Virus record (IMG/VR): IMGVR_UViG_3300023257_000007
Location: 186,001 to 250,000 of that record
Reading direction: 5' to 3' (one strand)
DNA length: 64,000 nt
Shown: positions 1 through 64,000 of the stretch, piece after piece
Layout of the letters: every line of letters starts with the position of its first letter
Position numbering within the stretch: the first letter of the stretch is position 1
Made by a program: the position numbers and the translations under genes
Notes under the pieces: generated by a model
Told to the model about the DNA's origin: nothing
Database searches by the model: none
What the model saw: the letters and a program-made list of their open reading frames with translations, nothing else

Positions 1-2
1 AA

Positions 3-386
3 GAAAAATATCTAGAAGATTGGGGAATGACAGTTGGTAGGATGTTTCAATTAATAGGAACAGAATCAATTAGAAATAATTTACACCCTGATGCCTGGAT
101 TTTAACACTAGTTGCCAACAGCAAAGGACAAAATGTTATTATATCAGATGTAAGATTTAAAAATGAAGCAAATTACATAAAAAATAATGGTGGTATTCTA
201 ATAAGATTGGAAGGCGATCCAAAAGAAATAAGAGGAAAAGATGGTAGAGATTTAAATCATATATCAGAAACAGATTTAGACGATTATGAAGATTTTGACA
301 TAATATGGAACAACAAACCACCCATCGAAAATCTCAAAAACTTAATGAAAATAATAAAAGATAAGATAAATGAAAAATATAACTAA
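3..386 (+). CDS. Deoxynucleoside monophosphate kinase (T4 gp1-like), 5' end outside window
   Basis: Frame open back to the window edge; R-x-x-Q-x-x-GTE-x-x-R, W and VIISDVRFxNE motifs typical of phage dNMP kinases. Confidence 0.8.
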   Translation, partial: EKYLEDWGMTVGRMFQLIGTESIRNNLHPDAWILTLVANSKGQNVIISDVRFKNEANYIKNNGGILIRLEGDPKEIRGKDGRDLNHISETDLDDYEDFDIIWNNKPPIENLKNLMKIIKDKINEKYN

Positions 387-687
387 AGTTTATGAAATAA
401 AAGACTCTAAAATTGATATAACAATCAATTATGGTTTAGATAAAGAACAAATATTAAATCACCCAATATCTTTTGATGAAAAAAATCCACATATATTATA
501 TGTATTTCTTTCAAGTAAAGAAATGGAAAAACATACAGATTGGTTATGGGAAAATAAAGAAAATAATCCTTTCGTAGTTGTTATGTTAACACAATACGAA
601 GAAAAAGATTTCGATGAAATAGAATCAAGCATAGATTTATTATATACTTCTGTAAAAGAAAAATTTGAAAATAAGAATGACAATTAG
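370..687 (+). CDS. Hypothetical protein
   Basis: 105-aa ORF overlapping neighbours in an operon. Confidence 0.7.
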   Translation: MKNITKVYEIKDSKIDITINYGLDKEQILNHPISFDEKNPHILYVFLSSKEMEKHTDWLWENKENNPFVVVMLTQYEEKDFDEIESSIDLLYTSVKEKFENKNDN

Positions 688-931
688 TGAACTATTTGAA
701 AAAGAAAGACCAATGTATGTTATTTGTGTAAAATCAGATTCAGCTTATAATGTATCTGAAGGTACAAAATATAAAATTGAATCTTATACTACTAGAAGTC
801 TTAAATTATTCATGTTATTTAAAAATGATAATAATGATGAATTAGAATTACAAGTAGGTGAATCTTCAAAACATTTTATACCAATTATTTCTGATAGAAA
901 AAGAAAATTAGATAGAGTGAGAGGATTATAA
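665..931 (+). CDS. Hypothetical protein with RKRKLDRV C-terminus
   Basis: 88-aa ORF coupled to upstream gene. Confidence 0.7.
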   Translation: MKIRMTISELFEKERPMYVICVKSDSAYNVSEGTKYKIESYTTRSLKLFMLFKNDNNDELELQVGESSKHFIPIISDRKRKLDRVRGL

Positions 932-1216
932 TTATCTTTTAACATCTCTAATAACTTTATCCATTCCTTTTTTCATATCTTCTATTAAAGATAATATAGT
1001 TTTATATTGTGGATCTTTTTTATGATATTTATCTAATTCTTGATATAATCTTTGTAATTCTTCTTCAAAATCTGGTCGTTTATTTTGTTTGCCAGTTTTT
1101 ATTCCTTTAGTATAAACAGTTCCTTCCTCATCTACAAACCTATTTCTCCAATTCCAACCTATAGGCCCAATTTTATTTTCATTAACATAATCATCAAAAT
1201 TACAAATATGTTTCAT
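932..1216 (-). CDS. Hypothetical protein with MKHICNFDDYVNE N-terminus (candidate internal head protein)
   Basis: N-terminus resembles the MK[HY]L..[YF]..E family in this window. Confidence 0.7.
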   Translation of the reverse strand: MKHICNFDDYVNENKIGPIGWNWRNRFVDEEGTVYTKGIKTGKQNKRPDFEEELQRLYQELDKYHKKDPQYKTILSLIEDMKKGMDKVIRDVKR

Positions 1217-1298
1217 AATATTTAGATATTTTTATCTAAATATTAAAAAACTTAAATTATTTTTTATACTAAGTAAGTAAATCTAAAATTTTAACTTC

Positions 1299-1730
1299 AT
1301 GAAAAAAACTATGACGATTGATTATAACGAATATATGTCTTTAATCAATAGTAAAGATGAACTTCGAAAACAAATGGAAATACTTAAAAAAGAAGTCTTT
1401 AAGAAAAACGAAGAATTATCTTTTATTAAAGATAATGCGGAAGAAATATTAGTAATTGAAAAAACAGAAGATGGTTCAAAAATAGAAAGCAGAAGAAAAG
1501 AAAAAGATGTTATATCAAGTATTGTTAATGAAAATATGAAATTAATGGAAAAATTAGAAAAGACAAAAGAAAAATTATCAGAACTTAAAGATGAGTTTGA
1601 TTTAATAAAATATGAATATGAAGATTATTTAAAACTAAACCATGAATTAAAAATAAATAATTTTGAAAATAAAATTCAAAAATTAGAAAAAAGAAATATT
1701 CTACAAAGAATAATAAATAAAAAACAATGA
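1299..1730 (+). CDS. Coiled-coil hypothetical protein
   Basis: K/E/L heptad-rich 143-aa ORF. Confidence 0.75.
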   Translation: MKKTMTIDYNEYMSLINSKDELRKQMEILKKEVFKKNEELSFIKDNAEEILVIEKTEDGSKIESRRKEKDVISSIVNENMKLMEKLEKTKEKLSELKDEFDLIKYEYEDYLKLNHELKINNFENKIQKLEKRNILQRIINKKQ

Positions 1731-2050
1731 AAATGGCTTTTATCTATTTAATTGAAAGTGACAACGAACATGAAAAATTATATAAGATAGGTTTTACAAG
1801 AAATAACGATGTCAAAAAAAGATTAAAACAACTTAAAATTGGTAATACATCTAAATTAACAATAATAGAAAAATTTGAAACAAACCACAATAGAAAAGTA
1901 GAAATTACACTACACAATATTTATTCAGTAAAAAATATTGATGGAGAATGGTTTAAACTTGAAAATTATGATGTTGATAATTTTTTAGAAAATTGTTCTA
2001 AAATTGAAAAAAATTTTGACCTACTTGAAAATGAAAACCCATATTATTAA
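1727..2050 (+). CDS. GIY-YIG superfamily protein (T5orf172/Mug113-like)
   Basis: FIYLI...YKIGFT...RLKQL..GN...E..LH......GEWF pattern. Confidence 0.8.
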   Translation: MKMAFIYLIESDNEHEKLYKIGFTRNNDVKKRLKQLKIGNTSKLTIIEKFETNHNRKVEITLHNIYSVKNIDGEWFKLENYDVDNFLENCSKIEKNFDLLENENPYY

Positions 2051-2068
2051 AAAATAAATATATTATAT

Positions 2069-2566
2069 ATGCAAATTACAATAACACCAAATGATATTAT
2101 AGAAAGATGTCTATGGTATGAATATAAAAAGTTTTGTCTTAAAGACAAATCAGAACAAGAAATAGAAGAATTAATAATTGAAAACAAACCTTTTGTTATT
2201 ACAGAAAATAACGCATATGTAACTGGATTATTGAAAATAATATCAACTAATAACTTAACACATAGATTTAAACAATATATAAATGAATTACTAGATATAA
2301 GATCAATTATTTATGAAAATAACGTTTATATAAATAAAATAATTCTAATGAAAGAATCTATTTCATTTAAAAATAGATTTCCTATATCATATAATCCAGA
2401 CTTATCATTTAAATTAGCTCTAGAAGAAATGAACAATTTTATCAATACTGTAGTAAAAGAATTTGATAAACTTGAAGTAATTGAAGTTAGTAGAAAAATT
2501 AAAGGACAAATTAAAAAATATAATTGTGTTAAATCTACACAAATAGCAAAATTAGTTAAACTTTAA
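2069..2566 (+). CDS. Hypothetical protein
   Basis: 165-aa ORF. Confidence 0.75.
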   Translation: MQITITPNDIIERCLWYEYKKFCLKDKSEQEIEELIIENKPFVITENNAYVTGLLKIISTNNLTHRFKQYINELLDIRSIIYENNVYINKIILMKESISFKNRFPISYNPDLSFKLALEEMNNFINTVVKEFDKLEVIEVSRKIKGQIKKYNCVKSTQIAKLVKL

Positions 2567-3024
2567 ATTGTTTTAGGGTAACCATTAATAACAAGATCAT
2601 TTGATATTTTATCTGTTTGTCTAGTTCCTAAATCGGTTTGTAAAGCAGGAGAATTATTTGATCTGTACATAGCAACAATATCAGTGCTCTTGATAGTGGC
2701 TTCAGGAGCATTTCTAAATAAACTACCTTCAATATTAAAATCAACAGTATAACTATTCTTTGAATTTACTTTAATAATTTTAACAGGAGTCATATCACCA
2801 GTTTGCCAATATCTTATCATTACAACATCCCCAGTCGTGTAAACATTACCAACTTCATGATTATGTGAAATATCATCTTCTAATTTCTTAATCTTATTCT
2901 TAGTTTTAAGATAATCATCATCATTAAAATTCAACTTCTTTAAATACTTATTTAATTTTGCAATATCTTTTTGTTTACCTTTAAAAGATTCATTTAATTC
3001 GTTATACGTTAGAAGATGTTTCAT
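2563..3024 (-). CDS. Hypothetical protein with [13 protein letters not shown]-terminus (candidate internal head protein)
   Basis: N-terminal motif; possible SH3/Tudor-like beta segment (GDVVMIRYW...VKIIKV). Confidence 0.75.
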   Translation of the reverse strand: MKHLLTYNELNESFKGKQKDIAKLNKYLKKLNFNDDDYLKTKNKIKKLEDDISHNHEVGNVYTTGDVVMIRYWQTGDMTPVKIIKVNSKNSYTVDFNIEGSLFRNAPEATIKSTDIVAMYRSNNSPALQTDLGTRQTDKISNDLVINGYPKTI

Positions 3025-3359
3025 GTTTTTAATAATATTAAGTTCTTATCACAAATATCATATATTTTATTATATATAGAATTTGAATTTTGTAAATCAG
3101 TTTGCAATATATTTAATTCTTTTACTAAATCATCCCAACATTGACACTTTTCCAATATTTCTAATTTTTTAGTTTTAAATAAATTGATCAATTCTTTAAC
3201 AAAATTAGGTTCATCAATTGTAGAATTAGTAAAATTATTCCAAGTTTGAGATATATCTACAACGATATTCCAATCTATATCAGATTCAAATTGAACATCA
3301 CCATCAAATATTAATTTTCCGGTTTGTTGTTCTTTAATATATTGATTATATTTTTTCAT
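3021..3359 (-). CDS. Hypothetical protein with [11 protein letters not shown]-terminus
   Basis: 112-aa ORF coupled to 2563..3024. Confidence 0.7.
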
Positions 3360-3483
3360 ATTTTATTCATAAATGCTTTTTTCATAATAATTTTATTTTC
3401 TTTTCTGATCCAATAAGGTCATTTCAATTATTAGGACCAACATTAAATACAAGAAATGAATTTTTTAGGGCTAATTATCTTCA

Positions 3484-5322
3484 TCATTTTGAGGGAAGTA
3501 TATGAGATAAAATTCCGGTATTAAGCGTAGTTAGGTATAAATTTCCATCAACAGTAATAAGTTGTTTACTTTGACTTGCAGATATATTCATAGTTGCACT
3601 ACCATCTATCAATTCTCCACCTTCTGTTTGAATAAGTATCTCTTTTCCAACAGCCGCTGAAAAAGGTATAATTGTTAGTTTTCTACCCTCAATCGCAATT
3701 TGTGCGGATAAAATAGTCATTGTAACTGCTGTCGTTGAATTAATAAAAATGACATTATCTGTTGATAATACAGTATAACCACTTGTTGAACCAGATATTT
3801 TAGTCACATTAATATAATTGGCTTGTTTTGAATATAAATCACCATTTATATCTAATGTTCTACTTGAAAAATCACCATCTAATAAAGGTGAATTTGTTGT
3901 TGTATTATCAATCATTAATCTATTTGAAAAAGACACTAAACTATCTTTACCAACATCATAACCAATTATAATATTATCTTCAAATGTTAAACCAGTTGTC
4001 TCAGTTGAGAATGCACCGGAGCCAATACTAACATTTCTGTTATATGTAGCGGCTTTTTGAGCATTATTGTTTCCAATAAAAACATTTCTTTGCCCACCTA
4101 TAACATATCTACAACAATTATTACCAATAGCAACATTTTGTTTATCATCAGTTGTATCACCTATTACACCACCTGCTTCATGTCCTATAAAAGTATTTGA
4201 TGAGCCTTCTTTTATTCCCATGCCAGACTTATAACCAAGTGTTGTGTTTTTTGTACCAGTGGTTAAACCAGAACTTGAATATTGTCCTATATGAAGCGAC
4301 TCAGTTCCAAATAGTATATAATCTTTATTATATATTTTCGTACCATCAAATGTTAAATTACTTGAAGAACCTAAAACATCACCATCATTAAATTGTATTT
4401 CTGTATCAGAACCTGCCACTAAACTTGTATTAGCACTTAAAAAATTATTATTTGCTTGTGTTTCTGTATAAACATCAGCAATACTATATCCTGAAATTGT
4501 AGTCGGTGTTGATGTTATATCACTCCAACCAAGATTTCCATAAAATGTTGTAGCTGTTATTATTGTTGAATTTATTGTTGATGAACTTAAACTAATAAAA
4601 AATGCTTCACCATTACCTTTAACATATCCATTTATTGTTGTAGCACTAGATTGAAATGTTACAACATTATCAAAATCTGAACCACTACCAACTCTAAAGT
4701 CAACTGACCCTCTAGTCGAATCCGTTAATATTTCAGGTGTAGGTGTTGAATTATTATAAGCATTTTGTAGGTTTGTTATAGAACTGAGACTAACATATGT
4801 TTCTACCCAATCTTGGCTCGCTAAAGTTTCTCCACTAAATAAAAAATTAGAACCACTAATACTTAATGGTATTTGATCTAAATAAATTGTGCCACCAGAT
4901 ACCCATATATCTTTCCATTGTCTACCAGTAGAACCTAATGAATATATACCATCAACGATAGGAACCAAATCACCAGTAATACCAGTAGAACCAGATAATG
5001 TTATATATCGATCATCAAGAACACCATCTTCAAGTTGTACTTTTGTATAATATTCAACATAAATATTTTGTATTAATTCTTTTTTGATAGTATTTAATTT
5101 CTGTAATGCCTGTATTGCGATATCAGATGTTTCAAAATCTAAATTTAAATCAACATCATCTTCTTGTTTTATAATAACATAATTGTTTTTATAATAAAAA
5201 TATGATAAATTTGGCGTGACATTATACTGAAAATTATCATATTTGTCGTATAATCTTATTCTATTGTCACTAGTATCTGGGATTTGTATGAAATTATCTA
5301 ATTTATAATTAAAAGTAGCCAT
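3484..5322 (-). CDS. Tail fibre / receptor-binding-like virion protein
   Basis: G/S/T-rich; tandem N-[TV]-x-[IL]-G repeats as in trimeric beta-roll heads; N-terminal ~140 aa paralogous to 5737..6939; AATATATA upstream. Confidence 0.7.
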
Positions 5323-5449
5323 GAAAAAGAATAATATTTTTAACTATATATTAATTAAAAATACCAAAAAACCTTGTTTTACATCAATTCTACATTAATC
5401 CTACATAATTTTTACATTTTTTCATGAAAATCTATTTATATATAAGATT

Positions 5450-5755
5450 ATGAAAAAAATGAAAACAATCGTAATTCAAGAAGATTTACACACAAAACTC
5501 AAAAAATATTGTAAAGATAACAATATTAAAATAAATGAATATGTAGAAAAAATAATTTTAGATCATTTACAATTCACATTAGAAAGTGAATCACAACTTC
5601 CATTAGTTTTAAAAAATTCTAAAAATGAAATAGTAGAAACAATTATATGTTCTTCAATTTCTAGAGAATATCAAAAAAATATGCCAATAGAAATAACTTT
5701 AATTAGAAATGTTGGTGATGAGGGTCATATAGGAAATTATTCTATTAATCTATAA
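5450..5755 (+). CDS. Small DNA-binding protein, ribbon-helix-helix-like N-terminus
   Basis: KTIVIQEDLHTKLKKYC..NNIKINEYVEKII matches the CopG/RHH pattern. Confidence 0.55.
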   Translation: MKKMKTIVIQEDLHTKLKKYCKDNNIKINEYVEKIILDHLQFTLESESQLPLVLKNSKNEIVETIICSSISREYQKNMPIEITLIRNVGDEGHIGNYSINL

Positions 5756-6939
5756 ATATATCTAAATGTTCCATCACCAGTATAATATGGTGTAATTATA
5801 CAACCTGTAGAAGTATCTATTGATATAACATCCCATTCATCCATTGTAGCATCATTAATTTGATAATTATGTGTCCATATAGCTGCATCAACGCCGTCAC
5901 CTTTTAGAATTCTTAATTCACCTTCTTGTCTATTAGTACCATTAAGAATAATATAATCTACAATAATAGCATTCCAATTTGTATTTGTTGTTACTGTTGT
6001 GTTACCACTAGCATCTGAAATATTTGTAGTTGCATCATCACTATTAATTATAACTGCATTATCAGTAACATCAACATTTAAACCAGTACCACCAACAAAT
6101 GTTAGAGTGTCACCTAAATCTACGAAATCAGTTCCAGTATCACCTGAAATAGTGAAACCACTGTTTACAAGAGAAGCATTTTCAATACTATTAGCATCTA
6201 TACCAATTGTTAATGATTGAGTTGCCCAATTAATAACTGATTCAGTGATATTTAAACCATCACTAGCACTTATGGTAATACCTGAAAGATATCTACCTTC
6301 TAAACTAATATTAGGAACTGCAGTATCATTTCTATATAATATTAAATTACCATCAACTATACTAAATGTACCACCTGTGACAAATATATCTTCAGTTGAT
6401 GCACTTAAAAAATTTTCATTAACTTGTGTTTTAGTATAATAATTTGTTAATCCACTAATACTACCAGTAATTATTTCACTACCATTAAAATATAAATCAT
6501 CACCAGAAACATATAGAGATAAACCACTAATTGTTACTAAAGTTGAACATATATTAAACCATTGTTTAGTATATGATCCAAGTGAGTGTGTTGCATCTGT
6601 TAATGGAACTAAATCACCGTATATATTACTAGAACCAGAAAGTGGTATATACTCATAAATACCAGGTTCTGATGTTCTATTTAAAAAGTATTTTTTAATA
6701 GTATTTAATTTTACCAAAGCACATTCAGATTCATTGTTATCAGCAAAATCTAATACATTATTATAATTTTTCTTATTTTCAACCAACATATATACAAATC
6801 TACTCTTTGCATAAAAAGATGTAACGTAAGGATCTAGAGAAAATCTATGGACTCCCCTAATATCATATATTTGTATAGCAGTATCATTTATACTTGGTGT
6901 CTGTACAAAAGAATCACAAGAATAATTATATGTTGACAT
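5737..6939 (-). CDS. Tail fibre-like virion protein, paralog of 3484..5322
   Basis: Shared N-domain and LSGS..I.GDLVP..D...SLGS...QW motif; shared YT.TQ.N.NFLSA.T motif. Confidence 0.65.
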   Translation of the reverse strand: MSTYNYSCDSFVQTPSINDTAIQIYDIRGVHRFSLDPYVTSFYAKSRFVYMLVENKKNYNNVLDFADNNESECALVKLNTIKKYFLNRTSEPGIYEYIPLSGSSNIYGDLVPLTDATHSLGSYTKQWFNICSTLVTISGLSLYVSGDDLYFNGSEIITGSISGLTNYYTKTQVNENFLSASTEDIFVTGGTFSIVDGNLILYRNDTAVPNISLEGRYLSGITISASDGLNITESVINWATQSLTIGIDANSIENASLVNSGFTISGDTGTDFVDLGDTLTFVGGTGLNVDVTDNAVIINSDDATTNISDASGNTTVTTNTNWNAIIVDYIILNGTNRQEGELRILKGDGVDAAIWTHNYQINDATMDEWDVISIDTSTGCIITPYYTGDGTFRYIYRLIE

Positions 6940-6943
6940 AATA

Positions 6944-8647
6944 TTATGTTATAATAGTTTTAGTAGTTGTACCTGTTAATTGTGAAAAGTTAACCACATT
7001 AAAATCAGCGACATAAGTTTGACCACTCGATAATGGGAACACAACACCAGAAACATATACACTACTCACACCTAAACTAGGTTCGAATGTATCAGTAATA
7101 CCAGAAACCATTTCAGTTATTAATTCAGATTCAGTATAACCAGATAATGTTGCACCAGTTGAACCTGATATAATAGGCACATCATATGAATCATAGAAAT
7201 TAATAGTAGCCGCAGATAATTCATAAACCACTAATGATATTTCAGATGAATAACCTCTATTACCTACTGTATCATCAGCATAAAATTTAAATGGATATTC
7301 TCCAACATATTCTATCATTCCAGTGTCACCTGAAAATGTCACAGCTGATGTTGAACCAGAAATATATGAATTACTCTTACTAATAACACCATCAACGGCA
7401 TCATAAATACCTTCTATATAATAATCTTTTAATTCAGCACCAGTAATAAACGGATCACTTGGATAATATAAATACAATGTATTAGATACATCATATAAAG
7501 TAAATTCAGGAGCCGTAGAATCAACTATTAAATCTTTAACATCTGTAACTCTATTATTTGCTATATCAGCGACAGAGAAAACTAGTTCATAATTACCATC
7601 CTGACTTATATAATCTATTTCCTCTAAAGAACCAACTCTTGTAATAGTAACACCTACATTATCAACAGATATCACACCATCTCTAGGAATAGTATTACCA
7701 CTATCAGCATAATCATAAACAGATGAGATAAAGTAACTTCTAATATCGCCCTTACTTATAGTAGGATTTAATGGTAATGTATTAACACTATGTGAAATAT
7801 AAGTTATTAATGGAACTTGTGAATCTATAATTGGATATGTTCCACCACTAGCAGGATTTGCTAAATATCTAGTACTTTGACTCTCCATAACCCAATTAAT
7901 TCTACTATTAGCTTGGTAAGCATTAAACTCACTTAAAAAACTTAATTTAGCTTTATCATCATGTGTTGTTGTAACAATCAAATCACTACCATCTTGTTCT
8001 ATTATATCAATTTCAGCATAAGTTAAAACTAATTGTGGTATATAATTTAAATCCAATATTTCTAATTGTGTAGATCCAGTATTACCAAACATATCATATA
8101 TTTGATCTGATGATATAGAATTAAAGAATAAACCACTAAATGTTTGTGCTGCTGATAATACAGCAGAAATAGTGCAATCACCAACATTTGCAACCATAAC
8201 TTCAACTTCAACAGCGTTATCATTTGGATTATATAAATAAACTTGTGGTATTCTGTGTTGTTCAGTACCAGTTAAAATCATAAAATTAGACATATATCTC
8301 TTAGTCAAAGCATCATCTTCAAAATAATACTCCAAATAAGATTGTGTATCACAACATATAGATGTAACATTATTACAACAACTAGCCTGACTAACTGTAG
8401 AATCATAATTAACCTTAATCATAAGATATGTAATATCTGTACCCAAAAATCCATACATTATTGGTTTATCAGCTTCACCAGATTCCAATTTCATTTTTGA
8501 TACGAAAAATGTTTCATATGGTATATTTAAATCACTTAAACTTAATTTACCCACAATATTAGGGCCTTCTGCAACTATCATACTACAGTCGTAATTAGTG
8601 ATATATTTATTTGTTGATTGTAATAATTGACTTGGCTTTATTTTCAT
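6944..8647 (-). CDS. Large virion structural protein with Ig-like repeats
   Basis: Likely start MKIKP at 8647; D-x-T-A-P / D-x-x-GN motifs; S/T/G-rich C-terminus. Confidence 0.6.
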   Translation of the reverse strand: MKIKPSQLLQSTNKYITNYDCSMIVAEGPNIVGKLSLSDLNIPYETFFVSKMKLESGEADKPIMYGFLGTDITYLMIKVNYDSTVSQASCCNNVTSICCDTQSYLEYYFEDDALTKRYMSNFMILTGTEQHRIPQVYLYNPNDNAVEVEVMVANVGDCTISAVLSAAQTFSGLFFNSISSDQIYDMFGNTGSTQLEILDLNYIPQLVLTYAEIDIIEQDGSDLIVTTTHDDKAKLSFLSEFNAYQANSRINWVMESQSTRYLANPASGGTYPIIDSQVPLITYISHSVNTLPLNPTISKGDIRSYFISSVYDYADSGNTIPRDGVISVDNVGVTITRVGSLEEIDYISQDGNYELVFSVADIANNRVTDVKDLIVDSTAPEFTLYDVSNTLYLYYPSDPFITGAELKDYYIEGIYDAVDGVISKSNSYISGSTSAVTFSGDTGMIEYVGEYPFKFYADDTVGNRGYSSEISLVVYELSAATINFYDSYDVPIISGSTGATLSGYTESELITEMVSGITDTFEPSLGVSSVYVSGVVFPLSSGQTYVADFNVVNFSQLTGTTTKTIIT

Positions 8648-8697
8648 TTTCTGATATACTTTTTTTAATATATATAAAAAAATCATACTGATTTTAA

Positions 8698-11079
8698 ATG
8701 CAAAACAATTTAACATATTTACTTAGTAAGAAGTATGATATGACTTTCTCAATGAATTGGGTTGGCACTCAACCAAACCTTTTTAATGTTGGTGATTCTC
8801 AAAAATTATCAACAAATGATACAACGACGGGAATCAAAAATTTTACATCTTATGACATTTCTACAGAAGAAGAAACTACAAATAGTTATCTAAAAATATT
8901 ATTTAAATATAAAAATAGTCCTGAAAATTGTGAAAATTGGAGCGATTTAATACCAATTGAAAATATCACAGGTTTAACATTAAATTCTTCATATACATTT
9001 GATATAGAATTACAAGTTTTTAGAGTTGATGATAGTATAACAGGAAATATACCATCTGATATTTATCTTAACTATGTTAAATTATATGGTGATTATGAAT
9101 ATACAGTTACAGATAGTTTAGCTCTACTTTTACCAGGTGAAGAAACAATATTAGAACCTATAGAAACTTATAAAGTATTTGATTTAGAAGATTATCAAAT
9201 AAACGCAAGAAACCTTAAACTAGGTGGGTATGAAATAAAATATAGATTTACACAAAATAATGGAAGATCATATACAGAATGGGAAAATTTAACAACAGAA
9301 AATTTAAAAACATTAAGATTAGATGAATTAAGATTTGCTAATGTACAATATTTAATTAAAAATATTGGTACAGACACATTTATAATCAATGATATTACGT
9401 TAATAGGAGATTTTCAAAATGTGTCTGCTGATTATATAAAAGTAAACAGATATGGATTAAGAGAAGATTGTATAACATTTTTTCAAAATACAACCGTAGG
9501 TATTAATGCATTTAATAAAAATGCATTAACAAACGGATTAAGTTGTTATCAAAATCCATTAACCGATCTAGAAAATAAAGATAAATCTGGGTTTTGGAAT
9601 CCTTATGACTTTGATAAAATAGTAGGATTAGCTAATCTATTTGGGGGACATGTTTCAGATATTGCTGGATGGACTTCAACTTATTGTTTAGCTGATCCAG
9701 ACGGAAACGGTATAGATAAATATTTACATGAACATCAACTTAAAAATATAATTGATATGCAAGATGTAAAAATAATAATTCCAGAAAATAAATTTCCAAA
9801 CGAAACTATCAAAATAAATATATTTAACTTAGATCTTTTTGATACATTTGAAGTTCATATTATGAAAGACCCATTCAAAGAAGCTTTTGGAATAACAAAA
9901 AGACCAGGTGAAGATGATATAGTGTACATATGCGAATCAAATCGATTATTTAGAGTTAAACATGCTCAAGCATTTAGAGAAGTTATGAATGCATCAACTT
10001 ATTATAAAGTTATTCTAGAAAAATATGAAGATAGAAAAAATATTCAATTTATTGATGAAGATGCAAAAGATTTAATCGATGAATTAACTAAAAATACTTC
10101 TATAGATGAAATACTTGGTATTGAAAATGAACAAGATGAAGATAAAATCTCAAATAAAGAACAAACATATACATTATCATTTGATAAAATAAGAGCAGAA
10201 ATACACAAAGACGTACTATTTGAAAATTATAATATAAATCAAGATAATACAACAATTTCAAAATCTCAATATGATTTCAAAGATGTAATTGGTAATACTG
10301 CTGTAGATTATTTAAAAACAGACCCTACATTAGGAAAAGGTAATAATAGGTCTTTTATTACTTGGTTTAATTTTAATTATAAATATACATCAGAAAATTA
10401 TTTATCTAATGAAGTATTTGATGCATATACACCAACTAAAAATGCAGTATTTCCTCTATTATATAATTATGATACTACTGAAAAATTAGGTTATAGATAC
10501 TGGTTAGAATATGATAAATTAATATTTCAAATAAATGAAAAATATTTCAGTTTAGAATATAATTTTATGACTGGTATATGGTACGGTATAATAATAAACC
10601 TAAACCAAAAACAAGGATCAATATCACTGGATATTTATAAAAGAAGTTATGATATTGAAATTACAATGTTTAATAAAGACTACGAAAAAATCACAATGAC
10701 AACAGAAGATACAATAGAAAACAGTCACGAACAATATAATACAGGTTATACATATACTGATGCAATTGCTGATGGTTATGAACCTGTTAAAAATATCCAG
10801 AATATATATTCTGTTACAGATGATAACTTGACAAATGTTAGTAGTATAACATATGAAAATATTGAACCTTCAGAATTCTCACATGATCAATCTATTAAAA
10901 TTATAGGTTCAGATATACAATATACAAACTTAAGGTTATTCAATGACGTTATTAAAGAAGAAAGCCAAGAAAATTTATTAAAACAATTTATTATCAAAGA
11001 TGCACAATATTTAATTTTATCAGACAACTCATCAAAACAAGTCATAACAACAAATTATTGGAACAAAAATTTTAAATAA
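8698..11079 (+). CDS. Virion protein containing a T4 gp14 neck-like domain
   Basis: Central FDTFEVHI...F...FG...RPGEDDIVYI...NRLFRV resembles the gp14 P.EGDLIYFP...LFEI segment; AATATATA at 8667. Confidence 0.5.
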   Translation: MQNNLTYLLSKKYDMTFSMNWVGTQPNLFNVGDSQKLSTNDTTTGIKNFTSYDISTEEETTNSYLKILFKYKNSPENCENWSDLIPIENITGLTLNSSYTFDIELQVFRVDDSITGNIPSDIYLNYVKLYGDYEYTVTDSLALLLPGEETILEPIETYKVFDLEDYQINARNLKLGGYEIKYRFTQNNGRSYTEWENLTTENLKTLRLDELRFANVQYLIKNIGTDTFIINDITLIGDFQNVSADYIKVNRYGLREDCITFFQNTTVGINAFNKNALTNGLSCYQNPLTDLENKDKSGFWNPYDFDKIVGLANLFGGHVSDIAGWTSTYCLADPDGNGIDKYLHEHQLKNIIDMQDVKIIIPENKFPNETIKINIFNLDLFDTFEVHIMKDPFKEAFGITKRPGEDDIVYICESNRLFRVKHAQAFREVMNASTYYKVILEKYEDRKNIQFIDEDAKDLIDELTKNTSIDEILGIENEQDEDKISNKEQTYTLSFDKIRAEIHKDVLFENYNINQDNTTISKSQYDFKDVIGNTAVDYLKTDPTLGKGNNRSFITWFNFNYKYTSENYLSNEVFDAYTPTKNAVFPLLYNYDTTEKLGYRYWLEYDKLIFQINEKYFSLEYNFMTGIWYGIIINLNQKQGSISLDIYKRSYDIEITMFNKDYEKITMTTEDTIENSHEQYNTGYTYTDAIADGYEPVKNIQNIYSVTDDNLTNVSSITYENIEPSEFSHDQSIKIIGSDIQYTNLRLFNDVIKEESQENLLKQFIIKDAQYLILSDNSSKQVITTNYWNKNFK

Positions 11080-11105
11080 TGAAATTCCTCAAATAGAAAT
11101 AACCC

Positions 11106-11136
11106 AAAAAAAAGAGCGCCGAAGCACTCTTTTTTT
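11106..11136. terminator. Bidirectional intrinsic terminator
   Basis: AAAGAG-GC/GC-CTCTTT stem flanked by A and T tracts between convergent genes. Confidence 0.75.
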
Positions 11137-11971
11137 ATTTTAATGTTATCAAATTTAAAGGATCCAGTGTCTTATCATTATAATATATTTCATAATGTAA
11201 ATGAGATCCAGTTGATAAACCAGTACTACCAACATAAGCTATAACATCATCAACATCTACTGTATCACCTAATTCAACGTTAAAATTAGATAAATGAGCG
11301 TATAATGTTTTATAACCATTTTGATGATTAATAACTAATCTGTTGCCATATCCGATTCTAGAATATATTTTCATAGTCACAATACCTTTACCAGGTGAAT
11401 ATATATCTGCACCATATTCTGTGTCTAAATCTATACCATCATGGAAATCTATTTTTTTAGTTATAGGATGTTTCCTATAACCATATCCTGATGTTATCCG
11501 ATTAAGATCAATTGTTGATATTGGAGAACGATATGGTATATATTCCAATTCATTAACATAATCTGAAAGTTCGTTATATGACTCTTTTTGAATTTTGAGT
11601 CTAGTTTCAAATTTATCAACATTCAAATATGAATCTTTTATAAAAGATTCTAAATCTTCGTCAAATAAAAAGATATTTTTATATCTTTCAACACCACCAA
11701 ATCCACCATTTCTATCATATGGTATTTCATTAACTCCAAGTACATTTCTAAACATTGAATCGTTTTTTTCAAAATCCATTAATGCTGTTTTTAAAAGTGT
11801 AACTTTGTTGTTAATTTTTTGGTAGGTGTTTGTTAGGGCTTTTTTATCATTTTTTAGTTCAATATTTTCTCTACTTTTATCAATAGAAATAATATTAACT
11901 GTTAAAAACAATAATAATAAAAGTAAAACCCAATTTTTTTTGAAAAAGATTTTTTTCTTTTCATTTTTCAT
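11135..11971 (-). CDS. M23 family (LytM/MepM-like) peptidoglycan endopeptidase with N-terminal TM and coiled coil
   Basis: HDGID (HxxxD) and HLH (HxH) zinc motifs, YGN.(L/V).I.H, TG.S.G.HLHYE; likely start MKNEKK at 11971. Confidence 0.9.
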   Translation of the reverse strand: MKNEKKKIFFKKNWVLLLLLLFLTVNIISIDKSRENIELKNDKKALTNTYQKINNKVTLLKTALMDFEKNDSMFRNVLGVNEIPYDRNGGFGGVERYKNIFLFDEDLESFIKDSYLNVDKFETRLKIQKESYNELSDYVNELEYIPYRSPISTIDLNRITSGYGYRKHPITKKIDFHDGIDLDTEYGADIYSPGKGIVTMKIYSRIGYGNRLVINHQNGYKTLYAHLSNFNVELGDTVDVDDVIAYVGSTGLSTGSHLHYEIYYNDKTLDPLNLITLK

Positions 11972-12241
11972 CTTTAATTTTTGTTTTTTAAGACTTGTAA
12001 CCCCAACCATTTTAGTGTAATATTACTAAAGTAGTATCAATATTCAATTTTAATTTAAAATCTTCCAAAGTCATATAAAATGAAAGATTACAGTCTAGTA
12101 ACGATTTATATATAAAAATAAATTACTCAAAAAATTCTAAAAACACGAATTAATTATAATTAGATTTATTTATTTAGTTTGAAAAAATTTTTTGGCATGA
12201 AAATTGTATTATATTAAATATAAAAACTTAAAAAATATATT

Positions 12242-13306
12242 ATGAAAACACTACTTTTAACAATTTTACTCGCAATTACAACATTATTCTCATATTCACA
12301 AATAGATGAATATGATGATGTTTATTATTCTCCTCTAAAAGAGAAAGATACTATATATATAGTGGATACTATATACACAGACACAACAGTTGAAAAAAAC
12401 ACACACGTAACGAATAACTATTATGATGATAATGATTATGAAGATTATTATTACACAAAAAGAATCCAAAGATTTCATAGATATTATAATTATGATTACT
12501 ATTCAACGTATTATTCAGATTACTATTTTTTATTTGATATAGGTGGTGTTGATTTTTACTTTACAAATTATTATTATCCATATTATTACGGACATTATTA
12601 TAGACCATATCATTATCATTATTATAGACCATATTATTATTCATACTACAATAATTATCACTACTGGGGATATAATCATTATTATTATAATTATAATGGA
12701 TGGAATAATGGACATAACTATGGATATCATAATAATGAACAATATACCAACAACAATAATATTTATTATGGACACAGAAATAATTCAATTACAAATGGAT
12801 CTAGAGGAAATAACAATAGAACAGATAATGTTGCAGTTTCAACTAATACAAAAAACCCAACTAGTAACCCTACATCTTATAGTCACAAACAAGACCAGTC
12901 ACACACACCTGTTGCAACTAATACTTTAGAAAATAAAAAACCTTATACAAGACCTTCAAATTATAGTAAAGATAAAAGTCCATATACAGAATTATTAAAT
13001 GGTTCAGAAAATAAAAAACCATATAATAAACCTAATTTTAGACCTAACAATACAAAGAAACCTACTAACACATACACTAAACCTAACAATAAACCAACTT
13101 ATAAACCAACTTATAAACCATCTAGTTCAAGATCAAGTTATTCTAAACCTAGTAGAAGTTCATCAAATTATTCTAGACCAAGTTCAAAATCAAGTTACTC
13201 TAGACCTAGTTCTAGTAGAAGTTCATCAAGTTACTCTAGACCTAGTTCTAGTAGAAGTTCATCAAGTTCATCAAGACCATCTAGTAGAAGTGGTGGGCGA
13301 AGATAA
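12242..13306 (+). CDS. Secreted Tyr-rich / Ser-Arg-rich low-complexity protein
   Basis: Sec signal (MKTLLLTILLAITTLFSYSQ), Y/H/N-rich core, tandem YSRPSSSRSSSS tail ending GGRR. Confidence 0.8.
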   Translation: MKTLLLTILLAITTLFSYSQIDEYDDVYYSPLKEKDTIYIVDTIYTDTTVEKNTHVTNNYYDDNDYEDYYYTKRIQRFHRYYNYDYYSTYYSDYYFLFDIGGVDFYFTNYYYPYYYGHYYRPYHYHYYRPYYYSYYNNYHYWGYNHYYYNYNGWNNGHNYGYHNNEQYTNNNNIYYGHRNNSITNGSRGNNNRTDNVAVSTNTKNPTSNPTSYSHKQDQSHTPVATNTLENKKPYTRPSNYSKDKSPYTELLNGSENKKPYNKPNFRPNNTKKPTNTYTKPNNKPTYKPTYKPSSSRSSYSKPSRSSSNYSRPSSKSSYSRPSSSRSSSSYSRPSSSRSSSSSSRPSSRSGGRR

Positions 13307-13314
13307 TCGTTCAT

Positions 13315-13344
13315 AAAAAAACCTCTCGATTGAGAGGTTTTTTT
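13315..13344. terminator. Bidirectional intrinsic terminator
   Basis: AAACCTCTC-GATT-GAGAGGTTT with A/T tracts on both sides. Confidence 0.85.
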
Positions 13345-13350
13345 ATGCGA

Positions 13351-13743
13351 CTATTTATATAATAACCGTATTAAATCTTGTGTAATTATTTTAATCAATT
13401 TTTGATCACCAACTTGAACATCTGGTATATTCTTAAGAATAGAAAAATTGTCATTTCCCTCAATAACTAAATTTTCAATGTGTTGGTACATTTCTAAATC
13501 TTTTTTATAATATTCTTTAAGAGATTCTACAAATTTCTGACAATTAAATCCAACTCTATTATTATATTTTATCATTTGTAAATCTTCACCTTCATTACTA
13601 TCTTTTTCAATAATAAAATACCATAATTTTTTCTTAGAAACTTTTATATTTTCTAATACATTATAAGCTTTACTAGCTTGAACATTTTTTGGAAATGTAG
13701 CTACTTTACCATAAAAATTTACATCACTTGTATTACCTGTCAT
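13351..13743 (-). CDS. Hypothetical protein
   Basis: 130-aa ORF. Confidence 0.75.
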   Translation of the reverse strand: MTGNTSDVNFYGKVATFPKNVQASKAYNVLENIKVSKKKLWYFIIEKDSNEGEDLQMIKYNNRVGFNCQKFVESLKEYYKKDLEMYQHIENLVIEGNDNFSILKNIPDVQVGDQKLIKIITQDLIRLLYK

Positions 13744-13814
13744 ATTTTATATTAAGATTTTAAGATTTTAATTATATATCTTCTTATAGAAGTCTAAAAA
13801 AGTCAAAAATTTTA

Positions 13815-14069
13815 TTAATTATTATGTTTATCATAATACTTATCAACATTATAATTCCAAAAATTTCTTAATACTAAATTTGAATTAATTACATCAATAG
13901 CAAGTTTTTGAAGCCATCCTAAAAATTCATATGTAGTATCATTATGTAAAAGATAACCAGAAGTCATTTTCTCAACCAATTTATTCTCATAATCAACCCC
14001 AGTATTTTTTAAATTATCATTTCTGTGTTTTAATTCATACAATTCTCTTATATGTCTATCTTTTTCCAT
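13815..14069 (-). CDS. Hypothetical protein (baseplate operon)
   Basis: Coupled to the baseplate wedge gene. Confidence 0.7.
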   Translation of the reverse strand: MEKDRHIRELYELKHRNDNLKNTGVDYENKLVEKMTSGYLLHNDTTYEFLGWLQKLAIDVINSNLVLRNFWNYNVDKYYDKHNN

Positions 14070-16021
14070 TATACAGTTTTATTCTCTTTCTTAGTAACAC
14101 CATCAAATATTATATTAATACTTGTTAAACCATCAGAATCTGGATTCTCATTGTAATATAAATTGTCTCTATCTTTCCAACCACCTCTTATAATAGCATA
14201 TTCATCTTTACTAATAATAATATCACCATGCACTGGGTCTAAACCTATTATAGCATTATTATCATAAGAATTTACTTTATCTTTATCATTAATAACCAAT
14301 TCACTTATAGGTGTTATACTTTTTGTATTTATACTAACAATAGATTTTTTTGATAATTTAGAAAATTTTAAATTTTTTTGTTTCAAACCTTTTTGAATTA
14401 AATTAGAATTTCTTGCATGATAATCTTCATTATTTTGACTTACAAAATGAATATCAATAGAATCAACACCATCAACTCCTTTTAAAATTTTGATTAAATC
14501 TGATTTTACTATTCTATCAAATCTTTCGTTATTTAATAAATAATCAGACATTTTAGATATAATATCTTGTTTAATATTAGTTTCAATAACATCATCATAT
14601 CTTCTAACATAAACATAAGAAACATATTTAGTTATCTTAGGTTGAATTATAACCAATTCAGAAGTCATACTCAATATACCCATTTTTTTAATATAATTAA
14701 CAATTTTTTGCTGTTCTACATCATCTAAATAAAATACATCAACAGGAACATTAAAATAATTAACACTATCAGTAAAATAATTAGATATTTTAGGTATCAA
14801 GTATAAATAAATTTGATTGTCATTTGTATTACTAAAATACTCATAATAAGCATTCTCAAAATTTATCATTTTGTTTTGAATATATGCACTACTCTTGCCA
14901 TTTGAAATAGATTTTTTTAATTCTTGCATCTTTGTATTGATAACAGTAGATGTAATATTAGAACCAAAGTTATTATCATCAGACTTATTAAAAGCATTTA
15001 TTTTACTAAACATATTTAATCTCTTTAAATGAAATATAAATTGTGGAGGAGTAGATAAAATAAAATTCCTAGAAACATAAGGAATTAAAGATTTTGTAAA
15101 TTTAGGTGATTCGCCATTACTAGACAATCCAATATTAACATCAACTTCAATATTAAATAAATCTTCCATTTCTAAAGAATTACCATCACTATCATTAATC
15201 ATATCAATAAACGTCCAATCATTATTAATTGGATTTAAAATATCACCCCTTTGACCTTCTGTTAATAAATATTTAACTTCTATAATTGAACCTAATGCAG
15301 GTATAAAACCAAAATCATCAGTACCAAATTCAACATCTACACCACCATTAAAACCTGTTTTAACAACACATGATAATTCACCAGATGTCATACTATATTT
15401 ATGTTCTTTAATAGTTAATGGATAACCATTAACATAAACTAAAACATTAAAATTTTCAATTAAAGATTCACTAGAAATATTAACACTTATAGATTGATCA
15501 GGCTCTGCAGCACCAGTAAAAGTTTGAGTTTCAAATTGACCTTGAATAATATTTGCAAAAAATTGTGTACTTGTGTTCATATTATAAATATTAGAATCAG
15601 TACCAAGTACGATAGAATATTTTAAATTATTCGTTTTATTTTTAACAACAGTATAATTATTAATAGTAAATGTGCCAGAAGATATTTCCTCATTAATATT
15701 AATACCTGGTTTTAATTTAAACATTAATGTACCTGTAGCACTAATCGGTCTAGTAGGGCTATGTCCTGCAATTCTAGATATATTCCAAATAACTTTAGGA
15801 TCAATTGTTTGTTCAATATTTATTTGTTCAACCGATCTTTTTTGATAAATCATAGTATGTCTAAAAACCTCTTCAATGAAAATTAACATTTGACCATAAG
15901 GGGAACTAGAATTAAAAAGAAGATCAGATTTCTGATACTGGTTTCGTAACCAAGTATTAGTTTGATTTACAAGACTATCAAATTTTAATTCTATAAAATT
16001 AAATATATTCTTTGCAGGCAT
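14069..16021 (-). CDS. Baseplate wedge protein (T4 gp6-like)
   Basis: N-terminal F-x-F...L.N, GHSP.R..SA.G.L, GQF.T.TF, V.FG....G..P..GS.I.V.Y..T.G..G and G.S..GES motifs of gp6/baseplate-J-like proteins. Confidence 0.8.
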   Translation of the reverse strand: MPAKNIFNFIELKFDSLVNQTNTWLRNQYQKSDLLFNSSSPYGQMLIFIEEVFRHTMIYQKRSVEQINIEQTIDPKVIWNISRIAGHSPTRPISATGTLMFKLKPGININEEISSGTFTINNYTVVKNKTNNLKYSIVLGTDSNIYNMNTSTQFFANIIQGQFETQTFTGAAEPDQSISVNISSESLIENFNVLVYVNGYPLTIKEHKYSMTSGELSCVVKTGFNGGVDVEFGTDDFGFIPALGSIIEVKYLLTEGQRGDILNPINNDWTFIDMINDSDGNSLEMEDLFNIEVDVNIGLSSNGESPKFTKSLIPYVSRNFILSTPPQFIFHLKRLNMFSKINAFNKSDDNNFGSNITSTVINTKMQELKKSISNGKSSAYIQNKMINFENAYYEYFSNTNDNQIYLYLIPKISNYFTDSVNYFNVPVDVFYLDDVEQQKIVNYIKKMGILSMTSELVIIQPKITKYVSYVYVRRYDDVIETNIKQDIISKMSDYLLNNERFDRIVKSDLIKILKGVDGVDSIDIHFVSQNNEDYHARNSNLIQKGLKQKNLKFSKLSKKSIVSINTKSITPISELVINDKDKVNSYDNNAIIGLDPVHGDIIISKDEYAIIRGGWKDRDNLYYNENPDSDGLTSINIIFDGVTKKENKTV

Positions 16022-16677
16022 TATTGTCTAATATTATTTTTTAAAACATCTCCAACTGTCTCCACAATTGTTGTTAAATTATTTTTTTCAACATGTATAA
16101 ATTTATCATATATTTGAAAATCAAATTTAAATAAACCATCTCTTTCTTTTGTAATATTTAATTTAACATCATGTTTATTACTAACATTAATATCAAAATT
16201 AAACGCTAAATATTTACACGGAACCATAGTAACTTGTGGATCATATTTAAAACCATAAATAGATATTTCATTAACATCATTTTTAGAAAACCATTCATTA
16301 ATCATAACAGCAGGCGAATTAATAAATTCCGATAAAATTTTTATATTTTTTCCAAATTTATTTTTCTTAAAAACATTAGAAAGATTTTTTTTAAACTCAT
16401 CTATATCTTCAAAATAAATAGCCTTATATAAACAATTAATATCATATAAATATAAGCATTCATTTTTAGTTAAATATTGTTTATCTGAATCAACAACAAA
16501 TATCAACTTTGTATGTAACACTTGTGTTTTCTTATAATATAATTTATTAAAAGCAACAACCAATTTCAAATCATCAGAACCTTCTATTTTCTCATAAACA
16601 TGATCGACAGTTAAAACTTGACTATCATCAAATTTTTCTTTCGTAGCTTTATATATTTCGTCAATACTTATATTCAT
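16021..16677 (-). CDS. Hypothetical protein (structural operon)
   Basis: 218-aa ORF coupled on both sides. Confidence 0.75.
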   Translation of the reverse strand: MNISIDEIYKATKEKFDDSQVLTVDHVYEKIEGSDDLKLVVAFNKLYYKKTQVLHTKLIFVVDSDKQYLTKNECLYLYDINCLYKAIYFEDIDEFKKNLSNVFKKNKFGKNIKILSEFINSPAVMINEWFSKNDVNEISIYGFKYDPQVTMVPCKYLAFNFDINVSNKHDVKLNITKERDGLFKFDFQIYDKFIHVEKNNLTTIVETVGDVLKNNIRQ

Positions 16678-19286
16678 TATAATAATTTTCTTGTTATTTC
16701 ATATCTTTCTGAAACTGTAGACGTATTAGATTCATCAACTCTTAATATTCTAATATTCATTCCTTTATAATAATTCATATCAGAATAATTTTTCATAGTT
16801 AAACCACTACTAGTACTATCCAAATTAATATTATAGTAATATGTTGTTCCAGTCATACCAGTTGATTGTATCGTATAAACGCCTGTTAAATCTACAACAG
16901 TATCTCCACTATTAAAATAAAAATTGTCTACATAAACTGTATCACCAGATTGAAATATAGGATATTTATAAGGTTCTAAATAAAGTGAACTAGTTGAACC
17001 ACTAACAAATGTTATTAACCTTTCATTAACATTAGTATGATTATAATAAGAATTTGCATATGTAGAACCAGTTGGATTCGAAGAATTATATTCATATAAA
17101 TCCACTGGTAAATTAACACTAAACAATCTAATCTCTGAATTTGAATCACCGTCATAAAAATTCATATTCACATTTAACTTATTTAACACCGATGTCATAT
17201 TTGCATCAATAGTTATATCCATAACTTGCGCATATTCTAAATCTTTTGTTAACATAATATATAATTCACCACCAAAATCAACAATATCATCATTATCAAC
17301 TGTCAATTTAACTTGATTAGTTGTCGGTATAATTATTGGATAACTTGTACCACTAGCAGTTTGGTTATAATTATATATTTCAGTTGAAGTTATATCATAT
17401 ATTTCTGAATATTCAGAATTCAAAGCTCTCATTCTCAATGTAGGATAATTACCTGTATAATCAGTTTCTATTTTAATTGAAGGTGAATCCACAAATTGAT
17501 AAGTAGAATATAAAGTTAACAATTCTTCTAAATTAATAATTTGTGATTTAATTAAATCTAAATCTGTTTGAGAATAAATCAAACTTTTTATGTTCCATAA
17601 CTCTTCATGAAAATAAGTATATCCACTTAAAACTTTCATATAATTATCACTCATTTGAGCATTTGTCTGCAATATTCTCTTATATAAATCTAGACTAAAT
17701 GAATTATAGATACTAGTTGGATCATAACTCATAGGCAAAACATCATTATCAATATCATAATTTATATTTAATATAAAATCATAACTAACACCATCTTGTA
17801 CCCCGTTACTCACATATTTTGGATATGGTCTTATTAATGTGCCATCTGGATCAACTGCACCATCCAAATCGTTATTTGGATTATTAAGAAATTCTACACC
17901 ATATAAATTAGTTGTAATATTTCCTGATCCATCATCAATTTCATAATACCATAAAATAGCATTAAAATAAAAATCAGAAGGAGCCTCGTTATTATAACTA
18001 TAACTATTAAATTCATTAAATGTTTCTAAATTAGCAATAGTCATTTTATAATAATGTTCTGTTTCAAAGTCAATTGTTAAACCATCAATATCATCTGAAT
18101 TAAAACTAACAAGACTCTCGACATAATCAGATTGATCTAAATCAACATTATTAGTTAATTCTATACCATAATAATTTCCTTTTTTCCTCAATTTATCACC
18201 ACTTGAACAAATATATGTTTTATCGTCTGTATCAAAATAACCAAAATAAGAGCCTGGATAATCAGACGGATTTAATCTTATAGGAGAATTCAATGATTCT
18301 GCGCCCATAATTTCATCTTGTATTTCTTCTGGAATAATAGGTAATTCTAAATTTGGATAATAATTATTATTATCTTCTATTTTAAATAAGATATTTGGAG
18401 TTTGACCCTCGTGATGAGGAATCTTAGCTATTATCTCATTGTAATTTCTTCTACTTGTCTGTACTTGGCTATCTACTTGTGTATCACCAGCATATTGTAT
18501 AAATCTAGTATAATCTAAATAAATTGTAGCCGATTCGCTGATTATACTATGTACAGTAGAACCTAAATCAAGATATGTTATACTGCCAACAACAGTCACA
18601 TTTTCAATTGTGTATGTTGTGTCTACTAAATATATGTTTGTTGTACCTGAAAAATTAACTTCATCACCAATTTTGAATTTAGCAACACTTGATATTTCCA
18701 CACTTATTGTACCACCACTGTAGTAACCAGTTGAACTATCTACAACACAACTATAATAATTAATTTCTCTTTCTTTCCATAAATACTCTCTAAAATAATC
18801 TGTATTAGTTACAGTAGATGCATTCGGATTTTGAAAATCAGGAAGATTTTTATCCCAGTCTACCAAATGTACACCTGGTTCAAAATCCATCAAATTTAAT
18901 TTTCTACACCATTTCCAAAAAATCATTTCGGTAGGTGTTTGTAACTCTGATATATTGTAGAAATCCGTGTTCGAGTTTATTCTACTTTCTCGTTCAACAT
19001 CATCATAATTAGCAACATAATTTCTTAATGATTCAATTAAATTATCACCAAATGATAAAGCAGGTGGACTTGGTTCATAACAGAAAAAGTCTCCTTTTTT
19101 ATTGGTTGTAATATCAAAATTTAATGTATCTCCAGATTGATTTGGAAAATTAAGACATACAAATTTTGTAAAATTTACTTTGAAATTCTGATTATTATGC
19201 GCTTGATTAATATCTTCTGCTGCACTTGGAAAAGCATAAAAACTTGTTCCACGTTCTTTCATTGCTTTGTAAAGTGGTGTAGCCAT
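16677..19286 (-). CDS. Large virion structural protein (tail/baseplate region)
   Basis: 869 aa, heads the baseplate operon; AATATATA upstream at 19310-19317. Confidence 0.6.
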   Translation of the reverse strand: MATPLYKAMKERGTSFYAFPSAAEDINQAHNNQNFKVNFTKFVCLNFPNQSGDTLNFDITTNKKGDFFCYEPSPPALSFGDNLIESLRNYVANYDDVERESRINSNTDFYNISELQTPTEMIFWKWCRKLNLMDFEPGVHLVDWDKNLPDFQNPNASTVTNTDYFREYLWKEREINYYSCVVDSSTGYYSGGTISVEISSVAKFKIGDEVNFSGTTNIYLVDTTYTIENVTVVGSITYLDLGSTVHSIISESATIYLDYTRFIQYAGDTQVDSQVQTSRRNYNEIIAKIPHHEGQTPNILFKIEDNNNYYPNLELPIIPEEIQDEIMGAESLNSPIRLNPSDYPGSYFGYFDTDDKTYICSSGDKLRKKGNYYGIELTNNVDLDQSDYVESLVSFNSDDIDGLTIDFETEHYYKMTIANLETFNEFNSYSYNNEAPSDFYFNAILWYYEIDDGSGNITTNLYGVEFLNNPNNDLDGAVDPDGTLIRPYPKYVSNGVQDGVSYDFILNINYDIDNDVLPMSYDPTSIYNSFSLDLYKRILQTNAQMSDNYMKVLSGYTYFHEELWNIKSLIYSQTDLDLIKSQIINLEELLTLYSTYQFVDSPSIKIETDYTGNYPTLRMRALNSEYSEIYDITSTEIYNYNQTASGTSYPIIIPTTNQVKLTVDNDDIVDFGGELYIMLTKDLEYAQVMDITIDANMTSVLNKLNVNMNFYDGDSNSEIRLFSVNLPVDLYEYNSSNPTGSTYANSYYNHTNVNERLITFVSGSTSSLYLEPYKYPIFQSGDTVYVDNFYFNSGDTVVDLTGVYTIQSTGMTGTTYYYNINLDSTSSGLTMKNYSDMNYYKGMNIRILRVDESNTSTVSERYEITRKLL

Positions 19287-19385
19287 TTAAATATACTATA
19301 TTTTTTTATTATATATTAAATAAACTCATTCATAATTCAAAAATTTATTTTTAAAACTTTTAAAAATAAGAACACTAAAATATAA

Positions 19386-19763
19386 ATGAGATGGAAACCC
19401 GGTACAATATTTCAGGCAGATGAAAGATTTATTTTTGCAAGAAAAATGATAGATAAAAATACACTAATAATTTGTACCAGAGATGATGAATATAAAATGT
19501 ACAAAAAAATTATCACAGAAAAAATATATTCTAAAGGCAAAGTATTTATAAATAAAAGAATAGTAGAAATAAATCTAATGGCTGATGATATTACAAGAAA
19601 TGGTTCATATTATAAAATAATAAAACCAATGTTTACTCCGTTTAAAAGTGAACACTTAGCAATAAGACTAGATAAGAATTTTAATAAACTAGAAGAAATA
19701 ATAGATTTCCAATTAGACAAAATGATAAATCTAAAACTTAGTATTTTTGCCCCTGTCGTCTAA
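19386..19763 (+). CDS. Hypothetical protein
   Basis: 125-aa ORF. Confidence 0.7.
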   Translation: MRWKPGTIFQADERFIFARKMIDKNTLIICTRDDEYKMYKKIITEKIYSKGKVFINKRIVEINLMADDITRNGSYYKIIKPMFTPFKSEHLAIRLDKNFNKLEEIIDFQLDKMINLKLSIFAPVV

Positions 19764-20135
19764 ATAAACATTTAACATATCATACATACTAATAGCCAGT
19801 TTTATCTGAAACTCAACTTCCTTAAACTTACCAGAATTTAACATATTCATCAATTGAAATAAAGAATGATCTTTAAAAAGATAAAGAGTTAAACCATCCA
19901 TTTCTTCTTCATCAACTAACTCTTCAACTTCAATTTTTTGATCCTCAATCTTTTTCTCAATTTTTTTCAATTCTTTAGCATCTTTTTTATTTTTAACATC
20001 GATATATTGTGTATTTCCAAGAGAATCATGCATATAATATCCAAGTACTTTACCACCATGTCCATATACAATTTGAGGCGGTTTATTTATAGGGTATCTG
20101 TCCATTTCACTACCAAATAATTTATGAATATCCAT
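19731..20135 (-). CDS. Hypothetical protein
   Basis: 134-aa ORF coupled to the HAD gene. Confidence 0.7.
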   Translation of the reverse strand: MDIHKLFGSEMDRYPINKPPQIVYGHGGKVLGYYMHDSLGNTQYIDVKNKKDAKELKKIEKKIEDQKIEVEELVDEEEMDGLTLYLFKDHSLFQLMNMLNSGKFKEVEFQIKLAISMYDMLNVYLDDRGKNTKF

Positions 20136-20559
20136 TTAATATTTTTATTGCTTTTTTAGACGAAATTAAACCAAATTCAGCATCTACTTTAATTAAATTA
20201 TCATATAATCCATCTATATCCATATCATCAATTATAATAAATGATTCTACATCATTTAAATATATCCAATGATTAATTTCTTCACTTCTATTTTTATATT
20301 CAAAACCAATAGGAGTAACATCTATTATGTTCTTTATACCTCTCTTTTTAAATATTTCTTGTATTTTTTCTAAACCTGCCGTTCTCCATGTACTAGTCAC
20401 TACAATTTTCGCATCGGTTTTATTTTGAATTTCGTTGATAAATTTGACTACTTCTGGATTAAATTTTGATAATTTATCCTTAGCCTCTTTATAATCAATT
20501 GAAATTTGATGTTTTCTAGTTACTAAAACACCATCTATATCCAAAAATATTATTTTCAT
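20122..20559 (-). CDS. HAD-superfamily phosphatase (Swiss-army-knife RNA-repair-like HAD)
   Basis: IIFLDIDGVL motif I, IVVTSTWR motif II, FIIIDD motif IV. Confidence 0.85.
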   Translation of the reverse strand: MKIIFLDIDGVLVTRKHQISIDYKEAKDKLSKFNPEVVKFINEIQNKTDAKIVVTSTWRTAGLEKIQEIFKKRGIKNIIDVTPIGFEYKNRSEEINHWIYLNDVESFIIIDDMDIDGLYDNLIKVDAEFGLISSKKAIKILNGYS

Positions 20560-20683
20560 ATTTAATATATATTAAAGAATATAAATCCATTATGAAAAAT
20601 TTAATGACATGAAAATTGGTTTAAAAAGAAAGCACATCATCGAAGCACTTAAAATGAATTTATTATAATAATATATAAAATAT

Positions 20684-21289
20684 ATGAGAAACCTTAAAAC
20701 ATATGAAGATTATTTATATGAATATTCTGAAATTAAAAAAGAAGAAACACTACACATATACACAGATGGTAGTTATTCTGACCAAGTTTCAAATTATAAA
20801 ATAAGTTATAGTGCAGTTTTAATAACAGAAAACGAAAACGAATATTATCTTTCAGGACATATGGTTAGAAAATATGTTGATCAATTATTTGGTTCTCAAA
20901 CACCATTAAATAGTTTAACTGCTGAATTAGTGGCTTTAAATCAACTACTTTATATTATGAATAGCTATAAAATATCTAATAAAAATCTTCTAATTTATAC
21001 AGATTGTGAATCTGTTTACGAACACTTCAATGAATCTTTGCCTGTAATAAAGAAAAAAAATATGTCTAAATTAGTCAATAATATAAAACATAATATTAAC
21101 AATTTAAAAAATAAAAAAAATATCGTTGATATTAGATGGATTCCAGGACATAAACAAATATACGGTAATATGATAGCAAACTATCTAGCCAAAAAAGGTG
21201 AAGATATCAACACTTTTAAAATATATTTTAATATGGCAGATAGACATTTTAAAAATATGAAAGACTACGATTGGTTCAAAAAACTTTAA
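20684..21289 (+). CDS. rnhA: Ribonuclease HI
   Basis: IYTDGS, AEL.AL, IYTDCE, WIPGH, GN..AN.LAK motifs; extra MRNLKTYEDYLYE N-terminus. Confidence 0.85.
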   Translation: MRNLKTYEDYLYEYSEIKKEETLHIYTDGSYSDQVSNYKISYSAVLITENENEYYLSGHMVRKYVDQLFGSQTPLNSLTAELVALNQLLYIMNSYKISNKNLLIYTDCESVYEHFNESLPVIKKKNMSKLVNNIKHNINNLKNKKNIVDIRWIPGHKQIYGNMIANYLAKKGEDINTFKIYFNMADRHFKNMKDYDWFKKL

Positions 21290-21924
21290 AAATCACCACC
21301 TTTTATTGGAGGAGCACCCCAGTGACAAACTAAATATTGTGGCATATTTTCAAGTTTCTTAAATTTCAAACCTTTACTAGCTAAAGTTAAAACAAATAAC
21401 CAATCATGACCATAACCAGTTTTCCATTCTATACCAGAAATATTCTTATGACAAATAGAACTTGTTCCGATCTGACCAAATCTCGGTTCAACCAACCTTT
21501 TATGTAATATTTTAAAATCTTTACTACCAACTAAATAATCATCATAATATACCCAGTCATATTTATTAATATCAAATTGAGACATTATAGTTTCTAAATG
21601 TGTTTTACCCCAAGCATCATCACTATCAAGATAAGCGATAACTTCACCTTTAGCATGGTTTAATCCTTCTGTTCTAACATTTCCACTATAAGTTGGCTGT
21701 TTTGGTATTATTATACATTCAATATTTGGAATATCATCCCAATTTTCTTTATATATCTCATAAGTTTTTGTACAACCATCTGAAACAATAATTAATTCAG
21801 TATTTTTATATGATTGTTTTATAAAAGTTTTAACAGCTCTTATAAATTTTTTATCTCTATTTTTAGCAGCATTTGGATAATCACCCAAATAACTTGCCAT
21901 TATAACTGAAACTAATTTATTCAT
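21286..21924 (-). CDS. Glycosyltransferase family 2
   Basis: VSVIM, ELIIVSDG, R..GL..AKGE.IAYLDSDD motifs. Confidence 0.9.
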   Translation of the reverse strand: MNKLVSVIMASYLGDYPNAAKNRDKKFIRAVKTFIKQSYKNTELIIVSDGCTKTYEIYKENWDDIPNIECIIIPKQPTYSGNVRTEGLNHAKGEVIAYLDSDDAWGKTHLETIMSQFDINKYDWVYYDDYLVGSKDFKILHKRLVEPRFGQIGTSSICHKNISGIEWKTGYGHDWLFVLTLASKGLKFKKLENMPQYLVCHWGAPPIKGGDF

Positions 21925-21939
21925 ATTATTTATTTTATT

Positions 21940-23112
21940 TTAAACTGCAACCTCCATTTTTATATTAGGATGATATTCATAATTAACAAATTCAAAATCT
22001 TCATATCTATAATCATAAATAGAAACTTTTTTTTCTATTTTTAATTTACAGGGTTTAAAACTATCCCTTGTTAACAATTCTGTTAATTGTTCCTCATGAT
22101 TCTTATAAATATGAACATCTCCCCCCTGCCAAATAAATTCATCAGGTTTCATATTAACAACAGATGCAATCATATTTAATAAAATAGAATAAGATGCAAT
22201 GTTAAATGGTAAACCTAAACCAACATCCACAGATCTTTGATATAATTGCAAAGATAAAGATTTAGTAGATACATTTAAATCATTTAATTTATGTATTTGT
22301 TCAACTCTATCATATTTATCCATAAAAGTAACAATTTGATATTTATCATTATCAAAATAGTATTCTAATCTTTCTTTATGTGACAATGTTTTAACATAAC
22401 ATTGAAATAATATATGACATGGTGGTAACATCATATCATCAACATCATTAACATTCCATGCATTAACAATATGCCTTCTTGAATCTGGATTTGACATTAA
22501 ACCATCAATTAAATTATCAATTTGATTTATACCTGGAAAATATACATCTTTCCAACCAAGATGATCTACTATCTTAGTTTCTGATTTAGTATAATTATAT
22601 TCTTTCTTTACTTCAACTTTTTCATAATGTCCATTCCAATCAACCCATTGTTTACCATAAACTGGTCCAAGATCTCCCCATTTAAGAGCAAAATTATCAT
22701 CTTTTTCAATTTTAGTTTCAAATTCTTTCTGATTCAACATTTTAAATTTCTTTACAGTCTTTTCATCTATTAAATCATTTTGCATATATTTTTCTAATTT
22801 CTTACTTCTGTAATCTTTATACGGCCAATCACTCCAAAAAGTGACACCATTATCAATTAAATATTTGATATTAGTATTACCAAATTTATCATATTTCTCG
22901 TCATAAGATTTTAAAAACCATAATAATTCATGAATTAATGATTTATTGTGTATTTTTCTTAATGTTAATAATGGAAATCCATCATCCATTTTAAATCTTA
23001 TATTATAACCAAAAACACTTTTAGTACCAATATTAGTTCTGTCTGCTTTATCAGAACCATTTTCAAATATATGTTTGATAAGTTCTTTATATTTCTTATC
23101 ATGTATATTCAT
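21940..23112 (-). CDS. thyA: Thymidylate synthase (ThyA) with insertions
   Basis: DRT..GT, FPLLT.RK, ELLWFL, LGPVYGKQW, P.SRRHIV.AWN, LPPCH, YQRSVD..LGLPFNIASY, GD.HIYKNH. Confidence 0.97.
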   Translation of the reverse strand: MNIHDKKYKELIKHIFENGSDKADRTNIGTKSVFGYNIRFKMDDGFPLLTLRKIHNKSLIHELLWFLKSYDEKYDKFGNTNIKYLIDNGVTFWSDWPYKDYRSKKLEKYMQNDLIDEKTVKKFKMLNQKEFETKIEKDDNFALKWGDLGPVYGKQWVDWNGHYEKVEVKKEYNYTKSETKIVDHLGWKDVYFPGINQIDNLIDGLMSNPDSRRHIVNAWNVNDVDDMMLPPCHILFQCYVKTLSHKERLEYYFDNDKYQIVTFMDKYDRVEQIHKLNDLNVSTKSLSLQLYQRSVDVGLGLPFNIASYSILLNMIASVVNMKPDEFIWQGGDVHIYKNHEEQLTELLTRDSFKPCKLKIEKKVSIYDYRYEDFEFVNYEYHPNIKMEVAV

Positions 23113-23135
23113 ATTATTCTTTATTTTTGGAAAGA

Positions 23136-23666
23136 TTAACGTTTCATTAATTCTCTATATTGTTCTTCTAATTGAGATATTTTATCTTTCATATATTCAT
23201 TCTCACTAGTTAATTTTTCAACCTCACATTTATATTCATTTAATTCAATTTGCAAATTCCCAGTCGTTGTACCTTCACAACACTTATCAAATATATCACC
23301 ATCTTCTTCCATTAAAATAGTTGAAATATATTTTCCAGATATTTCATTTTTTATATCATTTAATTTCGCATGTAATGCATTTTGATAATTAATATCAGAA
23401 TCTAATTCTAATTCATCTTTAATCCATCCAGATGATACTTCTAAACAATGATTTTCATGTTCTGTTATTAATTGTCGAACTTGTGGTTTAATTGCATTTG
23501 ATATCAATAAAGTAAAATTACTTTTATCTGCATATGATTTACATAATATCTCACTTATAGTGTCAGCAATAATATTTGATATTATTTCGTAAGCTTCTGT
23601 TGATACAACCATTTCGGTGTATGTTTGTTCTCTATTTTCATTAAATATGAAACCTTTTTTAATCAT
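23136..23666 (-). CDS. Hypothetical protein with C-terminal coiled coil
   Basis: 176-aa ORF in operon. Confidence 0.75.
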   Translation of the reverse strand: MIKKGFIFNENREQTYTEMVVSTEAYEIISNIIADTISEILCKSYADKSNFTLLISNAIKPQVRQLITEHENHCLEVSSGWIKDELELDSDINYQNALHAKLNDIKNEISGKYISTILMEEDGDIFDKCCEGTTTGNLQIELNEYKCEVEKLTSENEYMKDKISQLEEQYRELMKR

Positions 23667-23677
23667 TTTTTAAATTA

Positions 23678-24895
23678 TTATTTTTTAGATACTATCTCTT
23701 TATAAAGATCAGTTCTTTTTTTATTTACTACACTCATTTCAAACGTTTTCATAAAATATTCATGATTTGCTTCACCATGATCAATAATAGCATTTGGGTT
23801 ATCAACATACCATTTCATTTTATTATACCAATCACTATTTTTTTCACTAACATAAAAACCTTTTTGTTTACCGTCATTTTTGCCTTCTATATCATCTATA
23901 AGATAAGGACCATAATCACTTAATATTATTGGCATTTTGTGAGCACCAGATTCAATTACTTTTAATTGAGATTTACAATAATTAAACATATGATTATTTT
24001 TTAAAGGTGCTAAAGAAATATCAGCCTCTCTATACATTGTACCATATTCTAAAATGGCTTTTGTCCATCTTCTTTGATAAAATTCATCTTTGTATTTTTC
24101 AACATATCCAAAAGTAACATTATCATTTTTTTCATTATTATCTAAATGAGATCTATAATTATGATCTTTTATATATTTATTACCACTTGTAAATATACTC
24201 TCAAAATGACCCCATTGACTTCTTCTAGAATCATCAATTGCAGTTTGGCCACCAGCCATTCTGATTCTTAAATCAAACCCACACAAATAAATTTGTGCCT
24301 TTGTCAAAAATTCTTTATCAAATAATTTAAAATCATCCTTTAATAATCTTAAATCTGGCATATGAGAAATACCACCACCCCATATAAATCTAGTTTTTTC
24401 AGATTCAACTTTAACAGAGTTCCATTGTTGCTCTTTAATATTTAAAGCATTTTCAATAACAGTAATATTTGGATTATGTTCTCTAATTATATCTGCAAAC
24501 AAAGGAGAAGTAGTTGTTATATGATCTGAATTTTTAAGAATTTTTTCAATAACTGATTGTGAATTATTCTTTTTCCATGATCTATAATTTAAATGAGTAC
24601 TATTCAATATCCAATAATCATCAATATCATAAACTAATTTAATATTATATTTTTTAATAATTGAATAAAAAACAGATTCAATTTCAGGTTTTAAAGGTAA
24701 CATTTTATTATAAAATAAAATATCATATTTACTCATAAATTCCTCGCTTAATAACGGTAATGTACCATCAGAAAGAAGTCTAATGTCTACATTAATATCT
24801 GGGTCATTCATACATAAATGTGGATTTAATATCCGATAATATCCAACACCATCGTTATCACCTGAAACTACAAGTATATTAATTTTTTTGCTCAT
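23678..24895 (-). CDS. Glycosyltransferase, GT-B fold (GT4-like)
   Basis: G.GYYRI..P, VYDIDDY, D.ITTTS..(F)A, N.LN, W.GG.SH..DL, ADI.LAPL....FN.CKS.LK.IE.G. Confidence 0.85.
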   Translation of the reverse strand: MSKKINILVVSGDNDGVGYYRILNPHLCMNDPDINVDIRLLSDGTLPLLSEEFMSKYDILFYNKMLPLKPEIESVFYSIIKKYNIKLVYDIDDYWILNSTHLNYRSWKKNNSQSVIEKILKNSDHITTTSPLFADIIREHNPNITVIENALNIKEQQWNSVKVESEKTRFIWGGGISHMPDLRLLKDDFKLFDKEFLTKAQIYLCGFDLRIRMAGGQTAIDDSRRSQWGHFESIFTSGNKYIKDHNYRSHLDNNEKNDNVTFGYVEKYKDEFYQRRWTKAILEYGTMYREADISLAPLKNNHMFNYCKSQLKVIESGAHKMPIILSDYGPYLIDDIEGKNDGKQKGFYVSEKNSDWYNKMKWYVDNPNAIIDHGEANHEYFMKTFEMSVVNKKRTDLYKEIVSKK

Positions 24896-24964
24896 AAATA
24901 GTAATATTTTTAATTTTATATATCCTTAGAGATTAAGTTTAATAAAAATTATTTTTTAAAATTC

Positions 24965-24996
24965 AAAAAACCTATTCGACGAATCGAACAGGTTTT
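24965..24996 (-). terminator. Intrinsic terminator on the minus strand
   Basis: AAAACCT-TTCGA/TCGAA-AGGTTTT hairpin followed by U tract on the minus strand. Confidence 0.6.
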
Positions 24997-25028
24997 CTAT
25001 ATTTGAAGTATAATTTTATTTATTTTTT

Positions 25029-25203
25029 AAAATCATGTACATTACAATAATTATTTTTTGAAACTATTTCTATTAACTCATCAAGAGTAACTTTTATGAG
25101 AAATTCACCTCTCTTTACATTCTTTGCAAATTTGCATGTCTTTTATTCCTGTACCAATACAATCTTCACAAAGTTTGTGAACATAATATAATCCTTTCAG
25201 GAT
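25029..25203 (-). pseudogene. DnaJ-type zinc-finger microprotein, apparently broken
   Basis: Reads LCEDCIGTG...ICKECK then continues GEFLIKV in another frame; expected ATG appears as ATC. Confidence 0.45.
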
Positions 25204-25437
25204 TTAATTTAATTTTTCTAATTCTTCATAAAATTTTTCCATTAACTTCTCTTTATACATTATCCAATCTTTATTTGTCTTATCAAAATAACTAAAAACA
25301 AGCAAAGGTGATATTAAATAAATTATAGGTACTCTTAATAACCAAAAAGGGTATATACATATTTTACCAATTTTATTATAATTAGACCAATCCTCTTTTA
25401 TATATTGATTATACACAAACTTATAGAATTTTCTCAT
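25204..25437 (-). CDS. Small membrane protein
   Basis: Hydrophobic central segment. Confidence 0.7.
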   Translation of the reverse strand: MRKFYKFVYNQYIKEDWSNYNKIGKICIYPFWLLRVPIIYLISPLLVFSYFDKTNKDWIMYKEKLMEKFYEELEKLN

Positions 25438-25454
25438 TTAAATTTTTTCTTTTG

Positions 25455-25658
25455 TTAATAAATAAGTACATATTCTACATTAATATAACATTTCTTTTTT
25501 AACTCCACTAAATCAACTTTTAATTCCTGTGGAATTCCATACAATCTACCATGATATTTAGATTTCATTTTAATTTCTAATTGATCTGAAACAAATCTAA
25601 TATAATCACCTTTTGTTTCAAAAATTTCCATATCATGACCACTAACATTTAATTTCAT
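25455..25658 (-). CDS. Hypothetical protein
   Basis: 67-aa ORF in operon. Confidence 0.65.
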   Translation of the reverse strand: MKLNVSGHDMEIFETKGDYIRFVSDQLEIKMKSKYHGRLYGIPQELKVDLVELKKKCYINVEYVLIY

Positions 25659-25673
25659 ATAATTTTATTTATT

Positions 25674-26048
25674 TTATTTTCCTAAGCCAAATAAACGTTG
25701 AAAAAAATTTCTTGAAGGTTTAACCATAATAATCTCTTTCAATTCTCGAACAACTTCTTGTTCATTTTTTTCTTCAACTTTAGGTTCAACTTTAGGTTCA
25801 ACTTTAGGTTCAACTTTAGGTTCAACTTTAGGTTCAACTTTAGGTTCAACTTTAAGTTTTTTAGCAGAATCAACTGATCTAATTAAATCTTTATAATTTG
25901 CTTCAAATCTGTGTCTTTCATTAGAATCTAACATTTCTTTTAAAATACTATCAATTTTAATTTTATACTCTTCATAATTTAAATCAACTTTTAATAAAGG
26001 TTTAACTTTATGCCAAAAGTAATAAGCAACTGTTGTTTTTGGTACCAT
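25674..26048 (-). CDS. Hypothetical protein with (VEPK)6 repeat
   Basis: 124-aa ORF with in-frame minisatellite. Confidence 0.75.
   Translation of the reverse strand: MVPKTTVAYYFWHKVKPLLKVDLNYEEYKIKIDSILKEMLDSNERHRFEANYKDLIRSVDSAKKLKVEPKVEPKVEPKVEPKVEPKVEPKVEEKNEQEVVRELKEIIMVKPSRNFFQRLFGLGK
25773..25854. repeat. 12-bp tandem repeat TTCAACTTTAGG x6.8
   Basis: Six perfect copies plus a partial copy, read directly. Confidence 0.95.
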
Positions 26049-26066
26049 AATTTTATGTTTTTAAGT

Positions 26067-26522
26067 TTATACTAATTTTATTTCTATATTTTCATTCTTG
26101 TAAAAATGTTCCTTCATTAAAAATATAACAGAAGTTTTTCTTAAAAAATAAGTCTTTGAAGTAAAACATTCTTTATCATCCATAATCTTAATAACCAAGC
26201 CATCTTTCATTTTAAATTCACCATCTCTCAATAAATCTATAACTTGTTCATATGTTAAATCAACTTCTTTAAATTTAAGAGATTCGCCATTTTTAATTAC
26301 ATATCTTGTTTCATTATATTTCTTACTAATTGTATCTGTAGTTTCATCTACAAAATCTTTAACCTCTGAATTTTTATAATTTTCCATTAATCCATCAACC
26401 CTTTTTTTGAAATTAGATTTTTTATATTTTTCTTGCGCTTTCTTAGCACTAACTTTAACATTTCTCTTTACAGAATATTTGAGTGTTTCAAATAATAACT
26501 GTTGTTTTAAAAAATTCCACAT
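26067..26522 (-). CDS. Hypothetical protein
   Basis: 151-aa ORF in operon. Confidence 0.75.
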   Translation of the reverse strand: MWNFLKQQLLFETLKYSVKRNVKVSAKKAQEKYKKSNFKKRVDGLMENYKNSEVKDFVDETTDTISKKYNETRYVIKNGESLKFKEVDLTYEQVIDLLRDGEFKMKDGLVIKIMDDKECFTSKTYFLRKTSVIFLMKEHFYKNENIEIKLV

Positions 26523-26536
26523 TTTTTTTATATTTT

Positions 26537-26989
26537 TTAGTTAATAAATTCTTTATGTACTATTACATTTTCTCTGAATTCTTCAGAGAAAGTTTTCTTC
26601 AAATCTTCATTCTCTTTTTTCAATACCTTATTCTCTTTTTTCAATTCTTCTATCTTCTTATATTCAGGTGTTAAATTACCATCCCAATTTAACCATTCTT
26701 CAGTTTCACCAATAATATTCAAATAATTCTCAATCAATCTTGTAACACCAACTTGATAATCTTCCAATTTATCATATAAATCACGAGTCCAATCATTATA
26801 AAATATAAATTTACTCTTAGAATGATACCTTTCTGAATGTAATTCAACTTTTCTAATTTTTTTATAACCAAAAAAATTTTTTTTTATAACATCCTTATAT
26901 AAAGTAGTTTTTATTTCCCAAGAAAAACTACTATCATGAAAAGTCGTATAATACTTTTTACCCTTATAATGAATTTCTCTATATGTCAT
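26537..26989 (-). CDS. Hypothetical protein
   Basis: 150-aa ORF directly downstream of bS21. Confidence 0.75.
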   Translation of the reverse strand: MTYREIHYKGKKYYTTFHDSSFSWEIKTTLYKDVIKKNFFGYKKIRKVELHSERYHSKSKFIFYNDWTRDLYDKLEDYQVGVTRLIENYLNIIGETEEWLNWDGNLTPEYKKIEELKKENKVLKKENEDLKKTFSEEFRENVIVHKEFIN

Positions 26990-26991
26990 TT

Positions 26992-27186
26992 TTAGTTGTC
27001 TTCTGACTCCTTTAATTTCTGAACATAAATCGCTTTCAATTTTTGTTCTCTTTTCTTAACTGATTTCTTTTTATAATCTTTCTTGTCCCTGATTGCTTTT
27101 AAAACACCAGTCTTAATATATTTTTGCTTATATTTTTTTAAAGCTCTATCAATTTTATCTTTACTATCTACTTTAATTATTAACAT
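26992..27186 (-). CDS. rpsU: Ribosomal protein bS21, Flavobacteriia type
   Basis: MLII.V......IDRALKKYK.K...TGV...IR....Y.K.SV.KR.Q..KA.Y; Tyr at position 54. Confidence 0.92.
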   Translation of the reverse strand: MLIIKVDSKDKIDRALKKYKQKYIKTGVLKAIRDKKDYKKKSVKKREQKLKAIYVQKLKESEDN

Positions 27187-27246
27187 TTTTTATATTTATT
27201 ATTTTTATTCTGTTTTGTTTAATTATTTGTTAAAATTTCACTAACA

Positions 27247-27254
27247 CAAATATA
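27247..27254 (-). promoter_or_regulatory. Bacteroidota sigma-A -7 element TATATTTG upstream of rpsU
   Basis: CAAATATA on + strand; TTTG-containing tract further upstream on the minus strand. Confidence 0.7.
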
Positions 27255-27293
27255 GTAAAAATTTAACAAATAAAAAATTTAAAAAGAAAAATA

Positions 27294-28367
27294 CTAAGAA
27301 ACTACATACTTATATAACTTCTTGTGATAGTCAAGATCCTTATAATCACTAACCATCAAATAAACTATATAACAAAAATAAAATATTTTATCAATCATCA
27401 AACTTCTATCAACATCACCACCAACAAACCTAAATTCAACATAATCATCATCAATAATTCTTCTTAAATTCATACCGAAAGTTTTAGAACCTAGATTATT
27501 AGATAATTCCTTTAATTCGATTTCCAAAAACTTCTCAACATCATCTACAAAATTATCACTACTAAACTCAGGAAACTCACCCTTCTTTATCTTATCTAAA
27601 AATGTCTGACAATATGCAGTAAATTGTCTATATTCAATATCTTTATAAATATAGGGTTTTTCACTAGTCTCAACCATCATAATTAAACCCTTTACAAAAT
27701 TCCATCTATCTACATCTTTATTTAAACCAATATTAATATGAATAGAAGTGTGATTATTCATATACCAATAATCCTGTTTATTAAAATCATCATAAAAATC
27801 ATTAATCATTTCTAAACCTTTATCCAAACCAGTCACATATTTCTTAGGTGAAAATTCAACCCCCCTAGATAAAGTTTGATCAAACTCAAATTTTAAATCA
27901 TCATAATATTTAGTATAAAAATTAGGCAAATATTCACCAATTTTATTTATAACATATCCAAGATTTTCAAATTCATCTTCTTCCTCTTCCTCATATTCAA
28001 TTTCTAAATTATCAATAATATTAATCATATTAGAAACTATATATTCCTCTGTCTTATTCTTACAACTATTCATAATATTATCCAAAGAATCAGATATATT
28101 TCCAAAATCAAACTGATTATAAACTATCTGTTTTAAAAAATCTAAATCATAATCAATTTTATCAATGTCTAATCCAACACGTAATTTTTTAAATATTTCT
28201 AATAAATACTTATCCTCTACTTTAGAAACTTTAACATTCTCATCATCTGTTTCTAATTCAAATTCAAAAGCTAATGTAAAATGTTCTACCATACCAGAAT
28301 CAAATAATAATTTCTTATCTTTTCTATTAAATTCTAGTAATTGTTTATATGTTATAAGATATTTCAT
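27294..28367 (-). CDS. Putative amidoligase enzyme (COOH-NH2 ligase family)
   Basis: FTLAFEFELE, D.TL.RGVEFSP, TSIHINIG, KTFGMN, VEFRFVGG motifs; MKYLITYKQLLE N-terminus. Confidence 0.75.
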   Translation of the reverse strand: MKYLITYKQLLEFNRKDKKLLFDSGMVEHFTLAFEFELETDDENVKVSKVEDKYLLEIFKKLRVGLDIDKIDYDLDFLKQIVYNQFDFGNISDSLDNIMNSCKNKTEEYIVSNMINIIDNLEIEYEEEEEDEFENLGYVINKIGEYLPNFYTKYYDDLKFEFDQTLSRGVEFSPKKYVTGLDKGLEMINDFYDDFNKQDYWYMNNHTSIHINIGLNKDVDRWNFVKGLIMMVETSEKPYIYKDIEYRQFTAYCQTFLDKIKKGEFPEFSSDNFVDDVEKFLEIELKELSNNLGSKTFGMNLRRIIDDDYVEFRFVGGDVDRSLMIDKIFYFCYIVYLMVSDYKDLDYHKKLYKYVVS

Positions 28368-28375
28368 TTCAACTT

Positions 28376-28398
28376 TATATATTAAAAATTAATATATA
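28376..28398. promoter_or_regulatory. Back-to-back AATATATA late-promoter-like motifs
   Basis: TATATATT at 28376-83 (minus) and AATATATA at 28391-98 (plus); same octamer upstream of genes at 5345, 8667, 19310, 20566, 20670, 30582, 30603, 62313. Confidence 0.65.
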
Positions 28399-28403
28399 CT
28401 AGT

Positions 28404-28796
28404 ATGAAAAATTTTTTAAATTTTATAAATAATAATCACGAATATTCAAATAATGAAATGAATAAAATTATTAAATTCATTGGCAAATTATGTAAATATG
28501 AAAACAAAAAAGCAAACGCAATATTCAATTTTAACATATCAAAAAATATACTTAATGATACAGATTTTAATGCATCAGTAAGATCAAATAACATATATTC
28601 AAACGATATAAAACAAGTTACAAAAATACTTGATAAAGTATGCGAAAAATTAAATATGTATCCAACAATAAATATTATGATTAATACATTTGGTAGATCA
28701 ACAAATTATAATATTAACTGTACATTTGAATTTACAGAAAAAAATAAATTAGACATTCTTGCAACTATAGAAGGAAATAAATTAGGACTATTATAA
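28404..28796 (+). CDS. KMGLL-tag family protein
   Basis: Ends IEGNKLGLL. Confidence 0.8.
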   Translation: MKNFLNFINNNHEYSNNEMNKIIKFIGKLCKYENKKANAIFNFNISKNILNDTDFNASVRSNNIYSNDIKQVTKILDKVCEKLNMYPTINIMINTFGRSTNYNINCTFEFTEKNKLDILATIEGNKLGLL

Positions 28797-29141
28797 ATGA
28801 AACATCTTAAAAAATATAACGAAGAGAAAATAGAAAATAAATGGAAAAATACAATAGTAATTTATGAATCTTACTCGGATTCATGGGTATATGTAGATGG
28901 TTCATTGATATCAGAATGGTCTGTTACCATATTTGATATATTATTAATATTATCAGAGGATAATGTTAATATATTGAAATATAAAATATCAATGTTAACA
29001 GATCATTTTCCTCAAAATATAATTGATCATTTAAACGATCACCCAGAACAAGAATTTCCAATGTATGATTTAGATATATATGAACAAGAAATAATAAAAA
29101 GAAAAGCAGAAAAAGAAGGACAAAAAATGGGTCTGTTTTAA
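28797..29141 (+). CDS. Dual-motif protein (MKHLKKYNE ... EGQKMGLF)
   Basis: Both terminal motifs present. Confidence 0.8.
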   Translation: MKHLKKYNEEKIENKWKNTIVIYESYSDSWVYVDGSLISEWSVTIFDILLILSEDNVNILKYKISMLTDHFPQNIIDHLNDHPEQEFPMYDLDIYEQEIIKRKAEKEGQKMGLF

Positions 29142-29142
29142 A

Positions 29143-29466
29143 ATGAAACATATTTCAACATATAACGAATACTTACAAACACCCTTAAATTTATCAATAC
29201 CAATATAGAAGATAATGATAAATTTACAAATTACCTAGAACAATCAAACCTAATATCAAAAAATTCTTTATTTAGAACATATCATAAAGGATGTATATAT
29301 CATACATTTTTAATATCAATTATAGATAATCATTCTTAAAAATTAGTTGTTCAAACCCAGATAATGTATCTGGGTTTGAACAAAAAGGAGTAAATGAAAT
29401 ATTATTTGATCCAGATATAATTATATAATTATAAGATTAGAAGCAAATAAAATGGGATTATTATGA
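29143..29466 (+). pseudogene. Broken dual-motif gene (MKHISTYNE ... LEANKMGLL)
   Basis: N- and C-motifs in different frames with stops between; contains a perfect 17-bp inverted repeat. Confidence 0.7.
29347..29383. repeat. Perfect 17-bp inverted repeat with 3-nt loop
   Basis: TTGTTCAAACCCAGATA-ATG-TATCTGGGTTTGAACAA. Confidence 0.95.
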
Positions 29467-29744
29467 AATATTTAAAGACATACAACGAATCAAAATATAA
29501 ACCATCATATACTGCACGCCCAATGCCAGATAAATATCGGCTTAGATGTGAATATTTAATAGATAAATACGGTAAACTAAATACAAATAATAAAATTACA
29601 CATTTATCAGAAGAATCAGAAATTTTACAAATAGATATAAATGATGATTATAGATTAGATATTTTTAAAACTACTGATAAATCGTTACTTAATATGAGAG
29701 AATTAGAAATGAAATTACAAGCAAAAGAATTAGGATTGTTATAG
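29463..29744 (+). CDS. Dual-motif protein (MKYLKTYNE ... QAKELGLL)
   Basis: Both terminal motifs present. Confidence 0.8.
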   Translation: MKYLKTYNESKYKPSYTARPMPDKYRLRCEYLIDKYGKLNTNNKITHLSEESEILQIDINDDYRLDIFKTTDKSLLNMRELEMKLQAKELGLL

Positions 29745-29806
29745 ATTTAATGAAAAGGGGAATTTATATTATAATATATTTAATGTATCATAATTTAGCA
29801 CCTTTT

Positions 29807-30192
29807 TTATAATAATCCCATTTGATTTGCCTGTTTAACATTATCGAGTGATATACCAACATTTTTTTCTAACCAATTTTCAATTGTAATATAATTGTAT
29901 TTTTTATAATCAGGATCTTGTAAATTATTTTGTAAATATACCATACTACCCCCAATTAAAATCATAATCTTTAACATTAAATATTTCATAATTTTCTTGA
30001 GAAATAGATATCAGAAAATAACTAGGTCTACCACCAGAATAACGAAAAATATAATCATAATCTATATCAATATTATAAAAATCATCATATAATGAAAATA
30101 ATACAAAATTAATACATAATATATGTATACATAATATTAAAACAGATGATATAAAATTATTAGAAAAAATATGTTGTTTTAAGGTATTTTAT
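29807..30192 (-). pseudogene. Broken dual-motif gene ((M>I)KYLKT ... ANQMGLL)
   Basis: ATA AAA TAC CTT AAA ACA overlaps upstream stop; frameshifts near the start and at a G5 run (~29950); the track ORF 29807..29989 is only the 3' frame. Confidence 0.6.
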
Positions 30193-30575
30193 AACAATCC
30201 CATTTTTTTCGCAGTTAATATTTTTTCTATTTCAGAACCTAATAAAAATGCATTTAATTTTATGAGTATAGAATTATCTAAATCATCATATTGTACATTT
30301 CTTTCATATTCACTATCTGATAAATTATAATAATAAATAATACCGGTTGTATTAATATTACTTTGATAAATGTCAAATTTTAAATCATCTAATTTTATTT
30401 TTATTAAATTAGTAGATGTAGATCTACCATAAAGATCAGATATTCTATTATTACCATCATTATTTTTTTCACCGTATTTATCTAGTAAATATAAACACCT
30501 ATTAAATACTTTATCAGGCATTAAATAACAATGATTTCTATTAATTTTTTCTAAATATGATTTCAAATATCTCAT
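30189..30575 (-). CDS. Dual-motif protein (MRYLKSYLE ... TAKKMGLL)
   Basis: Both motifs; YLLDKYG..N shared with 29463..29744. Confidence 0.8.
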   Translation of the reverse strand: MRYLKSYLEKINRNHCYLMPDKVFNRCLYLLDKYGEKNNDGNNRISDLYGRSTSTNLIKIKLDDLKFDIYQSNINTTGIIYYYNLSDSEYERNVQYDDLDNSILIKLNAFLLGSEIEKILTAKKMGLL

Positions 30576-30616
30576 TAATCTTATATATTAAATTTAAATA
30601 AGAATATATAAATAAT

Positions 30617-30919
30617 ATGAAATACCTTAAAACATATAATGAAAATAAATCATTTAATGATAAAGTTAATATGATTAAAAAAATAGTAGACACCGTTGGT
30701 AAAACTGATGATAGAGGTAAAATTTTAAATTTAAACTATAAATCAAAAGGTTCTAAAACCTATCTTTTAAAAATTCAAGATACATGCTGGATAAGTATTG
30801 AGATGATAGGTACAAGATTTTTAAGAAATTTAGATTCTAGAGTAATTGAATCTATATATAAAGAATTAAAAGAAAAATACCCAGAGTTTTTTATGGGAGA
30901 TAAATTAGGTATTTTATAA
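30617..30919 (+). CDS. Dual-motif protein (MKYLKTYNE ... MGDKLGIL)
   Basis: Both motifs; AATATATA at 30603. Confidence 0.8.
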   Translation: MKYLKTYNENKSFNDKVNMIKKIVDTVGKTDDRGKILNLNYKSKGSKTYLLKIQDTCWISIEMIGTRFLRNLDSRVIESIYKELKEKYPEFFMGDKLGIL

Positions 30920-31420
30920 AATAAAAGTCTTAAAAAATTTTCCAAAAAAATTTTCCAAAAAAATTTTAGAAACAAAATCCCAGTTTCTAAGTTATACTTT
31001 GTAACGGATACCCAAACGTAATTATATTATATATTATATTATATACACTTTTTAAATTTACACTTTCTGACAAATACTTAATATCTACTACAAAACAGTT
31101 ACTAATTTAAATGAACACTACTTACTCTATAAAAACAAACTTACTATTCTGTGATATAAAAAGTACTCTATTTACTATAAAATAGTTAATACCTTATATA
31201 GATAATACTTTATTTTAAAATAAACTTCTTTATATTATTTAAAATAAACTTCTTCATGACCTCATATATTCACTATATCTATATATGTAGATAGGTGGCC
31301 CGTGAGCTATTTTTACTTATTATTATTAATCTTAAATTAGGAGGATTTTTATAATCCTTATCTATTATTATTTTTTTGTCATGGATCATTGTGACATCTT
31401 TTTTTATTTTTATATTAAGG
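30920..31420. other. AT-rich intergenic region at GC-skew switch (candidate replication origin)
   Basis: No credible ORF; AAAAAATTTTCC x2-3 and TTAAAATAAACTTCTT x2 repeats; + strand C-rich before and G/T-rich after. Confidence 0.45.
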
Positions 31421-31440
31421 TTGCTTTCCTTATCTTTGTA

Positions 31441-32013
31441 ATGAATAAAAATTATAATGAGATGGAAAATTATTTTAAAATTGAACATGGAAGAAAGGTT
31501 GAGACATACACACCTAAAGATACATATGTATTAACATGGAATGAAAGACATGGTGATGCTGATCAAAGTATGCCTACATCTATGACTATACACAGTATGG
31601 ATGAGTTATGGTTCATGTTATGGTTTAGTAAGTGGTTAGATAGATACAGACAGTATAGTGACTTAGATGAGTATAGTAAGGTACTTAATAAGTATAGTAA
31701 GGAGTTATTGGGTAGTAGTTGGTATATAACTGATTGGTGTAGTGATGTGTATGATCATGATTGTATATATTCTAGTTGTTATTGTGGTGTGGATGCCATG
31801 AAGTTATATTATTATGATGAGCATGGTGTTAAGTATGAAGAGGAGATTGATGGTAGTACATATATATCTTTAGTGAAGATGGGATATAAGTTAGATTGTT
31901 GGTTCATTGATAAGTATCCACATATAGCTAATGAGTTACAGGGTATGATATGTGATGCTGCATTGGAAGATAAGAAGGATGTTATTGAGGCTAATAAAAT
32001 GGGGTTGATATGA
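31441..32013 (+). CDS. KMGLL-tag protein, GDAD/YYYD family
   Basis: Likely start 31441 after TATCTTTG promoter; ends IEANKMGLI. Confidence 0.8.
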   Translation: MNKNYNEMENYFKIEHGRKVETYTPKDTYVLTWNERHGDADQSMPTSMTIHSMDELWFMLWFSKWLDRYRQYSDLDEYSKVLNKYSKELLGSSWYITDWCSDVYDHDCIYSSCYCGVDAMKLYYYDEHGVKYEEEIDGSTYISLVKMGYKLDCWFIDKYPHIANELQGMICDAALEDKKDVIEANKMGLI

Positions 32014-32342
32014 TAGATAAGAATATAGTTATAGTATCGTATAGTAAAGAGGAGTTTAATTATGTATTGAATCTATTTAAATCTAGGGAGTTCAGTAGGT
32101 CTACGATTGATTCGTATCTACGTTACGTTAATGATGATGGTCATTATAATGATTATGTATATCCTATTGCATTAATTGTGAGGTTTAAATTAATGTCAGC
32201 AACGTGGCAGTATAAAGATATGTGGGATCATATTAATGATTTATTAGATAGGGGTGAGGTTGATAGTGTTATTGATTGTAAAGATTTCAAAGAGATGGGT
32301 GGTGATAATTATATTGAAGGTATTAAATTAGGTTTACTTTAA
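32010..32342 (+). CDS. KMGLL-tag family protein
   Basis: Ends IEGIKLGLL. Confidence 0.8.
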   Translation: MIDKNIVIVSYSKEEFNYVLNLFKSREFSRSTIDSYLRYVNDDGHYNDYVYPIALIVRFKLMSATWQYKDMWDHINDLLDRGEVDSVIDCKDFKEMGGDNYIEGIKLGLL

Positions 32343-32371
32343 AGTTTAGAAGGTATTCCTTATCTTTGTAT
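32341..32371 (+). promoter_or_regulatory. 31-bp repeated sigma-A promoter unit AAAGTTTAGAAGGTATTCC[GT]T[AG]TCTTTGTAT, copy 1
   Basis: Near-identical copies at 34574, 35324, 39812; contains the TAnnTTTG -7 element. Confidence 0.85.
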
Positions 32372-32414
32372 TGAATATAATTTAAAGAATAGAAAATGAT
32401 AAAAGGAATAAGTA

Positions 32415-32732
32415 ATGACATATAAGGTATTGATTAAGGTTCGTAATGAATCTGAATGGATATCATGTTGTGATATGTTGTATAGTCATGGTTATCGATG
32501 GCAAGACAATTGTATGGACTCAAAGAAGATACATGGATATAAGTTGATAAGTGAAGGTGATATATATTTAGTTATATATAATCATACTGACCCTCATCAT
32601 CATGATGATCGTTTATTTTATAATACTAATGTTAATGTTGATATTTATGGGCCGGATGTTATTATAATTAATTATGTTGAAGGTATGGATTTACATGAGA
32701 TAATAGAAGTTAATAAATTGGGATTAATATGA
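32415..32732 (+). CDS. KMGLL-tag protein, subfamily A
   Basis: IKVRNESEWISCC.MLYSHGY.W; ends IEVNKLGLI. Confidence 0.8.
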   Translation: MTYKVLIKVRNESEWISCCDMLYSHGYRWQDNCMDSKKIHGYKLISEGDIYLVIYNHTDPHHHDDRLFYNTNVNVDIYGPDVIIINYVEGMDLHEIIEVNKLGLI

Positions 32733-33064
32733 TAGTATTTAGTAAAGATATAAAGAAAATAAATATTAAGGTTCGTAATGAATCTGAATGGGTATCATGT
32801 TGCAATATGTTGTATAGTCATGGTTATCATTGGAATGTTGAGTCTGATTTTATGGAGATATATTCTGAATGTTTAGAAACTGCTAAGGAATATATTAAGA
32901 CTTATGCAATAAATGATGGTATATATTTAGTTGTTTATAATGATAATAGTGGACGGTTATATTATAATTATAAATATAAGACTGATGGTATAATAAATCT
33001 TGATTGGTATGATGGTATGGATTTACATGAGATAAATGAAGCTAATAAATTGGGGTTAATATGA
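32729..33064 (+). CDS. KMGLL-tag protein, subfamily A
   Basis: Close tandem paralog of 32415; ends NEANKLGLI. Confidence 0.8.
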   Translation: MIVFSKDIKKINIKVRNESEWVSCCNMLYSHGYHWNVESDFMEIYSECLETAKEYIKTYAINDGIYLVVYNDNSGRLYYNYKYKTDGIINLDWYDGMDLHEINEANKLGLI

Positions 33065-33366
33065 AAGAGAAGATATACATAATATTAAATAATATAGATG
33101 ATTGGATTAATTGTTGTAATCAATTAGACAATGAGGGATATTTTTGGGCAAGAAGTAGTGACTCATATAAAGATAAATATCATAAATGTAAAACTTTCGG
33201 TAATCCTGAAAATTATATAGTAATAGGTCATAATGAGTATGATGATAATCGTTTATATTATGGTAATATATATAATGATAAGAAGTTTGATGGTATTATT
33301 TTATATTGGGATGCTGATGTAGATTTAGAAAGTTATTTTGCAGGTTTAAAAATGGGATTATTATAA
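33061..33366 (+). CDS. KMGLL-tag protein, subfamily A (distant)
   Basis: W..CC..L...GYFW; ends FAGLKMGLL. Confidence 0.8.
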   Translation: MKEKIYIILNNIDDWINCCNQLDNEGYFWARSSDSYKDKYHKCKTFGNPENYIVIGHNEYDDNRLYYGNIYNDKKFDGIILYWDADVDLESYFAGLKMGLL

Positions 33367-33476
33367 TAATATTTTCATGTTTGACCAGGGAGAATTTAGG
33401 TTGGAGGAAAGGGGATATTTTTATTTGGTGAAGGTTTGTTGTGTATTTGTGTATAAATTAAAATGTAAAAAAGATT

Positions 33477-33857
33477 ATGATAAAATGGATTAATATAAGG
33501 CTGGAAGGTTATGGTAAAGGTAAAGGTAAAGGTAAAGGTAAGAAGAAACTGAATAAGATGGTTATGCGTAAATTGTTACATCAAATTGATTGTAAGGTTG
33601 GTTTTCGTATTAAGGATGGTGGATGGAAACCAGTTTTAAATAGTTTAAAAGAATATAAGCATTATAAATATATATGGATTGCTATATGTCCTTTTGGTAA
33701 AGATATGGCTGCGGATTATCATGAAAATAAAGAAGAATGGGAGAGTTATAAAGACGGTATTGAGGCGGATGAAGCTGAGGTATGGTTGAGTTGGGAAGAG
33801 TTTATGGATTTAGATATTCAGATGATTGTTAATGGTTCTAAAATGAATTTATTATGA
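33477..33857 (+). CDS. KMGLL-tag protein with (GK)5 microsatellite
   Basis: (GGTAAA)4 at 33513-33536; ends VNGSKMNLL. Confidence 0.75.
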   Translation: MIKWINIRLEGYGKGKGKGKGKKKLNKMVMRKLLHQIDCKVGFRIKDGGWKPVLNSLKEYKHYKYIWIAICPFGKDMAADYHENKEEWESYKDGIEADEAEVWLSWEEFMDLDIQMIVNGSKMNLL

Positions 33858-34246
33858 AAGATATAAAGTGGATAAATATAATGTTAGACTGGGATAAGTT
33901 TAAGTGGGAACAATTCCATGATGTTGTTGATTATTATAAAGAGTTATTTCCTAAATTAGATTGGACAACTGTTCAAACTGAGATACAGATACATGATAAA
34001 ATTCGAAATGAATCTGTTTTTGATATTTTAGGTTTATCTATATGTTTGGAACATGATAGTAATGATTTTAATATTAATAATTGTGAAAATACTATAAATA
34101 ATTGGCATCCTGTTATATTTAAGTATGGTATTGGTGATGATTTATATGACAAGCAAACTGGTATTGAAATAATTGTTAAATATAGTAAAGATTTCCGTGA
34201 AGAGATTGAGTTTTATTTAGAGGGTTCTAAAATGGGTTTATTATGA
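33854..34246 (+). CDS. KMGLL-tag protein, subfamily E
   Basis: WINI..DWD.F.W similar to 60161; ends LEGSKMGLL. Confidence 0.8.
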   Translation: MKDIKWINIMLDWDKFKWEQFHDVVDYYKELFPKLDWTTVQTEIQIHDKIRNESVFDILGLSICLEHDSNDFNINNCENTINNWHPVIFKYGIGDDLYDKQTGIEIIVKYSKDFREEIEFYLEGSKMGLL

Positions 34247-34575
34247 AAAAAACAATAATATTTTTACATAACAATAAGGATTTGGGCAACTTGTTCATGT
34301 ATTTACATGTTATTGGATGCAAATGGTCTAGTGGTAGACCTATTATAATAGATAGTGAAATACAAAGATTTAATTTATCTTGTTCTAGATCTAAATCTGT
34401 TGCAATTATCGTTGATGATGGTAGTCTTACTTATGTATCAAATAAGAAAGATATTGTTTATAGTTATATATCTGGTGATAAATTTAAATATTATGATCAT
34501 TATGAGTATGTAGATTTTGATAAGGAGTTTGATATTGATGTAACTATTAATGGTAATAAGATGGGATTACTTTAA
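34243..34575 (+). CDS. KMGLL-tag protein, subfamily B
   Basis: YLH.IG.KW, YDHYEY; ends INGNKMGLL. Confidence 0.8.
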   Translation: MKKTIIFLHNNKDLGNLFMYLHVIGCKWSSGRPIIIDSEIQRFNLSCSRSKSVAIIVDDGSLTYVSNKKDIVYSYISGDKFKYYDHYEYVDFDKEFDIDVTINGNKMGLL

Positions 34576-34604
34576 AGTTTAGAAGGTATTCCGTGTCTTT
34601 GTAT
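34574..34604 (+). promoter_or_regulatory. 31-bp repeated promoter unit, copy 2
   Basis: Overlaps the stop of the tagged gene; SD AGGAGG downstream. Confidence 0.8.
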
Positions 34605-34627
34605 TATAATTAAAGGAGGAAACAAAA

Positions 34628-34963
34628 ATGAAAATGATAATATATGCACATAATGACGAAGATATTTATAAGTTATCAACTTATTTACATTATATTGGAA
34701 TTAAATGGCAAACTGAAATTTTTATTATGAATGATGGTGAAATGACAATAGATTGTAATAGAGCTGAATCTAAATCTATTGCATTTTGTGTTAAAAATAA
34801 TCGTGTGTCATATATGAATGATGGTGGTTCTTTTGGTGGTGATGTTTATAATTTTTTCAAAAGGCAACCATATGAATGTTATGACCATTATGAGTATATT
34901 GAATTTGATAAGGAGTTTGGTGTTGATATGGTTTTAGAATCAATAAAGATGGGTTTATTATGA
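34628..34963 (+). CDS. KMGLL-tag protein, subfamily B
   Basis: Ends LESIKMGLL. Confidence 0.8.
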   Translation: MKMIIYAHNDEDIYKLSTYLHYIGIKWQTEIFIMNDGEMTIDCNRAESKSIAFCVKNNRVSYMNDGGSFGGDVYNFFKRQPYECYDHYEYIEFDKEFGVDMVLESIKMGLL

Positions 34964-35325
34964 AAAAAACAATAATATATGTACATAGTGATGAGGATAT
35001 GATTAATTTATTAAGTTATTTACATTTTGTTGGAGTTACATGGCATGGCTCTGCTATTATAAAAGATGATGATAGTTCCGATAATTTTTTTAATGCCGAT
35101 GCCAGATATATAGATATTAGTTGTAAAAAAACGGGAACTGTTGGATTTTGTATTGATCAAGATGATTATATTACATATATGGATGATGGTACTTTTAAAG
35201 GCGAGAATGTTTATGAATATTTCGGTAGAGATTTTATGGAGTATGATCATTATGAGTATGATGAATATGTTGAAAAGTTTGATATTGAACCACTCATAAA
35301 TGGAATAAAGATGGGTTTACTTTAA
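34960..35325 (+). CDS. KMGLL-tag protein, subfamily B
   Basis: Ends INGIKMGLL. Confidence 0.8.
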   Translation: MKKTIIYVHSDEDMINLLSYLHFVGVTWHGSAIIKDDDSSDNFFNADARYIDISCKKTGTVGFCIDQDDYITYMDDGTFKGENVYEYFGRDFMEYDHYEYDEYVEKFDIEPLINGIKMGLL

Positions 35326-35354
35326 AGTTTAGAAGGTATTCCGTATCTTTGTAT
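35324..35354 (+). promoter_or_regulatory. 31-bp repeated promoter unit, copy 3
   Basis: Overlaps the stop of the tagged gene. Confidence 0.85.
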
Positions 35355-35377
35355 TATAATTAAAAAGGAGAAGAAAA

Positions 35378-35632
35378 ATGAAAAAGAAACAAAATAAAAA
35401 AGAAGAGAGTAAATATCAATACAGAAGTGATACTGCTGTTAGGGTTGAAGAAACTGAATATAGTGTAAATGAGTATGACGAATGGGATCGCATAGTATTT
35501 TATTTATGGAAGAAGAGTGGTTATTGGTCTGTGAATGTTTTTGCTCCTGTAACTGATGGTAAAAGGGTTTCATTAGAACCTTTACAAGTAATTCATAAGT
35601 ATTGGACATCTTATAATAAATTATCAATATGA
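35378..35632 (+). CDS. Hypothetical protein
   Basis: 84 aa with promoter and AAGGAG upstream. Confidence 0.75.
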   Translation: MKKKQNKKEESKYQYRSDTAVRVEETEYSVNEYDEWDRIVFYLWKKSGYWSVNVFAPVTDGKRVSLEPLQVIHKYWTSYNKLSI

Positions 35633-35895
35633 AAAGATTAAATATATTTGTAAGAAGTGGATTACAGCAAACGTTGTTTCTACATTATTTATATACTAAT
35701 GGTTATAGTTATAAAGATAGAAAGGATCTTTATTGGAAATTTACTAATGGTTCAGGTGCTATTGTGGTTAATGTAATTGATAAAATAATATTAGGTGGTA
35801 ACACAGGTTGGTTTGCAACACAATCACATATGAATGTAAAAGAATTTGTTGATAAGGCGTGGGAATTTGAAAGTATGAGGATTGGTGTATTATGA
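35629..35895 (+). CDS. KMGLL-tag variant protein
   Basis: YLYTNGYSY; ends FESMRIGVL. Confidence 0.75.
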   Translation: MKRLNIFVRSGLQQTLFLHYLYTNGYSYKDRKDLYWKFTNGSGAIVVNVIDKIILGGNTGWFATQSHMNVKEFVDKAWEFESMRIGVL

Positions 35896-36131
35896 TTAAG
35901 GAATATCATATATGTATTATAAATAAAAAGGAGAAAAAAATGCTAACAATATTAACAATATTATTAATATGGAATCAATTTAGTGGTTGGTTTAGAAAGA
36001 TGTTTTGTAAAATTGGTTTACACACATGGATTAAAGTCTATTCACATAATGAAAAAGGTTGGCATATAAAGGAAAAGAAATGTAGAATATGTAATAAGGA
36101 GGTAAAAAATGATAAAAATAATAGAAAATAA
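35892..36131 (+). CDS. Small membrane / Cys-His protein
   Basis: FCKIGLHTW...KCRICNK pattern. Confidence 0.65.
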   Translation: MIKEYHICIINKKEKKMLTILTILLIWNQFSGWFRKMFCKIGLHTWIKVYSHNEKGWHIKEKKCRICNKEVKNDKNNRK

Positions 36132-36618
36132 AACACAAACTAAAAGAATTGAACCTTATTATAGGTTAAAATTTAGTTACATGATTGGTGATGCTGATGG
36201 TGACACTACAGAGAAGATTGATATTCCTCTTAACAATCCATATGTCGAAAGAGTTGTTGATGTTTTAAATAATTGTGATACACCTAAAGGTCATTGGGGT
36301 ATGATATTAGACTCTGAACATTTCACTAAGTTATTGAATCAGGGTAAAATGACACAGAGTGATTATAATTTTTGTAAAGTGGTTGTATTTGGTGATGACA
36401 TTGATGAACACATGGAAGAGTTTTTCAGCAAGGAAAGAATTGAGGCTGACAAATTAAAATTATTGGAGATAACTGGCGATGAAAAATCATACGCTTATGA
36501 ATTTGAAGAGGCTTGTATTACTTCGATTGGACATAGTTTCGCAGTTTTTGAAGGTATTGATTTATATTATATTGATGAATATGGAGTAAAACATGAGACC
36601 AAAATAGTTGATGATTAA
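36109..36618 (+). CDS. GDAD/YYYD family protein without tag
   Basis: IGDADGD and LYYIDEYGVKHE shared with 31441 and 52330; TAAGGAGGT SD upstream. Confidence 0.8.
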   Translation: MIKIIENKTQTKRIEPYYRLKFSYMIGDADGDTTEKIDIPLNNPYVERVVDVLNNCDTPKGHWGMILDSEHFTKLLNQGKMTQSDYNFCKVVVFGDDIDEHMEEFFSKERIEADKLKLLEITGDEKSYAYEFEEACITSIGHSFAVFEGIDLYYIDEYGVKHETKIVDD

Positions 36619-36692
36619 AACATTAAAATGGTAAGGAATTTCAGAAGGAGTTCCTTATCTTTGTATTAATATTAATTTAAAGAAGAAATAAA

Positions 36693-36920
36693 ATGATAAA
36701 ATATAAAATAACAGATGAAAAAATTGAAGTAGGCGACATTGTTGCTTATGGAATAACATGGAGAGAGAAACGTGTAAGAAAGCACGGTTATGTACTTGGT
36801 GTTTGGGAAGAATATTGGGATGAGGATTCACAGAAGTTTAGAAATAAGGTTGAATGTGTTGATAAAGATAATCATATAATTCGTAGTGAAGAATGGTTAA
36901 AAAAGGTGGTATTGATATGA
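36693..36920 (+). CDS. Small SH3/KOW-like hypothetical protein
   Basis: EVGDIV...HGYVLGV pattern; own promoter. Confidence 0.65.
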   Translation: MIKYKITDEKIEVGDIVAYGITWREKRVRKHGYVLGVWEEYWDEDSQKFRNKVECVDKDNHIIRSEEWLKKVVLI

Positions 36921-37222
36921 TAAAACGATATTATAAAATAGGAATAGATATTCCTGATAATAAATTTGTTAAGTTGATATCAGATCATTTATATTCTTTG
37001 GGTTATAAATGGTGTAGTGATTTTAGAGACGAATCTTTTTATGATAAAGTAACGAATGAATGTATAAGAAGTAATGTGCGTGGTATTGGTGTTGAATGTA
37101 ATGGTCGCATGAGTTACAATGTTGTTAAAAATCAAACTGAAAAGTGGTATTCTCTTGAAGAATATGTAATAAAATATGATTTAGTGATTGAATATGAAGG
37201 ATTAAAAATGGGTTTATTATGA
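36917..37222 (+). CDS. KMGLL-tag protein, subfamily C
   Basis: HLYSLGYKW, GIGVE..GR.SYNV; ends YEGLKMGLL. Confidence 0.8.
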   Translation: MIKRYYKIGIDIPDNKFVKLISDHLYSLGYKWCSDFRDESFYDKVTNECIRSNVRGIGVECNGRMSYNVVKNQTEKWYSLEEYVIKYDLVIEYEGLKMGLL

Positions 37223-37335
37223 GAAAGAGAAAACGAATCAAGGAAAATATTGACTATTTGTTATTTGGAATGGATTGTGCATTGATAGTATTATTTGTAT
37301 TATTCATAGTATTAATTATAATTTAGGAGGAAAAA

Positions 37336-37686
37336 ATGAGAAAAATATATTTAGCAACAAATTATTTCACAGCGTTAACCCCGCTTGATGATGATAACAA
37401 TTTATTAAAATTAGAAAGAGGTAAAGATCCTGTTATTATTTGTACCCTTGAGAAATATCTGGAAGATGTTGATAACACAATAATCACAGGTAACATATTA
37501 AGATTAGAAATAATTGCAAAAACAGATGATGGTTGGATAATTGAACAAGAATTTATAACACCGGGAATGTTAGAGAGTTTGAATTGTAGAAAGATAAGTC
37601 TTGACTCACAATTTATTGAAACTTTAAATCGAAGCCAGAAAGTGGCTTTAGAGTTAAAGAATATAAATGAAAAATTGTCAAGGTAA
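37336..37686 (+). CDS. Hypothetical protein
   Basis: 116 aa, AGGAGG SD. Confidence 0.75.
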   Translation: MRKIYLATNYFTALTPLDDDNNLLKLERGKDPVIICTLEKYLEDVDNTIITGNILRLEIIAKTDDGWIIEQEFITPGMLESLNCRKISLDSQFIETLNRSQKVALELKNINEKLSR

Positions 37687-37854
37687 ATTTTTTTATTAAG
37701 TAGAATCACCGTATATTTGTATTATACAATTGAGAAGATAGAAAAAGAAGAGAAATAAACAGAATGATTTTTTAATTCAGAATAAAGTTCTTATCTTTGT
37801 ATAGACAAAAACAAGTAAACATAATATTAATTAATTTAAAAAACGAAAAACAAA

Positions 37855-38169
37855 ATGGCAAACAAAAAAGATTTAACAAACGCAATTGCAATAGCTACAG
37901 GCAAAACAAAAAAAGATAGCAAAGAATTAGTAAACGTCATAATGGCATCTATTAAATCTGAATTAAGTAACGGTGAAGGTTCTATCGTAAAATTAGTAAA
38001 CTTTGGAACATTTAAAGTAGTTAATCGAAAAGCAAGAAAAGGAAGAAATCCAAGGACTGGTGAATCAATTGATATCCCTGCAAAGAATGTAGTTAGATTC
38101 AAAGCTGGTAAAGGTCTTAAAGAAGCGGTTGATTATACTGCTGAAGAAAGAGAAGAATTAGGAATATAA
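37855..38169 (+). CDS. hup: HU family DNA-binding protein, copy 1
   Basis: NKKDL..AIA, L.NFGTF.V..RKARKGRNPRTGE.I.IPAK.VV.FK.GK.LKEAV; tail DYTAEEREELGI. Confidence 0.95.
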   Translation: MANKKDLTNAIAIATGKTKKDSKELVNVIMASIKSELSNGEGSIVKLVNFGTFKVVNRKARKGRNPRTGESIDIPAKNVVRFKAGKGLKEAVDYTAEEREELGI

Positions 38170-38192
38170 GAAATAAAACTCCTGAAATATCG

Positions 38193-38219
38193 AAGCCACC
38201 TGGAGAGGTGGCTTTTTTT
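38193..38219 (+). terminator. Intrinsic terminator
   Basis: AAGCCACCT-GGAG-AGGTGGCTT plus T tract. Confidence 0.9.
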
Positions 38220-38246
38220 ATTTGAAAAAATTCCTTATATTTGTAT

Positions 38247-38567
38247 ATGAATAACGAAAAATATATAAGGTTTAAGGTAAAAACTCTATCAGATAGTAAG
38301 AGTATTCAAGAATTTTTATTTTCTTTAGGATATATGTGGTGTTCAGAAAATAGGAAAGAATATTATTATATGAATTTTGAAACGTCTGATATTTTATTAT
38401 GTCTTGAGAGTGACTTTAATCCTAATATAGATCATATTTTTCATGGTGATGTAGAGATATTAAATTATGATAAAAGATGGATGGATAAGATAATAAAATC
38501 TTATGATATGAGTAATTATAAAGATTTTATTCAATATAAAAATGCAAAACAACTGGGATTAATTTAA
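38247..38567 (+). CDS. KMGLL-tag protein, subfamily D
   Basis: IQEFLFSLGY.W; ends KNAKQLGLI. Confidence 0.8.
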   Translation: MNNEKYIRFKVKTLSDSKSIQEFLFSLGYMWCSENRKEYYYMNFETSDILLCLESDFNPNIDHIFHGDVEILNYDKRWMDKIIKSYDMSNYKDFIQYKNAKQLGLI

Positions 38568-38597
38568 TATTAAGAACAAACTCCGTATCTTTACACT

Positions 38598-38903
38598 ATG
38601 AAAAAACATGAAAAATTTATATTATTTAAGGTTGATACTTCAAGGGAAAGTAAGGAAATTCAAGAATTTTTGTTTTCTTTAGGTTATTCTTGGCGTGGAG
38701 ATAATAATATGGAATATTTCTCTGTTGAAATTGGGGCTTATATTTTATTATGTGTTGATAGTAATAATATTAAGAGCAAAAATTGTATTTTTTATGGAAA
38801 TGATAAAATGCAATATGATCAAGAACTTATAAAATCTTATAACATGAATAATTATAAAGATTCTTTATGTTTTATAGAATCATTTAAATTGGGATTATTT
38901 TAA
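38598..38903 (+). CDS. KMGLL-tag protein, subfamily D
   Basis: Paralog of 38247; ends IESFKLGLF. Confidence 0.8.
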   Translation: MKKHEKFILFKVDTSRESKEIQEFLFSLGYSWRGDNNMEYFSVEIGAYILLCVDSNNIKSKNCIFYGNDKMQYDQELIKSYNMNNYKDSLCFIESFKLGLF

Positions 38904-38936
38904 AATTGAGAACAAACTCCGTATCTTTACATAGTT

Positions 38937-38991
38937 AAAGGGCGGAGAATTTTTATAGGTTCTGGGAGAGTAGACTCCAACTTGCGATATA
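38937..38991 (+). ncRNA. Five-copy small RNA candidate, copy A
   Basis: AAGGGCGGAG...GAGAGTAGACTCCAACTTGCGATATA directly after a TATCTTTA promoter; no ORF follows. Confidence 0.6.
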
Positions 38992-39042
38992 TTTTTTTTA
39001 ACACAATTTTTATTTCTTAGAAGTAATCCGTATCTTTGTTAT

Positions 39043-39474
39043 ATGAAAATGAAAGTATTATATATTAAAGCTGAAAACATGAAAGATGGTGATTTTGACA
39101 TTATGTTAAAATTTGTTAATAATAATAAAAATTTAGATTATTATTTAACAGGTATAAATATGGGGGGTATTATGAGAACATTTATATGTATAGCCGTAAA
39201 TGATGATAATTATAATGAGGTTAAAGAAAAATTATTCTCTAAATATAATACACCATCACATATTACTGATTTTCAAAATTATGAAGATTATAAATATCCC
39301 TATTTATCAATTGAAATATCAATGGAAAATGAACATGCAGATCATTTAACTATTCATCCTTTGAATGATGATGATGTAGATGTTAAAAATTTTGAAATAA
39401 TTTATAGTAATATTGATGACATATTTGATGATATTGATATGCATATAACTACAAAAAAACTTGGTTTATCTTAA
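39043..39474 (+). CDS. KMGLL-tag variant protein
   Basis: Ends ITTKKLGLS. Confidence 0.75.
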   Translation: MKMKVLYIKAENMKDGDFDIMLKFVNNNKNLDYYLTGINMGGIMRTFICIAVNDDNYNEVKEKLFSKYNTPSHITDFQNYEDYKYPYLSIEISMENEHADHLTIHPLNDDDVDVKNFEIIYSNIDDIFDDIDMHITTKKLGLS

Positions 39475-39489
39475 CTAAAAAAAATAATT

Positions 39490-39810
39490 ATGAGAAAATT
39501 TAATTGTATTAAAATAGAAAATGAAGAACATTTAAATGAATGTTATAAAAAGATAATTGATCTTAAAACACATTATCCATATAACACTTTTGTTGATAGA
39601 TTTATTATGATAAAGGGTTATTGTATTGGTTTTGAAATAGAAGAAATAGAAGAAGGAAGATTAATTTTAACATTTTTAACTGATAATGATCTTCAACGAT
39701 TTGATGAATCAAATGAATTAGCTTTTAATTGTAATTATTTTAATGATATTGATTCTTTTGTTGAATATCATAAGATTTATTTTGATTGTAGATCATTAGG
39801 GGTTTTATAA
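39490..39810 (+). CDS. KMGLL-tag variant protein
   Basis: Ends FDCRSLGVL. Confidence 0.75.
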   Translation: MRKFNCIKIENEEHLNECYKKIIDLKTHYPYNTFVDRFIMIKGYCIGFEIEEIEEGRLILTFLTDNDLQRFDESNELAFNCNYFNDIDSFVEYHKIYFDCRSLGVL

Positions 39811-39811
39811 G

Positions 39812-39842
39812 AAAGTTTAGAAGGTATTCCGTATCTTTGTAT
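39812..39842 (+). promoter_or_regulatory. 31-bp repeated promoter unit, copy 4
   Basis: Identical core to copy 3; drives the SprT-like gene. Confidence 0.85.
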
Positions 39843-39863
39843 AAATATTAAAATAATATAATT

Positions 39864-40325
39864 ATGGAATTAGATAAAGCAAGAATAAAAATGAGAGAAT
39901 TGTTATCAAAACATGGTCTTGATAATTGGAGTTTTGATTTTGATAGAGCAGTTAGACGTTTAGGTCAATGTGTTTGGAAAAAGAATAGTATCATGACTCG
40001 AAAAATTACTATGTCTAGAATTATGACTGAAAGTAGAACTGATAAAGAAGTTATTAATACAATGTTACATGAAATAGCACACGCAATAGATTTTGAAACA
40101 AGGGGTAGAAGTGCTCATGATGATGTTTGGAGATCAATTGCATTGAGTATTGGTTGTGATGGTAATAGATCTAGTAATGTTGATGTTGAGGTTTCAGAAA
40201 AGAATTATAAGTGGTTGGCTATATGTCCAGAGCATGGTGTTTTGGGTGGATGGCAAAGAAAACCAAAAGATAATAAAATGTGTAAAAAATGTAAAAGTAA
40301 AATCATAATAAAGGAAAATAAATAA
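39864..40325 (+). CDS. SprT-like zinc metallopeptidase
   Basis: RRLGQC, TMLHEIAHA (HExxH), H...W...A..IGC, C-terminal Cys cluster. Confidence 0.88.
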   Translation: MELDKARIKMRELLSKHGLDNWSFDFDRAVRRLGQCVWKKNSIMTRKITMSRIMTESRTDKEVINTMLHEIAHAIDFETRGRSAHDDVWRSIALSIGCDGNRSSNVDVEVSEKNYKWLAICPEHGVLGGWQRKPKDNKMCKKCKSKIIIKENK

Positions 40326-40326
40326 C

Positions 40327-41154
40327 ATGAAAATAAAAGAAATAATAAGAAAAATATATGATAAAACCGGACATGGATATACTGCTACGGCTATTAGTGT
40401 TTTAAAAAAATCTGGTTTGATGGGTGATAAAACACATCAAAAGATTAAGAACATTGTTGAGAATGAAATTCAAAGATATGAAAAAGAATATTTTGAAAAA
40501 TATAAGTCTTATATTAGTGAGTATAGATATGAATCACCAACTATGATTTTATCAATAATGTATATTGATGGTTTTAAAGGAAAATATACTGATTCTTATA
40601 AGAAGATTCAGAAAGAGATTCAAAGAATTGACACATCAGAATTAAAGTCATATAAATCTTTAATAAAGAAAGCTAAATCTACTGATCATTTGCTAAGTAA
40701 GATATCCCATTATAAAAGAGCATTATCATTTCGAGGGGATAAAAAAATTGAAGAGAAATTGAAAGATTTAGAGGAGGATTTTCACTCAGATCAGATTATA
40801 GAGGATGAGAAGCAATTTTCAGAGAATACTATTCAATTAAAAGATTCCTCTATAATCAAAATTTATCTTGATCCGAATAACAGAAATACTTTGATGATGG
40901 AACAAGAACAAGAAGGTAAAAAAGGTTTTAGGTTAGTTAATCATTTTGCAGCTATACCACCATTGAAAGAAACTACTGACATATTTTGGATTGGTGAAAG
41001 AACTTCAAAAGCAACTGGTTATAAACATAATTCAGAGGCTTTAATAATAATGAGAGATGAAAATGATACAATAAGAATATATTATAAAGGAAGTTTATTA
41101 ATAGAAAATTATTGTGAAGAAGAATTAAAAAAAATTATAAATAAAATTAAATAA
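40327..41154 (+). CDS. Hypothetical protein
   Basis: 275-aa ORF. Confidence 0.8.
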   Translation: MKIKEIIRKIYDKTGHGYTATAISVLKKSGLMGDKTHQKIKNIVENEIQRYEKEYFEKYKSYISEYRYESPTMILSIMYIDGFKGKYTDSYKKIQKEIQRIDTSELKSYKSLIKKAKSTDHLLSKISHYKRALSFRGDKKIEEKLKDLEEDFHSDQIIEDEKQFSENTIQLKDSSIIKIYLDPNNRNTLMMEQEQEGKKGFRLVNHFAAIPPLKETTDIFWIGERTSKATGYKHNSEALIIMRDENDTIRIYYKGSLLIENYCEEELKKIINKIK

Positions 41155-41162
41155 AACAAATT

Positions 41163-41369
41163 ATGTGGATAACAATTGGAATAATAATAGGATTAGTAAT
41201 AGGTGGTTGGTTAGGATATCAGGCTTGTATGGCAAAATATAGACCTACAGAATTACTTAAATTAGCAAAAATACAAACTGAAATGATTTCAGGTGAAATA
41301 ACACCGGAAAAGGCTTTAAAAGAGATACATCAAATTGAAATTGAACACCCTGAATTGAAAAAGAAATGA
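41163..41369 (+). CDS. Small membrane protein
   Basis: N-terminal TM helix with GxxxG. Confidence 0.7.
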   Translation: MWITIGIIIGLVIGGWLGYQACMAKYRPTELLKLAKIQTEMISGEITPEKALKEIHQIEIEHPELKKK

Positions 41370-41689
41370 AAAAGTATAAATTTATAACAGAAAGTGATTA
41401 TGGTGATTTGCAACTCATCATTTATTTTGAAGATAGAGATGAATCTATTAAAGTTCAAAATGAAATGATAGAACGTGGTTATTTAAAAATCACAGAGACA
41501 AATACACAAGATAAAGATTTATATCCATTTTCTGTTTGGTTTGAACCTAAAAATAAAATAATGAATGGTGGTCAAAAGAATTCTGAATATATGTTAAGGT
41601 ATGGTAGATCATTACATTCTGATATATTTATGGAGTATATAGATAATCTGGAAGCATTATTTGAGTCTTTAAAAATGGGTTTGTTATAA
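41366..41689 (+). CDS. KMGLL-tag family protein
   Basis: Ends FESLKMGLL. Confidence 0.8.
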   Translation: MKKYKFITESDYGDLQLIIYFEDRDESIKVQNEMIERGYLKITETNTQDKDLYPFSVWFEPKNKIMNGGQKNSEYMLRYGRSLHSDIFMEYIDNLEALFESLKMGLL

Positions 41690-41725
41690 TTTTTAACTTT
41701 TGAACAAAGTCCGTATATTTGTATT

Positions 41726-41809
41726 ATCATTAACGGTTACATGTGTCCAACGACACCTTGCAAGAGCGTAATAAGCGATGTCCAGTGTTCGATTCCCTGG
41801 TAGTGGTAC
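41726..41809 (+). tRNA. Degenerate tRNA-like element (pseudo-tRNA, possibly GCA anticodon)
   Basis: Own promoter; ATCATTA/TAGTGGT acceptor-like pairing; GTTCGATTC T-loop; poor D and anticodon stems. Confidence 0.35.
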
Positions 41810-41929
41810 AAAAATCACAAAGAAAACAAAACACAAGTATATTTTTTATTTAGGAAGGAAGTCCGTATATTTGTATAACAATAAAGAAAAATAATAATAT
41901 TAATTTAAAATCTATAGGAGGATATAAAA

Positions 41930-42166
41930 ATGGCAAGAGAAAAATTAGGTAAAGTAGTAGGACAAGTTGGTGGATTCAGAATCAGAATGGAAATGAAAAA
42001 TATCCAAAAAATTGAAACAGACAGATTTGGTAGAAGAAAAGTAACTGAATCTAAAAGATGTTTCACCGGAAAATACGGAGTTTACGCAGGTAGAAACCTT
42101 TGTAAAAATGGTCTAACCAAAGAAAAAGCAATTCAATACGCAAAATCGTATAACAAAGAAAATTAG
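41930..42166 (+). CDS. Small basic hypothetical protein
   Basis: Own promoter and AGGAGG SD. Confidence 0.8.
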   Translation: MAREKLGKVVGQVGGFRIRMEMKNIQKIETDRFGRRKVTESKRCFTGKYGVYAGRNLCKNGLTKEKAIQYAKSYNKEN

Positions 42167-42249
42167 AGCTCCCAGTTGGAGATTCGTTCCTCAAGGTTGA
42201 AAGGTCTTGAGGGACGTCTTAATTATAATAATAATTATTAAAAATATAT

Positions 42250-42322
42250 GTATCATTAGCTCAGTTGGTAGAGCTTCTGCCTTTTAAGCAGAAAGTCCAG
42301 GGTTCGAGTCCCCGATGGTATA
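42250..42322 (+). tRNA. tRNA-Lys(UUU)
   Basis: TAGCTCAGTTGGTAGAGC D arm; TCTGC-CTTTTAA-GCAGA; GGTTCGAGTCC. Confidence 0.9.
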
Positions 42323-42357
42323 CACAATGTAACCTCCTTTCACATTGAATTAGTACT

Positions 42358-42387
42358 TCCCCACCCGAACAGGTGGGGATTTTTTTT
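42358..42387 (+). terminator. Intrinsic terminator
   Basis: TCCCCACC/GGTGGGGA stem plus T tract. Confidence 0.85.
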
Positions 42388-42443
42388 ATTAGAAGGATTG
42401 TTGTATCTTTGTATTAGTATAAATTTTAAAAAAGGAGAAAAAA

Positions 42444-42599
42444 ATGAATGAATTAACAAAATTTATTGAATATTTAGAAAAAACTGATATTGAGGATTTT
42501 AAACATCCTGAACAGATTAAAGAATATATTATTGGTATATGTAAATCAATTAAAAAAGATATTATTGATTTTCATCCAATGATGGAGGATACGGAATAG
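42444..42599 (+). CDS. 51-aa microprotein (below the track cutoff)
   Basis: Promoter, AAGGAG, MNELTK...; leader duplicated at 42624-42678. Confidence 0.6.
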   Translation: MNELTKFIEYLEKTDIEDFKHPEQIKEYIIGICKSIKKDIIDFHPMMEDTE

Positions 42600-42665
42600 G
42601 GTTTTTTAAATCAGAACAAATTCCGTATCTTTGTATTAATATAAATTTTAAAAAAGGAGAAAAAA

Positions 42666-42767
42666 ATGAATGAATTAAACAAAATAGCAATAAATTTTAT
42701 AAATATTATAAACACAATTAGTATAGACGCATTTACATTATATATGTATATTGGGTTTTTCATATAG
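42666..42767 (+). CDS. 33-aa hydrophobic microprotein
   Basis: Same promoter/RBS/MNEL leader as 42444. Confidence 0.45.
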   Translation: MNELNKIAINFINIINTISIDAFTLYMYIGFFI

Positions 42768-42778
42768 GAGAAATTAAA

Positions 42779-43012
42779 ATGATAGTAAGTATAAGAATAA
42801 ATAACTGGGAAGATTATTTCAAAATTAAGAAATATCTAATATCACTCAATTTTAAGTGGTTTAGGACAACCTATAGCCCAAAATTTGATTTAATTATACA
42901 CTTATCAAGTGGTAAATTATCATATGATCCAAGAATGAATAAAAATGATAATTATGAATATGCTACTGTAAAAGAAATTATAAGTAAAGGATTCGGATCT
43001 TTTATTTTTTAG
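42779..43012 (+). CDS. Small protein with the family N-terminal fold but no tag
   Basis: IRINNWEDY..I..YLISLNFKW; ends GFGSFIF. Confidence 0.7.
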   Translation: MIVSIRINNWEDYFKIKKYLISLNFKWFRTTYSPKFDLIIHLSSGKLSYDPRMNKNDNYEYATVKEIISKGFGSFIF

Positions 43013-43035
43013 AAGATAATCCGTATATTTGTATT

Positions 43036-43611
43036 GACACAAGCAGAAACAGGATTGGTCGAATTGCCTGTGTTCTTCGGAACAAACTCGTTACCTATGC
43101 TTTTTTCCTAGAGGTTGGGCGAATTAATAACAATAAACTAGGCGCCGGACAATGCGATATTGTATGATTTTTAAGTAGTGAAATAAGAACTAACTTGGCT
43201 CTCTAACCAGATAGAGTGACTTTCGTAAGATGTTTGAAAGAAAACTATCTAGACTTTTATGTTTCAAGATAACCGGTAATGGAATTAAAAAGTTGCTAAC
43301 ACACAACGCGACAAGGCTTTGTCGCGTGAGATAGATATTCAAGGTAGGAGGTATTAGATACACCGTCTGGACTACAAGTTTGGAAATCAACAAAGTGGTG
43401 GGATGCGAGTGGTTGACCAGTGTTAGAATTAAAGAAGCAGGTTCGAATCCTGTGAATATGGATATAGAAAACAAAGGAGGGTTAATATTCGAGATAGAAT
43501 GGCTCTAGCTTCGGCAGAGTATCGCCTCAGAAATTAAATGAACGGCTATGCTAAATAGCTTCAGTACTTTAATCGAGAAGCCCAATAGGAAATTACTATT
43601 GGGCTTTTTTT
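43036..43611 (+). ncRNA. Large (~575 nt) structured non-coding RNA candidate
   Basis: Starts just after a TATATTTG promoter, ends at a strong terminator; GC-richer than flanks; C(UUCG)G hairpins, 9-bp ACGCGACAA/TTGTCGCGT stem, tRNA-like GCAGGTTCGAATCCTGT arm; no long plus-strand ORF. Confidence 0.7.
43578..43611 (+). terminator. Intrinsic terminator
   Basis: AAGCCCAATAG/CTATTGGGCTT 11-bp stem plus T tract. Confidence 0.9.
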
Positions 43612-43642
43612 ATTTGAATAATCTCCGTATATTTGTACTATC

Positions 43643-43696
43643 AAAAGGCGGAGTTTTAAAAGAACCCCGAAGAGTAGACTCCAATTTGCGTTATAT
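43643..43696 (+). ncRNA. Five-copy small RNA candidate, copy B
   Basis: AAAAGGCGGAG...GAAGAGTAGACTCCAATTTGCGTTATAT after a TATATTTG promoter. Confidence 0.6.
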
Positions 43697-43882
43697 ATTA
43701 TATAACATTTTTTAATTCAGAATATTATTAGTATCTTTGTATTATAAATATAAAATTAGAAATTATAATTACATATTTTTTCTCTTTGAAAAAATTGGGA
43801 GGAATTTTTAATTTAAGAAAAATTTCCGTATATTTGTAGTATTAAAATGTTTAGTATAAATTAAATAAAAAACTGAAAAAAT

Positions 43883-44527
43883 ATGGCAAAAGAAAAAAAG
43901 ATTGAAGAAAAAATAGTGGAAAAATTATTAACATCTAAGAAGAAATTAGAAACAGGCAAATGGCTTTATAGAGGATTTGTAGTTGAAAAAAATGGATCAA
44001 AATGGGTGGCTAAAGTTCACGAAGGTTCTAATATTGTTGAAGAAAAATCTGATTCTGTTGTTGATGAATTGATGACATCAGCTAAAAATATTTGTATTAG
44101 TATTGATAAGGTTTTAGGTGATTTAACAGATTCAGAAAAAACTAAACCGAAAAGAGCAATAAAATCAAAAGCATCAAGACTTAAAGATAAAGATGAAAAA
44201 GCTAAATATATTGAAAGAGCGCAAAGAGTAGCTTATGACATTAGAAATGGTTTACAAGTATTATCATTTCTTAATAAGAAAAAATTAAAAGATAATCTTT
44301 TAAGTGATGCTCCGAATATGAGAAAAACATTATCTAATGGTTATAGATTAGGATGGGAAAATGGTTGTTTATATAATGTACCAGAAATAACTGATGAAAT
44401 TAAAGCAATCATAGAAAAGGACAAAGAGTTTATTGAAGAATTAAAAGTGAAACATGAAGATTTAAACATATCATTTGGTATGGAAGATAATAAAATTGAT
44501 ATAGAAGTAACTTATAAAGAAAAATAA
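43883..44527 (+). CDS. Hypothetical protein
   Basis: 214 aa, own promoter and terminator. Confidence 0.8.
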   Translation: MAKEKKIEEKIVEKLLTSKKKLETGKWLYRGFVVEKNGSKWVAKVHEGSNIVEEKSDSVVDELMTSAKNICISIDKVLGDLTDSEKTKPKRAIKSKASRLKDKDEKAKYIERAQRVAYDIRNGLQVLSFLNKKKLKDNLLSDAPNMRKTLSNGYRLGWENGCLYNVPEITDEIKAIIEKDKEFIEELKVKHEDLNISFGMEDNKIDIEVTYKEK

Positions 44528-44545
44528 TCTCAATCTTTTTAATAT

Positions 44546-44575
44546 AAACCCCAGTTAATCGACTGGGGTTTTTTT
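44546..44575 (+). terminator. Intrinsic terminator
   Basis: AAACCCCAGT/ACTGGGGTTT plus T tract. Confidence 0.9.
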
Positions 44576-44634
44576 ATTTTAAATACTTTCCGTATATTTG
44601 TATAACGAAATTAATAATTAAAAAGGAGGAAAAA

Positions 44635-44997
44635 ATGACAACATTATTATTTATAAAAATATTAATAATTATAATGATTTTAGTAATGGGATTTATATCA
44701 GTTAGAATATGGGTTAAGCAAGTTAAATTGTTTAATAAGAGAAATAAAATGATTGCTGATAAAAAATTAAAAACTGAAAACTATATCAAAGAAAGAACTG
44801 AATTCTTTAAGAAAAATATTGATGAGTTTGAAATAGATGAAGTCGTTAAAGAAAAAGCATTTAACTTTGAAGCAATTATATTAGATAAAACAGCAAACAG
44901 TCTTTTTGTTCACACAAAGAAAAGAAAACCAGAAGGAACTGATTGTACAGGATGGTTTTCTATTGATGATTTCAACAGAAGATTTAAAAAACAATAA
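44635..44997 (+). CDS. Membrane-anchored hypothetical protein
   Basis: N-terminal TM; AGGAGG SD. Confidence 0.8.
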   Translation: MTTLLFIKILIIIMILVMGFISVRIWVKQVKLFNKRNKMIADKKLKTENYIKERTEFFKKNIDEFEIDEVVKEKAFNFEAIILDKTANSLFVHTKKRKPEGTDCTGWFSIDDFNRRFKKQ

Positions 44998-45080
44998 TAA
45001 TAATTAAAATTAAAACTAGAAACTATGAAAAATTATGAAATTGAAGATGATAGAGTAATGTTCTAAAAACATTGAAACAT

Positions 45081-45152
45081 GGTCCGTTCGTCTATTGCGA
45101 AGGACGTTGGGTTTTCAGCCCAGAAAGAGGGGTTCGATTCCCCTACGGACTA
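45081..45152 (+). tRNA. tRNA-Glu(UUC)
   Basis: GGTCCGT/ACGGACT acceptor; TTGGG-TTTTCAG-CCCAG; GGTTCGATTCC. Confidence 0.9.
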
Positions 45153-45159
45153 CTAAATT

Positions 45160-45243
45160 GGGTAGGTATGCAAGAGGCTAAAGCAGGCGGTCTGTAAAAC
45201 CGTTACGTAAGATCTACCGGTGGTTCAAATCCATCTCTACCCA
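45160..45243 (+). tRNA. tRNA-Tyr(GUA)
   Basis: GGGTAGG/TCTACCC; GCGGT-CTGTAAA-ACCGT; long variable arm. Confidence 0.9.
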
Positions 45244-45250
45244 CACATAT

Positions 45251-45326
45251 CTAGATGTTCCTCCAGCCAGGCATAGGGGCGTGACTTGGACTCACGTGTT
45301 CACAGGTTCGAATCCTGTCATTTAGA
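45251..45326 (+). tRNA. tRNA-Pro(UGG)
   Basis: C1-G72 and A73; CGTGA-CTTGGAC-TCACG; ACAGG-TTCGAAT-CCTGT; atypical D arm and A37. Confidence 0.8.
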
Positions 45327-45335
45327 CTAAAATAT

Positions 45336-45409
45336 TGTGATGTAGCTCAGCTAGGTAGAGCACCAGATTGAAGATCTGGGTGTCGGTGGTTCAAATCCAT
45401 CTATCACAA
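45336..45409 (+). tRNA. tRNA-Phe(GAA)
   Basis: CCAGA-TTGAAGA-TCTGG; standard D and T arms. Confidence 0.9.
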
Positions 45410-45415
45410 CAAAAT

Positions 45416-45490
45416 GCCTTTATGATGTAAAGGATAGCATAAAAGTTTTCTAAACTTTTCGTCTAGGTTCGAATCCTAGTAAGGGTACCA
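45416..45490 (+). tRNA. tRNA-Arg(UCU), CCA encoded
   Basis: AAAGT-TTTCTAA-ACTTT; CTAGG-TTCGAAT-CCTAG; ends ACCA. Confidence 0.9.
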
Positions 45491-45599
45491 ATATCAAAAT
45501 AAATTACAAATTATTGAATACTATTTTTAGTTTAAGAAAAATATTCGTATATTTGTATTATAATTAAATTAAAAATTAAACTAATAGGAGGAAAATAAA

Positions 45600-45752
45600 A
45601 TGGCAATTAAAAGATGTACTTGTAAAAATGAATTTCAAGATGAGAAATATGGTAAAGGAAAAAGAGTATTTACTCAATCTAGCGTACCTAAAGAAGGTGG
45701 AACCGCAAAAGAAGGTAAATCAAGATGTACTGTATGTGGATCAACAAAATAA
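45600..45752 (+). CDS. 50-aa zinc-ribbon microprotein (below the track cutoff)
   Basis: MAIKRCTCKNEFQD..YGKGKRV...RCTVCGSTK; own promoter and AGGAGG SD. Confidence 0.75.
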   Translation: MAIKRCTCKNEFQDEKYGKGKRVFTQSSVPKEGGTAKEGKSRCTVCGSTK

Positions 45753-45844
45753 TACGAATTATTTTTTATTTAAGTATAAAGTTCGTATGTATAACAATTA
45801 AACAATTAAATTATTTATTAATAACACTAAAACAAAAAATTAAA

Positions 45845-46159
45845 ATGGCAAACAAAAAAGACTTAACAAACGCAATCGCTTTAGCAACAGGTAAAACTAA
45901 AAAATCAAGTAAAGACCTAGTTGATGTTATCATGGCATCTATTAAAGCTGAATTATCAAATGGTGAAGGTTCAATCGTGAAATTAGTTAATTTCGGAACA
46001 TTCAAAGTAGTAAACAGAAAAGCAAGAAAAGGTAGAAACCCTAGAACTGGTGAATCAATCAACATACCTTCAAAAAATGTTGTTAGATTTAAAGCTGGTA
46101 AAGCATTGAAAGAAGCAGTTGATTATACTGCCGAAGAAAGAGAAGAATTAGGACTATAA
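45845..46159 (+). CDS. hup: HU family DNA-binding protein, copy 2
   Basis: Near-identical to 37855; true start MANKK at 45845; tail EEREELGL. Confidence 0.95.
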   Translation: MANKKDLTNAIALATGKTKKSSKDLVDVIMASIKAELSNGEGSIVKLVNFGTFKVVNRKARKGRNPRTGESINIPSKNVVRFKAGKALKEAVDYTAEEREELGL

Positions 46160-46176
46160 TCTACTCAAACATAAAG

Positions 46177-46208
46177 AAAACCCTGACTTTGACGGTCAGG
46201 GTTTTTTT
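46177..46208 (+). terminator. Intrinsic terminator
   Basis: AAAACCCTGAC/GTCAGGGTTTT. Confidence 0.9.
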
Positions 46209-46251
46209 ATGTAGAATAATTTTCGTATCTTTGTATTAAGTAAAATTAATT

Positions 46252-46626
46252 ATGAACCTATTTAAAATAAAAATTATGGGAAAAAAAGAAAAAAAACAAA
46301 TAGGCTTTAAACAAAATTATCAAATTGAAGCTGACAAATTAAAAGAAGAACCAAAAGAAGAAGAAAATATAAATAAAGAAGAAGAAAAAGGTCAAGCTGC
46401 ACTTGAAGCAATGGCTAAACTTACCGGACAATTTCAAATGTCTACAAATGAAATATTAATATCAACAAAATTAAAAATGTATGTAGATTTAATTAAATCA
46501 GAAGAATTCATAATAAAAACATTAGAAGAAAAAGAAGCATTTATAGGTGAATTGTTATTTTTACAATCATTAAGCACAGAAATGACCACATTAAAATCAC
46601 AAATGCAATCAGTTATAAACAAATAA
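46252..46626 (+). CDS. Hypothetical protein
   Basis: 124 aa (start may be 46276), own promoter. Confidence 0.75.
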   Translation: MNLFKIKIMGKKEKKQIGFKQNYQIEADKLKEEPKEEENINKEEEKGQAALEAMAKLTGQFQMSTNEILISTKLKMYVDLIKSEEFIIKTLEEKEAFIGELLFLQSLSTEMTTLKSQMQSVINK

Positions 46627-46639
46627 AAAAGGGAAAATT

Positions 46640-46849
46640 ATGTTATCAAAAGAAGAATTTAAATCGCTAGAAGAAACAAAATTACTTGCGTCTAATGTTA
46701 AAAAAATGTTAAATGATGATTGCGAATTATTTATCAAATACACAAACGAACCAACAGGTAAAATTAAACAATTATTGAAAAGAACTAAAGATCCTTATTT
46801 AGAGTTTATTTTAAATAATGTTTTACAAACAAGATATGGAAAGAAGTAA
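46640..46849 (+). CDS. Hypothetical protein
   Basis: 69-aa ORF. Confidence 0.7.
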   Translation: MLSKEEFKSLEETKLLASNVKKMLNDDCELFIKYTNEPTGKIKQLLKRTKDPYLEFILNNVLQTRYGKK

Positions 46850-46917
46850 TTTTTTTTATCTTTTGAAGAATATCCGTATATTTGTATATTGTTAAACTAA
46901 AAAAGGAGGAAATTAAT

Positions 46918-47184
46918 ATGGCACGTAAAATAAATTGGAATAAAAATAAAGCTAAATCAGAAATTAAAAAAAATGTAGAAATTGTATCTGAAAAGAAAAC
47001 TATTAAATTTGCTTATAAAATTGGATTAATCAAACGAAAAGGTGGTATAACATCTTATAACGCAATTGATAAAGACGCAATGGAAACCAAAGTATTGGAA
47101 ATAATGGAAAAAGATAATTATAAGAAAATCCTAGTTTTAAACAATAAAACCAGAGAACGTAAAGTATATTTATCAGAATTATAA
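46918..47184 (+). CDS. Basic hypothetical protein
   Basis: Start MARKINW at 46918 after AGGAGG. Confidence 0.75.
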   Translation: MARKINWNKNKAKSEIKKNVEIVSEKKTIKFAYKIGLIKRKGGITSYNAIDKDAMETKVLEIMEKDNYKKILVLNNKTRERKVYLSEL

Positions 47185-47282
47185 TTATAATATAATTTTT
47201 TACCTGGAATATTATCCGTATATTTATATCAACAAACAACAATTAAATTATTTATTAACTAACATTAAAACAAAAAATTAAA

Positions 47283-47495
47283 ATGCCAAACATCAAAAAA
47301 TGTAAAATAGGAGAATTTGTACAAATCATCACTAATGGACAAGCGAACCGTAGAGGTCGTATAGTATCTAAAACAGAGAAACGAGTTTATTGTTTCATCA
47401 TGGAAGGTGGAAAATATTTACGTGACGAGAATGGTCGTGAAAAACGTTTTTTAGTTAACCCTACAAACATTAAGTTTTACAACTCAGCAGAGTAA
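47283..47495 (+). CDS. Small KOW/SH3-like basic protein
   Basis: KIGEFVQII..G....RGRIV; followed by terminator. Confidence 0.7.
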   Translation: MPNIKKCKIGEFVQIITNGQANRRGRIVSKTEKRVYCFIMEGGKYLRDENGREKRFLVNPTNIKFYNSAE

Positions 47496-47505
47496 AAGAA
47501 AAAAG

Positions 47506-47533
47506 AGAACCTCCATTTAATTGGAGGTTCTTT
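47506..47533 (+). terminator. Intrinsic terminator / hairpin
   Basis: GAACCTCCA/TGGAGGTTC stem. Confidence 0.7.
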
Positions 47534-47537
47534 ACAT

Positions 47538-47608
47538 TGACCCATGGTATAATGGTAGTATACCTGCCTTTGAAGTAGGTGGTTTTGGTTCGAATCCTGA
47601 TAGGTCAA
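47538..47608 (+). tRNA. tRNA-Gln(UUG)
   Basis: CCTGC-CTTTGAA-GTAGG; U1-A72; weak T stem. Confidence 0.8.
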
Positions 47609-47997
47609 CAATTATTAACTTTAAAAAATTTAAAATATGGATATTTGTATAATAATAATATCACTTTTATTTATATTATGTAACGTTTTTGTTTTAGGAT
47701 ATTATTTTGAAAGAAATAAATCTAAAAAGGTGTCTTATTACAAATGTTTTATTGAGTGTTTAGAATTGTTTAAATATTTTTAACCCGAAAAACCATAGTT
47801 CGTTTTTTATACACCTAATTAATAACATGAAACAAAATGTGGGTACAAACCTTATATAATAAAAGATATGGGTGGTTATGATAAAGACTTTGTTGAAAAA
47901 GAATTTGAAAACTTTAAAAATATTTTTTAATTAAGAAACAAAATCGTATATTTGTTCTATAATAGAAAATGAAAGATATAAGAATCCAAAAATATAT

Positions 47998-48069
47998 TGC
48001 GAGGTGGAGCAGGGGTAGCTCGCTAGGCTCATAACCTAGAGGCCGTCGGTTCAAATCCGACTCTCGCTA
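47998..48069 (+). tRNA. tRNA-Met(CAU), initiator-like
   Basis: GTGGAGCAG..GGTAGCTCG..GGCTCATAACC; 1-72 mismatch; only two consecutive G-C pairs at the bottom of the anticodon stem. Confidence 0.85.
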
Positions 48070-48128
48070 CTAAGTAGGTCTATATGGCTTACCGAATATG
48101 TCTCTTAACACTACGGTGTTCAAAAGGA

Positions 48129-48151
48129 AAAGCCCGATAAGGGCTTTTTTT
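48129..48151 (+). terminator. Intrinsic terminator
   Basis: AAAGCCC-GATAA-GGGCTTT plus T tract. Confidence 0.85.
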
Positions 48152-48204
48152 ATTGGAATATATTCCGTATATTTGTATAGTTAAAATAAAAAGTAAAAAG
48201 TATT

Positions 48205-49188
48205 ATGGAAAGAAAATTAGCAACAATAGCAAAAATTAATGACATCAACCCTATTAAAGGAGCTGATGTAATTGAAGTAGCTACTATTCGAGGATGGAAA
48301 GTTGTAGTTAAAAAAGATGAATTCAAAATTGGAGATCTTTGTGTGTATTGTGAAATAGACTCAGTTATGCCTCCAAAAGAAGAATTTAAATTCCTAGAAA
48401 ATAAAAAATATAGGATTAAAACTATTAAACTCAGAGGACAAGTATCTCAAGGTATAGCATTTCCATTGTCTATTTTACCATTAGGTTGGCACTCAATTAT
48501 AGATCAAGATGTAACAGAACTTCTTGAAGTAATTAAATGGGAACCAGTAATACCAGCTTGTTTAGCAGGTAAAATAAAAGGTCTTTTTCCTTCTCATTCT
48601 CTAAAAACAGATGAAGAAAGAATACAAAATCTTATTGAAGAATTTCCTAATTTAAAAACTAAAACATATATAGCAACAGAAAAACTTGATGGTTCTTCTG
48701 CAACATTTTATCTTAAAGATAATATATTTGGTGTATGTTCTAGAAACTTAGATATATTAGAAGATGATACTAATTCATTTTGGAAAGTAGCAAGAGAATT
48801 GAAAATCGAAGAATTAATGAGAGAAAATGGTCTTGATAATTATAACCTCCAAGGAGAACTTATTGGAGAAGGTATACAAAAAAACAAATATAAAATCAAA
48901 GGACAAACAGTAAGATTCTTTAGAATGTTTAATATTAAAACACATTCATTTATAAATTATAGTGACTTTATTTTATTAATTAAAGCAATGGAATTACAAA
49001 CTGTTCCTATTGTAGAAGTTAATTTAGAACTACCTGAAACAATAGATGAACTTCTTAAATATGCTGAAGGATTATCAAAACTTAATAAAAATATACAAAG
49101 AGAAGGTATTGTCTTTGTAGCTGAAGAAACAGAAGATAGAGAATCATTTAAAGTAATATCAAATAAATTTTTATTGAAAAATGAATAA
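48205..49188 (+). CDS. RNA ligase, Rnl2/DRB0094 family with N-terminal OB domain
   Basis: ERKLATI..I..I.PI.GAD.IE, EKLDGSS motif I, QGELIG.GIQ.N.Y, REGIVF, SFKVISN.FLLK. Confidence 0.93.
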   Translation: MERKLATIAKINDINPIKGADVIEVATIRGWKVVVKKDEFKIGDLCVYCEIDSVMPPKEEFKFLENKKYRIKTIKLRGQVSQGIAFPLSILPLGWHSIIDQDVTELLEVIKWEPVIPACLAGKIKGLFPSHSLKTDEERIQNLIEEFPNLKTKTYIATEKLDGSSATFYLKDNIFGVCSRNLDILEDDTNSFWKVARELKIEELMRENGLDNYNLQGELIGEGIQKNKYKIKGQTVRFFRMFNIKTHSFINYSDFILLIKAMELQTVPIVEVNLELPETIDELLKYAEGLSKLNKNIQREGIVFVAEETEDRESFKVISNKFLLKNE

Positions 49189-49375
49189 AGAACTAGAATT
49201 AACAGGAAAACAAGTAAAACTCATATCAATGGATGACCCTTATACTAAATTGAAAAATGGAGATAAAGGTATAATAATCTTTGTCGATGATATAGGTCAA
49301 ATACATGTACAATGGGACAATGGATCATCACTTGCATTAATACCAGGTGAAGATAAGTATGAAATATTAGATTGA
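49181..49375 (+). CDS. DUF4314-like protein
   Basis: V.L..MDDPY..L..GDKG....VDDIGQIHV.WDNGSSLALIPGED. Confidence 0.85.
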   Translation: MNKELELTGKQVKLISMDDPYTKLKNGDKGIIIFVDDIGQIHVQWDNGSSLALIPGEDKYEILD

Positions 49376-49521
49376 TGGAACTTCCAGAAATGGGCGCTAT
49401 TTCGAGCATAAGATGTGAATTGCCCTGATATCTCTGCAGACAAACCCCTATAAGGGGAGAGAAAATTAGCATTCTTCCATCATTTTTAATCTTTGAATAA
49501 TTTCCATATCTTTACATAAGT

Positions 49522-49574
49522 AAAGGGCGGGAATTTTTTAGGTTCTGGAAGAGTAGACTCTAATTTATGATATA
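49522..49574 (+). ncRNA. Five-copy small RNA candidate, copy C
   Basis: AAAGGGCGGGAA...GGAAGAGTAGACTCTAATTTATGATATA after a TATCTTTA promoter. Confidence 0.55.
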
Positions 49575-49640
49575 TTCACCCCAATTTTTTATATTCAATA
49601 ATTATCCGTATATTTATACAAAATTAAAAAACCTAAAGAA

Positions 49641-49827
49641 ATGAAAAAAAAAATATTTAACACAAAAATTAGAAGAATTAACAACTCGGACTTATAAATA
49701 TAAAAGGACTAAACTTGATGTAATTATGTTTAAACTTAAAGAAGCATTAAGTAATGATGAATTGGCAGATCTATTAGAAATCAGATTAGTAGATATTTTA
49801 GAAGGACAGAAATTGGGTCTATTGTAA
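49641..49827 (+). pseudogene. KMGLL-tag gene frameshifted in an A10 run
   Basis: Removing one A gives MKKKYLTQKL...ILEGQKLGLL; may be a sequencing error. Confidence 0.65.
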
Positions 49828-49884
49828 TTTTTAATTCTTGAAAGATATCCTTATCTTTGTATAAACAATTAAAGATAAAATATC

Positions 49885-50076
49885 ATGGCAAAAAGAAAAA
49901 GAAAAAGAACAAAAAAAATCAAAGAATTTAAAATAACTTTAGATGACTTTCTAAAAGCTAATCGTATAGGATCTAGAGAGGCAGAATTAGAACAAAATGG
50001 AACTGGTTGGAAATCTAATCGAAAAGCATATAAAAATAAAAAATCATATTCACGCAAAGATAAACACAGAAATTAA
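49885..50076 (+). CDS. Small basic protein, ArfA-like ribosome rescue factor candidate
   Basis: ITLDDFLKANR..SRE.E; C-terminal KNKKSYSRKDKH resembles ArfA KNKKGKGSY.RKGKH. Confidence 0.5.
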   Translation: MAKRKRKRTKKIKEFKITLDDFLKANRIGSREAELEQNGTGWKSNRKAYKNKKSYSRKDKHRN

Positions 50077-50278
50077 TGGAATTCAATCAATTATCATATC
50101 AAATAATAGTTACGATGAATTAATGGAAGAACTTAAAGGTTTTATTGATTTTAAAGAAAATGATAGTTTACGACCGAATATCGTGACTATAAACAAGATT
50201 TTAAAGCAACATGGGATCATTATGAAGTTTATAAACGTAAAGTTATATGGGATAGTAATGATTATATATTTAATATGA
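50076..50278 (+). other. Short hypothetical ORF region, start uncertain
   Basis: 3' part of track ORF 49997..50278; its 5' part overlaps 49885..50076. Confidence 0.3.
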
Positions 50279-50345
50279 ATGAACAGTCTATTAAAGAAAT
50301 AATTAATAAAATTAAAGAAATAATACCATATAAATTAAAACTATT

Positions 50346-50672
50346 ATGATTAAACTATTAGCAATAAAAATATATTCTAAAACAAGATTATTACAAATAT
50401 TAGATGATCTTAAAAAGAACTATAATATACATAAAACATACAATAATGATTGGGTAGGTTTTAAAGGTATAAGAGAAGGTGGTATATTTGTATATATCAA
50501 TATTGAATCAAATATAAAGTTATATGGTTGGGATTATATTTACAAAGATTATGATAAGGAATATGTACCAAGTACTATCAGCAATGGTTTAAAACACAAA
50601 ACATTAATAATAATAGATAACGATTTACCAATATCAGCAATAATAGAATCAAATAAATTTAACTTAATATAA
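50346..50672 (+). CDS. KMGLL-tag variant, subfamily F
   Basis: WVGF..I..GG.FVY like 62663; ends IESNKFNLI. Confidence 0.8.
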   Translation: MIKLLAIKIYSKTRLLQILDDLKKNYNIHKTYNNDWVGFKGIREGGIFVYINIESNIKLYGWDYIYKDYDKEYVPSTISNGLKHKTLIIIDNDLPISAIIESNKFNLI

Positions 50673-50685
50673 AAAAGGAGACAAA

Positions 50686-50964
50686 ATGATTGAAACTAAA
50701 ACAAAAGAATTAGTAATAAATAAAACAACTATTAAGAAATCATTAATAATTCATGAATGTAAAAGATGTGGAAATACACACCTAATACATATTGAATATG
50801 AGATTGAAAACATAGATACATCTTGGGAAGAAGAAATGATTGCATTCTCTGATGGTTATTGGTGTGAAAAATGTAATCATGTTATAAGTGAAGATGAAAA
50901 TCATACTTCCACTTATGTTATTACTTCATCTACAAATGATGATTTTGATATAAGAAAAATATAA
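50686..50964 (+). CDS. Zinc-finger hypothetical protein
   Basis: CKRCG ... CEKCN. Confidence 0.75.
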   Translation: MIETKTKELVINKTTIKKSLIIHECKRCGNTHLIHIEYEIENIDTSWEEEMIAFSDGYWCEKCNHVISEDENHTSTYVITSSTNDDFDIRKI

Positions 50965-50965
50965 T

Positions 50966-51049
50966 GCCAAAATGGCGAAATAGGTAGACGCGCCAGGTTT
51001 AGAACCTGGTGTCCATTAGGACGTGTGGGTTCGAGTCCCACCTTTGGTA
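50966..51049 (+). tRNA. tRNA-Leu(UAG)
   Basis: TGGCGAAATAGGTAGACGC; CCAGG-TTTAGAA-CCTGG; long variable arm; GGTTCGAGTCC. Confidence 0.92.
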
Positions 51050-51065
51050 CAAAATAATTAAAAAT

Positions 51066-51380
51066 ATGAAAAATATAGAAGAATATTATTTTATAACAAT
51101 TGAAACTAAAAAATGTAACAATGGAAATATTAATGAAATATTAGACTATTGTATAAAAATAGGACTTCAACTTCAGTATCCACGGCAAAGCTACGAAACT
51201 GATGAATATTTAGTAATGTGTTTCAAAAGTTATCATAAAGCAATTGCTAATTGTGATGCTGGTATAGTTTACGGAACTAATGATTTATTAGAAGAACTAG
51301 ATTATATGTTATCACCAGAAGAATTTTTATCTGGTGAATATGACTACTTATTCGATGCAGGAAAATTAAACTTAATTTAA
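51066..51380 (+). CDS. KMGLL-tag variant protein
   Basis: True start after tRNA-Leu; ends FDAGKLNLI. Confidence 0.75.
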   Translation: MKNIEEYYFITIETKKCNNGNINEILDYCIKIGLQLQYPRQSYETDEYLVMCFKSYHKAIANCDAGIVYGTNDLLEELDYMLSPEEFLSGEYDYLFDAGKLNLI

Positions 51381-51437
51381 AAATATAACATTTAAACTTT
51401 TTATTCCAGAATAATCTCCGTATATTTGTACTATAAT

Positions 51438-51490
51438 AAAGGCTGAGAGATTAAACTCCCCCAGAAGAGTAGACTCCAACTTGCGTTATA
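51438..51490 (+). ncRNA. Five-copy small RNA candidate, copy D
   Basis: AAAGGCTGAGAG...GAAGAGTAGACTCCAACTTGCGTTATA after a TATATTTG promoter. Confidence 0.6.
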
Positions 51491-51528
51491 TCCCCGCACA
51501 CAAGAATAATATATACCAATAAACAGAT

Positions 51529-51567
51529 TCGTGATTCGACTGCTTGCGTCAAAGCCTCGAATCACGA
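51529..51567. repeat. GC-rich hairpin
   Basis: TCGTGATTCGA/TCGAATCACGA 11-bp stem with inner GCTT/AAGC stem. Confidence 0.85.
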
Positions 51568-51801
51568 TCATGTTGATATATCTAAGTTACATGTTTAAAT
51601 TCAATTTTATTACATTTAAGTTTTTTTACCTGAAAAAAATCCGTATATTTGTATAACAAGATTGGAAATAATCTTACACTTTTCTTGAAAATTTCAAGAA
51701 ATAAAACTTTAAAAATATTTTTAATGTAAGAAAAATTTCACTATATTTGTATATAACAATTAAGAAAAATTATTTATTAACCTTTTAAAACCTTAAAGAC
51801 T

Positions 51802-52110
51802 ATGGCAAACAGAAAAGACCTTATCAATGGTATCGCATCAGCGACCGGTAAAACAAAAAAAGATTCTAAAATCGCTTTAGAAGCAATGCTTTCAATTATG
51901 AAAAAAGAATTAGGCGATGGCGGAGAAATTAAACTTGTAAATTTTGGTACCTTTAAAATCGTAGCAAGAAAAGCTCGAAAAGGAAGAAATCCTAGAACAG
52001 GTGAATCAATCAACATTCCTGCAAAGAATGTAGTTAAATTTAAAGCTGGTAAAGGCCTTAAAGAAGCGGCTGATTACACAGCAGAAGAAAGAGCTGAATT
52101 AGGACTATAA
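51802..52110 (+). CDS. hup: HU family DNA-binding protein, copy 3 (diverged)
   Basis: HU motifs; tail DYTAEERAELGL. Confidence 0.95.
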   Translation: MANRKDLINGIASATGKTKKDSKIALEAMLSIMKKELGDGGEIKLVNFGTFKIVARKARKGRNPRTGESINIPAKNVVKFKAGKGLKEAADYTAEERAELGL

Positions 52111-52129
52111 ACCTAATAATTCTATAATA

Positions 52130-52157
52130 AAAAGAGGATTTATTAATCCTCTTTTTT
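52130..52157 (+). terminator. Intrinsic terminator
   Basis: AAAAGAGGATT/AATCCTCTTTT. Confidence 0.85.
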
Positions 52158-52172
52158 ATTGCGATAAACACT

Positions 52173-52191
52173 ATTTAGATTTAGTCTAAAT
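52173..52191. promoter_or_regulatory. ATTTAGA-N5-TCTAAAT operator-like palindrome (Fur-box-like)
   Basis: Perfect 7-5-7 inverted repeat; related sites at 53953 and 54293. Confidence 0.45.
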
Positions 52192-52329
52192 AAAAATAAT
52201 AATTCAAATTATTATATTAAGAAGATTATCCCTATATTTAATAAATAAATTAAAAAATTATGCAAAAAGTAGAAATAATATTAAGTGTGGTGGATATGGA
52301 TTGTTTCATTAAAAATAATAATAACAATT

Positions 52330-52962
52330 ATGATTAAAATAGGAGAAAAGAAAATAATACATAAAGATTGTATATACTTTGAAAATAGTATATGTTTTGG
52401 AGATGGCGATACATATAGTACCGTTAAATATGAAATACCTAACAATGAAGTAGGACACAATACAATTTTACTTGCATTATTCTTAGGATATTATGATGAA
52501 TATTCAGATGGAGGTATAAAAAATCTACCAAATTGGATTCAAGATGAATTAAAAACATTAGACCTTCTAATTCTAAATAGATGGAATATAAATAAAAAAA
52601 CAAATGTTAAAGATACAGATGAAAGAGAACTTATGTATATCTTTAATGATTCTGAAGAACATTCAGGATATTTTGGTTGGGTTGATGGTACAGATATATA
52701 TTATTATGATAAAGATGGTGTATCACATGATATTGAAATATTTGGTATATCATTCGATAAACAAACTAATCATACAGCAATAGATATAATGCTTAATATA
52801 TATGCATGGTTTCTAAGTAAGTGCAAAGAAATAACAATGGAAAAATTTAAAGACTTAGTAAGATTTGAATATAGAGTAAAATTCAAGGAAATAATAGAGG
52901 ACAAACCCGAACTAAAAGACCTTAAAATTAAAATAGAAGCCGCTAACCTTGGCTTATTATAA
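52330..52962 (+). CDS. KMGLL-tag protein, GDAD/YYYD family
   Basis: FGDGD, YYYDKDGVSHDIEI; ends IEAANLGLL. Confidence 0.8.
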   Translation: MIKIGEKKIIHKDCIYFENSICFGDGDTYSTVKYEIPNNEVGHNTILLALFLGYYDEYSDGGIKNLPNWIQDELKTLDLLILNRWNINKKTNVKDTDERELMYIFNDSEEHSGYFGWVDGTDIYYYDKDGVSHDIEIFGISFDKQTNHTAIDIMLNIYAWFLSKCKEITMEKFKDLVRFEYRVKFKEIIEDKPELKDLKIKIEAANLGLL

Positions 52963-53014
52963 TATTGGTTTGCCATAACTCCAAGTTATCTGAAAATGTA
53001 CAATGAGTAGGCAC

Positions 53015-53043
53015 AACCCCACCTTTAAAGGTGGGGTTTTTTT
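53015..53043 (+). terminator. Intrinsic terminator
   Basis: AACCCCACCTT/AAGGTGGGGTT plus T tract. Confidence 0.85.
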
Positions 53044-53363
53044 ATTTAGAAGAATTTCCTTACCTTTATTTAAATTAAAAAGAAAAAATTATGTTAGAAT
53101 ATACAAAAAATGGAGTAATTATAAGTGGTCAATTTCATTCACTTGAGAGCATCATCAGAAAAGTAAACCAAATGAAGAAATTGATGAACTAACAAAGAAA
53201 TGGAAAGTATGAAAAAAGAATATGAACATACGAGAAATTAACAAATTTGGACCAACACTAATTAAATAAAGAAATGTAATTTTTTAATTAAACAAATTTA
53301 CTATTGTAAAATATAAATCATAATATTTGATATGTTAATCGGTTAAAAAACAAATTAAAAATT

Positions 53364-53825
53364 ATGATTTTAACAATAATTATTACAACCTTAGCAAGCG
53401 TATTATCAACTTTGGTGGTTGGCTATTTTATATGGTCAGGTATTAGGGCACGTAAGTTAAATCAAAAGGTCAAGGATAATACATTAAGTATTACACAAAA
53501 TGAAAGATATTGTCAAGATGCAGATGATTCACTTAGTGAATCTATAGATGAAGTGAATATTCGTGTTGATAATAATGTAAATGAATTAAGTGAAAGAATT
53601 CATTCTATGTATGGTCAGAATTCAGATAATAGAGATGAATTAGATAGAAAAATTCATAAAGAATTAGATAAAAGATTTGATAAAGTTTGGCAAACAATTC
53701 AAAATAATTCTTTATTCCAAAAGTATAATATTATAACTGCGTCGGGAAATATTGATTCAGATAAAGTTACAAAACTTGCTATTGAGAATGATGGTGAAGC
53801 CGTGAAAGATGAAGAAATAAAATAA
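53364..53825 (+). CDS. Membrane-anchored coiled-coil protein
   Basis: N-terminal TM helix. Confidence 0.8.
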   Translation: MILTIIITTLASVLSTLVVGYFIWSGIRARKLNQKVKDNTLSITQNERYCQDADDSLSESIDEVNIRVDNNVNELSERIHSMYGQNSDNRDELDRKIHKELDKRFDKVWQTIQNNSLFQKYNIITASGNIDSDKVTKLAIENDGEAVKDEEIK

Positions 53826-53894
53826 GAAATATAACTGATTAACAATCAAATATTTTTTATATTAGAAGAAAATCCGTATCTTTATACTATTAAA

Positions 53895-53941
53895 AAAGGC
53901 TGAGGATTTAAACTTCCCTAGAAGAGTAGACTTCAACATGC
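53895..53941 (+). ncRNA. Five-copy small RNA candidate, copy E
   Basis: AAAGGCTGAGGA...GAAGAGTAGACTTCAACATGC after a TATCTTTA promoter. Confidence 0.55.
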
Positions 53942-54292
53942 AAAAAATTCTTATTTAGAACCATTTTAAATAAGATCAGAATATTAAGAATTTTATTCTT
54001 ATTTACACACCCCTTCTTCGATAAACACTAACCAAAATAATTGCTATACAATTTTTATTTCTTGAAAATTTTCCGTATCCTATTACTATATCAGAATAAA
54101 AAATTCTAAGATTGAAATATATCAGAAATTTTCCTATAAGTGAATAACATAAACAGACAATTTCAGAATTACAAAAAACCTAGATATAAGACCAAAATTT
54201 TCGAATGAGAATTTAATTGAATAATTTTAAAGCCTTGAACGTGAATAACACATATTCATTATATGTAAATACGTAAAGATATAAATGCGCTT

Positions 54293-54317
54293 ATTCTTAT
54301 TTAGACTAAATAAGAAT
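54293..54317. repeat. Perfect 25-bp palindrome
   Basis: ATTCTTATTTAG-A-CTAAATAAGAAT. Confidence 0.9.
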
Positions 54318-54365
54318 TATAATAATAATTTTTATTATTAATAATAATTACTATTATAATGATAT

Positions 54366-54554
54366 ATGAGTCTTAATAGTAAATATCCTGAACAATTTCA
54401 AGTGCAAATATTTGAATCAAGAGAAGGAGATATAATAACCAACAAAATTAATAATTGGTTAGATGATAATAAAAGTAAACAAATACACGATATTAAGTAC
54501 ATTGTCGATGGTAATGGTTATATATGGTGCGTAATTGAATTTTATAATGAATAA
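54366..54554 (+). CDS. Small protein (sporulation Cse60-like pattern)
   Basis: QVQIF.......I..KIN.WL.......I.DIKY. Confidence 0.6.
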   Translation: MSLNSKYPEQFQVQIFESREGDIITNKINNWLDDNKSKQIHDIKYIVDGNGYIWCVIEFYNE

Positions 54555-54798
54555 TATAAATAAAAATACAACATTTATTAGAAAATCAGGGCTTAGTATC
54601 AAGGTTGATGAAGTAGAAGGTGTTAAATGTGTGAAAGATAATCTTGATAAAGGTAATGTAATATGGTTTCATATGAAAAGTGGAAAAACTTTATGTATTC
54701 CACAATTAGAACTAGATATTTTTAAGAAATTAGAAGAATATTTATTAAAATATTTTAATGTAACACAAATAAATGATCTATTAGATGAATCTGAATAA
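54535..54798 (+). CDS. Small PH-like hypothetical protein
   Basis: FI....L.I.VDEV.GV pattern; start may be 54547. Confidence 0.65.
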   Translation: MNFIMNNINKNTTFIRKSGLSIKVDEVEGVKCVKDNLDKGNVIWFHMKSGKTLCIPQLELDIFKKLEEYLLKYFNVTQINDLLDESE

Positions 54799-54822
54799 TA
54801 ACATACCGAATATTTCGGAATT

Positions 54823-54870
54823 ATGAAAATGTATCAATTAAAACAAGTAAAAGAAAAATTAAAATTATGA
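54823..54870 (+). pseudogene. 3' remnant of hicA toxin
   Basis: MKMYQLKQVKEKLKL* resembles the HicA C-terminal helix; TGA overlaps the hicB ATG. Confidence 0.5.
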
Positions 54871-55088
54871 AATATCTTGATTACAAAGGTTACACAGGTA
54901 GTATAGAGTATAGTGAAGAAGATAACTTGCTTTATGGAAAAGTATTAGGAATACAAGGACTTATCTCTTATGAAGGACTTACGGGAAAGGATTTAGAAGC
55001 AGATTTTAAAGAATCTATTAATGTTTATTTCGCTGATTGTAAAGCAAACAATACAAGCCCTGAAAAACCATTTAAAGGACGAATATAA
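54867..55088 (+). CDS. hicB: HicB family antitoxin, C-terminally truncated
   Basis: YKGY.GSIEYS.ED.LLYGKVLGI..LISYEG....L...FKES...Y...C......PEKPFKG; the usual RHH domain is missing. Confidence 0.85.
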   Translation: MKYLDYKGYTGSIEYSEEDNLLYGKVLGIQGLISYEGLTGKDLEADFKESINVYFADCKANNTSPEKPFKGRI

Positions 55089-55257
55089 AGGACATTTATT
55101 TAAAATTTCTGATATTGTATTGATAAAATATACTAATCAGTATGGAACAGTAATCGTATTTAAAAATAAATCAACAATAAATACATCTGATGAACGATTA
55201 TATCAGTATTTTAAAAAAATGTTAAACCCAACAAATATAGAAAATGAACTTAAATAA
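55021..55257 (+). CDS. Small PH-like hypothetical protein, 5' end overlapped by hicB
   Basis: YKGHLFKISDIVLI pattern; true start uncertain. Confidence 0.5.
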   Translation: MFISLIVKQTIQALKNHLKDEYKGHLFKISDIVLIKYTNQYGTVIVFKNKSTINTSDERLYQYFKKMLNPTNIENELK

Positions 55258-55495
55258 CAATGAAGATTTTATCTTATTATGGCATGATAATGGATATACA
55301 ACAGTTAAAATTGATCAAATATCTTATATGGTTTGGTATTATTATACTACAAGTACAAGTTATTTAAAGCTTTTTATATATTATATAAATGGAAAATATT
55401 CTGAGGTTATAATTTTTAAAAGACATTATGATGTAAATAAACCAAAATTCGAATTAGCTGGATTAGAAATACCAAGTTATGAAAAAACATCTTAA
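55244..55495 (+). CDS. Small PH-like hypothetical protein
   Basis: VKIDQISYM pattern. Confidence 0.65.
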   Translation: MNLNNNEDFILLWHDNGYTTVKIDQISYMVWYYYTTSTSYLKLFIYYINGKYSEVIIFKRHYDVNKPKFELAGLEIPSYEKTS

Positions 55496-55617
55496 ATATA
55501 AGAATAATGTCAATGTAGATGAATTTCAAATTTACCTCCGACCAGGGAGAAAACAAGTTATCAGGAAACGGAAACCTTAGATGAATATAGATTAGATAGT
55601 AATTTAAAAATTTAAAG

Positions 55618-55806
55618 ATGCAAGAAAAAATTGAAAATAAGACAACTCATAAAGCCATTGATCTTATTGAACAAGGACATTTACCTATTGATGTTGTTGA
55701 TACTCTAAAGTTAAAGAAATTATTAGTTATATCTATTGAACTTGAAAGATATAAATGTTGTCAAATGATAAAAGAAGAACTATTAAATAGAAAAGAATGG
55801 GATTAA
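55618..55806 (+). CDS. Hypothetical protein
   Basis: IELERYKCCQ.IK (UVR-like) pattern. Confidence 0.6.
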   Translation: MQEKIENKTTHKAIDLIEQGHLPIDVVDTLKLKKLLVISIELERYKCCQMIKEELLNRKEWD

Positions 55807-56126
55807 ATTATAAATACCTTAAAGTAAAAGGACAATTAATAATATTAGAAGATATTGTAAGTGTTACTAAATATATTTGTAATCCTACACTGAAAGCAGC
55901 ATGGAGTGGATATGTGATGAGAAGATTTAATACTATGGAGGAATTTAAAGAAAGTGATTATGCGGATTGTGAAGAAACTGTAATAGGTGTAAAGTATGTT
56001 TTATCTGATATTAAGTTAGTTTTTACACTAGAAGAAAAAGAAGATGCAGAGAAATGTTTTAATTTCTTAAAACAATTAGAAATTACAGATTATATTGAAT
56101 TAAAAGATATTAAAAATGAGTCTTAA
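55797..56126 (+). CDS. Small PH-like hypothetical protein
   Basis: YLKVKGQLIILEDIVSV. Confidence 0.7.
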   Translation: MGLNYKYLKVKGQLIILEDIVSVTKYICNPTLKAAWSGYVMRRFNTMEEFKESDYADCEETVIGVKYVLSDIKLVFTLEEKEDAEKCFNFLKQLEITDYIELKDIKNES

Positions 56127-56397
56127 CAACAATATTAAATACATAGAAGTTATAACTGGAACAGAATCTATTTGGATTTGTACTGAAAATATATTACAAG
56201 TTAAAAAAGAAACAAAGAACCATTATAATGGACACAATTATGTGAAGTATGCAATATTAAGAATTGTATATAAAACTAAGAATGTTAAAGTTAAAATCAG
56301 AGATATTAATATTTCTAATGAATTAAGAGATAAGTTGTGTATTGTTTTAGAAGAATATGTACTAAAGAGTGAGTACAAACAAGTAAAATTAAATTAA
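56116..56397 (+). CDS. Small PH-like hypothetical protein
   Basis: IWICTENILQV. Confidence 0.7.
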   Translation: MSLNNNIKYIEVITGTESIWICTENILQVKKETKNHYNGHNYVKYAILRIVYKTKNVKVKIRDINISNELRDKLCIVLEEYVLKSEYKQVKLN

Positions 56398-56610
56398 ATG
56401 AGCCTGAACAATAATACTAAATGGATATATGCTGATATTTCTGATTATGAAGAGAGAAATATATTGAAAATCAACAAAGAAGCGTCTTGTGCTAATAATG
56501 GATATAATATATTTTTCAAAATAATATATGTTAAGTAAATACATAACAATTGAGAAAGGAACAATTAATGAGAGAGAAAAAACGAGAGAAAAATCAACAA
56601 AGTCTATCAT
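56389..56610 (-). CDS. Possible small membrane protein in a compositionally distinct insert
   Basis: Hydrophobic 73-aa ORF against the local gene direction. Confidence 0.35.
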   Translation of the reverse strand: MIDFVDFSLVFSLSLIVPFSIVMYLLNIYYFEKYIISIISTRRFFVDFQYISLFIIRNISIYPFSIIVQAHLI

Positions 56611-56905
56611 TTATTGAAAGAATTCGTGATAGAATCCACGGAAATTGACCTCGCAGAATGACGCATATCAACGCACATATGTGACAAAAAAGTATTGATT
56701 GGGAACCCCTATACACATTTATTCGGATTTTGAACTTTATATGGTTGTTATATTTAGGTCTTTTGTTTTCTAATTTTACTTACTGTTGATGTGTGATAAA
56801 ACACATTAAAAGATTAAGAACATTGAATTTTAGATTTGACAATCAAAATTATTATTAAATCTCCGAACAACAGAATATGGTAGAGAAAAAATTAAAGGAT
56901 TTAAA

Positions 56906-57121
56906 ATGAAAAATAATTATATGATTATAGAAACAATATTTGGTGAAATGAAAATTGAAGAATATAAATATTCTGATTTTGATAAAGAAACTCAGAATTA
57001 TATTGATAGATTATGGGAAGTTGATATAGATAATTATGATGGTGATGTACTAAAAATTATGTCTGATATTGTAATTGTTGCTAAAGATAAATCTGATTAT
57101 GATCATTATATATTAAATTAA
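56906..57121 (+). CDS. Hypothetical acidic protein
   Basis: 71-aa ORF. Confidence 0.65.
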   Translation: MKNNYMIIETIFGEMKIEEYKYSDFDKETQNYIDRLWEVDIDNYDGDVLKIMSDIVIVAKDKSDYDHYILN

Positions 57122-57345
57122 AAATTACCTACAGATGATGAAGAGATTGAATTTTTGAAAAAATATATTGAAAAAATATATTAATATGAACGAAATAATT
57201 GTATTTTTTATCAAACCCATGGTCTTTAACATCGATTGTTTGTATAATCTTGATTGCCAAATCTAAGATTTAACAATATATTGTTTTCAGTATGTTTAGG
57301 AGTACATATTATTAACTGTAAGTATTAATTATAAAGGATTTGAGT

Positions 57346-57511
57346 ATGAAAAAAACAAGTAAAATGAGGATTGCAATAAAAATAAAATCACCTAAAAAGT
57401 TACATGAAGTATGGTCAGAAATGGATGGTAAGATATCCTAATGATAGAGAAACCATTATTGTAGATTTGGATAACAATGATTTAGATTCTAATAAATTAG
57501 GATTATTATAA
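57346..57511 (+). pseudogene. Internally deleted subfamily F tag gene
   Basis: MRIAIKIKS..KL..VW in one frame, LDSNKLGLL in another. Confidence 0.6.
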
Positions 57512-57792
57512 TGTTGTATTATATAAAAGTAAAGGAAGATATGGATATCAGTCGAATAACCGATGTTGTTCCATGGTATAATAATGAGGGTTTAACTTTT
57601 GTAAAATTTGTTAATTGTTATTGTATTGGTTTTTATGATTATTATAATTATTTTGATAATAATGTATCTAGAAAATTATTTTGGTATTCGTATTTTCATA
57701 TGAAAAATGTAATAATTGAGAGAAAGAAAAAGTGTAAAGACATTGATGAATTTTTAAGTTATTACGAAGGATGTAAAATGGGATTGCTGTAA
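57511..57792 (+). CDS. KMGLL-tag protein, subfamily G
   Basis: YYIKVKE, CKDIDEF; ends YEGCKMGLL. Confidence 0.8.
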   Translation: MLYYIKVKEDMDISRITDVVPWYNNEGLTFVKFVNCYCIGFYDYYNYFDNNVSRKLFWYSYFHMKNVIIERKKKCKDIDEFLSYYEGCKMGLL

Positions 57793-57793
57793 A

Positions 57794-57849
57794 TGGAGGA
57801 ATTAATTCCACGAACCTATCCAGGAATTAGTTACGTTAGAATTATTGAA
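57794..57849 (+). repeat. ~55-bp direct repeat, copy 1 (copy 2 at 59402..59453)
   Basis: TGGAGGAATT[AATT]CCACGAACCTATCCAGGAATTA[GA]TTACGTTAGAATTATTGAA. Confidence 0.9.
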
Positions 57850-57850
57850 T

Positions 57851-58183
57851 ATGAAATATGCGATAGAAATAAATAATATATCAGAGGGTGCGAAATTATT
57901 TGATATTATAGATATAGATTTGGGAAGAATAAAAGGTTTTATAGGTGATAGATATTCTTCAGATAAGGAGATATGGATAGATTTTTTAAAGTTAAGGATT
58001 AATCATTATAATCATTTTAATTCTGTAATAGTTTGTTTTTATGAAGGATTAATTTTTGAAAAGTATATTTATGGTGGTCATATATTTCACAATGTATTGG
58101 GTGATAATTATATAGAATTAAATTGTAATGATATGGATTATATTAAATTATTTTTTGAAGCTAATAAAATGGGATTGTTATGA
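57851..58183 (+). CDS. KMGLL-tag family protein
   Basis: Ends FEANKMGLL. Confidence 0.8.
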   Translation: MKYAIEINNISEGAKLFDIIDIDLGRIKGFIGDRYSSDKEIWIDFLKLRINHYNHFNSVIVCFYEGLIFEKYIYGGHIFHNVLGDNYIELNCNDMDYIKLFFEANKMGLL

Positions 58184-58399
58184 TTATGAAAGAAAGTATT
58201 GAGTATGATTTTAAATTTGCTATAAAGGTGGATGATAAGTTATTAATTAAATTAGTGGTAAATCATTTATATATTTTGGGTTATAAGTGGTATGGGGGTG
58301 GTGATAGGGATGATATATTAGAGGTATGTATTAAATCTAATTATGATGTCATCCTGAATTAATGGAGGATTATGTTAGTATTAAAATGGGATTATTATG
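58180..58399 (+). pseudogene. Internally deleted subfamily C tag gene
   Basis: 5' half paralogous to 58397; jumps out of frame into ~50 nt matching the 3' end of 58693..58992. Confidence 0.75.
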
Positions 58400-58696
58400 A
58401 AAAAGTTTGAAAACACACAATTTAAATTTGCTATAAAGGTGAGTGGTATAGGATTAACTGAGTTAGTGGTAAATCATTTATATTCTTTGGGTTATGAGTG
58501 GTGTGGTGGTGATAAGTGTGAGGTAATAAATGAATGTGCAAAAAATAATGAACATGGAATTGGTGTTGAACATGGTAGGATAAGTTATAATGTTTATGAA
58601 TGGGATTGTGATAAGTGGTATGATATTGATGAATATGTTGAAAAATATGATGAATTAATGGAAGAATATATTAGTATTAAAATGGGATTATTATGA
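58397..58696 (+). CDS. KMGLL-tag protein, subfamily C
   Basis: Ends YISIKMGLL. Confidence 0.85.
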   Translation: MKKFENTQFKFAIKVSGIGLTELVVNHLYSLGYEWCGGDKCEVINECAKNNEHGIGVEHGRISYNVYEWDCDKWYDIDEYVEKYDELMEEYISIKMGLL

Positions 58697-58992
58697 AAGT
58701 TAAAAAGTGTGATTATAAATTTGCTGTAGAGGTAAGTGGTGTATTATTAACTGAGTTATTAGTAGAACATTTATATTCTTTGGGTTATGAATGGTTTAGT
58801 GGTAAGAAAATGAATATAAATGCTCTATGTGAAAGAACAGAATCAAATAAAATTGGTATTGATTATAATGGTAAGATAAGTTATAATGTTCACGAAGAGA
58901 TATGTGATGAGTGGTATGATATTGATGAATATATTGAATGTCATCCTGAATTAATGGAGGATTATGTTAGTATTAAAATGGGATTATTATAA
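58693..58992 (+). CDS. KMGLL-tag protein, subfamily C
   Basis: Ends YVSIKMGLL. Confidence 0.85.
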   Translation: MKVKKCDYKFAVEVSGVLLTELLVEHLYSLGYEWFSGKKMNINALCERTESNKIGIDYNGKISYNVHEEICDEWYDIDEYIECHPELMEDYVSIKMGLL

Positions 58993-59109
58993 TGATTATA
59001 GATAGTCAGGAAGTATTAAACAGATTTATAAAGTTTTTAGAAGAAGATCATCTTGAAGGTTATATAAAAATTGTAGAAAAATTGAGAGATAAGTTAATTA
59101 GATATTGAT

Positions 59110-59400
59110 TTGTTGATGAAATATTGTAGTGATTCTTATGGTAATAATTTTTCTTATGGTGATGATTATTTTTTAGGTATAACTGAGGAAGGTGAAGCCT
59201 TATTAAAAAAAGATAGTAGAATTCATGATGAGATTTTAGGAATTGTGGAAGAAGATGAAATTAAATTGATTTTTGTATATTTTAATAAGGGTTCAATTAT
59301 AAAATATAGTTATCTTGAAGTTTTTAATTATGGGGAGTATAAGAAGCATTTTTTAAGGAATCAGAGAAAGTTAAAGTTAGAGAGGGTTAATGGAAAATAA
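59110..59400 (+). CDS. Hypothetical protein with RKLKLERV C-terminus
   Basis: 96-aa ORF; start uncertain. Confidence 0.65.
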   Translation: MLMKYCSDSYGNNFSYGDDYFLGITEEGEALLKKDSRIHDEILGIVEEDEIKLIFVYFNKGSIIKYSYLEVFNYGEYKKHFLRNQRKLKLERVNGK

Positions 59401-59717
59401 GTGGAGGAATTCCACGAACCTATCCAGGAATTAATTACGTTAGAATTATTGAAAATTTATATAAATGTGATTTAAGTAATATAAAGAAGATATGCATTAA
59501 ATTAAATGATAGTAATATGCATGAAGTTATGAATTATTTAGGTTATTCAGCTAACATGTGTTATTATAATTATGGTTATGTGATATATTATATTGGTTTT
59601 GGTGTGTATAGATTTTGTGAAAATAATAGGTTTACTGAATTAATAAATGATTGTGAAGAATGTAATTTTGAAGAGTTTAAATTTAGTATAGAGTCAAATA
59701 AGATGGGATTGTTATAA
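59401..59717 (+). pseudogene. Subfamily G tag gene with a frameshifted 5' end
   Basis: Restoring 4 nt (AATT, as in the 57794 copy) joins GTG GAG GAA to the 59517..59717 frame ending IESNKMGLL. Confidence 0.55.
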
Positions 59718-59838
59718 AAAATAAATAATGTTAATAGTAATTTTACATAAAAACGAAGAGGAAAAGAAATTATAGATTTTTGGAAAGAAAATTTTTATTT
59801 TGAAAGTTAATGTAGTGATTATATAAAATAGAGATATT

Positions 59839-60102
59839 ATGAAAAAATATTATATAAAATTAGACTATAATAGAGATGAAATTTTTGATTATTGTATGCC
59901 TTATTTCAAGGAGGATATTATTAGTGATATTAAGATTAAAAATGATTTATTTGTATATTTAATATATTATACTCATACTGCGAATTACAATTTTTATACA
60001 AGTTTTTCTAATAAATTATTATTAGGAAGGGATTATATAATGTGTGATAATCTTGAAGAGTTTAAATTTAGTATAGAATCTAGTAGAATGGGATTGATAT
60101 AG
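59839..60102 (+). CDS. KMGLL-tag protein, subfamily G
   Basis: CDNLEEFKFSIESSRMGLI, near-identical end to 59717. Confidence 0.8.
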   Translation: MKKYYIKLDYNRDEIFDYCMPYFKEDIISDIKIKNDLFVYLIYYTHTANYNFYTSFSNKLLLGRDYIMCDNLEEFKFSIESSRMGLI

Positions 60103-60160
60103 ACATATTTTTTAAATTAAAAGAAGTTTCGTATATTATGTTAAATTAAAAAAGGAAAAA

Positions 60161-60541
60161 ATGAAATTACAATGGATAAATATATTTATAAAGTATGATG
60201 ATTTTACTTGGAAGATTTATGATGAAGTTGAGTTTTATTTTAAATCTAAATATCCTGGTATTAAATGTGTAGGTAAAAAAGAATTAAAATATGCATTAAA
60301 AGATAGATTAGAAGAAAATCATTATTTTCTAGATATTTTTGCTTTTTGTGTAGAATTTTATCCTAAAAGAGATAGATTTACAGTATATACACCAATTGGA
60401 AAAAATTTTGCTGATTATGGTTTATGTTATAATAAATATACTGAAAGTGTTACTTATTATGAATTAACTGTTGATTATGGTGAAAATTTTAAAGAAGAAA
60501 TTGAAATGTTATTAACATCAATGAATATGGGGGTTCTTTAA
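60161..60541 (+). CDS. KMGLL-tag protein, subfamily E
   Basis: Ends LTSMNMGVL. Confidence 0.8.
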   Translation: MKLQWINIFIKYDDFTWKIYDEVEFYFKSKYPGIKCVGKKELKYALKDRLEENHYFLDIFAFCVEFYPKRDRFTVYTPIGKNFADYGLCYNKYTESVTYYELTVDYGENFKEEIEMLLTSMNMGVL

Positions 60542-60912
60542 TGAAAAAATGGTTAAACATAAAAATTGACATAAATGGTGATATCATGGGCCAAATGGTT
60601 AAGATGATAAATAAAATGAAAAATTTTTATAGTCCAACTTTATCATTTGATAAACATTTAGAAGAATTGTCAGAATCTATAAAAACTATAAAAGAAAACA
60701 GAAGTTTAAAAGATGATAATTTATTTATAAGTTTCTTTTTAGAAAATAATAAGGACTTGAATTTACATGAATCAAGTTTAATGGTTGTAGATTTATGGAG
60801 TGATGATAGATGGAGGGATATCACAAATGAGATATGGATTGAGGATACTAATGTTTTTTTGGAATATGGTTTAGATGCATTATTAGATAGTATAAATATG
60901 GGGTTACTTTAG
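60541..60912 (+). CDS. KMGLL-tag family protein
   Basis: Ends LDSINMGLL. Confidence 0.8.
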   Translation: MKKWLNIKIDINGDIMGQMVKMINKMKNFYSPTLSFDKHLEELSESIKTIKENRSLKDDNLFISFFLENNKDLNLHESSLMVVDLWSDDRWRDITNEIWIEDTNVFLEYGLDALLDSINMGLL

Positions 60913-60914
60913 AT

Positions 60915-61240
60915 ATGGAATTAGATTATATAAATATACTTATAAAGTATGATGATTTTACTTGGGAGATTTATGATGAAGTGGAGTCTTATTTTTTATC
61001 GAAATACCCTGATTTAAAATTAGAAGTATTTTTGCTTTTTGTTTAGAAATTCGCCCTGATAATATTAGGAATGTATTTAGAATATACACACCACAAACAA
61101 TAAATTATGCTAAACATGGTTTAAGTTGCAATTCTTATAATGAAGATATTACTTATTATGAATTAACTGTTGATTATGGTGAAAATTTTAAAGAAGAAAT
61201 TGAAATGTTATTAATATCAATGAAATTAGGTTTATTATAA
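60915..61240 (+). pseudogene. Deleted and frameshifted duplicate of 60161..60541
   Basis: KYDDFTW.IYDEVE start and YYELTVDYGENFKEEIEMLL.SM.LGLL end match; middle segment missing. Confidence 0.8.
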
Positions 61241-61351
61241 ATTAAAAATTAGGTTGGAGGAGGCATTTAGAAGGTTCAGAGAAGCTGTTAGACTAAATTT
61301 AAAAAAAAGATAATAAAATTAATCGTCTAAAAAATTTAAAGTTATAAAATC

Positions 61352-61534
61352 ATGAATAAGTATTGTTACATAGAAAGAAATAACATTGGAGTAATTCAGA
61401 AATATACTAAACCAAGTTGGTTTAGAAAGACTTTCTTTAATGACGGATATGAATGGAGAGACTTTTGTTTATGTACCGATAAAGAATGGACGAAAGACTT
61501 TTACGAAAGATCATATAAAGATATTAAAATTTAA
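61352..61534 (+). CDS. Hypothetical protein
   Basis: 60-aa ORF. Confidence 0.6.
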   Translation: MNKYCYIERNNIGVIQKYTKPSWFRKTFFNDGYEWRDFCLCTDKEWTKDFYERSYKDIKI

Positions 61535-61642
61535 AAATCATCGAATCTATTATTGAGCCTGAAAAAATGAATCTTTTATAATAGATTGTCTAAGAATTTG
61601 TTGTAACAAATAATTAAAAAAAATGAAAATAATAAAAAAAAT

Positions 61643-61966
61643 ATGAATTATAGAAAATTTGTGCAAGAACGAATTGGTATTTTTATAGTCTTTACACAAG
61701 AAGATTATAATGAAGTTGTTAAAATCTTTGAATCTATTGGATTAACATTTAATCCATTTTCTAACTTATCATTTAATAGAGTATTTTGTATTACTTTACA
61801 AATAAATCCATGGGGTGGTAACAGAGTTTTCAGGGATTCTTATTCATATAGATCATATTATGAAAGAGAAAAAGAATATTCCAAATTTTGGGATGTAGAT
61901 AAATTAAGAGAAGAGAGTAAAGATTTACCAATAAAATATGAAGCAAGAAAGATGGGTTTATTATAA
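61643..61966 (+). CDS. KMGLL-tag family protein
   Basis: Ends YEARKMGLL. Confidence 0.8.
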   Translation: MNYRKFVQERIGIFIVFTQEDYNEVVKIFESIGLTFNPFSNLSFNRVFCITLQINPWGGNRVFRDSYSYRSYYEREKEYSKFWDVDKLREESKDLPIKYEARKMGLL

Positions 61967-62305
61967 TAGACCCATTTTGTTTCCTGTGTGATATATTTTG
62001 AATTCTTTATTATAATCAGCATATTCTTCTAGGCTTTCAAATACTGTAAAAAATGTATTAGAAGAATAATTAAATGCGATGAGGGTTTTATTATAACCAA
62101 TATAATATTCATTGTAACTATAATTGTTAATGCAATGTTCTAATATTTCTTTGTGATGGGCTTCATCTTCATTGGGTTCATCCCAGTATTTATTCAATTG
62201 ACTTCTCCAATAATTAATAAGGCTTGTTACTTCTTCCGGAGTTTTGCAGTTAACTAGGACTTTATCTGATTGTATATTTTCTAAATATGTACTAAGGTAT
62301 TTCAT
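61961..62305 (-). CDS. Dual-motif protein (MKYLSTYLE ... HTGNKMGLL)
   Basis: AATATATA upstream at 62313-20; lone reversed gene in the early region. Confidence 0.8.
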   Translation of the reverse strand: MKYLSTYLENIQSDKVLVNCKTPEEVTSLINYWRSQLNKYWDEPNEDEAHHKEILEHCINNYSYNEYYIGYNKTLIAFNYSSNTFFTVFESLEEYADYNKEFKIYHTGNKMGLL

Positions 62306-62356
62306 ATGAAGATATATATTGAATTTGTTTTTTCAAAATAAATTTTGTATTTTATA

Positions 62357-62641
62357 TTTATGAAATTTTATTATTTAGAAGTAAAAGAAAAGGATTGGAA
62401 TGAAGTTATAAACTATATAACTAAAGTTATTCCTATTTGGAATGAAAAGTTTGATATAAGTCTTCCTATTAAACATATTGGATTTTATATAGATCTAAAG
62501 AATGAATTTGGTTTAAATAATGATAATTTATTATTGTTTCGTTATCATAAATTAAATTTTAAAACTTGTGATTATATAAAGTGTAAGGATATAGAAGAAT
62601 TCTTATTTTCTTATGAATCAAGTAAGATGGGATTATTGTAA
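62357..62641 (+). CDS. KMGLL-tag protein, subfamily G
   Basis: YYLEVKE, CKDIEEF; ends YESSKMGLL. Confidence 0.8.
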   Translation, partial: FMKFYYLEVKEKDWNEVINYITKVIPIWNEKFDISLPIKHIGFYIDLKNEFGLNNDNLLLFRYHKLNFKTCDYIKCKDIEEFLFSYESSKMGLL

Positions 62642-62662
62642 CATTATTAAATAAAACAAAGA

Positions 62663-62986
62663 ATGAACATAGCTATCGAGTTATATACTAAGAAAGAGTT
62701 ATTTAAGGCATGGAAAAAGATGTTAGATTTAGGATATAATTTAGATGTTTGGCATAGAATTTACATGGAGAAGGATTATAATTGGATTGGATTTGATTAT
62801 ATAAAAAAAAGGGGTGGTCTTTATATTTATTTTGATTTAGATGAATATATAATGACTGGTTGGGATGGTTTATATAATATACACATGATTAAATATATTC
62901 CTGATGATATGGATTTTATTATCAATCATATTGATATTGATTCGATTGATTCGTGTATAGAGGGTATTAAATTAGGTTTATTATAG
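62663..62986 (+). CDS. KMGLL-tag protein, subfamily F
   Basis: Ends IEGIKLGLL. Confidence 0.8.
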   Translation: MNIAIELYTKKELFKAWKKMLDLGYNLDVWHRIYMEKDYNWIGFDYIKKRGGLYIYFDLDEYIMTGWDGLYNIHMIKYIPDDMDFIINHIDIDSIDSCIEGIKLGLL

Positions 62987-62999
62987 ATTTGAAATTATG

Positions 63000-63036
63000 A
63001 GATTTTATAGGATCTACTAAAATGGGATTAATGTAA
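63000..63036 (+). pseudogene. Orphan tag stub (DFIGSTKMGLM*)
   Basis: Only the 3' tag-coding end remains between two tagged genes. Confidence 0.5.
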
Positions 63037-63335
63037 TGAATGAACTTGTATATATTAGTGTAAATAATAAGGAACAATATGATAGAGTTATACGTATTGC
63101 TGAAAATAATGGTTTTAAAACAAGAGGTAATTCCTCTTCTTTACCTGTTAATATTTATCTTTGTATTAAGGATGCTGTTGAAGGATCTTGGTTAAAGGAT
63201 GTTATTTATTTTAGTAGTAATGATTATGATCTATATAAAACTGTATTACCAGTTAGGATAAAATGTGATTATGAGGATTTTTCAGAAGAATATTTAAAGT
63301 TTATAACAGAATCAGATAAGATGGGATTATTATAA
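63036..63335 (+). CDS. KMGLL-tag family protein
   Basis: Ends TESDKMGLL. Confidence 0.8.
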   Translation: MNELVYISVNNKEQYDRVIRIAENNGFKTRGNSSSLPVNIYLCIKDAVEGSWLKDVIYFSSNDYDLYKTVLPVRIKCDYEDFSEEYLKFITESDKMGLL

Positions 63336-63337
63336 TT

Positions 63338-63749
63338 ATGAATGAATCGAATACAATATTGTGTGCTGCTTTTTGTGGTACTGGAAAAACTTATATTTGC
63401 AATCAGAATAAGAAGGCTATTAAAATTGAATATTGGAAGTATGAAAGAAGGACTAGAAAAAGAATATGTTAGTGATATAAAAAAGCAAATTGGAAAAGTA
63501 GATTATATTTTTTTAAGTACTGACATAGAAGGTTTGAAACTATTAAAAGGTTTTAATATTGTACTTGATTACCCTGAAAATAATTTGAGAAATGAATACC
63601 TTGATAGGTTTATTGATAGAGATAGTCCTTACGATTTTATAGGGACGTTTATGAAACATTGGAATATATGGATAGATGAACTTAAAGATCAAAATTATTG
63701 TAAACATATTATATTGAAAAATGGTGAGTACTTGCAAAATATTCTCTAA
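63338..63749 (+). CDS. P-loop kinase-like NTPase with one frameshift near 63450
   Basis: MNESNTILCAAFCGTGKT (Walker A) in one frame; Y..DIKKQIGKVDYIFLS, YP....R.EY..RF..R in the track ORF frame. Confidence 0.7.
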
Positions 63750-63779
63750 ATTAAAGACTATGTTTTAAATTAAATAACA

Positions 63780-64000
63780 ATGAATGATATAGATATAAAT
63801 GTAAATGAAGATAATTATATAGAATTTGTCAATTATTTATATAGTATTAATTATATAACTAAGAATGATAATGAAAGGTTAGTTAATTGGTATACTGATG
63901 TGAATGATTATTTTCAAAAAGAATATAACTCATATGAATATAGATTATTTTTTGATCGTAAAGAATGGGATATAATAGCTTGTTGTTGTGGCGGTTCTGA
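63780..64000 (+). CDS. Hypothetical protein, 3' truncated by window edge
   Basis: Open frame from ATG 63780; family-like INV.E.NY..FV.YLYSINY start. Confidence 0.55.
   Translation, partial: MNDIDINVNEDNYIEFVNYLYSINYITKNDNERLVNWYTDVNDYFQKEYNSYEYRLFFDRKEWDIIACCCGGS

What the first reader, a model, noticed from the sequence alone, without database searches (positions are those of the whole stretch)
38937..53941. Five dispersed, individually promoted copies of a ~55-nt RNA motif
Seen at 38937, 43643, 49522, 51438 and 53895: AAGG(G)C[GT]G[AG]-variable ~18 nt-G[AG]AGAGTAGACT[CT][CT]AA[CTA]..G. Each starts about 6-14 nt after its own TA[TC]nTTT[GA] promoter, and no ORF follows before the next promoter. 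The variable part keeps a hairpin despite sequence change (A: AGAATT/GGTTCT; C: GGAATT/GGTTCT; B: GGAGTT/AACCCC; E: GAGG/CTTC; D: GAG/CTC), which is covariation-like. Inference: a multicopy early sRNA, e.g. a protein sponge, a type III antitoxin-like decoy or an RNA anti-CRISPR. The reverse complement of the core (GTTGGAGTCTACTCT) faintly resembles type VI-B repeat starts, but this is weak.
Basis: partly seen in the sequence, partly recalled or inferred. Interest (0 to 1): 0.8.

Follow-up and report, generated by a model that had tools for sequence, protein, structure and literature searches.

The report
Multicopy small RNA of Bacteroidota phages
The five repeats are real and belong to a large, apparently undescribed family of small non-coding RNAs that phages of Bacteroidota carry in several copies each; every copy has its own promoter, a freely varying hairpin and a near-invariant AGRGUAGACUCCRAC motif, and its molecular partner is still unknown.

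Summary
There are five + strand copies and no others, each 3-12 nt downstream of its own Bacteroidota-type promoter.

The window is part of a 348-kb, 24% G+C jumbo-phage contig. The element is not private to it. A covariance model finds 125 copies (97 distinct) in over 50 viral contigs. Copies also occur in the cultured Tenacibaculum phage Larrie and in Cellulophaga phages phiST, phi19:2 and phi13:1, always unannotated. There are usually 3-8 copies per phage.

Anatomy: promoter (three types), optional 5' hairpin, GGG box, variable hairpin P2 with compensatory changes, then a hairpin whose 5' strand (AGRGUAG) and 8-nt loop (ACUCCRNC) are near-invariant, often followed by a U-run.

More copies lie opposite to the neighbouring genes (53) than co-directional (35). 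This favours stand-alone RNA genes over leaders or operators.

Rfam, the literature, CRISPR-array scans and target searches found nothing.

Best reading: sibling trans-acting sRNAs that recognise a conserved partner through the C-rich loop. Base-pairing is slightly favoured over protein titration. The function is inferred, not shown.

The anti-CRISPR and ToxI ideas are not supported.

The parts
38919..38931 (+). Promoter of copy A (Bacteroidota -7 box, CCGTATCTTTACA)
   Evidence: pattern found 31 times, 0.87 expected; sequence
38934..38997 (+). sRNA copy A. GGG box 38940-38942; P2 AGAATT/GGTTCT 38946-38963; conserved AGAGTAGACTCCAAC 38967-38981; then TTGC and a T8 run
   Evidence: 55.2 bits, E 6e-14
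43625..43637 (+). Promoter of copy B (CCGTATATTTGTA), directly after a strong terminator at 43575-43609
43640..43700 (+). sRNA copy B. Core GAGTAGACTCCAAT at 43672-43685; P2 GGAGTT/AACCCC
   Evidence: 50.3 bits
49504..49516 (+). Promoter of copy C (CCATATCTTTACA)
49519..49579 (+). sRNA copy C. Core GAGTAGACTCTAAT at 49551-49564 (loop variant CUCU); P2 GGAATT/GGTTCT
   Evidence: 44.3 bits
51418..51430 (+). Promoter of copy D (CCGTATATTTGTA)
51434..51495 (+). sRNA copy D. Core GAGTAGACTCCAAC at 51467-51480; P2 CTG-GAG/CTC-CAG
   Evidence: 43.7 bits
53874..53886 (+). Promoter of copy E (CCGTATCTTTATA)
53891..53952 (+). sRNA copy E. Core GAGTAGACTTCAAC at 53924-53937 (loop variant CUUC); P2 GAGG/CTTC
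   Evidence: 43.2 bits

Best explanation
The five elements are paralogous stand-alone genes for a roughly 55-90-nt non-coding RNA. They belong to a widespread family in phages of Bacteroidota.

Shown: each copy has its own promoter. The RNA has a GGG box, then a hairpin (P2) whose sequence is free but whose pairing is kept. After P2 comes a second hairpin, which in many phages is the intrinsic terminator. Its 5' strand AGRGUAG and its 8-nt loop ACUCCRNC are almost invariant across unrelated phages.

Inferred: the RNAs act in trans as 'sibling' sRNAs. The exposed C-rich loop, perhaps with the adjoining 5' strand, is the recognition module. It most likely base-pairs or kisses a G-rich site (complement GUYGGAGU) in a strongly conserved host or phage RNA. 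The several copies give a rapid, high dose from host-type promoters, and P2 and the leaders diverge freely, which would also limit recombination between copies. The target is unknown. Titration of a conserved RNA-binding protein by the same motif is nearly as likely.
For: Family and copy number. The covariance model finds 125 hits (97 distinct) in 69 sources, up to 8 distinct copies per contig. Cultured phages carry copies in unannotated intergenic DNA: Tenacibaculum phage Larrie and Cellulophaga phages phiST, phi19:2 and phi13:1.

Own promoter. 85 of 97 copies have a sense TAnnTTTR box 25-91 nt upstream, against 18 of 97 control positions. Most of the remaining 12 use one of two other promoter types and a few a variant -7 box, with the RNA unchanged.

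RNA-level selection. The P2 closing pair is CG 58, UA 31, UG 3, other 5. 0 of 500 shuffles reach the covariation score, and slid controls fall to 0.09-0.17 against 0.33. There are 81 distinct P2 sequences, 91% of which form at least 4 bp.

Stand-alone genes. 53 of 97 copies lie opposite to the local coding strand and 35 are co-directional. 44 of 97 have a T5+ run. L026 and Larrie were read directly.

Invariance tested without bias. With the stem strands fixed and the loop left free, all 21 distinct copies read ACUCC(AA/GA/GC/AG)C. With the 3' flank fixed and the 11-nt core left free, the changes fall on positions 1, 2, 5 and 6. G3, U4 and A7-C11 are constant, leaving aside the two insertion copies noted below.

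The common changes are transitions that a fixed pairing partner would tolerate: A2->G, C10/C11->U and R12.

Multicopy seed-sharing sRNAs are known in Bacteroides (FopS, PMC11697453).
Against: No target was found. Complementarity in the window is no more than chance, and there is no consistent site in start regions of neighbouring gene families. Host genomes could be scanned only partly and showed no shared context.

GGAG-type sites are depleted upstream of genes in these phages: 9 of 659 against 32 of 659 controls. They are rare in Bacteroidia (PMC9976891).

A plain loop seed does not explain why the 5' strand of a stem is invariant. Predicted ensembles show no single dominant fold for the core.

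One phage carries a 30-nt insertion between U9 and C10 of the motif. This rules out a contiguous 14-nt seed and fits a structured junction or a protein site as well.

No transcript data exist: no RNA run was listed. The window copies lack clear terminators.
Confidence: 0.35

Rival explanations
1. Protein decoy or sponge. The invariant AGRGUAG-ACUCCRNC hairpin is a high-affinity site for a conserved host or phage RNA-binding protein. The several copies supply stoichiometric amounts early in infection, as CsrB, 6S, VA and EBER RNAs do.
For: Both the stem strand and the loop are sequence-invariant, while the 3' strand changes register: CUAC/CUGC pairs with GUAG, and ACGUCUA pairs with UAGAC. A 30-nt two-hairpin insertion inside the motif is tolerated in one phage. 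Copy number is high and the rest of the RNA varies freely. No RNA target was found.
Against: No candidate protein emerged. The only protein family shared between the window and other sRNA loci is a SprT-like metalloprotease, which has no known RNA-binding role. A near-invariant stretch of more than 12 nt is long for a protein site. The transition-only changes fit pairing equally well.
Confidence: 0.27
2. RNA anti-CRISPR. The RNA is a decoy or anti-repeat for a Bacteroidota CRISPR system. Type VI-B/Cas13b is the best candidate: its repeats start GUUG and end CAAC, and the motif resembles the 3' half of such a repeat, and so the complement of its 5' half.
For: The RNA is solitary, promoter-driven and phage-borne. 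Larrie variants share GAAGGGUA...(C)CAAC with the Flavobacterium columnare and F. branchiophilum 36-nt repeats. Type VI-B and this RNA family are both confined to Bacteroidota (the former from my own knowledge).
Against: No array has a repeat starting GTTGGAGTCTAC or ending GTAGACTCCAAC in 241 million metagenome records. No multi-hit, array-like locus appeared in the viral or (partial) genome scans. VI-B repeats differ between species, whereas the RNA motif is the same in phages from many environments. The 5' half of a repeat (GUUG...CCCUU) is absent, so it cannot mimic a whole repeat.
Confidence: 0.06
3. Cis-acting leader. The RNA is a put/nut-like or ops-like element that modifies the RNA polymerase which transcribed it (processive antitermination), or a 5' stabiliser for downstream early genes.
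For: In the window all five copies are co-directional with the genes, sit just after promoters and lack strong terminators. Many P2 loops are GNRA or GACAA-type, like boxB hairpins (the boxB comparison is from my own knowledge).
Against: 53 of 97 copies point against the neighbouring genes. 44 of 97 are followed at once by a T5+ run (L026 and Larrie read). In the window, copies A to D are followed by a further promoter before the next gene. P2 loops are not conserved, even within one phage.
Confidence: 0.07
4. DNA-level element. Either a PeSL-like mobile promoter/stem-loop cassette that serves recombination and insulation in the hyperplastic early region, or an operator for a DNA-binding protein (GAGT-AG-ACTC is a near-palindrome).
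For: The region is packed with repeated promoter and terminator cassettes and with paralogous small genes. This matches the PeSL regions of T4-like phages (PMC2839356, PMC4122927). Eight of the ten central bases are palindromic.
Against: The motif is conserved across unrelated phages behind three promoter types, always in one orientation to the promoter. P2 keeps its pairing while its sequence changes. The common A2->G change breaks the DNA palindrome but keeps an RNA G-U pair. Within a genome only about 17-19 nt are shared, which is short for homologous recombination.
Confidence: 0.08

Closest known systems
FopS/GibS family of paralogous sRNAs of Bacteroides (PMC11697453)
   Same: A multicopy sRNA family of 12-15 copies in Bacteroidota. 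Each copy has its own promoter and shares a conserved recognition sequence with the others, while the rest varies. One copy was seen in a phage. The RNAs act in trans by base-pairing and bind the RRM protein RbpB.
   Different: FopS is chromosomal. Its conserved seed is a single-stranded 5' stretch ahead of a terminator, whereas here the conserved part is the 5' strand and loop of the 3' hairpin. No Rfam family matched our element even at E <= 10; whether the FopS model is in this Rfam copy was not verified. No sequence match was found in the paper text.
UCCC/C-rich-loop sRNAs of Firmicutes (S. aureus RNAIII hairpins 7, 13 and 14, Rsa RNAs; Listeria LhrC1-5; streptococcal csRNAs) - from my own knowledge
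   Same: The recognition sequence is a C-rich motif displayed in hairpin loops, including the terminator loop. Several of these are sibling families of about five copies.
   Different: Those loops pair with Shine-Dalgarno sequences. Bacteroidota and these phages hardly use SD (PMC9976891). The loop here has five invariant bases plus an invariant stem strand.
PeSL promoter/stem-loop cassettes of T4-like phages (PMC2839356, PMC4122927)
   Same: Dozens of repeated early promoter plus stem-loop units lie between small ORFan genes in the hyperplastic regions of large lytic phages. The window's roughly 28 CCGTATMTTTGTA promoters with upstream terminators look like this.
   Different: PeSLs are regulatory and recombination DNA cassettes placed before ORFs. 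The element here is an extra transcribed unit with a motif conserved across unrelated phages and promoter types, and it is often antisense to its neighbours.
RNA anti-CRISPRs (Racr, solitary repeat units) - from my own knowledge of Camara-Wilpert et al. 2023
   Same: Short, promoter-driven, phage-borne non-coding RNAs, sometimes in several copies.
   Different: Racrs are recognisably similar to the host's CRISPR repeat. No such repeat was found for this motif.
Viral multicopy decoy RNAs (adenovirus VA, EBV EBER, herpesvirus saimiri HSURs) and T4 stable RNAs C and D - from my own knowledge
   Same: Abundant small virus-encoded RNAs in 2-7 copies that bind a conserved host protein or RNA. The T4 RNAs of unknown function lie among tRNA genes, as the copies do here.
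   Different: There is no sequence or structural relation. The likeness is by analogy only.

Membership tests
Any Rfam 15 family | Score at or above the family's gathering threshold, or at least a suggestive E-value | tested here: not met
   Only tRNAs passed gathering in the window. In E-value mode up to 10, nothing overlaps the five copies or three canonical copies in L048.
RNA anti-CRISPR / solitary CRISPR repeat unit | Close sequence and structure similarity to a CRISPR repeat used by hosts | tested here: not met
   No array with repeats starting GTTGGAGTCTAC or ending GTAGACTCCAAC in the metagenome scan; the two hits are a coding repeat. All viral and genome hits were single, not arrays. 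Only GAAGGGTA..CAAC is shared with Flavobacterium VI-B repeats.
RNA anti-CRISPR / solitary CRISPR repeat unit | Binds the Cas effector or processing enzyme and blocks interference | not testable with these tools
   Needs biochemistry or genetics.
Type III antitoxin (ToxI-like) | Tandem direct repeats of about 34-36 nt | tested here: not met
   The copies are 1.9-5.9 kb apart in the window and dispersed in other phages.
Type III antitoxin (ToxI-like) | Adjacent or host ToxN/AbiQ-type endoribonuclease gene whose site the RNA carries | tested here: inconclusive
   The neighbouring window ORFs that were scanned gave no such family. Hosts could not be examined.
FopS/GibS sRNAs | Conserved R1 seed in a single-stranded 5' region followed by a terminator; matches the deposited Rfam model | tested here: not met
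   The conserved part lies in the 3' hairpin. No Rfam hit. The motif is absent from the paper's text. Whether the FopS model is in this Rfam copy was not verified.
Sibling (paralogous) trans-acting sRNAs, as a functional class | Several independently transcribed paralogues sharing one recognition sequence | tested here: met
   Five copies in the window and up to 8 per contig, each with a promoter. The motif is shared and the rest varies.
Sibling (paralogous) trans-acting sRNAs, as a functional class | Demonstrated discrete transcripts and targets | not testable with these tools
   No RNA run was listed. No target was found in silico.
PeSL cassettes | Repeated early promoter plus stem-loop in hyperplastic regions, immediately upstream of ORFans | tested here: inconclusive
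   Promoter plus hairpin repeats are present. However, the element is not directly upstream of an ORF, is often antisense to its neighbours and is conserved between unrelated phages.
nut/put-type processive antitermination RNA | Lies between a promoter and the operon it controls, co-directional, upstream of terminators that are read through | tested here: not met
   53 of 97 copies are opposite to the local coding strand. The convergent arrangement was read in L026 and Larrie.

The most novel reading that the evidence does not exclude
The RNA is a phylum-wide, RNA-based takeover or counter-defence device. Its invariant hairpin would neutralise or reprogramme a component peculiar to Bacteroidota. 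Candidates are an RNA-guided or RNA-cleaving defence (Cas13b-type) or the unusual translation-initiation apparatus. A possible partner is the SprT-like protease gene that sits next to a copy in several phages. This would be the first conserved sRNA 'tool' shared by otherwise unrelated lytic phages, from 77-kb Cbastvirus to 350-630-kb jumbo phages.
Probability: 0.12. Interest if true: 0.85.

Novelty: new variant of a known kind. Interest (0 to 1): 0.62.

Why it matters
Phage-encoded regulatory RNAs are poorly known, and almost nothing is known for phages of Bacteroidota, a dominant group in oceans, lakes and guts.

This is a sequence-defined RNA family with the following features:
- It is shared by very different phages.
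- It is present in 3-8 copies per genome.
- It is missing from Rfam and from genome annotations.
- It occurs in cultured phage-host pairs (Cellulophaga baltica with phiST, Tenacibaculum with Larrie), so its function can be tested directly.

The extreme conservation of a 5-nt loop core and a 7-nt stem strand, against a freely evolving background, implies a conserved partner worth finding. The covariance model also gives an annotation tool, and a marker for phages that infect Bacteroidota.

Tried and rejected
1. Anticodon-loop mimic. The window variants CCA, CUA and UCA look like Trp, amber and opal anticodons flanked by U and A. A scan with the triplet left free gave only CCA (25) and CCG (8) in real members. 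Rejected.

2. CRISPR repeat. No cognate array was found.

3. Host copy or host target. All Bacteroidota genome hits lie in unrelated ORFs, except L145, a 6.7-kb contig that carries several copies and is probably phage DNA.

4. Targets in the phage. Complementary 8-10-mers in the window are at chance level. Duplex energies with start regions of co-located gene families are no better than background.

5. Block of the host rpsU extended SD, or mimicry of the 16S 3' tail. The loop offers only CUCC (4 nt), against the 13-bp SD-ASD helix described for rpsU. The phages themselves avoid SD. Not supported.

6. 5S rRNA loop E, 23S and 16S look-alikes (AGAGUAG, AGACUCC), recalled from memory. These are 7-mers at chance level and were not pursued.

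7. RNAalifold on a MAFFT alignment gave only a trivial 3-bp hairpin, because P2 is misaligned. A hand-given structure and the covariance model were used instead.

8. Literature searches by sequence. The only exact 14-mer match is a synthetic GAGUA reference hairpin used in chemical mapping, which is a coincidence.

9. RNA-seq. No RNA run holds the window.

10. Self-dimer through GAGUAGACUC (-10.4 kcal/mol). Possible, but untested.

Full report
**1. The observation**

The five sites were read directly. All carry, on the + strand:
- a Bacteroidota-type -7 box (CCGTATMTTTRYA);
- 3-12 nt later, AAAGG(G)C;
- a short AU-rich hairpin;
- GAAGAGTAGACT(C/T)(C/T)AA(C/T).

GAGTAGACTYYAA matches exactly five times, at 38968, 43672, 49551, 51467 and 53924. 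From base composition I estimate fewer than 0.01 such matches by chance. A covariance model trained on the wider family scores the five at 43-55 bits and nothing else above 14.5 bits, so there are exactly five copies.

The promoter box occurs about 31 times against 0.87 expected. Almost all are on the + strand between 31 and 54 kb. Only five of these roughly 28 promoters carry the motif. No ORF of 35 aa or more starts between a motif and the next promoter or gene.

The window is 24% G+C and has nine tRNA genes interleaved with the copies. Positions 41858-46491 are identical to IMGVR_UViG_3300023257_000007, a 348-kb viral contig. DNA runs that hold it come from salt-lake and marine metagenomes. 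No RNA run was listed.

**2. It is a large family**

About 45 of them show the same architecture as the window copies. Further scans and the model R1 gave 125 hits (97 distinct sequences) in 69 sources from over 50 contigs of 4 kb to 348 kb. Some of these contigs are near-duplicates of one another. Many contigs have 3-8 distinct copies in the parts fetched.

BLAST against GenBank phages found the element in:
- Tenacibaculum phage Larrie;
- Cellulophaga phages phiST, phi19:2 and phi13:1 (genus Cbastvirus);
- a 634-kb uncultured phage.

It lies under no annotated feature in any of them; the record of the uncultured phage carries no annotation at all.

In the part of the bacterial genome collection that was scanned, the only family member is on a 6.7-kb Bacteroidales MAG contig that carries several copies and is probably phage DNA. 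All other Bacteroidota hits are chance matches inside unrelated ORFs.

**3. Anatomy**

*(a) Promoter.* 85 of 97 copies have a sense TAnnTTTR box 25-91 nt (median 42) upstream of the core, against 18 of 97 control positions. Most of the other 12 use one of two different promoter types (…TTGTAACTTTTTGAA…ATCGTTATAC… and …GTGCTATACAC…), and a few have a variant -7 box. The RNA, not the promoter, is therefore the conserved unit.

*(b) Optional 5' hairpin.* This is absent in the window copies.

*(c) GGG box.*

*(d) Hairpin P2.* There are 81 distinct sequences among 93 examined, and 91% can form at least 4 bp.
- The closing pair is C-G in 58, U-A in 31, U-G in 3 and unpaired in 5 of 97.
- 0 of 500 column shuffles reach the observed covariation score.
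- Sliding the partner by one to three columns drops paired cells from 78% to 41-54%, and the covariation score from 0.33 to 0.08-0.17.

*(e) The conserved block.* It reads R-R-A-G-R-G-U-A-G-A-C-U-C-C-R-N-C.

*(f) The 3' strand of the second hairpin (P3).* Either CUAC/CUGC(CUU) pairs with (A)G(R)GUAG, or ACGUCUA pairs with UAGAC. Both give an 8-nt loop. With G at position 2 the helix is 7 bp long and is followed by UAUAUUUUUU, which is a plausible intrinsic terminator.

*(g) U-run.* A T5+ run follows in 44 of 97 copies. The GGG box can pair instead with the CCU(U) that follows. In Larrie copy 1 this P1 helix is 7 bp, ATTCGGG/CCCGAAT. Either a three-way junction or a long terminator hairpin with a free 5' end is therefore possible.

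**4. Invariance tested without ascertainment bias**

The first scans fixed the core, so I ran two scans that left it free.
- Stem strands and tail fixed, 8 loop positions free: all 21 distinct hits are family members. Their loops read ACUCCAAC (14), ACUCCGAC (3), ACUCCGCC (3) and ACUCCAGC (1).
- 3' flank fixed, 11 core positions free: 12 copies have GAGTAGACTCC. The others are GGG-, AAG- and AGG- starts, TATAC (G6 to U) and TGGAC (A5 to G).
- G3, U4 and A7-C11 never change, leaving aside the two insertion copies. There were three chance hits (in L274, L279 and L280).

One phage (L281, L286) carries a 30-nt, two-hairpin insertion between U9 and C10 in both of its copies. GAGUAGACU and CUCCAAC are both kept.

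The loop core ACUCC and much of the 5' stem strand are thus under strong sequence constraint. The two halves can, however, be separated.

**5. What the context says**

53 of 97 copies lie on the strand opposite to the local coding strand, 35 are co-directional and 7 are mixed.

In L026 five copies sit in intergenic gaps of a minus-strand gene array. In Larrie they are divergent from one gene and convergent with the next, and they end before a bidirectional terminator. This is what stand-alone RNA genes look like. It argues against a 5' leader, a nut/put-like antiterminator or an operator.

In the window all five are co-directional, and no canonical terminator follows them. Strong terminators do exist elsewhere, for example at 43575-43609 just before promoter B. 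Copy A has a T8 run. Discrete 3' ends in this particular phage remain unproven. The five RNAs are thermodynamically unremarkable (z +0.09 to -1.29).

The only protein family shared between the window and other sRNA loci is a SprT-like metalloprotease. It was found in 11 contigs (window 39864-40322) and lies directly beside a copy in about six of them. Because the loci are centred on the RNA, this linkage is only suggestive.

**6. Searches for an identity**

- Rfam 15 gave nothing at gathering thresholds or at E <= 10.
- Full-text sequence searches gave only chance matches, including a synthetic GAGUA reference hairpin.
- CRISPR: no array-like multiple hits in the viral or genome scans. A metagenome scan for two 12-mers 45-62 nt apart, which covers both orientations, found only a coding repeat. 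Published Flavobacterium repeats (PMC5395568, Table 4) share only GAAGGGTA…CAAC with the minority GGG variant. VI-B repeats differ between species, whereas the phage motif does not.
- Anticodon mimicry was rejected.
- Targets were not found in the window or in neighbouring genes.
- SD-like sites are depleted in these phages. The only strong SD known in Flavobacterium, on rpsU, pairs with 13 nt of the 16S tail (PMC13000457), of which the loop could cover four.

**7. Interpretation**

Shown:
- a family of independently promoted, structured, non-coding RNA genes carried in several copies by phages of Bacteroidota;
- a variable hairpin with compensatory change;
- a sequence-invariant hairpin module.

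Inferred: they act in trans through that module on a conserved partner.

I favour base-pairing or kissing by the C-rich loop (0.35), for these reasons:
- Sibling sRNAs with a shared seed are the commonest known kind, including FopS in Bacteroides.
- C-rich loops in terminator hairpins are classic seeds.
- The tolerated changes are wobble-compatible transitions.

Protein titration (0.27) explains the invariant stem strand and the tolerated insertion better.

The remaining rivals are a cis leader or antiterminator (0.07), a PeSL-like or operator DNA element (0.08) and an RNA anti-CRISPR (0.06). The rest of the probability is for mechanisms not thought of.

**8. Novelty and verdict**

The element is real, non-random and RNA-level. 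It belongs to a family that I could not find in Rfam, in annotations or in the literature searched. It is a new variant of a known kind, phage-encoded or sibling sRNAs, and it is unusual in three ways:
- it is dispersed in many copies within lytic phage genomes;
- it is conserved across unrelated phages and promoter types;
- its conserved part is a hairpin strand plus loop.

The function remains unknown. Cultured hosts and phages make it directly testable.

Noticed in passing
window 43021-43612 (+): A promoter-to-terminator unit of about 570 nt with no ORF of 35 aa or more that starts with ATG on the + strand. It contains a tRNA T-arm-like GCAGGTTCGAATCCTGT (about 43437-43455) and ends in a strong terminator (43575-43609). 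No Rfam or ARAGORN hit. Fold z-score only -1.5. It may be a larger non-coding or tRNA-like RNA.
   Followed up: partly
window 31400-54000 (+): About 28 near-identical host-type promoters (CCGTATMTTTGTA), several just after strong terminators, between many small ORFs. This is a PeSL-like hyperplastic early region. Several ATG codons lie only 3-5 nt after the box (31441, 38247, 38598, 39043), suggesting leaderless mRNAs. Others have AGGAGG-type SDs, which is unusual for Bacteroidota.
   Followed up: partly
window 37855-38169, 45725-46159, 51802-52110; also 32415-33366, 34243-35325, 58180-58992: Families of paralogous small genes, including three copies (72-91% identical) of a PHROG-379 'DNA binding protein' and several tandem triplets. 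These indicate repeated duplication in this region.
   Followed up: no
window 39864-40322 (+); L008, L015, L021, L090, L109, L246: A SprT-like metalloprotease gene is the only protein family shared between the window and other sRNA-bearing loci. It lies directly beside an sRNA copy (130-490 nt away, often divergent) in about six phages.
   Followed up: partly
window 51527-51571 (+), just after copy D: A 13-bp inverted repeat (GATTCGTGATTCGA...TCGAATCACGATC) with no following T-run, in an ORF-free stretch before promoter 51641.
   Followed up: no
window 53948-53962, 53995-54008, 54290-54304; L035, L048, L094: The motif TTCTTATTTAGA/TTCTTATTTACA recurs downstream of copy E. (C)TTATTTAGAAT also follows sRNA copies in other phages. 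It may be a second promoter class or a protein-binding site.
   Followed up: no
L267 (phage Larrie) 3990-4060, 4630-4690, 5860-5920, 6490-6545, 6840-7050: Every intergenic region carries repeats of TGTTAAAATTTTGTTAAAA / CTTTAACATTTCTTTAACA near the promoters. This is probably a phage regulator's binding site.
   Followed up: no
L267 4116-4186 (+) and about 4200-4275 (-): Two sRNA copies face each other about 50 nt apart (cores GGGTAGACTCCACC and GGGTAGACTCCGTC). Read-through would give complementary RNAs.
   Followed up: no
L281 10100-10190 (+), L286 (-) (IMGVR_UViG_3300042520_001767): Both copies in this phage have a 30-nt insertion with two small hairpins (GCC-GCCA-GGC and GAACC-AAA-GGUUC) between U9 and C10 of the motif.
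   Followed up: partly
window 42250-51050 and 48205-49188: Nine tRNA genes (Lys, Glu, Tyr, Pro, Phe, Arg, Gln, Met, Leu) and an RNA ligase gene lie among the sRNA copies, which suggests a tRNA supply or repair module. A thymidylate synthase gene is on the other arm (21940-23112).
   Followed up: no
window about 28000-31000: GC skew changes sign and the coding strand switches (minus-strand large genes at 3-28 kb, plus-strand small genes from 31 kb). This marks a divergent transcription point or an origin-like region.
   Followed up: no

Follow-up and report, generated by a model that had tools for sequence, protein, structure and literature searches.

An uncatalogued phage RNA module within an inferred non-coding unit of a giant phage

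The locus lies within a 64,000-nucleotide stretch of IMG/VR virus record IMGVR_UViG_3300023257_000007 (positions 186,001 to 250,000), hereafter the window, and is an ORF-free interval, GC-richer than its flanks, at 43036-43611 (+) among nine tRNA genes. The following features are recognized, with promoter, terminator and transcript all inferred from sequence alone:

42999..43042 (+), promoter-like repeat of 44 nt with the core CCGTATATTTGT at 43021-43032, containing a Bacteroidota-type -7 box, TAnnTTTG, at 43024-43031; the inferred transcription start is about 43036-43040.
43036..43611 (+), inferred non-coding transcription unit of ~575 nt.
43036..43295 (+), lineage-specific 5' region, including the hairpin cluster 43042-43102 (AAGCA...TGCTT enclosing ACAGG/CCTGT and GTTC-TTCG-GAAC).
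43296..43426 (+), conserved 131-nt module, comprising P1 (43296-43302 with 43420-43426), P1a (CAAC 43304-43307 with GTTG 43412-43415), an ACCA bulge (43416-43419), the 5' loop strand (43308-43322), the P2 domain (43323-43397) and the 3' loop strand (43398-43411).
43306..43327 (+), strain-specific 9-bp hairpin that would sequester the conserved 5' loop strand.
43323..43397 (+), expanded P2 domain, with P2a (C43323-G43397, G43324-U43396 and C43325-G43395) and the inner motifs UGAG, G-UAGGAG, hairpin 43350-43364, CGUCUG-G-ACUA and CAACAAA.
43427..43574 (+), lineage-specific 3' region, with hairpins at 43503-43519 and about 43547-43561.
43437..43453 (+), T-arm-like hairpin GCAGG-TTCGAAT-CCTGT with no tRNA around it.
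43575..43611 (+), intrinsic terminator-like hairpin plus T-run.
43190..43474 (-), spurious antisense ORF of 94 aa.

A sequence-only reading had described this interval as a ~575-nt structured non-coding RNA with its own promoter and terminator, and every sequence feature it listed is present, so that the observation is confirmed. The GC content is 0.34-0.42 across 43000-43600, against 0.15-0.25 in the flanks, and no + strand ORF exceeds 42 aa, all three frames being full of stops. The core CCGTATATTTGT is one of 21 copies in the window, against 0.37 expected, 20 of which are on the + strand. Copies of the repeat lie 40-57 nt upstream of ORF starts (43826->43883, 44590->44635 and 48165->48205) and of tRNA-Met (47944->47998), making it a credible phage promoter, although this function is inferred. 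A 14-pair hairpin with a T-run at 43575-43609 is terminator-like, and the next promoter motif starts at 43625. The hairpins read by eye are also in the sequence, namely AAGCA/TGCTT at 43042-43102, ACGCGACAA-GGCT-TTGTCGCGT at 43306-43327, CTCTAGC(TTCG)GCAGAG at 43503-43519 and GCTAT/ATAGC, as are GAGTGGTTGA at 43408-43417 and the T-arm-like hairpin, for which no coordinates had been given. However, the unit as a whole folds only marginally better than shuffled sequence (z -1.58), and its 5' 260 nt and 3' 148 nt fold no better (z +0.37 and -0.64), with only the central 140 nt standing out (z -1.97).

Identical sequence occurs on two IMG/VR contigs of 348 and 344 kb, and a search for relatives through the neighbouring 214-aa protein returned only the same two contigs. 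Window proteins include a baseplate wedge-like protein, a thymidylate synthase and an RNA ligase, the last lying in the tRNA-gene region downstream of the unit; the window therefore comes from an uncultivated jumbo phage. The DNA sequencing runs containing the sequence came from salt-lake and marine metagenomes and no RNA-seq run was listed, so the transcript itself is inferred.

The interpretation offered by the sequence-only reading, a ROOL/GOLLD-like or new large RNA with a tRNA-elbow mimic, is only partly supported. A non-coding, structured-RNA locus in a phage tRNA region, with a plausible promoter and terminator, is supported, and the antisense ORF is not a gene. A ROOL/GOLLD-like identity is not supported. 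The Rfam comparison that had been proposed as a check was run against Rfam 15, where only the tRNAs of the window matched at gathering score, and with thresholds relaxed to E<=10 nothing credible appeared on 42900-43750 or on 43280-43480, with ROOL, GOLLD, YrlA, RNase P and tmRNA all failing to match. Searches at gathering and E-value thresholds on the window, the module alone and 14 related loci gave only tRNAs and tmRNA, while ARAGORN finds nine tRNAs and no tmRNA in the window. The search can find distant phage YrlA RNAs, as it detected a YrlA-like RNA at 36.6 bits (below the family's gathering score of 69) beside the Ro gene of mycobacteriophage Sparky.

A single ~575-nt ornate fold is likewise not supported, as only 43296-43426 has homologues. 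A BLAST search of the whole unit against INPHARED gave nothing at 1e-5, and at E<=10 only the 3' block of the module matched. Comparison of the flanks with those of other family members found only T-arm matches, and in a 15-mer scan of IMG/VR with the 5' hairpin loop the 70 other hits were all chance. Among related strains the 5' region is nearly invariant, with one SNP at 43114, whereas the 3' region is the most variable part, with 7 SNPs and a 6-nt insertion after 43457. The T-arm-like hairpin lies outside the conserved module, is absent from other family members, and is identical over 16 nt to the T-arm of the window's own tRNA-Pro. A search of JGI metagenomes for the module followed by such a T-arm returned only this phage plus one chance hit in coding DNA.

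The element read as D-loop-like, GAGTGGTTGA, is not a D-loop. In the family it resolves into the last bases of the conserved 3' loop strand (GCGNGUG), a helix strand (GUUG) that covaries with CAAC, and the first base of a bulge (ACCA) that is found only in one subfamily. Readings of the 3' block as a tRNA D-loop, an acceptor ACCA end or UGG/CCA were rejected because Arthrobacter phage Atuin and many IMG/VR members replace GUUGACCA with other helix strands and lack ACCA. An elbow mimic built from this element and the T-arm is therefore not supported.

What is conserved is the central module, which belongs to a widespread phage RNA family that is absent from Rfam. A 16-mer from the supposed D-loop hit unrelated viral contigs that shared two blocks, ACAACGGACAAGGCU and GGUGGGNNGCGAGUGGUUGACCA, enclosed by a stem of different sequence in each contig. 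Gapped pattern scans of IMG/VR found 17 copies with 10-40 nt between the blocks, 35 with 40-70 nt and 48 with 70-100 nt, and a scan with the 5' block alone, which returned at least 120 rows, added many members with different helix sequences. In total, at least 157 module-bearing loci were collected. Among cultured phages, 77 Streptomyces phage records (Karimac and relatives) and Arthrobacter phages Atuin and Mimi carry the module, always in unannotated gaps of tRNA-rich regions. In Karimac it lies at 92,904-92,983 of MH590599.1. In contrast, a pattern scan of one genome for each of 185,579 prokaryotic species gave 11 hits, of which eight are true members, all on MAG or single-cell contigs, and the element is therefore essentially phage-borne.

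Alignment of the family indicates a rod-like RNA in which a closing helix (P1), free in sequence but maintained by compensatory change, and a variable P2 domain flank a near-invariant 14x14-nt internal loop (5' GGACAAGGCUNNGG / 3' RUGGGNNGCGNGUG). On 19 sequences, 17 proposed pairs are standard in 91.9% of pair cells against 62.8% after shuffling, with 100 double-change cells against 30, and partners slid by 1-3 columns give 29-46%. On 86 model-aligned sequences the values are 93.0% against 54.7%, 556 double-change cells against 162, and 28-48% for slid partners, although this alignment was fitted to the model, which inflates the percentage paired. The four pairs next to the loop, invariant CAAC/GUUG in the first set, covary in the wider set as CGAC/GUCG, AGAC/GUCU, GAAC/GUUC, GGAC/GUCC, AAAC/GUUU and GUGAC/GUCAC, and as CAC/GUG in Atuin. 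G-U pairs outnumber A-C 18 to 6 in P1 and the module is co-oriented with neighbouring tRNAs; the structure is therefore read on this strand as RNA. Twenty-three of the 28 loop nucleotides hardly vary, and the few variable positions show no informative covariation, leaving the fold of the loop undefined. P2 ranges from a 4-bp UUCG hairpin to domains of about 185 nt (12-185 nt overall), short members of the L028 type having a UUCG-capped P2, and the family tolerates insertions of up to 249 nt, in the family locus L240.

The family covariance model (R1) finds one copy in the window, 43292-43431, at 61 bits and E 7e-15. Its closing helices, CTAACAC/GTGTTAG and CAAC/GTTG, conform to the compensatory pattern of the family, and it aligns with a long-P2 subfamily sharing the inner motifs UGAG, G-UAGGAG, a small hairpin, CGU(U/C)UG-N-ACUA and CAACA; the P2 motifs of the window copy are shared with 15 long-P2 members and with Atuin. 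Its 3' loop strand is exact (43398-43411), while the 5' strand has an extra C at 43309 and U for G at 43322, which together create the perfect 9-bp hairpin at 43306-43327. Contigs of related strains from the same lakes lack this C and carry G43322, which restores the family consensus and breaks the hairpin. Other strain differences keep the P2 pairs (A43341G and G43343A) or perfect the inner hairpin (A43353G and T43359A), and the 3' half of the module is unchanged. The hairpin noted in the sequence-only reading is therefore real but strain-specific, and this copy may be a switched-off or regulated allele.

In 39 of 69 non-redundant loci a same-strand tRNA lies within 30 nt, the upstream tRNA typically ending 0-5 nt before P1 and the next starting 2-13 nt after it, such that the module fills a tRNA-sized slot. 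In one locus (L047) the upstream tRNA ends at its discriminator with no encoded CCA. The window copy does not occupy such a slot, lying 972 nt from tRNA-Lys and 1654 nt from tRNA-Glu, and this placement is typical of the family but not universal: 23 of the 69 loci have no tRNA in the retrieved locus, and other copies stand alone with a long P1 of 12-15 bp. As the window copy also has its own putative promoter and terminator, the RNA is not merely a cis-acting aid for neighbouring tRNAs. All-against-all clustering and a Pfam scan of 150 neighbour clusters gave no dominant protein family. HAD_PNKP, RNA ligase, PolyA_pol and vWA proteins appear only sporadically, and RNA-repair genes (PNKP phosphatase, RNA ligase and a CCA-adding-type nucleotidyltransferase) occur nearby in some loci, as expected in tRNA regions. 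A PDB sequence search with neighbour proteins of two loci, L019 and L028, was uninformative.

We favour, with moderate confidence, a model in which the unit is a non-coding transcription unit of a ~345-kb phage from salt-lake metagenomes whose functional core is the module. In this view, the RNA is cut out of the tRNA precursor in most phages by the tRNA end-processing enzymes of the host (RNase Z or RNase E at its 5' end, RNase P at its 3' side) and accumulates as a stable, trans-acting small RNA, with the invariant loop as its working surface. The loop is the same in phages of Actinomycetota, Bacteroidota-type and cyanobacterial hosts and no protein gene travels with it, so its partner would most likely be a universally conserved host component of tRNA or translation metabolism, unless the loop is itself a catalytic or ligand-binding fold. 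In this phage the module would have left the tRNA array to be embedded in lineage-specific flanks, including a T-arm copied from a tRNA, that probably serve only as precursor or stabilizing context. The absence of coding capacity, the family membership, the covarying helices, the breadth and the tRNA-array placement rest on the analysis itself, whereas expression, transcript ends, stability, processing, any catalysis or binding and the identity of a partner are inferred throughout the family, the partner purely so. Furthermore, 30 of 69 loci have no same-strand tRNA within 30 nt, so that processing by tRNA enzymes cannot be the general route.

Other explanations appear less likely. The possibility that the whole ~575 nt folds as one large ornate RNA of the ROOL/GOLLD type, with the module as its best-preserved domain, is consistent with the uniformly raised GC, the single promoter and terminator, the near-invariant 5' region and the tolerance of the family for large insertions. 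It is nevertheless unlikely, given the failure of the ROOL and GOLLD models, flanks without homologues anywhere searched and without above-chance folding, a 3' region that is the most variable part, and the fact that every other family member ends at P1, often abutting tRNAs. A decayed piece of a tRNA array, in which the T-arm and the 5' hairpin cluster are relics without a role, is somewhat less improbable in view of the tRNA-Pro identity, the surrounding tRNA genes and the lack of homology and folding signal in the flanks, but no flank segment has a tRNA-like score even at E<=10, the 5' region is conserved among strains, and the GC content remains well above the intergenic level. A protein-coding role for the antisense ORF or a small + strand ORF is effectively refuted: the antisense ORF has no Pfam match and would be frameshifted by the 1-nt deletion at 43309 in sister strains, the + frames are full of stops, and the conserved part is kept by base-pair covariation and lies between tRNA genes in other phages.

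A new self-cleaving ribozyme, or a cis-acting processing element that helps mature the neighbouring tRNAs as proposed for theta (HDV-like) ribozymes (10.1101/2023.06.13.544163), is also unlikely. It would account for modules starting 0-5 nt after tRNA 3' ends and for invariant loop nucleotides between variable helices, as in small ribozymes. On the other hand, the topology is incompatible with the HDV-like nested double pseudoknot, no Rfam ribozyme model matches, and many loci, including that of the window, lack an adjacent tRNA. Least probable among the RNA-based alternatives is a Y-RNA-like partner of phage Ro60 or Ro-like (TROVE/DUF2828 plus vWA) proteins. In L019 a DUF2828+DUF7788 protein, whose homologues are annotated as Ro-like RNA-binding proteins, starts about 120 nt downstream on the same strand, and Karimac carries a true Ro60 (gp130, TROVE + vWA_Ro60) about 10 kb upstream in the same tRNA region, with no detectable YrlA beside it, as well as a vWA-TerF-like gene following the module. 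However, only 1 of 157 module loci (mean 9 kb) encodes a Ro-like protein, and no TROVE domain was found among the 20 window ORFs scanned.

Phage tRNA arrays are usually read as codon-usage or counter-defence cargo. This work shows that a tRNA-sized non-tRNA passenger rides in them in phages of Actinomycetota, Bacteroidota-type and marine or freshwater hosts. Such conservation without a linked protein gene usually marks an RNA that is catalytic or that binds a universal cellular target, and because cultured carriers exist (Karimac and relatives, and Atuin) the question is directly testable at the bench. A more speculative possibility, which we consider tentative, is that the loop is a new functional RNA fold carried by phages of many bacterial phyla, either a new small ribozyme or an RNA binding a universal target such as the tRNA or translation machinery, or a metabolite or signal; tRNA arrays would then be delivery vehicles for an RNA effector and not just for tRNAs. 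The novelty is that of an RNA family, smaller than the object first proposed but far more widespread. No description was found in Rfam 15, in GenBank annotation or in the literature searched by sequence string and by topic, although the family may sit unnamed in large catalogues of phage structured RNAs such as PMC10690425, which could not be queried by sequence. The general idea of orphan structured RNAs in phage tRNA regions is already known.

The closest known systems are other non-tRNA passengers of phage tRNA regions, and the module fails the testable defining features of each. The large ornate RNAs GOLLD (RF01998, ~800 nt) and ROOL (RF03087, ~580 nt) are phage or prophage non-coding RNAs of unknown function often found beside or within tRNA arrays (PMC12286853 and its ref. 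29), but the conserved part here is 75-250 nt and rod-like with one invariant internal loop, not a 600-800-nt multi-domain RNA supported by covariation over its length. YrlA and other bacterial and phage Y RNAs (RF02553) are small stable RNAs in phage tRNA regions with a closing stem formed by the 5' and 3' ends, and some carriers also encode Ro60. The module has neither their T-arm nor their D-arm, GAGUGGUUGA being loop strand plus covarying helix; the Ro-binding motif GNCGAAN0-1G (PMC4201824) is absent on reading the alignments; and 156 of 157 loci show no link to Ro genes, which for YrlA lie within ~4 kb on the same strand. Theta (minimal HDV-like) ribozymes sit within a few nucleotides of tRNA 3' ends in Caudoviricetes (10.1101/2023.06.13.544163), but the helices shown here by covariation are simply nested, with P1 enclosing P2, and a 14-nt strand cannot hold P3, L3 and the P1 3' strand, so that the double pseudoknot (P1, P1.1, P2, P3, with or without P4) does not fit. 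Double T-loop modules that dock the tRNA elbow (RNase P J11/12-J12/13, T-box stem I and the L1 stalk) also have conserved purine-rich loop strands between helices, and UGGGA and AGCGA in many members resemble the UGNNA and AGNNA signature (PMC3664808). This reading was rejected because the required A is missing in members with UGGGUG (12 of 116) and the two pentamers overlap. Finally, the module occupies the slots of tRNAs and is tRNA-sized in its short form, and the window unit contains a canonical T-arm, but neither ARAGORN nor the Rfam tRNA and tmRNA models call it, there is no cloverleaf, and the T-arm lies outside the module.

The promoter-like repeat preceding the non-coding unit belongs to a dense series of similar elements within the window, which also contains a sequence duplication and an RNA ligase gene:
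35341-51652, almost all copies on the + strand, a 44-nt promoter-like repeat (for example at 41689-41732, 43603-43646 and 43804-43847)
42377-42461 and 42599-42683, an 85-nt direct repeat
43625-43825, two further promoter-like copies and sequence without an ORF
48205-49188, an RNA ligase gene

The 44-nt repeat, which is T-rich and continues with ..GAA.. and then TCCGTAT(A/C)TTTGTAT, recurs at least 21 times, with each copy located in front of a small ORF, a tRNA or an RNA unit, an arrangement that looks like a dense array of short early-type transcription units. Directly after the terminator of the non-coding unit there are two more promoter-like copies (43625 and about 43729), and between them lie about 200 nt with no ORF and a GC-rich hairpin around 43649-43669, which may represent another short non-coding transcript. 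The 85-nt direct repeat (85% identity) duplicates a promoter copy together with the start of two small paralogous ORFs (MNELTKF... and MNELNKI...). In all four metagenome runs, contig depth at 42647-42693 is several-fold to more than 20-fold higher than nearby, so this piece is repeated or shared among phages.

Two metagenome contigs join across the non-coding unit. One (window 43070-43601, metagenome run X6) replaces 43071-43600 with 34 other bases that include ACTCGTTACC, a sequence that also occurs at about 43088, while the other (window 43076-43322, metagenome run X9) skips 43077-43321. As the matched sides are only 25-31 nt, these joins may be assembly artefacts or may derive from relatives lacking most of the unit.

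The conserved module also varies in copy number and size in other genomes. One 201-kb viral contig with at least 26 tRNA genes (locus L072) carries two copies of the module with different P2 domains, at 381-547 and 8218-8302 (-). A Prochlorococcus single-cell assembly (locus L240) holds a 249-nt member at 4792-5040 with a very large P2 insertion, presumably from an infecting cyanophage.

Genes for RNA-related enzymes recur in the neighbourhood of the module in some loci. In the window, the RNA ligase (PHA02142 OB-fold plus RNA_ligase domain) sits among nine tRNA genes located at 42250-51050, and the same ligase type occurs near the module in one other locus, which suggests a tRNA-repair setting. 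Furthermore, a polynucleotide-kinase-type phosphatase domain protein (HAD_PNKP) recurs 0.5-1.1 kb upstream of the module in seven marine-type phage loci (L019, L034, L041, L082, L113, L117 and L135), while in three module-bearing loci (L028, L034 and L041) the module is followed by a protein of ~700 aa with a weak CobT-type vWA match.

Two phages offer a comparison with the Ro60 and YrlA systems. Streptomyces phage Karimac encodes a true Ro60 (gene 130; TROVE plus Ro60 vWA; 30912-32540 of the Karimac sequence L346) inside its tRNA region, but no YrlA-like RNA is detectable within about 2 kb of this gene at E<=0.1. In Mycobacterium phage Sparky (sequence L347), a YrlA-like match at 5617-5681 (36.6 bits, below the gathering score of 69) lies in an unannotated 300-nt gap between a tRNA cluster and the Ro gene.
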